Shown: one piece after another, positions 1-51,434 of the stretch
Layout of the letters: every line of letters begins with the position of its first letter
How positions within the stretch are numbered: position 1 is the first letter of the stretch
Assembly (NCBI GenBank): GCA_012862495.1
Contig: BLSG01000152.1
Span: 74,617 to 126,050, forward strand
Length of the DNA stretch: 51,434 bases
Source: Thraustochytrium aureum
Taxonomy: Eukaryota
Direction of reading: 5' to 3'
Program-made: the position numbers and the translations under genes
The notes under the pieces: generated by a model
Database searches by the model: none
What the model saw: the letters and a program-made list of their open reading frames with translations, nothing else
What the model was told of the DNA's origin: nothing

Positions 1-62
1 GAGCTCGAGGGACAGAGTAGCACTCCCTCTCTAGCTAGAGCTAGCTCGAGAGAAGCGGAATC

Positions 63-1942
63 CTAACTATTGGCGCCCTCGCCGCCGTCGCCGTCGCGGG
101 CCTCGGCTTCCAGCCTTGCAGCCCACTTTCGCGCGCTCTCTGAAGAAGGGCACAGCTCAAGAGACCGCTCAAACGCAGCTCTGGCATCTGCCCTTTCGCC
201 TTGGTAGTAGTGGCAGATGCCGAGGTTGAGATACGTGACATGGTGCGGACCGCACTGCGCCACGCTCGCCTGGAAGAGCGCCAAGGCGAGGCTGAAATCG
301 CGCAATGCCATGCGCACCCGGCCGGCCTCAAAGGCGACGTCCTTGGAGCGCTGAAGGGGATAGTAGGCTGCAAGAATGCGATCTAGCTGGCGCTTGATGT
401 CGCGCTGCGCTAGGTCCGAGCTAAAAGGGGACGCGCTCCTGTCGATAAACCGTTGCTTCAGAGAGAGGAACGTGGCGGGCTCGTGCCGAGCAAGGCGCAC
501 AAGCGCCATGGCCGGGTGGAGCGTGCTCGAGTCTGCGACCTGCTCTGCAAAGCAGGCGTGCATCGCCGAGAGCTGCTCCGGGCCGAACGGGCCAGCCAGC
601 TTGTCGAGCGCAGCGCGGCACCGGCGGTCCTGCGCGCGGTCGTGGTCAAAGTGCGCCGCCATGACTTTGAAGCCGTCGTGGTGCGGGTTGGTCCTAATGA
701 GCGCGCGAGGATGCACCGCGGCCATCACTTTGCGCAACAGGTCAAAGTTGGTCATGAAAGACACGCTGCCGTGCGCCGCGAGCTGCGGCGTCTCCTCCGC
801 CACAAAGTCCTCCTGGTAGTGAAAGCCCTTGTCTCCGGCGAGCAGCAGAGCGTCGCTCGGCGAGGCCGCCCACTCCACCACTGTGCGCGCCAACCGCAGC
901 GCTCCAAGAGGGACAACGAGGCTTATGGGGGCCCTCGGCAGTCTGCAGGTTCGCCGCGTAGGCCCGCAGCACGGAAATCAATGCGGCACGCTCTTCGTCT
1001 GTGCCGTGGGGAAGCATCTCGCGCGCCAGGAGATGGTCTTCCTTCGGCTCGCAGTAGTCAAAGCTCCAGAAGAGGAGGCAAGGCTGCGGCCCGCCAAGGC
1101 GGACGCAGTTTGGCGGCAGGTCGGTGTGCTGCGGCCCAGGTGCGCCGCCGCTCGGCATGGCGCGCGGAGGCTTCGTTTGCTCTGGTGCAGAGGGGCGCAA
1201 TAGGGGAGCTCTGGGCCTGANNNNNNNNNNNNNNNNNNNNNNNNNNNNNNNNNNNNNNNNNNNNNNNNNNNNNNNNNNNNNNNNNNNNNNNNNNNNNNNN
1301 NNNNNNNNNNNNNNNNNNNNNNNNNNNNNNNNNNNNNNNNNNNNNNNNNNNNNNNNNNNNNNNNNNNNNNNNNNNNNNNNNNNNNNNNNNNNNNNNNNNN
1401 NNNNNNNNNNNNNNNNNNNNNNNNNNNNNNNNNNNNNNNNNNNNNNNNNNNNNNNNNNNNNNNNNNNNNNNNNNNNNNNNNNNNNNNNNNNNNNNNNNNN
1501 NNNNNNNNNNNNNNNNNNNNNNNNNNNNNNNNNNNNNNNNNNNNNNNNNNNNNNNNNNNNNNNNNNNNNNNNNNNNNNNNNNNNNNNNNNNNNNNNNNNN
1601 NNNNNNNNNNNNNNNNNNNNNNNNNNNNNNNNNNNNNNNNNNNNNNNNNNNNNNNNNNNNNNNNNNNNNNNNNNNNNNNNNNNNNNNNNNNNNNNNNNNN
1701 NNNNNNNNNNNNNNNNNNNNNNNNNNNNNNNNNNNNNNNNNNNNNNNNNNNNNNNNNNNNNNNNNNNNNNNNNNNNNNNNNNNNNNNNNNNNNNNNNNNN
1801 NNNNNNNNNNNNNNNNNNNNNCGAGTTGGGCGTTCGCCAGACCAGCGGTCGACCCGGGGATTCTGGCCAGCCTCGTCGGCGGCTGCTGGCCGAGCGCAGC
1901 GGCCGCCACGCTGCCCGTGGAGCAGTCGAGCGCGTTGCCCAT
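63..1942 (-). CDS. TPR-containing protein, probable SAM-dependent methyltransferase (MidA/Methyltransf_28-like + C-terminal TPR); middle lost in N-gap, one frameshift, start uncertain
   Basis: C-terminal TPR helices (VAFEAGRVRMALRDFSLALALFQAS..., TYLNLGICHYYQGERADARAAFERSLELCP) are preceded by LLLAGDKG...HGSVSFMTNF, which I recall from bacterial MTase-TPR proteins. The frame switches at the G5 run 927-931; removing one base gives ...EGPISLVVPLGALRLARTVVEW. Gap 1221-1821 hides the region where the SAM-binding motif would lie. Candidate ATG at 1942 (MGNALDC). Confidence 0.55.
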
Positions 1943-2004
1943 CGCCCGCCGCCTGAGCGGCCACCAGCGCCCCTGCGCCTTCCTCGGCGCTCTGGCTCTG
2001 CCTT

Positions 2005-2033
2005 GCCTGCCTGCCTGCCTGCCTGCCTGCCTG
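2005..2033. repeat. (GCCT)n/(CAGG)n tetranucleotide microsatellite
   Basis: gcctgcctgcctgcctgcctgcctgcctg read directly. Confidence 0.95.
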
Positions 2034-2062
2034 CTTGCTGATGCTGCGAGTCCACCTTCGCT

Positions 2063-2309
2063 CGTCAGTGCAGGTCCCCCGTGACGCGAGGGAGTCCGCT
2101 GGCGCGAAACGAAGGCGTCTACGTGACTTGACGCGCGGCGGAACTGAGGCGCGTCATCGCACGGCCTCTGTGACGTGGACGAGTCTGCGGGCGCGAAACG
2201 AAGGGACGAAGACACGTCAGTTGCGCGATTTTTCTCGGCGAGGCGAATCGCGTCAGTGAAGCTCCCTCGTGACGCAAAGAGGTTCGTCACAGAGGGTGTT
2301 CTCGTGACG
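2063..2309. promoter_or_regulatory. Array of four CGTCA-N14/15-TGACG dyads plus two GGCGCGAAA (E2F-consensus) sites in a divergent intergenic region
   Basis: Dyads at 2063-2086, 2152-2175, 2251-2274 (N14) and 2285-2309 (N15). Identical 15-mer ggcgcgaaacgaagg at 2101 and 2190. Regulatory function is inferred. Confidence 0.5.
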
Positions 2310-2618
2310 ACAAGTGCTCCGTCCGCGTGGCTGCGTATGTGAAAATGTCCCGCGCCACTCGAGATGGTGCGCAGGAGACGTAGGTACCGCGTGGCAAGAA
2401 TCAGCTCGGACGGATGCAAGAGCCGCCATCTATCTGCCTGACTAAGGGCGATGGACGGGCCGCTTTCCGTCCTGCCTCGCCGCCCTTCCCTGTGGCACTA
2501 GCGGAAAGTGGCGTGAACTCGAAGACAAGGTCCTCAATCACCTCGCTCCACAGGCAAGCGCACCCGGGCCCCACCGCGACAACCGGCAAGCCACGCCACC
2601 CGGTCAGTCCTCGTCGCC

Positions 2619-2751
2619 GACGCCGGCCACGCCGGTGCATCCAACGCGGCGTTCAAGACGCCGGCCATGCCAGTGCAACCATCGCGCTGCCACGACGCCG
2701 GCCATGCCAGTGCAACCATCGCGCTGCCACGACGCCGGCCATGCCAGTGCA
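2619..2751 (+). repeat. 37-bp tandem repeat (~3.6 copies, first copy degenerate)
   Basis: Unit gacgccggccatgccagtgcaaccatcgcgctgccac starts at 2657, 2694 and 2731 (partial); diverged copy at 2619. Confidence 0.9.
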
Positions 2752-3123
2752 GCGCGCTGGCCCTCGGCTGCGCCTTGCTGATGGGGGCGCACGCAAGAAG
2801 CGAAGCGGCGCATGTGAGCGGAGGCTGCGGTTCACGTCGTGACGGAAGGTCCTTCACACGCGCCACATCCATCGTCAGGTACTTACTCTACCACTCACCC
2901 TACCACTCCCAGCGAGTGGAGTAAGTATAGGCCCAGAGCAGAGTAGAGTACCTGCTCAATCAAACTCACGCGCCTCTCTCTCCGAGCTCGCTCTCGTGGT
3001 GGACTCTGGACCTGCCAAAGGGCGGTCCAGCCGCCAGTGATGTTCCGCCGTGAGTGAGCCAGTGTGCTCACGCAACTCGCGCGCGGCTGCAGAGGTGGAT
3101 GGCTCGCCCACGTGCAGGCTGGT

Positions 3124-3164
3124 GATCGATCGATCGGTCGATCGATCGAGCGATTGATTGATTG
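3124..3164. repeat. Compound (GATC)n/(GATT)n microsatellite
   Basis: gatcgatcgatcggtcgatcgatcgagcgattgattgattg, ~200 nt upstream of the 7-TM gene. Confidence 0.85.
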
Positions 3165-3356
3165 CCGAGCGCAGAGACGCCCAGACGAGCGCAGGACCGG
3201 CAAAGCCACTTCGAGTGCACCCCACAGCGCTCGAGTGCACGCCGCGGGAGCAAGCAGGCCCGCGCGTGCGAGAGCGCAGCTGCCGGCGGCCGGACAGGGC
3301 CGCAGCGACCCCGAGTTGTGCGCACGCCACGGCGGAGCGTCCTCCGGCGAGAAGGG

Positions 3357-4720
3357 ATGGCGGGCAACTGCTCTGAGACGTGCGAGACGCAGTTCGCCTT
3401 GGGCGGCAAGGGGACCTGCGTGGCTTTGGCCAACGCGAGCGGGTTTGTCTGCGAGTGTCCGGAGGGGTTTTCTGGCACGGACGACTGGAAACAGTATGAC
3501 GACTGCCGCGTGAACGAGACGCTTCAGTTTTGGGTCTGGGTGTTCACAGCATCTGCGTGCTTGCTTCTGGTCATCTCAGCCGTCATCGGAATGGGCCACT
3601 TGCTGGTCTACTGGGATTACGTTCGGTCACCCGTGCGGCGCCTCTCGCATTTCTCGAGCAGCGCGAGCCAGAAGCGGCTGCGCAGGAAGACAAAGAGCTC
3701 CAAAGCCTCCAAAGAGAGCTCGACTTCTGCTTCCGGCGCGCTCGAATCCCTCAGCCCTCGCCAGCGCGGCCGCGCCATGATTCAGGCGCAGCGCACGCGG
3801 GTGCGCCAGCGCTACACGATATTTTCGCTGTACCTGTTCGTTTCTTACGCAGCGTCCGCGCTCATGTACTACATGCCGCACTTTTTCGGGCACTTTCGCT
3901 TCGAGGGGCACTTTTACCAGGACCTCGGCATCGCGCTGGCCGCCAGCTCGGTGTTCGTTGCGCTCTGGGCCTTCTTCTACGTGTGGTACATCCAGCTGCC
4001 TTCTCTGCGCCTGTACGCCAAGCTCTTTGACGTCAACACAATCCTCGTGCGGCGCCCAGGCCTCGTGCGCAACTCGATCTACCTCCGCGTCGTCATCATC
4101 AACATCGTCAACTTTTTCCTCATGTTTGCGTCTACCACATATTCGGCTACAACGACAGCATCGAGCTGCGCGACAAGCTGGACACCGCGTTCCTTTACTG
4201 GTGCACTTTCCTGCTCTTCGACTTTGGAGTGTCTGCGCTCATGCTTTCGAGCGTGCTCTACTCGTTGTTCAACCAGCTGCGAAGTCTGAGCAAGGAGGCT
4301 GCCAAACGGGGCATCTCGACGGGGACCGAATTGAAGACCTTCGATCGCGCCATGTCGACGATCATCATCATGCGCAGAGCGGTGATGACTATCGCCCCGG
4401 TTGCGTTTTGCACCTTTTTGGCCTGCGCGACGCTGCCCGCTGTTCGCTCCCGAACGTACCTGGCAATCAACTTTGGCGTTTTTGCGGGCAACGTGGCGGG
4501 CATGATCGTGCTCTTTTTGTACGTGCGGAGGCTCAAGGGCGAGAGGCCTACCAAGAGTGACTCGGCGATGGAGTCGGCGGAGACGGGGCAGGTGGCGCCG
4601 GCGTATGCGAGCAGCGCTGCGGCAGACCCCACTGCCTCTTTTTTTGGCAATAAACACCAGGAGCTTGACGACGAAGAGACGGCGGACGAGAGCCGTGGGG
4701 ATGCCGGCACGTCCCTCTGA
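3357..4720 (+). CDS. Seven-transmembrane protein with N-terminal EGF-like domain (GPCR-like topology); one frameshift near 4110-4130
   Basis: ATG at 3357. Six Cys (C5, C9, C21, C32, C34, C50) including CECPEGFSG. Joining ORF 3162..4289 to the frame of ORF 4229..4720 near 4125 (…VYHIFGYNDSIELRDKLDTAFLYWCTFLLFDFGVSALML) gives seven hydrophobic segments and an acidic C-tail. Confidence 0.75.
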
Positions 4721-4890
4721 GGCGGACTTGTCGAGCGCACCCATCCTTTGTCGGACAACTCTGGCAGCTTTTGCCTCGGCCAAAAAAACTAGGCATGCGC
4801 CAGGCCAGTGTGACCAGTGACCCTATTGACAAGCTTTTTTTTGTTTTGGACTTTGTTTTTCCATTTCGCAACTTGCGCCGGATCTCCACC

Positions 4891-4950
4891 TCATGGCTTG
4901 CGCCGCGCAGCGCTCGTCGCATCTCATGGCTTGCGCCGCGCAACGCTCGT
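4891..4950 (+). repeat. 33-bp-period tandem duplication
   Basis: tcatggcttgcgccgcgca[g/a]cgctcgt at 4891 and 4924. Confidence 0.85.
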
Positions 4951-5373
4951 TGAGGAGGCAGGTTCGGCTGGATGTTGAGTTTCGTTTAGGGGTTTGAATG
5001 CAACGGCGAACGAGGTCATCGCAGCACTACGGCTGTCGAAGAAGAGGCAGGCTCGGTCTTCCACGGCAGCTCCGTGCCCTACGTAGAACAAGAAGCCCGA
5101 GTGCACTTTGACAACAAAACCGGCGCAGCATGCGCTCGCTCGATCGCGTCGCGCTTGCCACGCCGCGACTTGGGCTACTGCCGCCGCATATTCACCAGGG
5201 CACGTCAGGTCGGGGCAGCAGCTGCTCTCGAAGGCCCAAACCGGTTGTGGCGCGGCAGGGGCCCGGTCGCATCGAACGCCTGCGCGCTACACACCCGTGC
5301 AGCGCGCAGCCCGCGGCAAGGCGGGCGCGCCTCAAATCGTCTGCGAGCCTGCGAGCGGGAGTCGATCACGTAG

Positions 5374-5643
5374 CTACTTGCTCTCTGGCACGGCCATCAG
5401 GAGCGTTATGTTGTCGCCCTTGAGCATGATCCTTCCCAGTGGCTTGCGCGTCTTGGCCTTGAGGTCGACTTCGTCAGCGTCGTCCAGCACGACGTTCATA
5501 AACTCGTCAAACCCAATGATTCGCCCTTCAAGCCGCACCGTCGCCTGCTCGAACAACCACACCTGCACCCTAGCCTTGTTCTGGAAAAACCTAAATATCA
5601 GGTTGACCGGCTGGGTCATCACTTTCTTCGCCCGGTGCGACAT
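5374..5643 (-). CDS. SNRPE: Small nuclear ribonucleoprotein E (Sm-E), 89 aa
   Basis: [27 protein letters not shown]...[18 protein letters not shown]...[14 protein letters not shown] gives the Sm1 and Sm2 motifs of SmE. ATG 5643, TAG 5374-5376, intronless. Confidence 0.97.
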
Positions 5644-6015
5644 CTTGGCAGCCGAGCCCGCGCGCCGCGCCCAACCACGCACGCCCAAGCACCCGGACGC
5701 CGCCCCAAACCCGCAGCTCAGTCGACGAACCCGACGAACGACAGCAGAGCGCCGATCGGCCGGCCCTCCTCCCTCTCGACAACCTCACGCGGCGCTCTGA
5801 TGGTCGCTCGCGCCCGCGCTCCCTGGAGCAGCAGCGCCTGCCTCGACCGCGTCGTACCAAAGTACTCTGCCGCCAGCTCCTGCTCCTTGTCCTCCAACTC
5901 CTGCGCTACCAAACCCTAACCAGCTCAACCTAAGCTACCTAACTCAACCTGAGGAGCTCCGCGAGTTCCGGTCGGCCCAGCCCCAATGCGGTCGGCGCGT
6001 CTCGTGCCTGCGGGC

Positions 6016-6307
6016 GCGGGCCACAGCCCGGCGTGGCAGAGGCCTTGCCCACCATCTTCGCGTCGCGACCCCCGCGCTGAGCGAGTCCAAGCTGCTCGAG
6101 TTGGCCCTGCCTGCCTGCCTGCCTGCTGGCACGCTTTGCGTCAACGCGGCGTCCTTTCCTTCGGGCGGGCCACAGCCCGGCGTTGCAGAGGCCTTGGCCA
6201 CCATCTTCGCGTCGCGATTCCCGCGCTGAGCGAGTCCAAGCTGCTCGAGTTGGCCCTGCCTGCCTGCCTGCTGGCACGGCAGCGTCAACGCGGCGTCCTT
6301 TCCTTCG
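6016..6307 (+). repeat. Two-copy ~145-149 bp tandem duplication, each copy containing a (CCTG)n tract
   Basis: gcgggccacagcccggcgt...ctgagcgagtccaagctgctcgagttggccctgcctgcctg...gcgtcaacgcggcgtcctttccttcg at 6016 and 6165. Confidence 0.9.
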
Positions 6308-6928
6308 CAGGCGGCAGGAAGCGCTCGCGGCTCGGCCCGATGCCGCGCGACTCTCTCTCCATCCGTGCATGCACGCGCGCGGTGAGCGCGCCCGCGCCAG
6401 TGCGCGAGAGCAGAGCGAGCTGGAGAGGGCGGNNNNNNNNNNNNNNNNNNNNNNNNNNNNNNNNNNNNNNNNNNNNNNNNNNNNNNNNNNNNNNNNNNNN
6501 NNNNNNNNNNNNNNNNNNNNNNNNNNNNNNNNNNNNNNNNNNNNNNNNNNNNNNNNNNNNNNNNNNNNNNNNNNNNNNNNNNNNNNNNNNNNNNNNNNNN
6601 NNNNNNNNNNNNNNNNNNNNNNNNNNNNNNNNNNNNNNNNNNNNNNNNNNNNNNNNNNGGGCGCGACGGCCGGCGGGAGGAACAACCGAGCGCCTGTGGA
6701 CACGGCGCCGTTGAGGCCGTGGCTCGAGGCCGAGGACGAGCAGAAGGGCTTTCTTTCGCGTGGCCGACTTGCGCGGGCGGTTGCGGACTTGGTCGCTTGC
6801 GACGGGCGGCCCGCGGGTTGGCTCTGCTCTGCCGCGGTCGTGCTGGCCAGGGCTGCTGCGCGGCTGTCGGTGGTGGTCGCGGCTTGGCTTGGAGGACCTC
6901 GTGGAGCGAGTTGGCAGTGGTGGCACCT

Positions 6929-7750
6929 ATGCACTTCAGGGAGCTGCGCGCGGAGCTGAGCCGGCTCGGGCTGTCGACGAAAGGGACCAAGGTCGAGCTG
7001 AGCGAGAGGCTGGACCTGTTCTTGAATGGCGATGGCTCGGTGGCGAGTAAGCGGGAGAGGCAGAGCGCGCTTGGGGCGGCTGGACAGAGCAAACGAGCGC
7101 GGACGCAAAGCAAGGCCACGGTGAAGGCCGTCGAGGCGACGTTTGCGGCGTACAAGGACGCGCCCGTTGACGATGCGCAGGGTGGCGATCAAATCGGGTT
7201 TGAGGGGATGGAGCGGCTCTGCAAGGACCTGGGCGTTGCCCCCGAGGACCCCGTTATGGTGGCCCTCTCGTTCGTGATGAAGGCGGAGAACCTTGGCGTC
7301 TTCACACGCGACGAGTTCTTGCAGGGGATGCAACTGCTCGGAGTGGTATCCGTCGCAGACCTGCGCGATCACAAAGTCGCTGCACTGCGCGAAATGCTCA
7401 ACCCGGCGTCGCCCGAGTTCTTGGAATTGTACAAATTTGCCTATGGTTGGGCTTGCGAACCGAACCAAAAGAGCATCTCGAAGGAGGTGGCAGTCAGTTT
7501 GTGGCCCCTGCTCTTGCGGCCCCTAAACCCGGCGCATTTCGACGACTTTTGCAGCTTTGTTACCAAGTCGGACGCGCGAGGCGTGACGCGCGACCTGTGG
7601 ACCCAGACGTACTACTTTTTCAAGCAATTCAAGTCCTTCGCGGAGCACGATTCGGACTCTGGTGCTTGGCCAGTGCTTCTTGACGAGTGGGTCGACAGCG
7701 TCAAAGAGCGCGAGCGCCGCGGCGAGTCGATGGACGTCTCTGACAAGTGA
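6929..7750 (+). CDS. DCN1: DCN1-like (DCUN1D family) cullin neddylation co-E3 with N-terminal SAP domain
   Basis: PONY/cullin-binding domain motifs: IGFEGMERLCKDLGVAPED, FTRDEFLQGM, LYKFAYGWACEPNQKSI, TRDLW, GAWPVLLDEWV. The N-terminus MHFRELRAELSRLGLSTKGTKVELSERL fits the SAP consensus. The true start may lie further upstream. Confidence 0.9.
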   Translation: MHFRELRAELSRLGLSTKGTKVELSERLDLFLNGDGSVASKRERQSALGAAGQSKRARTQSKATVKAVEATFAAYKDAPVDDAQGGDQIGFEGMERLCKDLGVAPEDPVMVALSFVMKAENLGVFTRDEFLQGMQLLGVVSVADLRDHKVAALREMLNPASPEFLELYKFAYGWACEPNQKSISKEVAVSLWPLLLRPLNPAHFDDFCSFVTKSDARGVTRDLWTQTYYFFKQFKSFAEHDSDSGAWPVLLDEWVDSVKERERRGESMDVSDK

Positions 7751-8285
7751 GAGGACACAAAGAAAACCATGCATTTGCATTCCGCTCACACCAGCTTGCT
7801 GCTCACGCTTGCGCCTCTGTGGCTGCGGCTGCGTCCCATACAAGAAAAGGAATTCTCGAGAACGCTCGAAAACCCGGGCCAAGGTATGCTTGGAAAGGTC
7901 GAAGGAGGCCGTGGCCTGCATCTCAATAGCGACTCGCTCGCCAAACAGTAGCTGCACTGCGAAATCGTACCCTGTAGCGCTTGGTTCGCCCCCTCCTCGC
8001 CCCCCCCCCCACCACACACACAACCTACCCTTCGCANNGTCGCTCCGNNNNNNNNNNNNNNNNNNNNNNNNNNNNNNNNNNNNNNNNNNNNNNNNNNNNN
8101 NNNNNNNNNNNNNNNNNNNNNNNNNNNNNNNNNNNNNNNNNNNNNNNNNNNNNNNNNNNNNNNNNNNNNNNNNNNNNNNNNNNNNNNNNNNNNNNNNNNN
8201 NNNNNNNNNNNNNNNNNNNNNNNNNNNNNNNNNNNNNNNNNNNNNNNNNNNNNNNNNNNNNNNNNNNNNNNNNNNNNNNNNNNNN

Positions 8286-10153
8286 CTCCTCTTCCATCGC
8301 CTGCACTTCGGAAGAACCACTGTCCGGCACTGGCCCGCCGTGGGCGCCGCGTTTGCATCCGGCGAGACCAGCTTGCCCACGAGTCGCTTCGTCGCGTTTT
8401 CGAACGAGCCGTCCGTGACCGTTCGCGAAATGTCAAGCCGGGCACTAGACAAGAGGCGAAACCCCCGCCAGCAGTACGCGGTGTCGTGTTTCGGGTGGTA
8501 GTCCTCTTCGATACAGTTGTCCGGGTCAATGGCGATCTCCATCTCCCGCACGTGCTCCGAAAAAGGGGGCGTCGGGTTGCTGGCGCCACCAGCGAGGTCT
8601 TCCTTCCACGAGCCAAGCTTGCATCGCCACAAGCCCCGATTTTTGCGGACGCGCTCGTTCACGCGCGCAAGCTGCGCAGCCCGCGCGCGTTCGCGAGCGC
8701 GCGTGTGCTTGTCTGCGTCCTCTTCTTCCTCGCCCTCACCGTCCGAGCCGCCACCTGAAGCTGGGTCGCTACTGCGCTCAAAGTTCGGGCACTTGGCCAG
8801 CTTCCACCTCACCCAGTGCTCTTCGCGCGCAAGTGTGCCACTCAAATCTCTCGCAAAAGACTCCCCATCTGGCGGCGTGGCCTTGAGCAGCGTCACTGCG
8901 CGATTACGCAACGCCTCCACGGCGCCGGGAATCGAGGACCGCAGGCTCGGCGCGATCGCAAACATCGCGCTTTCAGGTCCCTCCAGCGTGCGAAACAGGA
9001 AGAGAAACTGCGCCAGCACGTTCAGGCGCAGCGTTGGATCTGACAGCTGCAGCTTCAGTAGGCGCCCGCTGCTCAAATACTTTGTCGGGAAAAACGCGGC
9101 GGCCTTGCGCAAGCCCACACCAGGCTCATGCCCGGCTTCGTCAAGCTGCATATCCGATTCGAGCGCGGAGGCCTTGCGCTTTCGTGCCCGCCGCTCCATG
9201 GCGGCTCGGTCCAGGTCGGCGCGCGAGAACGGTTTGGACTCGAACGCCGAGAGAACAACATTCGCCACCTGAACAAATTGGTTCCACCGCGCCGCGCTGG
9301 ACACACACCCGTTCGGGGCGCGGTCTGCCTTGTTCTGGAAAAATCGCTGGAGCTCCCAGAATCGCGAGTAGAGAGCAAAGTTGATACCCTCGCCAGACTC
9401 CTGCTCGGCAGGCCCCGGCCCGCTGGCCTCGTCAGGGTGATTTTGCGCTGCCCTCTCCTCAGCTTCGCCCGTCGACTCGGCGAACGAAGCCTCGTCCTCG
9501 ACCAGAGTTACATTCGCGTCGTTGTGAGCGCCAAGAAGGTTGACGCCCGACCGGTCGGAAAGCGGGAAGGCATACGCGAGGAACATCATGATGCGGCCGC
9601 ATAGCACAGTGTCGTGCAGTGGACTCAACCGCCGCACCATGTAGCTTGCGATGCGTAGCATGGCCATCTTGGCTCGCGTGACCTTCGTCGGGGGGAGCAG
9701 CTCGCTGCTCGTCAGCGCCTCGCGCGTCTCAAGGATCGCCCAGGCCTCCCCGAACCGCCGAACGGTCTGCGTGAGCACCAGGTCCTCCACCAGCAAGTAT
9801 GGAAGCTCGCTTGACGCCACCGGCGGCCCTCCCTGCAGGCCGAGCGCCAGCGAGATAGCGACATCGACGAGCACCTGCGCCGCTTCGACCGCGTCCCCGC
9901 CCCGTTTGCCGCACTCGACCAGCGCCTTGCGAAGCCCGACCCCAACCAGGGCGGCGGCTTCCTGTGCAGCCTCCTCCGCGCTGCTCTCGCCGCCCTCGCC
10001 GCCGCTCAGTGCGGCAACCACCTCCTTTGCGACATTGGCGACCGCGCTCGCGCACTCCCCGGCTGCCTTCGCTCGCTCGCCCTCGCCGTGTCCGCTCGCC
10101 TGGCTCGTGGCCTGCGTCGCGAGCTCAGCTACCGTCGCTGCCCAGCCCTCCAT
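8286..10153 (-). CDS. THOC1: THO complex subunit 1 (THOC1/Hpr1); 3' end runs into N-gap
   Basis: LCGRIMMFLAYAFPLSDRSGVNL, YSRFWELQRFF, TKYLSSGRLLKLQLSD, REEHWVRWKLAKCPNFER, DPDNCIEEDY...YCWRGFRLLS. ATG 10153; probable extra frameshift near 8335. Confidence 0.92.
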
Positions 10154-11266
10154 CGTCGCCAGCGCCACGAACCCTGGTTGCTCAGGAGCCCTGCTGCCCA
10201 CCTGCGTGCCTGCCTGCGTGACAGCGAGGCTTATCGTCGAGCGCCCTCCACAGGCAAGCGGCGCGCACCGAGCGCCCGCACTATCGCGGCGCGTCTATCG
10301 CTTTCTTAGCTCTGTTGCGGGTCTGCCGGTCTCCACATTGGGCCAAGGCTCTGCATTGGGTACGAGAACAGGCTGAGAGCCCTAGCAGGGAGTGTTTTGG
10401 CCTGTTTTCAATTGATCTTGATCTTTCAAGAGTTGGGTACTAACTTGAAGACAGAATGAACCCAAGACCACAACGAGAGGCGAGAGCTCGAGCTCCGTAT
10501 GGTCGCCGCGCTCATGTGGTCGTGGGCGAGCTGAGTGAGTTTGAGAGTTCTGGCGCACTGTGCTCTGGATGGTCCAAGTTGCTGTGATCGACGACCAGCT
10601 GACGACAGTGTCATTTGTTTTTCATGTAGGGTTCCCGAGATGGCGCGAGGCGATCGACTGGCTGATGCGAACGACGATGGGCGCGAGGCCAGAGCGTTGG
10701 GGAGGGTAAGAATGAGCGCGTGGGGCGGGCTTGCGGCGCAGGGTTTTGAGGACTTGGAGGAGGCGAAGGCGGATCGGCCTGGGCAACCTGGGAGGAACTC
10801 GCTGCCTCTGTGCAGCGCTCTCTTGGAGCTCTTGCAAAACCTTGGGCTCGATCAATAGCAAGGCGCCCCCGTGGCGCAGCGAGACGTCCCTGTTGGTGCC
10901 GCCTGACCTACTCGNNNNNNNNNNNNNNNNNNNNNNNNNNNNNNNNNNNNNNNNNNNNNNNNNNNNNNNNNNNNNNNNNNNNNNNNNNNNNNNNNNNNNN
11001 NNNNNNNNNNNNNNNNNNNNNNNNNNNNNNNNNNNNNNNNNNNNNNNNNNNNNNNNNNNNNNNNNNNNNNNNNNNNNNNNNNNNNNNNNNNNNNNNNNNN
11101 NNNNNNNNNNNNNNNNNNNNNNNNNNNNNNNNNNNNNNNNNNNNNNNNNNNNNNNNNNNNNNNNNNNNNNNNNNNNNNNNNNNNNNNNNNNNNNNNNNNN
11201 NNNNNNNNNNNNNNNNNNNNNNNNNNNNNNNNNNNNNNNNNNNNNNNNNNNNNNNNNNNNNNNNNN

Positions 11267-14200
11267 GCTCGGAAACTGTGCCTCAAAGTCGTCCCCGAGC
11301 TTGTTGATCGGAACGAGGAGCTCCACTTGTAGCGACTTGCGACTCAGGCACTGCTCGCACTCCGCCTTGCGGGCGCGGTTGATGACAGGTTGGACTAGGT
11401 CGCGCAAGACTCGCCGACGACGCGCCTGCGCCAGCCACAGCCGGATGATGTTTCGCGACGCACTAGTCAAAGCGACGGGGCCAAACTTGGGCCGGCCGTC
11501 CTCGTTCTCGTCGTCGCTGGACACGTCCGGGTTGACGCTGCCCAGAATCTTGGTGAATTGGCTCTGCAAGTACGGTCTCGAGCGGCGCAAGGTGCGCGGC
11601 GTCAAAATCGACGGAAGCTGGGCCACCAACCACGGCCGGTTGTAGTCCAGGAAACGATGCCGAAAGCTCTCCGAGGTGAGCTTCTGGTTGAGCAGGTACG
11701 CCTCGTGGGACGCGCCCTTGATTTTCTCCAGCTCGTCCCAGTTTGGCGCGCCAAGGTCCTCGTCGTCGTCAAGGTTGGTGTGCCAAGCCGTGCTCTCGTG
11801 CCGCAACCGCCAGAGGCCAAACTTGTCCGCCGCAACTGCGGAGACTTTGCGCACGATGATGCATACGGCGATGCAGTAGGGCAGGAGGACGAGCATCGCA
11901 GGATCACCAAACGCGGCGTACTCGGCGCGGAGCATGATCTCAATCCCAAACACGAGCAACATGATACCTGTGGTGTACACAGACACCATAAAGTAGTACT
12001 GGGACGAAAAGCACATCTGGTCCACTGTCCGCATCGTCTCGTCGATGCACTCGTCCAAGCTGTCCTCGAACCCCTTCCAGCGGTTCTCGCGCTGCACATA
12101 GCGGTATCTGGTGTAAACGAGGTAGTCATAGATCTTCCAGCCATGGAAAAGCTCCTGGGACTGCAGAATGAACACGTCCGCGACGAGCTGAAACCCGTTG
12201 AGGATGAGAGCAAACCAGAGATAATACTCCATGTCTTGCATCCGAATCCCGTAAAGCTCGGGCAGCCCAATCTGGTCTCGGAAAACCATGAGCAGAACGA
12301 TCACAAAAGGAGTGTAGAACAGGTTGACGAGCTCGCCCGAGTAGCCCACGTAGGCGCCAAGGATGGGCTCCACAGTCTCAGTGCCCTCAAACTTCTCTTC
12401 AACGACCCGTTTGGCATCCTTGTCCTTGGCGAGCGTGCTTTCGAGCAGCTTCTTCTTGGCGGCCATGTTGTCCAGCATTTCGATTTTGGCGTCCAGCGAT
12501 CGCGCCGTCCGAATGCGAGCTTTGACCACGTCGACGGCCTCGCCGATATAGTGGAAGAGCAGTTCGAAGAAATGGTCTTTGCCCGGCCCGAAGAAAACCC
12601 GGTCGATGAGCATCAAACCGTACTCGATGACAAACCCAATGACCATGTCGAGAAAGTCGTCGGCGCCAAACGTGACGAGGCCCTCGATAATGCCCAAAGC
12701 AATAGCATGCGGAGTGACAAGAAGCGCCTCGGTCAGCATGTACTCGATGAAGAAGTCGAATACCACGGTGGCGACTTTCATGACCAAGATGAATGTCCAG
12801 ATCACATCGCCAAACCCCTCCCAGTACGAAAACTCGATCAGGAATACAAGCAGAATGGTCACGAGCAAGGTAGACAGCAGCATGGACGACCGCTTCCACA
12901 TCGTCGGCACCCAAACCGTGCGCTCTTGTCCGTGGTGGTCCCGCGTGTCTTCAAGCTCTTGCTCCTCGATCGAGACCAACCTCGGGATGAAAAGCTTGAC
13001 CCCCATCATGAGGATGTAAGCACTGAGGAACACAAAGCACATGCCAACCCGACCAGCGCGCGTGCTGTCCACCTCTTCGGGGATTACGCTGGCGTCGCCG
13101 TAGTGCTTGATCCATGATTCGAGCGTGTAGGGCTCTGAGAGGAAATCCGTCTTGTACGCCACCAACGCCTCCTGGACTTGCAAGTTCGTCATATTCTCGG
13201 CTCCCTCGATTGTCGGCGGGAACAGCAGCATCTGCGCCGTTCGAACGTGCGACTTGGCCTCCAAAAGCAGCCAAACCATGCCCAGCGCAAGCGACGTAGG
13301 AATCAGAGCAAGATAGACCCCGACAACCGGCGCCGGCGTGATGAGCGCCAGGTAGCTCATGAAGCGAAACTTGGGCGGCCGCTCCAAGTGCGTCGTAAGT
13401 CTGTTAACAGCCCAGAAGGCCGCCGTAATGACAACGATGCACATTCCGATGAACAGGAACAGGTTGATGAACACCTCGCGCTCAAAGGCAAACGCAATGA
13501 CCAGCTCCTCGTACCCAAGAGCGCGCATTTGGATCCCCAGCTCGTAGTCAGTGCGCTCCGTGTCGTGGTCAAAGTCCTCGAGCACAAGGTCCATCGAGAT
13601 GATGCGCTTCAAGTTGCGCGTGATCTGGTAGTACTTGATGTCGATCGTGACAGTCCGCGGCATGCACTGCCTCTCACACCCAGGCATCTCCTCCGCCGCG
13701 GAGCGGTCCACCTCTAGCGGAATCAACCAGTCAGATGATCCCTCTTCCACCAGAAGGTCAACGAGGCTGCCTCCTTTGAGGTACTGTTCAAAGTTGATCG
13801 GCTCCCAGGGTATTTCCAGGAGTGCGGTGCCTCCAGCGGCTTCGAACCATCGCGGCGTGAGGTCTTTGCTGCTCAAGTCCTCCTCAAAGTGGCACTGCAG
13901 TGCGTGGTGGCAGTAGTCCGAGATTGGCTCGCCAGAGAACGAGTACGGGTTGATCGTTGTAATGTCGTCGTAGTCTGGAAGTGGCGGGTACGCGTATCTG
14001 GCCCAGTCTGTCGGGATCCGCGCCCCAGACTCGTCAAACAGTGGCAGCTCGCACTTTTCCGACTCCATCATGTCCCAGATCGGGATGTGCGAGTCATACC
14101 CAGCGCAGCTCGAGAAGAACGGCCAGTACGGCAAAACAAGCTTCTCGAGGTTAAACTCCAAGTCGCGGTCGTCCTCGACGTCGAGATTCATCTCGTGGGC

Positions 14201-17200
14201 GGTTTCCCGATACTTTACGATCAAGTCCCGGACCCGTGCTGCATCAACATCGGGGGGCCCCCACCACTGCTGGTCCGTCGCCACGGACTCGTACCTGTCC
14301 AGAATGTGCGGGAAGGTCTCGTCCGCGGTACTGTTAAACCCCACTAGGACTCTGCCCTTGGCGGTCTCCGCGTACCGCTTGGGGAGATTCAGAGGGGCTG
14401 AAACGTCTGCGAGGAGGTCCCGTCGCAGGATCGCTGCGAAAAAGTGGTCCTGAACAACCTCCGTCTCGGCCGCGCTCACGATCGAGCTCAGTCGTCGCTT
14501 GGGAAACGACGCCGACTCTGTGTGGCGCTTTGAGCGTGCGCGCTCGGGACTGACGATTGTGACGGTGGCAGTGTTCCAAAACTGCGGCGCCGCCGAGGCT
14601 AAGAGGCCGTGCAAGAGGTGCACCTCGACTCGAAAGAGCACGTCTTCAAGGGCGACAAGCGAGACACCAAACTTGGAGTGCTTGTCCACGTCGTCGCTCT
14701 GAAACCAGGGCGACAAGTCGATCGGGCGAGAGCATGGGTAGACCTCGAGCTCGTCGCCAAGCTGGCAGCTCGGGTCGGCAAGGCACTCTTCTTGCGTGGA
14801 AATGCGAAGACGATTCCGCGACGCGTCGCACTTGCGCTCCTCGCACGTCGAGTTGGCCACGAAAATTGCCACGCGAAAGTGCTCGTCGTAGCGGACCGCG
14901 CTACTGATGTGCGAAAAGTCAAACTCGACGTTGGCTCGGCTCAGTCCCCGAAGGGCGTACCAGCCGCGTTCGCTCTCGCGCTCTGCCTCCTCGGCGGTAA
15001 ACTGATCGACACGGGCCTCGAATTGGCTCCATGAAACCAAGTTCTTTTGGAGGGTCCACCACGTCGACTCCATCTCTCTCTTCAGCGCGTCGCGATCCGC
15101 CGCAGTCCGCGGAACCGCAACCGTTGGACCATCGTACTCGGCCAGAACAAGGCTTGAAGCTGGTCGCTCCATCGAGAAAGCCTGGTTGGCCAGAAGGACG
15201 CTCACACGATCTCCAACGCAGTCGGCGTGCTCCTCTTCCAGATGCGCCAGAATCTCCGTGAGATTGCCTGTCTTCAGGAGCGTGTCGTCATTGAAGGGCA
15301 CGTCAACGCTACGCTCCCCAAAGAACACTCCGTCATTTGACACGTCGAGCTTGGCAAAAGCCACCGCGGCAACGCCATCGTGGCTCGCTCCGGCCGGGAG
15401 AAAGTGGGCGCGACCTGGGGCGCGGCACCGAACGCGGGTCTTTGACCGATACACGGCCGGTACGACAATAGCGTTCAAGCCGCCCACCGCAACGCCGTCG
15501 CGGCCAACGGGCGAGAACCGGCACACGAGCGTCGCCGTGTCGAAAAAGTTCCGCCCAACGACCGTGACGAGGGTGCCTCCGTCAGCTGGCACCATTGGTG
15601 GGCACACTCTTTGCGTGTGGACCGTGTCGTTTTTCCACGTCGGGGACGAGGCGGCCTCGTCCACGACCAAAATGCGCTCGATCACCTCCACTTCAGCCTC
15701 AATGAAGCCGGCCCTCCCCGAGCCCTCGTCGGAGCTGAAGTGCCGCGCCACCCCGGTGTGCGTCTCGTAGGAGAATTTGGGGTAGTAGACCTTGTCTTGT
15801 TGGAACCACCCGTACGACCCGTGCGAGCGGGTGCCGAGCTCCTTGTCGCACACCACGACGGCGTCGATTTCGCACTCCAGCAAGGAACCAGCTCCAGACG
15901 GGCTCGTTGTGCCTCGCGGGCACCGGTTGCGCGGGAGCTCAGCAGAGGCCGAACCAGGCGGGCAGTACCAGCCGATCGCGCACTGGTTCCGCTCTCGAAG
16001 GTAACCTTTCGTGCCGCGCTTGCAGTACCTGCCCAGAGGGCAGAGGTTTGAGGTCAAGTCAACCTCCTTCTCCCCCTCGAAGGAAAAGTAGCCAGCAGGC
16101 ACTTGGTGGTCAAACTGCGAGGACGAGTCCGTCCCAGCTGGGCAGATGTGGCCGGAAGGGCAGGCCGTCGTGTCTGACAAGTTTGACATCGCCTCGACGC
16201 CGCACACCCGAGTGGGGGGGCATGGCTCGCACAGAGAGATGTCGGAAGCTCCACGAAGCTGGTTCCAAGTTCCCACTGGACACAGTTTGCATGTGACGTC
16301 GTCCGCCATCGACCTGTACGTCCCGGGCGCGCAGATCGTGGGTTCGTAGGTTCCATAACCCTGGCACGTAAACCCAGCAGGGCAGGGTCGGCACGCAACG
16401 GTCGATTGGAGCGGGGCGTACGATCCTGGAAAGCAGAGAGTTGGGGCCACCGATCCCTCCCGGTGCGAAAAGGTGCCGATCGGGGCTTGCACCGGGGACA
16501 TCGGTCCCTGGAGGGCAGTAGTGGCCTGCATGGCAGGGCCCGGTCCCTGTAGCCGACGCACTCGCCCACTCGCAGTAAGACCCCTCCGTGCACGTTTGAG
16601 GAGCCACGCTGCCCTCTGGGACGGTGGATACCCAGTCGATCGTGATGTTATGCGCCACCCCGCCGAGGCAAAAACTGCCTGGCGGGCAAGGCAAAGGCCG
16701 CAACGCCGCAGCCTCAACCTGAAGGTAGGTCGGGGAGAGCGTTGAGGCCAGCTCGTCGAGGAGCTGAGCGCGAACAGCGCTGATGTTGTGCTCCAAGCAC
16801 CCAATGTGTTCCTGTGGCATAACGGGCTCGCCATCCTCAGACACAGGGAAGGCTTGGCAAGCGTCCGCCGCCGAGTCTCGAAACCCGGGACGGACAAGCG
16901 TGAGCGTACCCTCTGGGCAAAAGTATCCTGCGGGGCACTGAATGATTGGCGCCGACAGACCCTCCGAGTAGCACACGAAACCAGCTGGGCAAATTGCAGG
17001 CTCAACGCGGCCCCACCCGGGGCAAACATGCCCAACAGGGCAGATGGTGCAGTTCGCTTGGCCGCGGAATCGCTGATAGGTGCCTGGCAGGCACTCTGAC
17101 GGCTCCACGTTCCCGACACCTGGGCAATGGTGGCCCGCAAGGCACGGTACGGCCACAGAGCCACTGCCTGCCTCCTCTGCTGCGTTCAGCGGGCAAAAGT

Positions 17201-20200
17201 GGCCGGCGGGCAGGGCCCCGCGCCTTCGCCCGTAGTCGCACCTTGTGGGCAAAAGAACCCGTCGTTGCACCGCTGGGGCGTGCTAAAGTTGCCGTCCTGA
17301 GGCACCGCGCTGGCCACACCGCCGCGGCAATAGTAGCCGCGCGGGCAGGCCACCGGGCGCTCTGCACGAGTCCTTGTTCCAGAATTATGCGAAATAGCCC
17401 GCGCGAACCCTGTTGCCGGCGCAGCACGTCGGCGCATCTGCCAACGCTCGGCGCGAGAGCTGTGCAAAAACGTTGCTTCCGCTGTGACCTTGTCCACCAC
17501 CCATTCTACCTCTGCGCCGTCCGCCAAGTCAGCAGGGTCACTTGACTTCGTGCCTGGCCCGCAGACGTGGCCTGCGGGACAGGCCCGCAGAGGCTCACGG
17601 AGGCCAAGCTCCTCGCAGACAAACCCTGCGGGGCAAATCTCGGGCTTATACATGCCGAAATCTGGGCAGATGAACCCGATCGGGCACTGCAAGCACGTTG
17701 ATTGGCCAGCCCGCGGCTGGAAGCTTCCTGGAGCGCAAAGCGTAAAGTTTCCCTGAGCCCCCGAGGGAACCATCGTTCCGTTTGGTGCAGCGAGTTGCAT
17801 GCTCCTCGAGCACAGTCTTCCTGGCGGACACCACGGCTCGACCTCGACGAATCTGCCGCTCTCCGAAAAATCGACGCCGTTCAAAGTGACGTCGACTTGC
17901 ACGCGCTCGTGGTCCTGCAAGGGCGGTGACAGGCAGCTAACCAGCGACTTGGAGAGGAACAGGGCACGCACAGTAACCGAAGAGCCGAACCGGCACGCCA
18001 GCGAAGTCGTGTTCGCAAAGTGGCGCCCCGCTGCAAAGACCAGCTGCCCGCCCGAAGCTGCTACCCGGCGCGGCTTGACAGCGCTGACGCTGTGGTCCTT
18101 CACATAGCGGAATCGCGCCGAGGCGTTCCCGAAGAAATCAACGGCGTTGTTGGACACTTGGACGTCGACGGCACTCGCTGGGTCGCCCACTTTGCCAAGG
18201 TCCGCGGCCTGCGGAGCTCGGCAAACTATCTTGCCCGTGTTCACAAACTGCGCGGGAACGCGCTCACCCTCGGGGCCAAACCTGCAGGAAAGTGAGTTGG
18301 TGTCCGCAAACCCAACTCCGAAGACGGCCACGGCAGTTCCGCCGGCGAAAGCCGGCCCTTGCGTTGGCCAAATGCCCATCACACTGGGCGCCCTCTCATA
18401 GGTTACAAAGAAGCGGGCTTCGGCAGCCGAAGTGAAGTCGACTCCACCATTGACTGAGATGCGCACCGGGTGCCTACCGTCCTCGCCGGGAGGGGCAGTG
18501 CACTCTACCGCTGCAAGGCTGCTGCGGGAGATCCACTGAAAACGTGCCGTTGCGAGCCGCGCAGCTTGGGTGCTTGGGCCATTTCCAAAACGGCACCACA
18601 CGTCGTGATGCGGTGACAAAGCATGTTGCAAAACCACTTTGACTCGCGTGTTTCCCAGCCGTGAGAGAAGCAGAGGGTGAACCTCAAGGACCTCGACGGG
18701 CCTGTCGTACACAAAGCGCAATCCGCTGTCCACGAACGAGCCCTCCCCATTGCCTTCGATCACGCTGATTTGAAAGGACACAGACTGGGCCGTGTGGCCG
18801 CCAATGCCCTCTACAGAAGGCGAGAGGCAACGCACGGTTGTTGCATTCTCAACGCGAACGTTTGAGCTGCGCAGCGACCCAAAGCGACACACTACAGCAC
18901 TTGAGGCTCCTCGGGTGAGACCCAGGCCGCGAACAGTGACCCAGGTGCCTCCGCTGACCGGCCCACTTGGAGGATGGATCGAGTGCACCTCAGGCGCCTC
19001 TACCAGTTCGAGATGCACGGCAGCCGCGCCGTCGTCTGAAAACTCGAGGCCGTTGTTGCTTACCTCCACAAGAGCTGCGCCAGGCGCCAGGCGCGGGACG
19101 AGGCATCGCGCGAGGGACTCTGACACGTAGGATGCGGGGCTCACGGCGCCGCCGACGCGGCACGTCAAGTCCGCCCTAGGCGCGAAGCCAGACCCGGTGA
19201 CAGCGATGTGAAAGCCCCCAGCGGTGTATCCAACTTGCGGCCAAACTCGGTAGACGCGCGGCCGCTCCATGAACTCGTGGCCATGCAGCCGAGNNNNNNN
19301 NNNNNNNNNNNNNNNNNNNNNNNNNNNNNNNNNNNNNNNNNNNNNNNNNNNNNNNNNNNNNNNNNNNNNNNNNNNNNNNNNNNNNNNNNNNNNNNNNNNN
19401 NNNNNNNNNNNNNNNNNNNNNNNNNNNNNNNNNNNNNNNNNNNNNNNNNNNNNNNNNNNNNNNNNNNNNNNNNNNNNNNNNNNNNNNNNNNNNNNNNNNN
19501 NNNNNNNNNNNNNNNNNNNNNNNNNNNNNNNGTTGGTCAGCGGCCCGTTGCTTGAAAGGAGGCGCTCGCGGAGCCGGAGGCTTGAGCCGTCCCCAAACGC
19601 TGGGTCTGCGATCGCCCCCACAGAGTCTGGTAGTGAAACGTAAGTGAACGCTGCTGGCAGGCTCGCCAAGACAGCGCCGCCCCCACTTGAGGAGACGAAA
19701 ACGTCTACAGGCCCAGGTGCCTGGCCTGCGCTGGGGGGCAAAAGACACCTAATCGAGCGCGAAGAGCTGACATAAACACCGCGCGACTCGGTCCCACCAA
19801 AGCGGCACACCAGCGCCTCCAACGACATCCACGACTCGTCCACATCACTAGCAGGCGATATGACGAGCTCACTTGAACGCCGCCGCGCGTCGGCCCTGTC
19901 AGGGGCTTGATCGTCTCAACTCGGAGAACAGGAACACGAGTGAATGGAGCCCGCACGGCGTGCACCTCTTTGCCGTTGTTCGACACGCCGACAAATTGCA
20001 AGCCAGCGCCGAGCGCGGGAGGGGCCTCGCACTCCAAAAGCGTGTCAGAGAGGTAGGTCGCAGCAACCCAGTCCGAGCTACCAAATACGCAGGACAGTCC
20101 TCGCACATTGCGAAAGTGCCGTCCCCCCACTTGGACCACGGTCCCACCGAGCGTCGATCCGCGAGCAGGACGCACGACCCACGCTTCGGGCTCAAGGGCA

Positions 20201-23200
20201 AAGATAAACGCAGCGCTGTGCCCAGGGCGGTCTCGAGGAAGGTCTTCGCTCTCGGCAGCAATCATGACGTCAAACACAGCTTGGCCATCCGGGCTATTCG
20301 CAACAAGGTCGTGCACAGAAGGCGTCTCGCAAAGCAGGCGCGTGCTTGAAACAAAGACCGAGCTCTCCGACAGGACCAGCTTGCTGCCCCGTTTGAATGC
20401 ACACCGGTCGCTTGGAACAAAGTTGCGCCCAGTCATCGCGACGAGCGTGCCGCCCCGGCTGGAGCCGCTCTCTGGTTCAACGTTCCAAACCTCGGGCGAC
20501 GCCAGAAAACTGAATTTCGCGAGTGTCTGCACAGCGGAAATCTCGATTCCGTTTCCCCCTGTCACGCGCACAAGGACTGCTCCCTGTTCCTGGCTCTGCG
20601 ACCCAGTTCGAAGTATCGGCGGGCTTGGGCAGCTCAGCGAGGTCGAGTTGTGTACCATGGCGGCGGTACGCGCTTGGCCAAAAACGCACCATACGTCGGC
20701 GTCAGAAGCAAACCCAGTGCCACGCACAGTCAGCAGCGTCCCGCCATGCGCGGGGCCGCTCGCTGGGTAAATCGAATCAACTCGAGGGGCCTCTTCAAAC
20801 CTGAACTCAAGAGACCCTGTGGCGAAACTACCGTCCTGGAGGGACACGCGGAGCTCCGCGACGCCAGCGCGAGGAGCTTGCGGTGACCTACACTCCACCG
20901 CGTCATCGCCAAGCCATCGTATCGCCGTTGCCGAGCTAAAGCCGTCCGAAGTGAAGTGGCACCTGGCGCCGTTTCCAATTTGCTCCAGACCGGATCCAAA
21001 GACTTGGACCCATGTCCCTCCGTCCACAGTGCCACGACGCGGCTGGGCAGCAGAGATCTCCACCACTCGCTGGTACTGGAACGCGAGCGTGTTCCCCGAC
21101 AGAGCCACTTCTTGGCCGTCGACAAGTGCAACCACATCAACGCTAGCCAGCACCGGAGCGTGCCACGGCGGGGACGAGCACTGGATAGCCGCCGCCCCAG
21201 CCCCAGCCGTCTCACGAAGCAAGGGTTGGGCCGCTACGAGCCGCTCGAGCCCAGAACCGTCCTGGAATCGGCAAAAGCACGTGGAGAACCTTGCACCGTC
21301 CCCGCAAACCTGCTGCGCAATCGAGATATTCAGTAGAGTTCCGCCCAAGGCATAGGGCCCAACGAGGGGCCTCTCCGAGGCTATGTCGAGCGCTGGAAGT
21401 ACTTCAACAGACATGCCAGCCCCTCGGGAGACCTTGGTGGACTGGCCAGCCCAAAGCGAAACCGTCCAGTTTCCGGGAAGCGCGTGCCGAGGAACGAGAC
21501 ATGAAACGTGTGTCAGGTCTTGGGCGAGGACCCCAGGCACGCGCAGTTGGCCAATCTCGCACTCAATGCCAAACCGGTACTCGTCTGGGAGCTCCACCGC
21601 GGTTGTCCAAGGAAGCCGAACGGTGNNNNNNNNNNNNNNNNNNNNNNNNNNNNNNNNNNNNNNNNNNNNNNNNNNNNNNNNNNNNNNNNNNNNNNNNNNN
21701 NNNNNNNNNNNNNNNNNNNNNNNNNNNNNNNNNNNNNNNNNNNNNNNNNNNNNNNNNNNNNNNNNNNNNNNNNNNNNNNNNNNNNNNNNNNNNNNNNNNN
21801 NNNNNNNNNNNNNNNNNNNNNNNNNNNNNNNNNNNNNNNNNNNNNNNNNNNNNNNNNNNNNNNNNNNNNNNNNNNNNNNNNNNNNNNNNNNNNNNNNNNN
21901 NNNNNNNNNNNNNNNNNNNNNNNNNNNNNNNNNNNNNNNNNNNNNNNNNNNNNNNNNNNNNNNNNNNNNNNNNNNNNNNNNNNNNNNNNNNGAATGGCGC
22001 TCTCCTCCTCCGGATCCTCAAAGGAGCACTGGAGCCCCGCCGACGGCGCCCCTTCAAAAGCGCTGTTGAAGTTGTTTCCGAAAACGCGAATTGAGCTACC
22101 TTGGCCGTGGAAAACCACGTCCGGGGTCAGGCCGCGAACCTCCGGGACGGCGATCACAGCGACCTGGGGGCTCTCTGAAAGTGCCGACCAGTCCACGCCG
22201 TTCGTTGTCGTGAGCACGCGCACCGAGATGACGCCGTTTGATTCAAGCAGGTCGAACTGCGGAGCAAAGCACGCAACGCGACCGCTTGCATTGGGCCGTC
22301 CACACGGTGAACTTGGACGACTGTTGCCACGCTCTCGAGAGCACCCTGCGTCACAAAGTTGCACTTCGTGATGGAGCTCGCATTTGCGAATGGGCCGACC
22401 AAGACCTCCGCGCCGCCCGTTGCCGGGATAACAGCTGGAGAAGCAGACCTAACTTGGCTTGGTGCTTCGAGCCAGAACATTTGGTCTCCCTGAGCTCGAA
22501 CAAAATACGCGTCCCCCCAGCCCACTGCAACGAACACAAACTCGCTATGCGCGCTAAACTTGGGCACGGAGCACTGCACAGATCTTCCGCCACGCTCTAC
22601 GATCGCGGTCACCGGCTCGCTGGCCCCGAATTTGCAGTACAGCTCCGGGTGCGCGGGAAGTAAAGCTGCGCCAAGCTCGATGCTGACTTGGGTGCCTCCC
22701 CTTGAAGGTCCGCTTCGTGGCGAGAAAGAGGTCACCACAAGCGGTGGCACCACCTCGACGGTGGTGTTTGCGAAGTCAACTCCATTGTTGCTCACTTGGA
22801 TTGTCCAGGGCGTCACTCCTCCGGGCTCCTGGCCAACACTGGACGCAGTTACGCTGCAAATGATGTGCTGGCTTGAAACAAACCGAGCGGGGAAGCTGAC
22901 GTACTGACTCGTTGAAGCGCCTTGGACGCCGGCGCGGCAAGACAGTTCGGCAGAATCGCGCAGCCCGCTGCCAAACACGGAAACTGCGATTTCTGCGCCG
23001 TGCGGGATACGTGGTGGGGCTGTCCGCCCGACGAGAAGGACGGGCGCCTCGTACACAAAGGTGCACGTAGCAAGCACGCTTTCGTATGCGTCTTGTAGGA
23101 AGACTTGCGTGGTTGCGTGGTCAGTGTCCGCGCCAAGAACACGCCGCAGAGGCGGTGACACGCAAGAGGCCCGCCCGCTCGGGGACAGCACAGCAGGTAC

Positions 23201-26200
23201 CTGGACAACGCCGCTCGGCGCACCGAACGAGCAGGTCCAGCCCGGGTCGCCCTCTTGGTAACCTTCGTATGACTCGCTGACAGCAGAGTCGAGCGAGAAC
23301 GAGATCGGTGTCCCTCCAGAAGTCGGTCCGCGGCCAGGGCCATCGAATCTGGTTGCACCGATGGCGCTGTAGGTGAATGTTGCGGATGCTTCCAAGAGCT
23401 CCTGACCGTTTAGAGTGAGTTCGAGCTTGACCGGTACAGCGGACCGAACAGCGCCAGGCCACGGAGGAGAGACGCACTCCACCCGAAGCACGCCTCCGCC
23501 GGCTCCTTGAGCGAGCTCGGAGTCGTGCCCCGCAAGGACACGCCCCGATACGCGTCGCCCTGGGTCACCAAACTGGCACTGGGGCACCCAATCCTCTACC
23601 ACGGCCGTCGCGTGCAACTCAATGGTAACGCGTGTGCCACCGTGCGCTCCGCCAACCTCTGGTGTCACGGACAGGATATCGGTATGCCAAAACGGAGAAA
23701 ACACCATGGCGTCTGCAGCATCGCCAGCCTCCTCAAGCCGCTTACCGTTGGCAAGAACAGTGACGCGGCGACGGGCCAAGGCCTGGTCTGCATTTCCTGG
23801 GCTCATGGGTGGGGTGACGCACTCGATCAGGTTGGAGGAGACGAAGTGAGCGGGAGACAAGTTTTGCGAGCCAAGTGAGCTCTCTGCAAAGTCACACATG
23901 AGCACGTCCATGGCAGAAAACCGAGCCCCAAGAATCGAAACTCGGGTTCCGCCCCGGCCAGGACCGAGACGAGGGCGAATCGAGGCCACAAAAGCCGGTG
24001 CCGCATACGTGAACTCGAGTGACTGGGCGCTCCAGTCGCTTCCCCCGTTCGTTGATACCCGAACCAACACCATGCCCTCGTTCAGACCCATTTGAAGGCG
24101 GAACCTCGCACTCCAGCTCGGTACTGCTGGAAACCACGGCAGTCACGACTTTGAGCTTGCCCGTCGCCGAGTCCTCGCCGAACGAACAGACTGTCTGTCC
24201 CTGGACAAAATTCCAGCCCTGGATTTGCACGACCCCAGATCCCAACGTAGACCCCGTGTCAGGCCAGAGACGGATGAGATGAGCGGCTGGACGGAACTCA
24301 AAGCGGAAGCCCGTTTCGAGCACCGCCGACTCGTCGAACGACAGCCCAAGAGGCACGGAGAAGTTGCTATTGGCCGCAGCTCCTCCATTTGGCGCCGCAG
24401 GGGATTTGCACTCGAGCGCTGCTCCAGCATCGAGTCTCACTGCGCGCGAGGTGCTGTCTCCGAAGTGGCACTTTGCGTGCAGGCCGCCAAGATTCTGGCC
24501 CTCGATGCGAACAATCGTGCCGCCCGCAGACGAACCTGCAAGAGGCAGAACAGATCGCACGATCGGCGTATCGTAGGCCGTAAAGGAAATGGNNNNNNNN
24601 NNNNNNNNNNNNNNNNNNNNNNNNNNNNNNNNNNNNNNNNNNNNNNNNNNNNNNNNNNNNNNNNNNNNNNNNNNNNNNNNNNNNNNNNNNNNNNNNNNNN
24701 NNNNNNNNNNNNNNNNNNNNNNNNNNNNNNNNNNNNNNNNNNNNNNNNNNNNNNNNNNNNNNNNNNNNNNNNNNNNNNNNNNNCGTCGTCGTCACCCTTG
24801 AGAGCAGGCTCGAGAAAGACCCCGGATGGGTATTCCACAACAACGACGTAGCGCTGTGGTACCTGCAAAGGCGGCGAAACGCACTCTACAGTATCAGCGG
24901 AGCGCCAGATCGCTTTGGAAGCAGCCGCCCCATGCTTGACTGTGTCGTCCGAGGTGCGCGTCGAGGCTGGCCAAAAATGGCAAGTCATGCCCTCCGATTC
25001 CTCCCCTCCTTTCCCCCAAGGCCGGGGGAACCCTGATCCTGAGATGCGGACTAGCGTACCTCCGTTCACCGAGCCAGCACGTGGCCAAACCGAACTCACG
25101 CGGGTTTGGCTCGTGTAAGCGAACTTGTACGGAAGCAGCGTTGAGGCACCTTCGCCAAAGCGAATCGACAACGAAACAGTGCCCGCGCCGCCGACCGCCT
25201 CTCGGGACGGGGCGATACAGGTGAAGCGATCACCTTGCACCTCAATCGCTGGAGCCACGACTTGCTCCCCAAAGACGCACGCAAGCGCTTGTGGCATGGC
25301 TGAGAGACTGTGGAGCCCCTCATCTGCAGAGATACGCTCAAACGCGCCCTGGATAAGTATGCGGGTACCGCCGTTCTCTGAGCCAGAGCGTGGATGTACC
25401 TGCGTCACTGCAAATGGCGGGGTAAAGGTAAACAATCCACGATCTGTGCCAGAGCTGCCGAAAAAGTCAGCCCCGTTCACGGTGATCCGAAGTCCAACCT
25501 CTCCAGTGGTCGGCACGCGGGGAGCAACGCACGAAATTTCGTTCGAGCTCCGAAAGGTCGCAGCCGCGCGAGCAAAGACGAAGTCGCACGCCAGCTGCGG
25601 AGTATGCACAAAGTTCGTGCCGCGGATTGTCACAATCGTGCCCCCCGTCGTGGCGCCGCTCTGTGGCTCAATCGACGAGATAGTAGGTCGCGCTGAGAAG
25701 AGGAACATCCCTGCGCCCTCATAATCGACATTGTTGTTCGAAACCTGCACCTCTGCAGGCCCGAGCTGGGCCACCTTTGGCGTCACACATCGCATCGTTC
25801 GCTCGTCAACCCACTCTGCGATTCCCTTGAGCGAGGCCCCGCTGCTGAGAAAGCGAAATTTGCAGGCAAGCTGGGCCGAGTTGTAGAACACCCCTCCGCG
25901 AACGACAATTCGAGTGCCACCCCCGTCCGAGCCGACCCGTGGACTAATGGTTGCCACATGCATTCGCTGCGTGTATACAAAGCCGCCCGCGCTTCCACGC
26001 GCAGCGCCCTGCGCATCTCGAACGACAACAAGGCCGACTTGGCTTTCAGACATGCCGCTAAACTCCGAGGCTGTAGACGCGCCTACATCTGCCCTCGGAG
26101 TCAAGCAAATGATTTCAGACTCCGACAGTACGATTGCAGGGACCACGTCGTGGTTGCCAAAAATGCACCCCGGCTCTGGGCCGTCGAGGTTGCGGCCGTT

Positions 26201-29200
26201 GATGCGAACGGCAGTGGAGCCCGCAACGCTTCCTGCGCGTGGCGCGACACGCGAAATGACCGGGTTGTAAAGGACACGCAAGACTTGCGCGTTGTCGAGA
26301 GGTCCATCGAGATCCCCGCTCCGCGCAACCCAGAAGAGGATATGTTGTGCGGCATCCGAGCGCATATCGAGCGCCGGGGACTCGCACTCTACTTCTTGAG
26401 AGCCGTGCACGGCTGCAGGAACCGTGGCCCTCCAGGTAGAGTTTTGCTCAGCGAAGCGGCACTGCAGGTTGTCGGCCGACCCAAAATTCGCCCCACGCAC
26501 TCGAAGTAGGGAGCCCCCTGCTGCAGCGATGGAGCTGGGCTTCACAGAATGCACGCGAGGCCCGTCGCGAAGGAAAAGGGGCGAAAGCGCAAGGCTAGGC
26601 ACAGCGGTGCCAGCCGCGAACAGGTGCACCACGGAGGACATGAAGGGTCCCGCGATCAACTCTGCAGGGAGCGGGCAGGCGATGCACGATGCGTTGACCC
26701 ATTCGGCTCGGTAGTCGCGCCGCCAAACCCGGGAAACTGGCAATCGACGGGAAGGCTTGCGGAGAACCCAAACCCTTTAACGGAGACGCGCTGGCNNNNN
26801 NNNNNNNNNNNNNNNNNNNNNNNNNNNNNNNNNNNNNNNNNNNNNNNNNNNNNNNNNNNNNNNNNNNNNNNNNNNNNNNNNNNNNNNNNNNNNNNNNNNN
26901 NNNNNNNNNNNNNNNNNNNNNNNNNNNNNNNNNNNNNNNNNNNNNNNNNNNNNNNNNNNNNNNNNNNNNNNNNNNNNNNNNNNNNNNNNNNNNNNNNNNN
27001 NNNNNNNNNNNNNNNNNNNNNNNNNNNNNNNNNNNNNNNNNNNNNNNNNNNNNNNNNNNNNNNNNNNNNNNNNNNNNNNNNNNNNNNNNNNNNNNNNNNN
27101 NNNNNNNCGTCAGTAGCCACTGGAGCTCTGACGATGCGGATTTGAGCTACGTCTGTCAAAGACACCAAATCTCCAAAGCCGGGCTCCGAAATTGAGACTG
27201 ACGCGACAACGTCAGGTGTGTCCGCAAGAGCCCCGAGTTCGAGTTGGCCCACGCAGCGGATGTATTCGGGTTCGGCGAGGGTGGATTCACAAGCCAAGCG
27301 GCCCACTTGAAGACCCGCGACCGCAACCTTGCATTCTGTTGCGTTCGAGTCTGTCCAGTTTCGCCCTGCCCTGCGGGCGGAAAGCGTAACGCTTTTCGTT
27401 GACGCGGCGGCGCTCACTACCAGCGTGCTGGGCTCCACGGTGAGTGGCGCGACCTCCTCGAAAGCGAGTGTTGTTGGTTTGTCTCCGTGCAGGAAGTCCA
27501 CCCCGTTGAGCGTCAATGTCAAAGTACCAACAGCTCCCGTGGGCAAGAGGTGCTCCATGCCAAAGTGGCATGCCACACGGCGCGGCGATACATAGCTTGC
27601 AGGGATCGCCGCCGAGCTTCCCTCCAGTCGGCAGGCTAGCGCAGCCGATGGCCAAAACCCTTGCCCAGATACTAGGACGGTCGTGGGAACGCGAGAGGAG
27701 ACCACAGAAGGCTCAGCCGAGCCGAGTTTGGCAGGGGTGAAGAACCGAAATGTCCCCAAATCATACACAACGACTTGCTCGAACCCCGTGGGGCCCGCTT
27801 CGCCGAACGCCACATGGAAGGTCTCCTCGATAGATCCCCGAGGGGCTGGCCGTGCTGCTGCTGGAGCGGTGAGACAAATTACCTCCGTGGAGGACACCAT
27901 TTTTGCAGCGATTGGCGCTCGGGAACCAAAGCGGCACTGAGCACTGGGCAGCGCGTTCATGTGCGTCCCGAGGACGCGCACTTCGGTCCCGCCAGCGAGT
28001 GAGCCCGAAGACGGCGTTAAGCCATCAGGTTCCGGCACCCGACCCAAAACGCGCACTTGTAGCCCTGTTGCGCGAAAGGATCGGCCTTGATCAAGAGAAA
28101 CCCAAATCGGGACGTCTGAGAATGGCGCGGGCGAGCGGAACAGCTCGAAAGGAACAATGCAGGCGATGTGGTGCCCACCCGCTCCACTCACCAAGGTGCC
28201 AGGGGAGTGCCGCGCTTCGGTACGCGGCCCAAATCCACAGACTGGCGACCCGACAACGCTCGGCAGGTTTTCGAGATGTAGCGACACTCGTGCGAGGCCG
28301 GAAGCACCATCTTCGAGGCGGACGTGGCGCGGCGAAACACCAGAAAAGATCGTCGACTCCTCGAGCCAGGCAAGACGTACTTGTGCCAGGGTCGAGCGCG
28401 GTTGGATCGTCCTGCAGTCCACACTGAGGCCGACGGAAACAAGCACAGAGCCGCTGTGCACTCCTCTTGCAAGCGACCGCACGACTTCTGCTCGGGTCGG
28501 GCGGGCACACGCTACTTCCACGCCCGACACGAAGGATGCTGGAGTGAAGAGAGCCCCGTCCGCAAAGGTGCAGCACAAGGAGCCCGAGTCGACAAAGCCC
28601 GCTCCGCGGAGGGTCAATGGCGGCGCAAAAACGTCTGACTCTTGCACCCTAGTCGAAACGTTCAAGCCGCCATCTTCATAGACGATGTCGTCTGGCTCAA
28701 CAGCAGCGACTTGCCAAGAAGGAACAATGCGGACAATTGCGTCGCGTCCTGCAGACGGCGCCCAGGTCTGCGAGTCGTCGATGGAAATGCAGGTCTCATA
28801 TTCGCCTGGCTCGATGGATGCGCTGCCAAGGTCGCACCTAGCTCGGGTGGCAGACAGCGCAGTTCCTTGGGCCTCCATGCCGCGTCCCGAGCAGTTTGCA
28901 TCCGCACTTGCGTGCACGAGCTTGCAACGAAAACTGAGTCCCTCGGAAACCGGGAAGTTGTGTCCAAGGACCTCCAACTCTGCCTGTTCGCCAGGCAGAC
29001 GCTCCGCAGCGACAACCTTTGGAAAGACCGCCTGGAGACGCGGGATGTGAAGGTAGGTGAATCGAGCGATCGCGAGGACGTCGGATCCTGGTTGTGCAGA
29101 AACCGCCACAAAAACGTGACCGGGCGTCTCTGCATGCGGCATGTCACAAAAGGCCACCCTCGTCGCCGCATCCCACGCCCCGGACTCCACAGAGACAGGT

Positions 29201-32200
29201 GTCATCAAGTCCAGCGCCATGTAGACGGTGCAGACCACACCGGCTAGCTCACCGTCAGCAATCGGCCCAATCGCGACGCTCGTGCCTCCGGCCATGGGCC
29301 CACTACGCGGCGAGCCAATGACTAGATCGCCTGCTGCTGCTGGCGAACTAACGCGAAAAGAGATCGGCGCCGCAGAGATTTGCAATTCGCGCTCTCCAGC
29401 AAATACGGTAAAGTTGACTTGCCCGCCAGCAACAGCTCCTGAGCCGTCAGTCGCGGCGAACGGAACGATGCATTCTAAGGAATCGGAGCCTAGAAGTCGG
29501 GCGGGAACCAATGCCTCGCCAAATGCGCAAAACATCCGAACTCCGCGCCGAAACCCGGCACCAACTATCTTCACCTTCGTCCCAGGTTCGCCTTGAGCTG
29601 GCACTACGCGATCGAGCTTGAGCGGATGCAGAACCACGAGGTCAAGAGCACCCCTTGCTTGACCGCCCGAGGCGCTCGGCTCGTTCACGACAGCGACCGC
29701 AACCGGTTCTTCAGTTGCGCGTGAGGCCATTCTGGGGTGGAGCAAAGCGCGCGCGACGCCGAAACCCACATCGCCGGGGTGTCTGTGCAGCGGCTGGCAC
29801 TGCAAAATCGGCATGCGAGCTCGGGAGACGGCGCAAAGTTGGCCCCCGAAACAGCCAAGCGCGTACCACCTAGCGAGGAAACATACGGCTTGTCGAGACC
29901 TAGGACGACCGCCTGGGCAGATCGGATCAAGCTCGCGGGTCGCCCGTTATGGCGGGCAATCTCAAAATCAGCTCCATTCAAAGCGACCTGAATCGGGTCT
30001 TGAGCCACGACGATGGCAGGCGCCCTGGTCGGATTTTCCAACGGGTGGACCAAGCACCTAAGCGTTCTGCCGTCTTGCACGGCGCACGCGCTCAGAACGT
30101 CGCTCTGGCTGAATTTCACGAGGGGGGCTTGCGCGAATTGCAGCTCCTTCGTGAACGTCAAGGTTACGTTCGCTGACTCATCAGCGCAAACGCTTCGTGG
30201 AGCGAAGCTTTCCAGCTCCGGAAGCCCAACGAAAGAGAATAGCGGCACGCCGCTTGTGTCCACGCTGTGAGTGATCTCGCTCCCCAAGGCGATCGAGACG
30301 CGCACGTCCATCTCCTCCTCCATTGGCGGTGAATAGCACTCGAGCGAGGTGTCTGCGATACGCCTCGCCGGGACCGACTGAAGCGCAACCTGGTCCTCAG
30401 CATCGACTTGAACAAAAACGCACCAGTACTCTTCACCAGAGCCAAACCCAGTTCCGCGAACCAAGATCCGCGTCCCTCCAGATGTCGGGCCCATGTTGGG
30501 GCTTACCTCTGCAACGCGAACATGAGGCACGATTACAATCGCGACTGCGTTGTTGGAAATGTCTTGCCCATTCGAGGAGACGGCCACCGTGACGCTTGTG
30601 ACTCCCGCTTCTAGAATCTTGTCCGCAGGCGGTAGGATGCAAGACGCTTCCGTCTCGCTGGTGGCATGCCCTGACGTGGTAGCTCGTGAAACGCCCTGCA
30701 CAATCCAGTGGCATGTAAGAGATGATGTCCTGCCAAACCCCGCCCCGTGCAGCGCGACTGTTCCCCGAGAGATTCCAAAGTCCAAGTGCGAGAGCCGCGT
30801 GGGTTCGGCACGAAAGACTTCCGGCCTGGGCTGAAAGCGAAACGGGAACACGTCGAGTTCCACAAAGTCCTCGGCACTTGAGCCGGCTAGGCGAAACGCC
30901 AGAGACACAGAGGACTCTCGGGTCGAGCCTGCAGCGGGCGTCCGGCAAGCCCACTCTGCCACTTCCGCGCCGCCCGCGCTCAAAGGCTGGGCTTCTATGT
31001 CAACTGCGGGCGACGAAGAACTCTCGCCGAACCGAAACCTGCACACTGTTTCGATGCCGTCGAGGAGAATGCCGGCCGCCGTGCGGACTAAAAGGCGAGT
31101 TCCGCCCTCTATCGGCCCGTGGGCGGGCTCAAAGCTACTCGGCGACTGGGGAAGGTCCCGCAGCTCCACGTGCACGCCGACGGGAGAGAACGCGCCAGAC
31201 TCTGTAAAGGTCGAAATTTCGAGCTCGCCCGCTCTCAAACTCGTCGGCGGGATCGAGCAGAGCGCTGCCGCACTTGTCTCGTTGAAAGTCAGCGAAACTG
31301 GCCCTGGCTCACCGTCTCCTAGCCGGCAGAGCAGCTCCAGGCCCTGTCCCAGCGAGATTGCAAGCGCGCTGCTGACCTCGTCGAGGTCNNNNNNNNNNNN
31401 NNNNNNNNNNNNNNNNNNNNNNNNNNNNNNNNNNNNNNNNNNNNNNNNNNNNNNNNNNNNNNNNNNNNNNNNNNNNNNNNNNNNNNNNNNNNNNNNNNNN
31501 NNNNNNNNNNNNNNNNNNNNNNNNNNNNNNNNNNNNNNNNNNNNNNNNNNNNNNNGCGAGCACTCGCTCTTGAGCGGCGGAAAGCGGGGCCAATGTCGTC
31601 AACGGCAGGTAAAGTACTTCCTGCGGAGTTGCGAAATAATCTTCGCCGTTGAAAGACACCTCAAGCCCGGCCCTCGAGCCACCGGGGGCCAGCTCGAGCG
31701 ACGAATCCCAGTCAGGCACGTCACACTCGATGATCCCAGTCTGAAGATCGAGCCTGCCGCGCGCAGGTAGTGCGAGGGCGGTGTCATCAAACGAAACCTT
31801 GCAAAATGCCTCCGGTGCTACCGCGCCTTGCACAACGCGGTCCAAGTTCGTGACGGTGACCTGAACGGGCGAGTTTTTCGAGGGCCCAGCTAGTTTTGCT
31901 CTGCCTCCGTCAAGGAATACAGGTGAGGGGTGCAAGTAGAACGACGCTGCCACCGTATGCTCGAGAACCGCGTCCACATGGCCCTTAGAGTTCTCCACAC
32001 CTCGAGCAAGCTGCTCAGCCAGCGCTGCAGAAACGAAGCGAACTGCACAGCTTGCTCCAGTAAGTCCATCGTCTTTGAATCCCGACAAGAGGGAACGCGA
32101 AGAGCACGATGACGAAGCAGAGTCAAAGACACTCGAGAAAGAAAATTCGTCCGCGTCAATCCCCGTCCTGCACAAGAACCAGCACGCAAACTCGGTTTCC

Positions 32201-35200
32201 ACAGCGATGCCTTGCTCAAGACGAACTTGCAATCGAGTCTCGTGGCCCAAAAATGACGCGCGCTCCGGGTAGACAGCAATGAGGCCAGGGAGAGCATGAA
32301 AGGCCACCGTGGAGGATGAGGGCCACACATCGACGCCATTGCTCGACAAATGCAAACTTTGCACACCGGACTCCAGAGAGACATCTGGAGCTTGGCACAA
32401 CGCCGTCGAGCTGTTGAGGACGGTCGCTTCTGTGATCGCGGGGACTGTTTGGCCAAAGTGACAGTACCGAACGCTTTGCGCGGACAGGTTCAGGCCACTG
32501 ACAACAAGGTGCCCGGGCCAGAGCACTCGCGATGCTTGCCCGACGGGTAGCGAATGGGCGCTTGGGATGTGCACCGGCGGCTCCACAAAAGTATACCCGC
32601 CGTCGAGGGGCTCTGACCAGTCGAGTCCGCCATCGCAGGAGACTTGAAGCGTAACGCGCCCCGCCACGTCCTGGGGCGGGGCCACACACTCAAGGTTGCC
32701 GCGACTCGCTGAGAGGGCACTGACGACATCATCGCCGAATCTGCAACTACACATGGCACCGAACGCAGACCCGGACAAGTGCACCGCTGTGCCGCCAGAC
32801 ACCGGACCCACGTTGGGGCGAGCCGAGACGAGTGCCGGCGTCTGGGTGTAGGTGAAAGTAGCCACCGCGACGGGCCGAGAGGACGAGTGCAGCGAAATCT
32901 CGACAGAATGCGGTAGCGGTCGCTCTGAGAGCGGCACCGGGGGCGATACGCATGAAAACGTGTCAAACCCAAGCTGTCGCGCAGGAGCCCGCTCAGTGTC
33001 GCCGAACTGGCAGTTCTCGACTATCACGTCTGAAGAACCAAATACCGCAGTTGCGTTCAGGACCTTAAAAACCACCGTGGTGCCTCCGCTCGCCGGGCCG
33101 CCGAGCGGGCTGGCCTCAACAAGCCTCGAACCTGGCAGAACCGGCGAAACGACGGTGAGCGTTTGCGCGCCTTCGGGCAGCTCAAGCTCTGTGAAGCCGT
33201 CGTTGGTGAGCAAGCGGACACGGTGATCGCCGAGCGGCAGGTCGCGCGGCTCCAGAGCGCAAACGACCACAGATTCGCTGGCGTATACGGCAGGCACCAC
33301 GAACCCGTGCTCCCCGATGTGGCATTGCAACTCGGCAAGCGAGGTGAATCCTGATCCGCGCACTGCGACAAACGTGGAAACCGAGTAGTCCACAGCACCC
33401 GGTTCGAGCCCGAGCAGGACAGGCGCTTTGTATACCAAGAGAGCGTCAGCGAAGGGCTCGGACAACTCCTCCGCGCTGTTGGAGACGAAAGCCGTAACGT
33501 GATACGTCTTGCCCGCCTCTGGCTCGCGAAACGGTATCGCCTCGCACAAAACCGAATCGTCGTCGCCATCCAAGCGCGCGGGAACGGTCACTCGCTCGGT
33601 TCCAGGTTCTCCATCGGCCGCCACCGGCCAAGTAAAGTGGCATGAGAGCTCGTCGTTCTCAGCAAACCCTGACCCCCATAGTCGAACTGGGACGCTCGCT
33701 GCTGATATAGCGGTTGGCGAAACGCGGAAGAGGCTCGGACGCGCTGTGAAGGTAAACGCAACCCCGCCAGCACTCTCAGCAATGAATGAGCTGGCCTCAG
33801 GACCTTGAAGATCGTCGCCATCCCAAAACACGACGCTGACACGCGCAACGCCAGGGACGCCGTGAGCGGGCGTCTGGCACTCCAGCAGCGTGTCGTTGAG
33901 CACGTTTGCTGGCTGTGAAACTGCTTCAAACGCGGCGTGCCGCTCTTGGGCCACAAAGAGGCACCGGGGCAGCGGCGCGCCGTTGTGGACCGTTTCATAT
34001 TTCAGGAACCCTTGACCCTTGATGCGTACGGCAGTGCCGCCCTCCAGCCGCCCTAAGCTTGGCGTGATCCCAAAGAGATGCACAGTCGGCTCCGACTGCG
34101 TCTCTACGGCCTTCTCGGCGTTGGCGCTAATCAAGACGGTAACGTCTGACGGCGCCCAGTCGGCGCCGTTGAGCGACACGGAAACGACCCACTCGCTGCG
34201 GCCGAGCGTGCCAGCATTCTCCGGAACGAGGCAAGCCACCGACGTGTTGGAGACCAGCGTAGCAGGAGAATGCAGTTGAACCGGGTTTCCAAACCCACAG
34301 AGCATCGCCGGAGAAAACGCAAAGTTCGTCCCGAGAACCTCGAGAGCAGTGCCTGGAGCGGCGAGGCGCGGCGACACGCCGAGCAACGAATGTGAGGTGG
34401 CGTAGTAGACAAACCTGATCTGGCCGACGGACACAACGCGGCCTTCTACAGAAACAGAGACGTCAAACTCGACGCCAGACAGAGTCCGGACGTCTGGCGC
34501 GAGGCACGCCGCGTCAGCTGGGCCGAGAATGGCAAGCGGTGTCTCAACCCAGGTCGCCTCGCTCGACGCCCTGGTGAATCGGCAGCTCGAAGCGATCGAT
34601 GCATCTTGAAGGAGGGCATCAAAGCCGTCGCCCTGCAAGCGGATTTGCGTCCCCCCACTCGATGGACCGCTCAAGGGAGCGGCTGAATCAAGGACGAGCG
34701 TCGGGAGAAACGAGAAGGCTGTCGACGCGTTTGCCAAGCCTTGGGCAAAATCAAGCCCGTTCGGCGACCACGCGATATCGGCCCGGATCAACAGGTCTCG
34801 CCCAAAGCGAGCGCCAGAGCTTGCAGTTGCCGCACAGAGGTCGGAGAGCTTCGGGACCTGGCATATCGCGAATCCTGCATCCGAGTATTCACACGCCGTG
34901 ACGAAACGCCGCCCCTGCTCCCGAACTGTAACGGCACACCAGCACGGCTCCCGGGGGCGCCAAGCGCGCGGTCGGCCAAAATCGTTGCATTCGTCGCTTC
35001 ATGGCTCGGACCCATCCTTGGATCGATGCCTGTGACAAATGGCCTGTTCACGACGTCAATAGGCAATACGTTCGAAGCGAGGCCTTCAAATCGAAGCGCG
35101 ACTTGGACAGTAGCCGGCGCATCAATGGTATTTGGCAGAGAGCAGCGCGCTTCGCCACCGCCCGACACGGTGGCCTCGACGACTGCGAGGGGCGCGGAGG

Positions 35201-38200
35201 AGGACTGCGATGCTGTGAATACGCAGAGCACCGGGGCGTCTGGCGTCGGCGACGGCATGTGCTCTCCCTGAAGGCTGACCACGCCGCCTCGCCAACTCTT
35301 CGACGGAGCCGCGCTGAGCAAGCGAATGTCGTTCTTGATCTCAAAGAAGCAGGACTCCGGGCTCTCCGAGTTGCAGTGGAACTGCGTTCCGCCATTTGTG
35401 GAGATCGCGACGGCGAGCACTGTTCCAGCGTCACCGGCTGGGGAGAGGCATTCTACGACACTGTCAGAGCGAAGCCTCCCTTCCACTGGGCTCAGCGAAC
35501 CAAAGCGGCAGAAAGGGGCTGCACCGCGCGGAGGCGCCAGGTTAAAGCCGCGCAGCAAGATGCTTGCGCCTCCCGCCGGGCCGGCGGCTCTCGGTGAGAT
35601 CTCCACAACGTGCGGAGCTGCGATTGCGAGCAGTCTCGGCCGCGCAGAGCTGTCCGCGAGCACAGAGGACCCATCCTCACGCAGGAGGATGTCAAGCAAA
35701 CCGTCCCAGGCCCGATCCATTGGCGGAACAGCGCAAACTAGCGCACCTGTCGGCAAGCGCCTAGCGCTGACCCTGGCGCTGCCGACCATGCAATCCACGG
35801 CCTCGTGCATGTCGAATTCGGCGGAGTCTGTGCCTACCTGAATCTCTGCGCCGGAGTTGTACGCCCAGGATTGGGGCATCACGCTGAGGATCGACAGGGC
35901 TGGACGAACCTGGAGAGTGGCGAAGTCCTCCGAGAAGTCGATGCCGCCGTTCACACTGAGCCTCAAGTGAACATCGCTGACGTTGCCGGCAGCCACTTGC
36001 GAAAGGGTTGCTGCAGGAAGCCAGCAGGTGACGCCACCGTCGGCCGCGATCTGTGCGCGCAGGGGCTGGAGCACCTGCGCTCCAGCTCCAAAGGCTATTT
36101 GGCAAACCATGTCGCGCTCAGCCAAGGGGCCAAGCGCAACCGGAAGGTCCAGTAGGGAAACAGCAATATCCGCGCTGGCCCTCCGTGCCCCGAGAAACAG
36201 AGCGCTCGGGCGCACCGTGGCGCCCCGGAGAAGACCTGGAGGTGTCGCTTCGAAAACAGCGGAACCGATCTCGTCAATGCCGTTGTTGGTGAACGAAACT
36301 CTGAGGACGCCTGGCACGGCCATCGCAGGGTTGTGCACTCAAGCAGATTGGGGCCAACCAGAACCGCCGGTTGGCGAACCGCCGGCGACGCGCCTTCCGC
36401 TAGGGCGAAGACGCAGCTCAGCTCGCGCGCCTCAACGATGTGGTTGACGAAGAGCAGAAGTGGAGTCCCTCCCAGCGCGGGACCCGCTTGCGGGAGAATC
36501 CGCAACAAGTTTGCGGGTTCCGTAAAGTGGAACACGAGCCCTGATGCAGACCACCGGTCTCGCCCTGCCAATTTGATCGACACGGCGGCAACGCCCGGCG
36601 AGCCAGCGTCCGGAACATCGCAAACCAAAGAGCTCAAGGAGGCGTTCCACTCTGCCGGTGTCGGCGCGAGGTCCGAGAAACGGCACTCCGCTGCCTCGAG
36701 CAGCGCTGCGTGGGCTGCGTGCCCCTGTACAGATATGGAAGCGCGCAGACGGGGAGCCCCAGCCCCACGGTGCACAGACGCCACCATCGGAGAAATCGAC
36801 AGAAAGCTCGGCTCATCGGTAATGACGGTGAGCATCGCCGTTTCGACAGGTTCAGACCACTCGACTTGGTTCACAGTGACAGTAACAGCGACCGGGGCGC
36901 TTGTCGACAGCGAGGCGAACGCCGATGGGAGCTGGCACTTGATAAGGGTGGGGGAAACGAACGTGGCCTTGCTCAAAGCCCCACCGAAGGAGCAAGCCAG
37001 CTCGTCCGAGAAACGGAAGTTGTCCCCTCGCACAGAGACGAGGTCACCAGGTTGCGCTGCTGGCGGGTCGAGCGCTTCGACGCGCGGCGCAGCAGCGAAA
37101 GTAAAGTCGACGCTACCAAGAAACAAAGAGTCGTGCGAGTTGGCGTGCAGGGCGAGCGTGGCACTGCCGCCCCACCCCGATGCCCAAGTCGGCGTGTGGC
37201 ACCGAACGAGCATTTCAGAGACCCAAACTGCCCGAGTAACCTGCACTTGGTCGGTGGAGACACCTGAGAACACGCAGGTGAGGTCGACAGCGCTGAAGAG
37301 GCCCTCGCCACGAATCTGCACAAGGGTCCCGCCACTGAACGAGGCGACAGACGGATAAACTTGGTGGACGAGTGCGGCAGCGCGGTACATGTGCGTTTGT
37401 GCTCCTGGTGCCCACACGACGTCAACGCCGTTTAGCGTCGCTGCCAACAGCGCGCCCCCCTCGTGCGCACTTGCTGGCGAAGGGCAAACGNNNNNNNNNN
37501 NNNNNNNNNNNNNNNNNNNNNNNNNNNNNNNNNNNNNNNNNNNNNNNNNNNNNNNNNNNNNNNNNNNNNNNNNNNNNNNNNNNNCCACGCGCGTCGGCTG
37601 CGCACCTTCAGGCGGAAAAAGAGGCAGGCAGGGGCCTCTGCAATAGCTTGCCAGTCAATATGGAGGTCGCCTTGGCCGAGTCCGGGAGCGACTTGAAGCG
37701 CGAGCGAAATGGGAACCCCCCCAGAAAGTGGGCCGTGGTCCGGGGCTGCCGAACGAATACCCACGGGGCGATGTACGTGTAGTTGAGCTGGCCAACTATA
37801 GCCCCGTTCCATTCAACGCGGACCTCAACCGGCCCGGGCCCGCTTCGACTTGGCGGCACTGCGCATTTTAGTTCGCTGTCGTCTGAAGCGGTCCCCCAGA
37901 CGACTGGCGCTGCGCCAAACCGACAAGCAATACGTTTCCCCGCGAAATTGGCTCCGCGCAGAGTTAGGATGGTCCCGCCAGCTGTCGAGCCATGCACAGG
38001 AGAACCGGGGTTGCTTGCGTCAAGCACGATGTCTCCCGTAACTTCGTGCTCAAGCACTCCATTTGCGTAGTGCATTCGGTCCAGGGCGAGCCGGACCTCC
38101 AGGACTCCGGCCGCTGACATGCCGGGTGGAGTTGGACAGGAGATGAGCCCAGAGTTTAAAACGAGAGCAGTGGTGTACCGTCTCGGGTTGGAAAACTCGC

Positions 38201-40974
38201 ACTCGGGCAGCTCGTCGTCGAAAAAGCCAGAACCTTTGATGAAGATCGGCACGCCTCCAGCAAGGCCGCTGTGCTTAGGCTCAAGGCTGATGAGCGAGGG
38301 GGCGCGGCGGGCGTGAAGTGCGTAGCCCTGCGACCAAGTATCCACGCCATTGGTGATGCGCAGCAAAGGGAGGTCGGCTGCCGACGCTGCGACCAGCCCT
38401 TCAAAAGTGCAGCGGCCGTCAGCAGAGGAGGCCCACTCGACTGGAGAGCGCAGTCCGCTGCTACCGAGCTGACAGTACCACGCGCTTCCTCCGGCATGCG
38501 AGCCGTCGCCGGCGAGCTGCTCCGCAGCCAATGGGGCGGCGAGGCGCACGGCGAGGGTGCTGTTCTGGTCGCTACCAACAATAATTCGTCTCGGCCAGAC
38601 AGACTGGATCCGCGGCACTCGCTCGTGGTGGTCCTCGAGAACGACGTCGAGGAAGACCGTGGCGCTCTTTGCTCCTGCATCCCCAGTTGGGTCGGCTGGC
38701 ACAATGTCCACTTGAATGTGGTCGCCGCCATCAAAGTGCTTGACCCTGTCATACCCAATGCTCCTAAGAGCGGCGTTCACGTCGGATAGAGCGCCTGCAA
38801 AGCCGATAGCCTGCTCGTTGCTGGCCGAGCCGCTATGGAATTGCAGTCCCGCGCCAGCGCCGAGCGATATTTTTGCCATCCCGCTCGCGACGGTGAGGGA
38901 CACGTTAAAGACTGCGTCGCCGACCTCGTGGCCGCTATGGAGGTTTACATCCTCGATGACAAAACCAGCGATCCCAAGGGAGGCCGCCTCAGGAAGGAGG
39001 ACCACTGGCGCGTCGTTGACGGGCTCGACGACGATGGGGACAACAACCTTGTCCGTAAGCTGACGGCCCTGCTGGCCTGGCCCGCTCTCGTTGCCAAGAT
39101 CTGTTACAACGACCGTAAGCGCTTCTGGGCCCTGGAGCCTGTTCGCGTCCTGATCGCCCTCGTAGCGCACCACCTCTAGCACTTTGTTGAGTGCCCGCAG
39201 ACCGCCTTGAAGGGTCATCGCGCGGTCCCGCGTCCCGGATCCTTCGAGGACGGCGACATCTCTGGCAGCGCCGCCGGAAAGGCCTGGGAGGGAAATGGTG
39301 CCTGCGGCCACGAAGAGGGTGACCTGGAGGACGTCGGAGTCGTTGTCGTCAGGTAGCAGTGCAAGGTCGACGTCTGGGTCATGGAGAGTGATTCCGTAGA
39401 TTAGAATGTGCTCGTCCTCGTCGACGACCTGATAGTTGGGGATCGAGAGCGTCGGCGCGTCGTTCTCTGCTGCCACGCTGAGCCGAATAGCGCGCGACGC
39501 CGAGAGCGGGCCGCCAGCGCCGAGTCCGCCGTTGCCCTGGTCGTTGACGGTGACGCGGAGCGTGTCCTGCCCATTCCAGTTGAGGTGGCCGACGTAGACA
39601 AACTCGTGCAGCGCTTGGTTGATGGCCTCGAGGGTCCCCGTGAAAGTGACTACCTTGTCGCGGTCCCCGTTGCCCGTGGCAAAGGTGAGGCCGTCACTGC
39701 GTAGCAAGGTAACGACCCCGTTGTCAGCTTGCACGGTCACGGCCAAGGGCGCCTCGGGGCTCAGTTCAGCGTCCTTGTCGGACACCCGAAAGCCAACAAT
39801 GCTCTGCGCTCCATCCTCACGGGCGTAGAGCTCGAAGGCGTCCCCATCTTGAACTTGGCGGACCCGAATCTCGTCGTCTTCGGGCTCGAAGTGGACCTCT
39901 GGTGGCTGATTGTACGAGTGGTAAATGGATAGCAGCGCGCTACCGCCACCAAACCCGTCGAGGAGCTCTTGGGCAGTGATCCAGGCCATCTCGTCATTCA
40001 AACCAGAGAGCCGCCACTGCAGCTTGACAGTGTGCGTGCCCCCCGACAGACTCACGACCATTGTGGCTCTCGCGGCGTCGACGACGCGAACGAGCGCGTC
40101 CATCGGGGCGCCAGAGGCGTACATGACCTCGCCGTCGATCACGAGGCGCGTGGCCACCGCGCTCCACCGTTCCCATGTCCAAAAGTCCTGGTCTGGGCGC
40201 CCGACCTGACTGAGCGAGAGCGCAAAGGAGATCTGCACTACGTTTGAGGCCGAGACCAAGTGGAGCTCGCTCTGCGTGCCCGGGACGTCGCGCCAGGTGT
40301 CCCCTAGCATGCCGGGGTCCAGTTTGACCATGCCGAGTGGCTTGCTCAGCGAAGTGCGCGTGTGCTCGCCCTCGATGACGAGAGTTCGGCCTGCGGCGAA
40401 GCCGCCATAGGCGGAAGGCTGCGAGTACCAGAGTGGCACACCATCGCCCCACTTGCGCCACTGCAGCGAGACCGTGTGGCGCCCTGGCCCGAGCGGGGCT
40501 TTGAAGTCGCCCGCGAGCACGCCGGGCCGGAAGGTGCGCGACACCGTTCGGAAGAGCGCGCCGGACTCTCTGTAGGGGACCCCGTCTACCACAAGACGCG
40601 TGCCAACGAAGTCGCTGTGCTGCAGCGGGTGCCCGTTCGGGGCAAGCTGCGGGCGAACCGGGAGGCTGTAGAGCATGTACATCTCCCATGTGCGTGGGAG
40701 CGTGAACGTGAGCTGGCAGCCAGGGACATCGACCCAGTTCTGCGCTGCCGAGGCTAGCCGCGCTCCGCTCAGCGGCTGCGCGTAATAAAGGTACTTGTGG
40801 CGGGCCTTGACCACGACTGTCCTGCCGCCTCCCTGGCCCCCGTTCAGCTGGGGCCTAATGCTCCAGCTGCGCACACTAGTGCCCCAGCGCCGCCACTGCA
40901 GGGTGGTTGAGTGGTTGCCTGGGGCCAGCTCGGCCAGGGCTGGCCGAGCAGCGCGCTTCGCGTCTGCTCGAACG
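11267..40974 (-). CDS. Giant (~10,000 aa) cell-surface receptor/adhesin-like protein: LQWR beta repeats, cadherin-like repeats, IPT/TIG array, Cys-rich repeats, multipass TM domain. Both ends lie in N-gaps.
   Basis: Abutting minus-strand ORFs continue the same repeat sequence across single-base frame switches at ~37765, 36328, 34950, 29734, 26720, 24091, 22293, 19870, 17205 and 16494, and across six internal gaps. No intergenic-looking DNA is visible in between. Confidence 0.8.
11845..13510 (-). other. Domain: ~10-11 predicted transmembrane helices with a charged coiled-coil-like loop
   Basis: Hydrophobic runs from VFINLFLFIGMCIVVITAAFWAV to AMLVLLPYCIAVCIIV; internal charged stretch SLDAKIEMLDNMAAKKKLLESTLAKDKDAKRVVEEK. 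Confidence 0.8.
15860..17830 (-). other. Domain: Cys-rich GCC2/GCC3 (Ephrin_rec_like) repeats
   Basis: More than 20 CPxGxxC-type units, e.g. CAPGSFQPRAGQSTCLQCPIGFICP, CLPGTYQRFRGQANCTICPVGHVCP, CPRGTTSPSGAGSLLEC. Confidence 0.85.
17830..38610 (-). other. Domain: tandem IPT/TIG (E-set Ig-like) array, roughly 50-65 copies estimated from length
   Basis: Recurrent P-x-x-G-P-x-x-GGT-x-V-x-V-x-G-x-x-F...C-x-FG...C-x-[ST]P...V-S-x-NG-x-D-F...F-x-Y about every 100 aa. Confidence 0.9.
38640..39911 (-). other. Domain: three cadherin-like/bacterial Ig-like repeats
   Basis: NQPP...ED...VSDKD...FTGTLEAINQAL...NWNGQDTLRVTVNDQGNGG...ENDAP; second unit ends PVNDAP; third contains FAGALSDVNAAL. Confidence 0.75.
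39930..40974 (-). other. Domain: three N-terminal beta-rich repeats ending in G-x-H-T-x-x-L-Q-W-R (first partial)
   Basis: PGNHSTTLQWRRWG, PGRHTVSLQWRKWG, GGTHTVKLQWRLSG. The two complete repeats also carry WxDVPG and TRLV[VI]DG. Confidence 0.7.
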
Positions 40975-41748
40975 NNNNNNNNNNNNNNNNNNNNNNNNNN
41001 NNNNNNNNNNNNNNNNNNNNNNNNNNNNNNNNNNNNNNNNNNNNNNNNNNNNNNNNNNNNNNNNNNNNNNNNNNNNNNNNNNNNNNNNNNNNNNNNNNNN
41101 NNNNNNNNNNNNNNNNNNNNNNNNNNNNNNNNNNNNNNNNNNNNNNNNNNNNNNNNNNNNNNNNNNNNNNNNNNNNNNNNNNNNNNNNNNNNNNNNNNNN
41201 NNNNNNNNNNNNNNNNNNNNNNNNNNNNNNNNNNNNNNNNNNNNNNNNNNNNNNNNNNNNNNNNNNNNNNNNNNNNNNNNNNNNNNNNNNNNNNNNNNNN
41301 NNNNNNNNNNNNNNNNNNNNNNNNNNNNNNNNNNNNNNNNNNNNNNNNNNNNNNNNNNNNNNNNNNNNNNNNNNNNNNNNNNNNNNNNNNNNNNNNNNNN
41401 NNNNNNNNNNNNNNNNNNNNNNNNNNNNNNNNNNNNNNNNNNNNNNNNNNNNNNNNNNNNNNNNNNNNNNNNNNNNNNNNNNNNNNNNNNNNNNNNNNNN
41501 NNNNNNNNNNNNNNNNNNNNNNNNNNNNNNNNNNNNNNNNNNNNNNNNNNNNNNNNNNNNNNNNNNNNNNNNNNNNNNNNNNNNNNNNNNNNNNNNNNNN
41601 NNNNNNNNNNNNNNNNNNNNNNNNNNNNNNNNNNNNNNNNNNNNNNNNNNNNNNNNNNNNNNNNNNNNNNNNNNNNNNNNNNNNNNNNNNNNNNNNNNNN
41701 NNNNNNNCGTTCGAAGAACAGAGAAGTGTACTTTTTGCTTCTTCGTGT

Positions 41749-41775
41749 GATTGTTGATTGATTGATTGATTGTTG
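41749..41775. repeat. (ATTG)n microsatellite upstream of RMC1
   Basis: gattgttgattgattgattgattgttg read directly. Confidence 0.85.
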
Positions 41776-41853
41776 ACGCGTGATGGTTTGGGCAGAGCAG
41801 ACGTGGAACGAACGAGCGCGGCTGGGGCCGGAGCGCCTGTGGGGGTGCGCAGG

Positions 41854-44800
41854 ATGGAGGCGGTCGAGGGCGGGGCGGCGGCGGCGGCGGCGCTGGCCTC
41901 CCGGAGCTGGCTGGAGCTGGCACAAGACTCGGTTGACCTCGACTTTGCTGGGCACAAAGTGTGGTATGACCAGTCGAACAAGCAGCTCGTGCTGATGAGG
42001 AAGAACGTGTTCTGCACGGTGGACTTGCAAGGCGGGAAGCGATCGGCGCCGATTAACTTTATCCAGCTGGGCAAGACGCTCGACGTCAAGCTGTCGCTGT
42101 GCAGACGGTATCTTGCGATTCAGCGCACGGACACGACGGTGGAAATCGTGGATATGGCCCGAGGGACGCAAGTCACGCTGAGCTGCAAGTCCAAGCGCGC
42201 CAACCTGGTTCTGCGCGGTGGCGTGCTGTGGCTTCGGCGAGAGGCCTGCAAGATTGACCTCGACGGGGAGCCCCAGGTCTGCCTCTGCCTCGTCACCCGT
42301 TTTGGTCTCGAGATTTTCCGGCTCCCAGCGGTCGAGAAGGGCGAGCGCGCCTGCAAGGCGCTTGGCGTGGTCAAGCACAACGTGCAGTGCTTTTGGCACC
42401 TTGCAGATCACCATGTTCTCCTTCTGAGTTCGGGGAACGGGACGGAGATGCGCCCGTACCAATTCCAAGGCGGGCACCTCCCAACCAAGCTGGCCAAGTT
42501 CTTGTTGCCGAGCGCCCCGGCGCACCGCAATATCGTCGTGGCCAAGCTCTACGACAGCATCTACTGCGTCCACCTCGACATCGAGGCGCGCGCCTTGCAG
42601 GTCTTCAAACTGGGCCGCGAGGCGACGCTCCTCAGCAAAACGCTGCGCCTCTTCGCTACGGAGAGTGTCGGCGTGAGCGTGGTCGACAACCTAGTGTGCA
42701 TCCACAACATGGAGGGCAAGTTTACCTGCATCTACGACATCGCTGCTGACACGGACAACCCGTGCACGATCCCGAAGGCCATGCACCTAGCGTGGCAGGA
42801 CCCGAGCGCAGCACCGCCGGCCCCGCCGGGGCAGGTCGCCGACATCGACGTCATTCTCGAGGGCGGCCCTGAGCAAGCACGGCGTGCCTTGCAGGCTTGT
42901 GCGGCCAAACATCGGCCATCCGATGCGCAAGGGGCGGGCGAGCTTTTCCACGCCGAACTCTGCGCTCCCATGCAAAACGCGCCGCAAGGAAGCTACGTCT
43001 CGCACGTCAACGGCGTCTCAGTGGCCAACCGCTCGTACGAGGAGGTCGTTGCGGCTGTCGAGGAGGGCGGTGCTTCGGCTGTCGTTCTCCGAGTCGTCGT
43101 TGCGGCGCCGGCCCAGGGCGAGGGCGAAGCCGCGACCGAAGCCACGACCGAGGGCAAGAACGGCAATTCACAACTCCCCCTATCCAGCGCCGACGTGCTC
43201 TACGCCAAGTCCTGGGTCTTTTTAGAACCGTTCTGGATCCTGGACGCCAAGCGCGGGCGCATTTGGCGGATCGAGCTGAATCTAGACTCGGTTCCTGCGC
43301 TGGCCCAGCTCGAAGCAAACAAGGGCTCGGGCAGAGCTGGCCCCGACGAGCTGGTTGAACCATCGTTCTTGCTGCGAGACACTCGGCGCTTGTTTTCATT
43401 TCTGCTGCGGCGCACGTGCGGCCCTCCGCGCAGCTCGCGCATGGAGTTTTTGTACGGAGGCGCGCGGCGCGACGAGCGCGCATACGCGAAAGGCGTCCTT
43501 CTGTTTACTTGCGCGAGCTCATGGCAGCCACGCCGGACGCCGAGTGCGAGACCGCTGCCGTGGCCTTCAAGCTAATCAACGACACCTATCTCAAGGCGCT
43601 GCGCGAGCGGGCTGCAAGCCCGGCTGCAGCGGCGCACAACCTGCCAAGCGGGGCCCCTAACAGCGCCAACGCATTTGGCGTCGCCCAGAGCGCAGAGGCG
43701 ACGCCGCCGACAACCCCGAGCTCCGAGGCGGGCGCGGGAGGACAGCCTTCCTTTTCAAGCTCGGCAGGGGCAGCCTGCGGGAGGGAACTCGGACCGCAAT
43801 CAACAGGATCCGGCATCGATCCTCAAGAGACGAGACTGCTGCAGCTATGGTTGCGGCTGCGGCGCTTGGAGGCGGCGGCGCGACCCTTGCGCGGCCCTCG
43901 ATGGCTCCATGGAGGACCTCGTCGGACTCTACGGATGCGCGCACTGCTTCAGAGAGGCCGAACGACTCGGGCCCACTATTGGCTCGAACTGGGGCTCGGC
44001 CTCATCGTTGCCCTTGTCGCTTGCGCCCTCGATTCGATCGCAGGGCGCAGAGCGAGACCACGGGGACGATCGCAGCCAAGACGCGCGAGGGGATGGCGGT
44101 GATGCCAGCAGCTGCAATAGCAGCCAAGGCCTCGGCGACGGCGCCAGCATGGGCTCGCTCGGGGGTTCCGAATTCGAGACTGCTTCACGCAGGTGCCTCG
44201 ATCAGCTCCTCGCGGACTTTGCCAAAGCAGGAAAGATCGCTCTCAAGGACATCCGTTGTTACGGCGGGATGACGGTTGTTCTTCAGATCGACATTTTCAC
44301 GTGGGTCTTTGTGCCGCTGATGCAGCGCTCCAGCGAGGCGCAAGTGCGGGGCGGGCTGAGCATGTACCTGTGCGAGTACATACGGAGCCTGCAGCAGCAC
44401 ATGATCCCTATTGAAAAGTACATGCACGAGCTGCTCGCGTGGGCGCTCATCACGGCGGGCCAGGAGTACGTCCTGCACCAGCTGCTTCAATACCACGTGC
44501 CGACTGACTCGAAGCGGCTAGCGCGCACCCTGCTGGAGGCGAGTGCGCACTTTCGGCCGTTTCTCCAGGTCGCGCTCGACATGTTCTACCGACTCGGCTG
44601 CATCGATTGCGTTGTACGCGCTCTGCTGTCCTGCGGGCGACTGCAGCAAGCGCTTTCCGTGCTGCGGCAGCATTCGCACTTTCTAGACTCGCGCGCCAAA
44701 GGGCGCAATCTGCAGCTCGGGCAGTCCGGGAGAGGGAGCGGTTTGCAGTCTGCGAACTCCAACAATGAAGGTGAGCTCTTGCGCCGTGTGAGCTTCTCGA

Positions 44801-45002
44801 GTGTGCCATTGCGCAAAGCAATTCACGCGGAGGCGACGTGGCTCCGTTCATTGCCCTTCACAGCTTTTTCCTCAGCGTCGATCCGTTTGCGATCGAGACG
44901 GGCGTCGGCGGCTCCCCGTCGCCTCTTGGTCTTGCCTTTGACCTGCCACTGCCACGCGCGCCTCTCGGCGTTTCCGCTGCGTTGGGCCTTCGACAGGCGT
45001 GA
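41854..45002 (+). CDS. RMC1: Regulator of MON1-CCZ1 complex (RMC1/C18orf8/Mic1) homolog with large inserts; three frameshifts
   Basis: N-terminal propeller motifs VWYDQSNKQL, KLSLCRRYLAIQRT, SVVDNLVCIH. Mic1 domain EYIRSL...LHQLLQYHV.DSK.LA...QVALDMFYRL. Frame switches at ~43505 (T run), ~43740-43830 and ~44795; the last restores FLECAIAQ...FIALHSFF and ends at TGA 45000-45002. Confidence 0.88.
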
Positions 45003-45160
45003 AGATGCGCGGTGACTGAGTGCTTTGTTGAACATCAATCGCAATCGAGAAGAATAAAAACAAGGATTTGTAGTCAGTCGTCCGGCACGAGCAAGAGTGG
45101 GGTTTGGTTCGAGCGCGAAGCAGCCGCGAGCAGCCCATCTGCGAAATTCGACAGTTGCGG

Positions 45161-47960
45161 TCAGACCACCTGGGACGTGGCAGGGGAGTTGATGCTGAAT
45201 TGTACGCCCGGTCTGCGCAGGCTCGTCTCGAGCGAGCTCACGAAGACAGCGTCTTTCGCAGCGTCGACGCCGGCCCGCAGTTGTCTTTCGACGTGCATTC
45301 TCAACCTTGGTGTCTGGCCATATTGGCTAGCCGAAACGCTCGGCTCCTCCGAGGCGCGCACATCGCTGAACAAGTCGCTCGTTTGCCCAATCCAAAGCTG
45401 GTTTCGATATGCAAAGTGAAGCACGTGGCGCCACGTCGGGTCGGCGGCAAGCAAGTCGGGGTTGCCGACAATAACAAGGAGCTTTGCCGCCCTTGTAAGT
45501 GCAACGTTTGCGCGCTTGGGCTGCCGCAAGAGCCCCATCGAGCGCCGCACGTCGCCGTCGACAAACCCAAGGGAGCTGCGAACCACGGAGATGACGACAG
45601 CCTTGTATTCTGCACCTTGGTAGTCTTCAATCGTGCCGACGTTGACAGATCCAAGGTTGACCTTGCGGAGCATGCGGCGCACGAGGGACACCTGGCCGCG
45701 GAAAGTGGCCAGCACAGCCACGTCCTGTGGGCTGGCCTGTGCGTCGATCATTGCGCGCACCACGCCACGCACGAGCAAAGCCTCGTCCCCGTTGTTCCAC
45801 GACTCGAGGCCAGGCGTTTCANNNNNNNNNNNNNNNNNNNNNNNNNNNNNNNNNNNNNNNNNNNNNNNNNNNNNNNNNNNNNNNNNNNNNNNNNNNNNNN
45901 NNNNNNNNNNNNNNNNNNNNNNNNNNNNNNNNNNNNNNNNNNNNNNNNNNNNNNCCCCAATGAATAGGAAAGGCCAGTTTGTCTCGCGTGGGTCGAGTTC
46001 CGGGGGGAGCGCACGCGGGTGGGGTTTGAAAGGCGGCGACAGGGGCGCAAAGGCGCGGAGAGCCCTCAGCGCCCCTGCCCACGGCTGTTCACATGGTAAG
46101 ACCTGGTCTTCTGAAGCGGGCTCAAGCCGGTCAGAGTAAAACAGGGCAGACGGCATCATGAGGAGCGCAGCGTGGCAGCGGTAGTTTTGCGCCAGCATCA
46201 GGACCGCCTCGGCCGTTGCAGACCGCGCCAAGCGTTCGATAAGGGGCACTTTGAGCTGCTGCACGTGTTCCTCTGTGGAGCAGATGTGTGGGCTTAGCTG
46301 CCTTGGGTCTCCGCAAAGGACGACCTGTGCGCTGCGCCCAGGTGGGTCGAGGACCACAGAGAGTGCCACAAGAGTCTCTGGCTCGGTCGCCTGGCTTGCT
46401 TCGTCGATGAAGAGGTGCGAAAAGTGCTTGGAGTCGCTGGCCAGCAAGGGCTCCACGGGAACCCTGGCTGGCATTCCCAAGCACGCCATCTCAGAGCCGA
46501 GGTCCTGGAAAAACCCGGACCGCGCAGTCCTCAACTGCTCGTTGGTGATGCCGGCCTGGAATAGTATGGCCGCATCTGCGCACGTGCAGACGACCGCGCG
46601 CTTGTGGACCAGCTCTGACGCTCTCGGGAGTACAAAGGTGCCGAACTCGGCCGACTGGACTGTGAACGGAAGCAGGTCCGCGGGAACGGCCGCAACTGGG
46701 CGAGTTTCGTCCAGCAGGCGGATCATCTCGCGCGGGCCGAGCCGAGCCTGCTTCGCGAGTCGTCGCGCTAGGACGTCTGCTGCGGTGTGTGACGGTCCGC
46801 AGACCAGCAGTCTCGCCCCCGGCAGCTCACGCAAAACCGTCACCATGGCCTGCACGAGGGTGCCCGTCTTGCCGGTCCCCGCTGGCCCAACTAGCAAGAA
46901 GGGCTGCGGCAAGCTGCAGCGCAACATTGCTTGCACGCACTCCTCTTGCTTTGGGTCAAGGCAGCCGCCGGTGGAGACGCTAACTGATCGTAGCGACTGC
47001 GGCGCGGGAGCGGAGAGCCCCTGGAGGGGGGGAGCTTTGCTGCCTTGCGCTGACAGCGTCACCGCGGACTCGAACCATCGCAGCGCAGTAGAGCACCTCG
47101 AGTACGTTTTCTTCGACGGGACGAATCGCACGTTGAAGTTGCCTCGAAAGGGTGGCGCGTTTGGCACCTGCCCGAGGCCGATCGATTGTGGCCATGTAAG
47201 GAGGACGAAGCCTTTGAGGCGGTCTACATCAACAACCGTTGAAACTACGTCGTGAATTCGAAAGTAGACGTTCCGGAGCCAGGCGGTGTCTCCAGGTTCG
47301 ATGGCGGGCAAGGTGTCCGCAAGTCCAGGGACATTAACCCTGACGCGTGTCGGCCCAGCAGGCTGCAGGTTGACCCCGAAAAGGGAATACTTTTCGTACG
47401 CCGAAAGGCGCGCCGCCCGCTCTGAAGCTATGAGCGCTTGAAGGTGAGAGACGTAGCTGTCGTCTCTAGCTAGAGCCGGGGTCTGCCCTCGTTCGGCCAA
47501 AAGGGCGCGAGCCTCGAGCGACCGGGTACCCACTTTCGCGTCATCCCCCTGCATGGCTCTGGCTTCAGAGTCTGCACCTTCAGGCTCGAGTCCCGGGGCG
47601 AGGGGGTACTTTCCGCCAGACTTGAACGGGAGGCGCTCCGCCCGTGCCTCTGCGATCGCCAGCCCCTTCGGCGCCTCGGCGTACACCGCAGTGCGCACCT
47701 CTTGGTTGACCGCCTGAAGGTGCGGCGGGATATACATCGAGGCCNNNNNNNNNNNNNNNNNNNNNNNNNNNNNNNNNNNNNNNNNNNNNNNNNNNNNNNN
47801 NNNNNNNNNNNNNNNNNNNNNNNNNNNNNNNNNNNNNNNNNNNNNNNNNNNNNNNNNNNNNNNNNNNNNNNNNNNNNNNNNNNNNNNNNNNNNNNNNNNN
47901 NNNNNNNNNNNNNNNNNNNNNNNNNNGCGGCGGGATATACATCGAGGCCTTGGGGTCCAT
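45161..47960 (-). CDS. MOV10: MOV10/SDE3/Armitage-type UPF1-like SF1 RNA helicase
   Basis: VPGLADTLPAIEPGD, GPAGTGKT, VCGPSHTAAD, FSHLFIDEASQATEPE, LCGDPRQL, NYRCH...LFY, VGTIEDYQGAE, GLLRQPKRANVALTRA...VGNPDLLAADPTW. Start ATG 47960 (or 48023) if the 47745-47926 gap is a contig overlap. Confidence 0.88.
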
Positions 47961-48391
47961 CTGGCTCGAAGAAGCTGGCGTTGCCGCTCTCCACGCCCGG
48001 GTTGCAGACCCGAGCGCAGACATTTCCGGTGCGAGCCAGCGCGGCGGTCGGCAGACAGACAGCCCGGCAGAGAGACTGTCGGCAGGCGGGCGGGCGGGCG
48101 GGTCGCCTTGCGCAGGCCAGTCTCGGCTCGTGCGCGCCTCTTCCAAGCTCGCAAGAGGCGTCTGCCGCCCAGACTGAGGTATTGGGTGTCCTCGCGAAGG
48201 TGGACTCGCGTGAGTACCGAGTACATGGATGCAACGTGCATGGAGTACGTAAGTATCTTGTTGCTCCCGCCTGCCTGGCTTCAGCGTTGCGGCGAGTGCG
48301 TGACGGTGTTGAACGAAGAAAGGCTGGCGGCAGCGCGACCGAGGAGGTGTTGGTGGTTTGGTGAGTGCAATAGCGTGCTATGTACGAGCGG

Positions 48392-48534
48392 CAGGCAGGC
48401 AGGCTAAGCTGGCTCGGCGTGTTGGGTGGTGCCGCTCCTCGCACCAAAAGCTCGCGCCAACAGGCAGGCAGGCTAAGCTGGCTCGGCGTTGGGTGGTGCC
48501 GCTCCAGGCACCAAAAGCTCGCGCTCACAGGCAG
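48392..48534 (+). repeat. Two-copy ~69-bp tandem repeat headed by (CAGG)n
   Basis: caggcaggcaggctaagctggctcggcgt...gggtggtgccgctcc...gcaccaaaagctcgcgc at 48392 and 48461. Confidence 0.9.
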
Positions 48535-48627
48535 CAGCTGTTGCGCCTTGAAAACGACCGTGCGCAGCGCGGACAAAGCGAGCAAGACCGACCCAGGCAA
48601 CGCCTGCAGGAAGGCTGGTCTGCGGCT

Positions 48628-51434
48628 TCAGAGCTTGGCGATCGATTCGCTGGGCACGATGACGATCTCGCCGTCATCTAGCTTGACGATGGCGTCGCTT
48701 CCGTCGATCCCCTCAAGCGCGCATGCCGTCCCGGCCAAGCGACCAGTCGTGACGCGGACGCGGTCGCCACTCTTGAGCGCGCCAGCGTCCTCGTCAGTGT
48801 CATGAAGAAGCGCAGCAGCTGGGGTGGCCGGAATGCCCGCCGGTGTCGCTGGAGTTTGGGGAACGACCGGGGCGGGCGTGGCGTACATGGAGCTGCTCTC
48901 TACCGCAAAGGCAGCAGGCGTGGGCGGCGGCTTGTAGCCAGGCGTTGGTGCTGGCTCGGGCGCCGACGGGTTCCAGGTGTCCTCCTCTGCGCCGGGAGTG
49001 CCAGGGCCTGGCGTACCCCCCCCGTTGGCGCCATGGTTGTCGGCGTTTGGGTTCCAGGCCTCCTGGTTGGCAGAGTCGTTGTGCCCCCCGGGGGTTCCAG
49101 GCGCATACATGGGCGTGCTGCTCGGCCCGCCCATGAGCGCTGCAGTGAGCGCAGCTGAGGGCGCGGCGCCACCGTACCCAGGCGCACCGAAACCTGCAGC
49201 GCCGCCGTGCCCCGGTCCAGAGAACGCAGTGCGCTGGCCGTGCTCATCGCCGACGACGATGACCTTGTCACGGCGAATGTCGATGATCTTCTTCTTCGAA
49301 TGCATCTCGACCTTGACCATGTCCTCTGTGGCAGAAACTGCAATACCGATGTAGCCCTTGTGTCGTCCGGCGCGGATCTGCACCGTCTTGCCGACGAGCG
49401 CATTGTCTCGGCCGCCGTCGCCGCGGCCGCGGCCTCTGCCGCGGCCCGCAGCGGCAGGCGCGCCCCGGGCGCTCTGATTAACGCCAAATCCTGAGGCGTT
49501 GCGGAGCTTGATGCCGGCGAGCTGGACGTTTCGAGCACGCTCGACAAAGATGCCCGCGTTGGCGTGGCGCATCCGCGAGTGGACAAAGAGAAAGGAGCGG
49601 TGGATGTGCTTGATGACGCCCTCGACGCCCGCGTTCTCGCCCGACACGACCTTGACAATCGAGTTTTCCTGAATCGGGTTGCGCTGCTTGTCCATGGCAG
49701 CTGTGGACTTTGACTTGTTGTTGAGCTTGGCGCGAATCTCCTGCGGGGTCACGGTGCGCAGGCTGCCGGTCTGGAGGAGAATGTCGAGCGACTCGCGCCC
49801 CACTTTGACAATGACGCCGACTTGCGTGCCCAACGTGACGAGGTCGTAGAGGTTGTAGCCTTTGAGCGAGTCGAGGGCCTGGGCCACCTCGGCGGAGATC
49901 TGCAGGTCGTCCAGGAAGGAGACGACTTCTTTTGCACCCGAGTCGGAGAAGATGATGGCTTTCCACTTGTCCACGTCTTCGATGATCTTCACCACCGAGC
50001 CCGTTTCGCCGGCATAGGCCCCGTTTAGCACCTTGACGTGGTCGCCCACCTGGAAGAGCTTCATTAGGTCCGTGGCGGAGAAGTCGAGCACAGTGCCGCG
50101 CACAGACTCGTCCAGCGGGTCGACCTTGACGTTGCCGGAAACGTCGACGGCGACAACCTCACCCTTGAGGTGCTGCAACTCGCCCTCGCGCACGACAACG
50201 ATGTCGCCCTTTTTGAAGACAGCCGCTTTGGCGCGCTTCGCCGCCTGGTCGCTGCCGGCCGCGCCAGACGCCCCGCTCGCCACGGGGAGCACTGCGCTGC
50301 CGAGCTCCTCGAGCACGTTGCCTCCTCGAGTGCGCCAGCGATGTCATCCTCCTCGTCGGCGTCCAGGTTGCGGCCGCCGTGGCGAAAGGCCTGCAGCTCG
50401 TCAAGTGTCGGCTTGACGTTTTTCGTCTGCACGAAGCGCTCGTTGAACTCTTTAAACATGTAGCCGTCCTTGAAATAGTCGTCGAGGACGGAGACGAAGC
50501 TGTCTTTCGAGTACGGCGGAAGCCAGGGCGGCGAGGTACTCTCGGCGTGGCCGCCGGCGGCCTCGATCTCGTCGAGGTTGAAGAAGCGCTTGGGCGGGAT
50601 GACCTTTTTCTCCTTGTGCTCGCGCCTTTGCTCCGGGATCGGTCATGGACAGGAGTGCAAAGTCGATACGAGGCACGAACTTGCACACCACCTTGCCAGT
50701 GGCCTCGTTGATCTTGACGATGCGGCCGAGGTCGTTCTTGTAGGGGAATCGGCGGAGACGCACGTAGTCGCCCTCCTTGACGACCTGCTTGCGCGTCTTG
50801 ACGCGCAGCACGTCGGTCATCTCATTGAGCGGGACCAGGGTGCACCGCGAGCGAAAGGCCCCGCGGATGCCTGCCACGGCGGCGTCGACGTGCTGTTGCG
50901 TCCGGGCCTCGACGTAGATGTAGCCCTTGGTTCCCGCGGACATGGCCGAGAATATCTTGAGCTTTTGCACCCCGTCGCGCTCTTCAGCAGCGCGATACTT
51001 GTTGATCAGCTGGATACAGAGCATCTTCTCCTCTCCCGGCTTGCACTTGACGCAGAACAGCTTCGGGTCGCTCACCGTCGGCAGGAACGCGTTTCGCGAG
51101 ACGATCGCTCCGTCGGCATCCCGGAGGTTGTCTTCTTCCTCGTTCTTCTGCTTTTGCCGCATGTCGAACTGCCGCGCGATTTCTTCTGCCGACCGCTTCT
51201 CAAACTGCTCGCGCTGTTCGAGCCGCTTGTCGTAGCGGGCCGCGATGCGCTTCTCTTCTTCGTTCATGTTCTCGCCGCTGCCGCGATACCCGCGCTCGGC
51301 TTCGTCCTCGCTCTCATCTTCATCGTCGACGTGGGCCTCGTCTTCGAACAGGGACGAGGGCGCCAGCCGCGCCTTCTTCTTCCTTCCGCCGCCGCGGTCT
51401 TTCCCGGGTCTTTTCCGCGCGGCCTTGCCTTTCG
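48628..51434 (-). CDS. SPT5: Transcription elongation factor SPT5 (5'-truncated at window edge); two frameshifts
   Basis: Acidic N-region, NGN domain (LPTVSDPKLFCVKCKPGEE...KGYIYVEA), multiple KOW motifs (FKKGDIVVVREGEL, FQVGDHVKVLNG, LVGKTVQIRAGRHKGYIG), Thr-Pro-rich CTR and terminal KOW. Frame switches at ~50635 and ~50320. Confidence 0.96.

Follow-up and report, generated by a model that had tools for sequence, protein, structure and literature searches.

A single intact gene on the minus strand of the analysed window would encode a protein of about 9,900 residues; the window is the whole stretch of 51,434 nucleotides from Thraustochytrium aureum, eukaryotic, GC-rich and containing 14 runs of N. 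In the best explanation of the data, to which a probability of about 0.45 is given, this protein is a long rod with a predicted C1q/TNF-like head and an 11-helix anchor, a candidate for the TMEM16/OSCA/TMC fold, and acts as a tether on flagellated cells through which contact or drag would cause ion flux or lipid scrambling. The features of the locus are as follows, from the N-terminal side of the gene:

11267..40974, minus strand: sequenced part of one giant open reading frame; once 12 single bases are corrected it reads as three blocks without stops totalling 9,482 aa, or about 9,900 aa if the gaps are counted
40975..41707, minus strand: N-gap, expected to hold the start codon, the signal peptide and the first 125-165 aa or so (homologue alignment)
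39909..40974, minus strand: three 'LQWR' repeats, the first truncated by the N-gap; predicted jelly rolls that may pack as a single-chain pseudo-trimer of C1q/TNF type
38622..39908, minus strand: three bacterial-cadherin-like repeats (Cadherin_4/VCBS type; weak Pfam PF17803 match)
17834..38621, minus strand: IPT/TIG (Ig-fold) array, the rod, about 55-65 domains (Pfam and a local IPT profile)
15847..17833, minus strand: Cys-rich repeats of Ephrin_rec_like (GCC2_GCC3) type; PF07699 in three pieces, 53 Cys in 670 aa
15227..15646, minus strand: one more IPT/TIG domain (59 bits, local profile)
13493..14995, minus strand: conserved juxtamembrane ectodomain, beta-rich, with conserved cysteines (structural model)
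11819..13480, minus strand: membrane domain with 11 predicted helices (TM0 and TM1-10); in the model, weak whole-domain likeness to TMEM16/OSCA/TMC
11267..11818, minus strand: sequenced part of the cytoplasmic tail, with a conserved helical block, an acidic patch and the first CxxC of a predicted zinc finger (homologue comparison)
10915..11266, minus strand: N-gap, expected to hold most of the remaining C-terminus (homologues extend 146-178 residues further)

Reading frame of the giant gene

The earlier note had read this region as a chain of minus-strand fragments, and a codon-model path indeed placed 14 coding segments on one coding track of that strand. Three-frame views located the frame switches within repeat units, as had been claimed, with a count of 12 instead of ten. 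Of nine public runs listed for part of the gene, four (from three studies) supplied contigs that were compared with positions 10300-27200 and 26500-43000; the window itself may derive from one of them, X1. Runs X2 and X3 can be called RNA only as a guess, so their coverage of the gene was left out as evidence of expression. The contigs differed from the window by one base at 12 sites (16494, 17206, 19866, 22295, 24086, 26710, 29719, 34949, 36329, 37613, 37757 and 40940), five of them supported in runs of two studies and seven in a single run, several at a depth below 5. Six further N-gaps lie inside the gene, including 19294-19531 and 21626-21991; four were spanned by contigs with 3, 41, 37 and 28 bases and two stayed unbridged. 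When each edit was written as N, none of the three blocks delimited by the unbridged gaps contained a stop (6,109 + 698 + 2,675 = 9,482 aa), and inspection by eye revealed no stop in the 3-, 37- and 28-base bridges. As a chance control, an equal number of indels was scattered at random over the largest block in 200 trials; 31 or more stops always remained (median 71), versus none at the read-supported sites.

Short introns could be ruled out as the cause of the frame switches, since the contigs differ by one base at those sites, as could homopolymer slips for most of the breaks (longest run 1-4 nt). The SPT5 gene of the same window (48631-51432, minus strand) also switches frame twice, near 50340-50600, an internal sign of assembly indels; the assembly is therefore error-prone.

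A pseudogene, or several separate genes, would fit the frame breaks of the window, the two unbridged inner gaps and the many partial relatives, but this reading is very improbable: all breaks vanish in the contigs, the repaired codons hold no in-frame stop, relatives carry the whole architecture in single open reading frames, and SPT5 is broken likewise. The giant open reading frame is very probably one gene, broken only in the assembly, which agrees with the earlier note. The term 'intronless' applies to the 28 kb sequenced and does not extend beyond them, and positions 11267 and 40974, which had been given as the ends of the gene, are the edges of N-gaps (10915-11266 and 40975-41707), so that the start codon, signal peptide and C-terminus are absent from the sequence. 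The first residues of the window protein (1-2) align to residue 166 of relative P0021 and residue 125 of P0025, both of which have N-termini that look signal-peptide-like by eye. From the inner gaps and the missing ends estimated from homologues, sequence comparison suggests a complete protein of about 9,900 aa.

The gap at 40975..41707 should also contain part of a promoter common with an RMC1-like gene (41770-45012, plus strand), which is transcribed away from the giant gene and spread across two open reading frames holding its N- and C-terminal Pfam domains. Directly downstream of the giant gene lies the gene for THO complex subunit 1 (THOC1; 7526-10294, minus strand). A UPF1-like superfamily-1 helicase (AAA_11/AAA_12) is encoded at 45164-48280 (minus strand) and contains an N-gap (47745-47926) with duplicated flanks, as is typical of a scaffolding artefact. 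A short multi-copy element lies at 10857-10914: it is the only stretch matched by dozens of contigs, present in all four runs, whose depth sums to hundreds. Positions 6016-6307 consist of a 149-base unit in two tandem copies that are 91% alike.

Head, rod and stalk

The N-to-C order of domains described previously was recovered. Structure prediction of the LQWR head gave jelly-roll protomers of C1q/TNF type in a putative three-lobed packing, and the best structural matches of this model are engineered single-chain constructs (identity 8-12%). Neither a C1q/TNF match in Pfam nor anything meaningful in a PDB sequence search was obtained for the head region. On the strength of the model, the LQWR repeats probably form a C1q/TNF-like head. 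The predicted fold is common to the trimeric heads of C1q, cerebellin, adiponectin, BclA-type proteins and phage fibre tips, and the putative three-lobed packing would resemble theirs, whereas here the three copies stand in tandem on one natural chain, which is unusual in itself.

The Cadherin_4 (PF17803) match of the following repeats is weak (E 0.0046) and falls under the cut-off; the same family is annotated, in precomputed form, on P0021 and P0025. These repeats are about 30% identical to repeat proteins of bacteria (Calothrix, Richelia and others), and judging by such similarity the module may be of bacterial origin.

Pfam matches to IPT/TIG were obtained in 11 of the 17 scanned pieces. 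With the local profile 54 repeats scored above 10 bits, 59 above 5 bits and 63 above 0 bits, and the spacing gives about 65, in line with the 50-65 domains noted before; reversed sequence scored at most 5.1 bits. An IPT domain is about 3.5-4 nm long, so the extended array would measure about 0.2-0.25 micrometre, and with the other parts the protein likely forms a surface rod of about 0.2-0.3 micrometre overall. The Cys-rich repeats noted earlier gave Ephrin_rec_like matches in 3 of the 17 pieces, while no Pfam family matched the juxtamembrane ectodomain.

Membrane domain and cytoplasmic tail

The 10-11 transmembrane helices counted previously correspond to 11 helices of membrane length in the structural model, and an extended extracellular rod on a multipass membrane domain, as had been proposed, is supported. 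From the position of the ectodomain, the N-terminus of the membrane domain would lie outside and its C-terminus inside the cell.

The fold search returned weak whole-domain alignments to TMEM16/OSCA/TMC proteins, with low Z and high rmsd. Long collinear alignments running from first to last helix with an rmsd below 10 A came from this superfamily only, and their ends include TM0 for OSCA and exclude it for TMEM16; in the OSCA1.2 alignment, residue 2 of OSCA1.2 lies at model residue 505. OSCA proteins are described in PMC6235563 as having 11 helices, with an extra helix TM0 and an extracellular N-terminus, so that helix count and a TM0-type helix are common to OSCA and the model. With TMEM16/OSCA/TMC in general, the membrane domain has in common short TM3-4, 4-5 and 5-6 links and acidic residues in TM6-8, and its predicted 10-helix core may have the TMEM16 arrangement. 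Compared at the sequence level with the Ca2+ site of anoctamins, the Q-x3-D of TM8 fits, and TM6 and TM7 carry conserved acids at other spacing.

Searches for the Pfam families Anoctamin, RSN1_7TM and TMC gave no matches (0/52 and 0/22), so the protein does not belong to the described TMEM16/OSCA/TMC families and would be at most a new branch of the superfamily. PDB sequence searches with two membrane-domain profiles revealed nothing meaningful, and neither a Foldseek match nor a sequence match to any channel family was found. No polycystin, TRP, GPCR or meckelin chain occurred among the listed whole-domain fold matches, an absence which excludes none of them. The membrane domain could also be a new fold unrelated to TMEM16/OSCA/TMC, for instance a transporter or flippase serving the ectodomain, its likeness being a common helical arrangement. 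The low Z, the high rmsd and the lack of Foldseek and sequence matches agree with such a fold, which is nevertheless quite unlikely given that the long collinear alignments come from one superfamily and that their end points fit TM0 inclusion and exclusion. The model leans towards a TMEM16/OSCA/TMC fold. The 'channel- or receptor-like' domain of the earlier note accordingly receives weak structural support in the direction of this fold, with no GPCR among the whole-domain structural matches.

Besides its weak scores, the membrane domain differs from TMEM16/OSCA/TMC proteins in being fused to an ectodomain of about 8,900 residues, none such being described for members in the portions of the literature consulted.

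The last 150 aa are 64-74% identical to four homologues. The predicted zinc finger of the tail is complete in homologues. In the tails of P0003, P0008, P0056 and P0202 the predicted zinc finger is surrounded by three copies of a motif some 20 residues long, in which Gly-Pro-Val leads into an amphipathic helix containing Trp and Ala-Arg; every copy is preceded by an acidic patch. As a guess from its sequence, this motif could bind calmodulin or the cytoskeleton.

Relatives and their distribution

With the C-terminal 1,328 aa as query, 19 proteins of 2,325-5,000 aa were matched. The best ten, which include proteins of Phytophthora cactorum and Aphanomyces stellatus, cover 92-94% of this query and are 36-44% identical to it, while proteins of Pythium and Aureococcus matched it partially. 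A scan of 1.84 billion representatives yielded 1,206, 713 and 339 clusters at E 1e-3, 1e-10 and 1e-30, respectively; the best 150 of these clusters were examined as relatives and names were looked up for 30 proteins. In P0078 (7,524 aa) and in P0076 (7,061 aa) a single open reading frame takes in everything from the head repeats through the cadherin repeat, the IPT array, the Cys repeats and the ectodomain to the membrane domain and the tail, and P0021, P0024 and P0025 show the head-cadherin-IPT start. Named clusters among the 30 proteins include Albugo (7,926 aa), Aphanomyces invadans (7,478 aa), a Cantina transcript (5,327 aa), Odontella, Andalucia and Ancoracysta. Full-length relatives, for which stramenopiles and alveolates had been suggested, were found in stramenopiles; no alveolate name appeared among the named matches, and by sequence comparison the family is widespread among protists, beyond stramenopiles.

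Most of the 30 looked-up relatives carry uninformative names. Database relatives in oomycetes and other protists, many of them partial, are labelled 'IPT/TIG domain-containing protein' or 'hypothetical protein', after one repeat only. The family is overlooked because assemblies and length-limited databases cut its members into 'IPT/TIG-containing' fragments, and the searched literature (without subscription journals and bioRxiv supplements) held no description of it.

Long relatives have a variable number of IPT repeats (25-56). Conservation is much stronger in the membrane domain and tail than in the rod: the protein of the jakobid Andalucia matches with 28% identity across 996 aa (E 2e-108), and buried acidic residues are kept in the membrane domain. 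Of 150 membrane domains extracted, 14 were discarded because of gaps; in a midpoint-rooted tree of the other 136, the window protein grouped with oomycetes, P0076 and P0078 in a clade of which most members have a zinc-finger tail, and a second stramenopile clade held Cantina, Odontella and Pythium. By this placement, the source of the window is most likely a stramenopile. In P0210 (from the diatom Odontella), P0132, P0016, P0163 and P0130 (about 2,400-2,700 aa, some of them possibly partial) the membrane domain is kept and IPT repeats are undetectable; at least two of these have a coiled-coil-like tail in place of the zinc finger.

Comparison with known systems

Fibrocystin/PKHD1L1, plexins and Dictyostelium Tgr proteins, which also contain tandem IPT/TIG domains, cross the membrane once and carry further domains, for example G8, PA14 or Sema; in fibrocystin/PKHD1L1 the IPT array is accompanied by G8, PA14 and PbH1 domains and a single helix. 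In contrast, the giant protein has 11 helices and an array several-fold longer, and G8, PA14, PbH1 and Sema were not found in Pfam searches. Polycystin-1 (PKD1) and adhesion GPCRs are similar in design, their multipass domain bearing a long ectodomain of Ig type. PKD1 likewise has 11 helices, but with a PLAT domain after the first helix, REJ/GAIN regions and a TRP-type six-helix channel domain. In the window protein no PLAT, REJ, GAIN or PKD_channel match was obtained (Pfam), the loop after the first helix counts about 19 residues, and IPT domains take the place of PKD repeats.

The cysteine repeat modular proteins (CRMPs) of alveolates, as far as described in PMC9670195, span the membrane with 5 or 9 helices, carry MAR/Kringle or GAIN-like parts, control contact-triggered exocytosis and have a proposed surface-sensing role. 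The Cys-rich modular repeats ahead of a multipass domain (PF07699) are common to both, and a CRMP- or adhesion-GPCR-like contact receptor could, with no channel activity, signal through its tail to trigger cell fusion or the exocytosis of encystment vesicles or extrusomes. The Ephrin_rec_like repeats beside the multipass domain and the conserved tail with its predicted zinc finger favour such a receptor. It is held to be improbable in view of the 11 helices, the lack of MAR, Kringle and GAIN-like Pfam matches, the named matches without an alveolate and the structural matches without a GPCR; the large IPT array and C1q-like head further set the protein apart from described CRMPs. The earlier comparisons with CRMPs and fibrocystin hence stand as a likeness of layout, with no Kringle, MAR, G8 or PA14 in Pfam. 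By the features tested, the giant protein is not in the CRMP, polycystin-1 or fibrocystin families; by analogy, it may work like a tethered receptor-channel.

Probable link to flagellated cells

According to the tables of PMC6264045, five assemblies of downy mildews without flagella have no IPT/TIG domain, and four zoosporic species, one of them a biotroph, have 6, 9, 1 and 11, a contrast at the domain level that represents one loss event. In PMC8360494, all 28 TIG rows derive from one protein and stand in the zoospore column, again at the domain level. Speaking against the link, IPT/TIG annotations were found neither in the zoospore membrane proteome tables of PMC12223298 nor by term search in the supplements of PMC3471859 and PMC5322657, in all of which the protein could be listed as uncharacterised; the main text of a zoospore vesicle preprint did not contain the term. 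A role in the flagellated stage is likely, with the zoospore link coming from published tables at the domain level.

Fine or thin hairs occur on zoospore flagella (PMC9068220, PMC7718214), and the posterior flagellum of P. parasitica zoospores bears plentiful thin short hairs whose protein is not named in the text of PMC9068220. The giant protein could serve flagellated cells as a structural hair or tether on their surface, such as a fine non-tubular flagellar hair, its multipass domain mainly a non-conducting anchor to axoneme or cortex. The rod architecture with its variable repeat number, the same flagella-linked loss pattern and the membrane domain without a sequence match to any channel family are consistent with a hair. 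However, conservation of the membrane domain and tail far above that of the rod, together with the buried acids, exceeds what an anchor needs, and the diatom paralogue P0210 retains the membrane domain without detectable IPT repeats; this role is unlikely, if slightly less so than that of a contact receptor.

Proposed function

Given one gene, the head, the fold and a flagellated role, tether-gated conduction would be reasonably probable. The head at the tip would bind a surface or glycan, and pulling or drag would be passed on by the rod, the Cys-rich stalk and then the juxtamembrane domain until it reached TM0. Gating would take place at the TM4/TM6 groove, where ions or lipids could cross, with Ca2+ at TM6-8 as a possible modulator, and the zinc-finger tail may couple to the cytoskeleton. 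TMC1 is pulled via separate tip-link cadherins. A wider proposal, that the family is an ancient pan-protist TMEM16/OSCA/TMC branch with its own tip link, in which a channel that serves flagellated cells as a touch or flow sensor and was lost with flagella carries, on the same chain, some 60 Ig-fold domains and a C1q/TNF-like pseudo-trimer, is doubtful.

The family is a single, conserved candidate both for contact sensing by zoospores and flagellates and for the material of fine flagellar hairs. If the predicted fold is true, it would constitute an unrecognised branch of the superfamily that includes the hearing channel TMC1, with tether and channel in one polypeptide.

What the first reader, a model, noticed from the sequence alone, without database searches (positions are those of the whole stretch)
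11267..13510. Unassigned ~10-11 TM domain and tail with IQ-like and CxxC motifs as the likely effector end of the giant protein
Seen: unlike the degenerate repeats, this part is compact and motif-rich (HGWKIYDYLVYTRYRYVQRENRWKG, DECIDETMRTVDQMCFSSQYY, FRHRFLDYNRPWL). Several helices contain acidic residues. The tail has IIRLWLAQARRRRVLR (IQ/calmodulin-binding-like) and CEQC (half a Zn site; the partner pair may lie in the gap). I cannot assign it to a named family. Inference: a channel, transporter or sensor module, possibly Ca2+/calmodulin-regulated.
Basis: partly seen in the sequence, partly recalled or inferred. Interest (0 to 1): 0.72.

Follow-up and report, generated by a model that had tools for sequence, protein, structure and literature searches.

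The report
Giant tethered TMEM16-like protist channel
This is the membrane end of an estimated 10,000-residue surface protein shared by many algae and protists; its predicted shape resembles the TMEM16/OSCA/TMC ion channels, so it is likely a touch- or contact-sensing channel that carries its own long tether.

The parts
39702..40973 (-). N-terminal ectodomain segment with three repeated beta-rich units ending in an LQWR-type motif; no Pfam match. The start codon is not visible (probably in the N run above).
   Evidence: translation; Pfam blank; similar units at the N-termini of P0091 and P0098 by eye
38700..39701 (-). cadherin-like / bacterial Ig-like modules (weak, below cut-off)
   Evidence: Cadherin_4 E 0.013, Big_9 E 0.02
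17834..38624 (-). array of about 57 IPT/TIG Ig-like modules (the putative tether), broken by N runs and single-base frame errors
   Evidence: Pfam TIG; own profile (59 hits, one module split in two, one outside the array); frame errors
15900..17830 (-). Cys-rich repeats (Ephrin_rec_like / GCC2-GCC3 type)
   Evidence: E 1e-4 and 1.7e-4, just under cut-off; translation; limits approximate
15287..15631 (-). single membrane-proximal TIG module
   Evidence: E 1e-16
13511..15286 (-). conserved, unnamed juxtamembrane ectodomain (about 600 aa), candidate force or ligand coupling domain
   Evidence: 13511-15400 matched in 105 of 105 relatives of 1,500 aa or more; no Pfam or PDB sequence match
13394..13480 (-). 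TM0 (extra N-terminal helix, residues 11-39)
11819..13336 (-). ten-helix core (TM1-TM10, residues 59-564) with predicted TMEM16/OSCA/TMC-like topology
   Evidence: models; structure comparisons
12734..12811 (-). TM4-equivalent with conserved basic residue K245 (12776-12778)
12581..12655 (-). TM6-equivalent with E296 and D303 (partner of K245)
12143..12370 (-). TM7/TM8-equivalents with E381, E393, Q441-x3-D445, E453: candidate partial Ca2+ or cation site
   Evidence: conservation; motif C of the superfamily in PMC5868767
12005..12142 (-). most conserved cytosolic loop (TM8-TM9; the HGWKIYDY...QMCFSSQYY stretch)
11627..11665 (-). FRHRFLDYNRPWL helix motif of the cytosolic tail
11405..11524 (-). 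Ser/Asp-rich spacer plus first basic Trp helix (the 'IQ-like' segment); relatives carry about three copies
11267..11359 (-). first half of a four-Cys (likely Zn) module: CEQC at 11348-11359; the ORF runs into an N run before the second CxxC

Best explanation
This is the 11-helix membrane domain and cytosolic tail of one giant surface protein; the domain is predicted to have the TMEM16/OSCA/TMC fold and likely works as an ion channel (possibly also a lipid scramblase) that would be opened by pull or contact on its own Ig-like tether. Shown: one reading frame with about 58 TIG modules, Cys repeats, a conserved juxtamembrane domain, 11 helices and a four-Cys tail; family-wide conservation. Predicted: TM0 plus a ten-helix core in TMEM16 order, ectodomain outside and tail inside. 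Inferred: a groove lined by TM3-TM6, a Lys245-Asp/Glu303 pair across the TM4/TM6 gate, acidic residues on TM6-TM8 that could bind Ca2+, and load passed from the TIG rod through the juxtamembrane domain to TM0. The basic Trp helices beside Ser/Asp spacers and the Zn module would be regulatory docking sites, for example for an EF-hand protein.
Confidence: 0.5

Rival explanations
1. Same fold, but a Ca2+-activated channel or lipid scramblase whose ectodomain serves adhesion, spacing or targeting rather than gating; it might expose lipids or drive secretion at a contact site.
For: The best structural rows are TMEM16s, not OSCA or TMC. Conserved acids on TM6-TM8. A native Lys in TM4, where engineered lysines make TMEM16 and OSCA proteins scramble (PMC11534332, abstract and Introduction).
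Against: Z differences between branches are small. The Ca2+ site is incomplete. K245 appears paired with an acid, so it may latch rather than open. Its register against the published mutants was not established.
Confidence: 0.2
2. A non-conducting adhesion receptor: the helical bundle keeps a TMEM16-like scaffold but signals through its cytosolic loops, Trp helices and Zn module, much as CRMPs are proposed to sense host contact.
For: The strongest conservation is in cytosolic loop TM8-9 and the tail. Architecture parallels CRMPs: Cys repeats plus multi-pass C-terminus (PMC9815656; PMC9670195).
Against: Conserved charges within TM3-TM8 (E226, K245, E296, D303, E393, D445) fit a permeation path better than a passive scaffold.
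Confidence: 0.15
3. The TMEM16 resemblance is coincidental; the domain is a new fold (a transporter or receptor of its own kind).
For: No sequence or Foldseek link; high rmsd; mid Z.
Against: All three branches of one superfamily come first, in order and end to end, while other helical membrane proteins (MFS, ABC, NHE) score 4.7 or less, apart from BacA at 6.0. Separate TM4-TM6 coupling.
Confidence: 0.15

Closest known systems
TMEM16/anoctamin channels and scramblases (TMEM16A, F, K, nhTMEM16, afTMEM16, Ist2)
   Different: Extra TM0; N-terminus outside and about 9,000 aa long; no Anoctamin Pfam match; longer TM7-TM8 loop; incomplete Ca2+ site; Zn module and Trp-helix repeats in the tail.
OSCA/TMEM63 (CSC) mechanosensitive channels
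   Different: No large cytosolic PHM7_cyt domain: the TM2-TM3 loop is about 27 aa; no RSN1 Pfam match; giant ectodomain.
TMC-1/TMC-2 mechanotransduction channels
   Different: TMC has a cytosolic N-terminus and uses a separate cadherin tip link in hair cells (recalled); here the putative tether is in the same chain.
CRMPs of apicomplexans and ciliates
   Same: Ephrin-receptor-like Cys repeats before a multi-pass C-terminal domain, N out and C in; two paralogue classes occur here too.
   Different: CRMPs have 9 TM (5 predicted in Tetrahymena) and are called GPCR-like; no TIG array reported in the passages read. No CRMP was among the named hits; a direct comparison was not possible.
Polycystin-1 and fibrocystin (recalled)
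   Same: Polycystin-1: 11 TM behind a long Ig-like ectodomain. Fibrocystin: TIG array.
   Different: No PLAT, REJ, GAIN or PKD_channel Pfam match; fibrocystin is single-pass.

Membership tests
TMEM16/OSCA/TMC (TCS, anoctamin) superfamily | ten-helix core in the same order and packing | tested here: met
TMEM16/OSCA/TMC (TCS, anoctamin) superfamily | TM4 packs against TM6 (gate interface) | tested here: met
   K245-D303 and L242-L301 couplings; helix names rest on order
Any of the seven described families (ANO, ANO-L, TMC, TMC-L, CSC, CSC-L1, CSC-L2) | Pfam clan CL0416 domain (Anoctamin, TMC, RSN1_7TM) present in all members (PMC5868767 section 13) | tested here: not met
   no such hit in the query, 52 relatives at E up to 1, 18 further scans or 31 members of A5
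TMEM16/OSCA/TMC (TCS, anoctamin) superfamily | short TM7-TM8 link with PL[A/L]P motif (MEME motif 1) | tested here: not met
   by-eye comparison of motif 1 with family consensus: longer FR.E...P..YGI..D loop instead
TMEM16 (ANO) | six Ca2+ ligands on TM6, TM7, TM8 | tested here: inconclusive
   TM8 Q441/D445 fit; TM6 E296 and TM7 E393 lack partners; no coordinates to check geometry
OSCA/TMEM63 (CSC) | cytosolic PHM7_cyt domain between TM2 and TM3 | tested here: not met
   loop is residues 175-201 only
TMC | cytosolic N-terminal helices, ten TM | tested here: not met
   TM0 and a Cys-rich ectodomain precede the core
TMEM16/OSCA/TMC (TCS, anoctamin) superfamily | dimer assembly (most members) | not tested
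TMEM16/OSCA/TMC (TCS, anoctamin) superfamily | ion conduction or lipid scrambling | not testable with these tools
   needs electrophysiology or a scrambling assay
IQ calmodulin-binding motif | [FILV]Qxxx[RK]Gxxx[RK] (consensus recalled) | tested here: not met
   0 of 149 strict; Q at position 2 in 0 of 164; position 6 is Leu in 85%
CRMP | nine-helix CRMP core | tested here: inconclusive
   11 helices here against 9 reported; no CRMP sequence or structure was in hand to compare
Polycystin-1 | PLAT, REJ/GAIN and PKD_channel domains | tested here: not met
   no Pfam hit over the membrane and juxtamembrane regions
HNH-type (treble-clef) Zn module | CxxC...CxxC with beta-beta-alpha core and catalytic His | tested here: inconclusive
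   one weak match to nicking endonuclease 9qgv (E 0.23), not recovered with a tail-focused profile; the His position is E/V

The most novel reading that the evidence does not exclude
An unrecognised, ancient fourth branch of the TMEM16/OSCA/TMC superfamily in which the channel is fused to its own tether of 200 nm or more: a one-chain counterpart of the hair-cell tip link plus TMC, present across stramenopiles, Rhizaria, Discoba and ciliates, with a natural TM4-TM6 salt-bridge latch as the gate.
Probability: 0.35. Interest if true: 0.92.

Novelty: new variant of a known kind. Interest (0 to 1): 0.77.

Why it matters
Whether TMEM16/OSCA/TMC channels are opened by membrane tension or by a tether is a standing question, and the known tethered case needs a many-part complex. 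A single chain joining a long Ig-like rod to such a core would make tether gating testable by truncation. It would also add a deep branch to the superfamily that sequence methods miss, and supply a candidate for how oomycete zoospores, algal gametes and flagellates sense touch or surfaces. A native TM4-TM6 charge pair offers a natural test of the gate defined by mutagenesis in TMEM16 and OSCA.

Tried and rejected
Sequence searches of the PDB: query no hit at E up to 10; profiles A1, A3, A5 only E above 0.1. Pfam and NCBIfam on the query and relatives: nothing consistent; a lone 7tm_7 hit in P0113 (E 1e-5, 1 of 52, below cut-off) was set aside. Foldseek against PDB and viral models: no match at E 0.001. 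ESM Atlas: nearest clusters unnamed, scores under 0.9; PF28488 SPCC553_12c at 0.81-0.82 is a lead only, and two papers naming that gene were seen as search listings only. Polycystin, Meckelin and Piezo are not listed in the structure rows; that does not exclude them. HNH-like reading of the Zn module: lead only. True IQ motif: rejected. A relaxed 1-5-8-14 calmodulin pattern fits 135 of 154 rows with net charge of +3 or more in 146 of 154, but I loosened the pattern after looking and ran no control. Pseudogene reading: rejected. Expression: no RNA holder listed; run X2 is only guessed to be RNA. Homodimer prediction: tool not available, no verdict. No whole genome is held, so the second paralogue class could not be sought in this organism. 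The DNA after the N run (10622-10914) does not resemble the relatives' C-termini in any of three frames by eye. Earlier scan notes: none. Paper searches that found no description of this family; the library lacks most subscription journals, and the sequence and tree supplements of PMC5868767 could not be read.

Full report
1. What is in the window. The minus strand from about 40973 down to the N run at 11267 reads as one long coding region. Neighbours are housekeeping genes: THOC1 downstream, RMC1, a UPF1/MOV10-type helicase and SPT5 upstream. The coding region changes frame at eight N-free places that I saw. Four lay in the two stretches on which I laid contigs of other runs, and all four were corrected there by one-base differences: 16494 (X1), 17206 (X1, X2), 34949 (X2), 36329 (X1, X2). 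The other four were not tested. No intron-like joints were seen. X1 may be the source sample. Of 18 substitutions listed inside the finding, 15 are synonymous. So this is most likely one intact gene of about 30 kb, about 10,000 aa; relatives in hand reach 7,926 aa.

2. Anatomy. From the N-terminus: unnamed beta-rich units, weak cadherin-like modules, about 57 TIG modules in a row, Cys repeats of the Ephrin_rec_like type, one more TIG, about 600 aa of unnamed juxtamembrane domain, then the finding. The finding has 11 hydrophobic peaks and 11 modelled helices. Couplings place loops 0-1, 4-5, 6-7 and 8-9 on one side (K206-E261, T379-D462, T40-L454, M258-L449) and loops 3-4, 7-8 and 9-10 on the other (E226-R528, I225-R423) (modest scores, 159 rows, about 141 effective). 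With an odd helix count the ectodomain and the tail lie on opposite sides. Signal-peptide-like starts in some complete relatives put the ectodomain outside. At about 4 nm a module (recalled) the TIG rod could span 200 nm or more.

3. The family. The 748 aa query finds 1,036 cluster representatives at E 0.001 or better, 297 at 1e-30. Named members: Triparma, Chrysoparadoxa, Ectocarpus, Discosporangium, Heterosigma, Pelagomonas, Pythium, Phytophthora, Aphanomyces, Thraustotheca, Albugo, Cafeteria, Cantina, Bigelowiella, Andalucia and Litonotus, all labelled hypothetical, uncharacterised or by their TIG/Cys repeats. I saw only the best 150 of the 1,036, so the full range is unknown. A FastTree tree of 180 of 217 matching rows puts the window in a 101-row clade (support 99) whose named members are stramenopiles, with tails near 290 aa. 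A second clade has long coiled-coil tails (Pythium brassicae, Cafeteria, Cantina; Bigelowiella at its base), and a third group lacks the Cys pairs and has more tail repeats. All 105 relatives of 1,500 aa or more carry the juxtamembrane domain.

5. Residues. TM4 carries a basic residue at 245 in 119 of 162 rows; it covaries with an acid at 303 on TM6 (105/14/6/37; three E-R swaps; about 10 to 0 over independent pairs, median p 0.002; pair chosen after seeing the ranking). PMC11534332 (abstract and Introduction read) names the TM4/TM6 interface as the shared gate and shows that lysines placed on TM4 open TMEM16A, TMEM16F, OSCA1.2 and TMEM63A to lipids. PMC5868767 (passages, section 13 and part 1 of 92 of one supplement) lists Ca2+ ligands in pairs on TM6, TM7 and TM8 and notes N/Q-x3-D on TM8 in TMC-L. 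Here TM8 has Q441-x3-D445 (77% D/E/N/Q; 97% D/E), TM6 has E296 and TM7 has E393, without partners. A partial cation site is plausible, not shown. PMC13164078 (passages) says TMC and TMEM63 lack the canonical site and are mechanosensory or osmosensory.

6. The tail. The 'IQ' helix has no Gln in 164 rows. It is the first of about three units made of a Ser/Asp-rich spacer and an L-S-x-x-S-x-x-I-x-x-x-W-L-x-x-A-R helix; two or more units occur in 80 of 123 tails against 4 of 2,460 shuffles. These basic amphipathic helices could bind an EF-hand protein or the membrane; untested. The CEQC pair is completed about 52 residues later in 101 of 123 tails, about 20 codons into the N run. The module has a faint HNH-like look that a focused profile did not confirm. 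Class A relatives have about 165 more residues than the window shows, while the N run holds 117 codons and the DNA beyond does not match, so the true end is unknown.

7. How it most likely works. Shown: architecture, conservation, intact frame. Predicted: TMEM16-like core. Inferred: the TIG rod anchors to a surface, wall, scale or partner cell; load passes through the always-present juxtamembrane domain to TM0 and the core; the TM4-TM6 pair breaks and the TM3-TM6 groove conducts ions, perhaps lipids; Ca2+ and tail partners tune it. Confidence 0.5. Rivals: Ca2+-gated scramblase or channel with a passive ectodomain (0.2), non-conducting receptor (0.15), unrelated fold (0.15).

8. Membership and novelty. 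It works like, and is probably a remote relative of, the TMEM16/OSCA/TMC superfamily, but it fails the sequence features of all seven described families and is not filed under any. It is not shown to be a CRMP (PMC9815656 and PMC9670195, passages only) or a polycystin. Seven paper searches (listings only, apart from the papers named) and three look-ups of earlier scan notes found no description. Verdict: new variant of a known kind, interest 0.77.

Noticed in passing
window 39702-40973 (-): Three tandem beta-rich units ending in LQWR-type motifs at the far N-terminus, with no Pfam match; similar units start P0091 and P0098. Candidate ligand-binding tip of the tether.
   Followed up: partly
window 13511-15286 (-): Unnamed juxtamembrane ectodomain of about 600 aa with conserved Cys and Trp, present in 105 of 105 long relatives; not folded for lack of jobs.
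   Followed up: partly
P0125, P0133, P0147, P0150, P0155, P0165, P0128: A second paralogue class with the same core and Cys pairs but a further coiled-coil tail of about 300 aa; oomycetes have both classes (in different Pythium species here), so heterodimers are possible.
   Followed up: partly
P0065-P0075, P0120, P0176: A group without the four-Cys module whose tail holds four to five or more Ser/Asp plus Trp-helix repeats; complete single-ORF copies are common in marine metagenomes (308 members for P0070).
   Followed up: partly
window 10622-10914 (-): An open frame of about 96 codons after the N run does not resemble the family's C-terminus; the gene end is unresolved.
   Followed up: partly
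window 7523-10294 (-), 41770-45015 (+), 45161-48280 (-), 48628-50343 (-): Neighbours are THOC1, RMC1, a UPF1/MOV10-type helicase and SPT5: ordinary housekeeping genes, no functional cluster.
   Followed up: yes
window 3162-4289 (+) and 63-977 (-): An EGF-like-repeat ORF (below cut-off) and a TPR ORF at the left end.
   Followed up: no
ESM Atlas rows: PF28488 (SPCC553_12c) clusters of fungi and oomycetes recur as weak feature neighbours (0.81-0.82); worth testing for the same fold.
   Followed up: no
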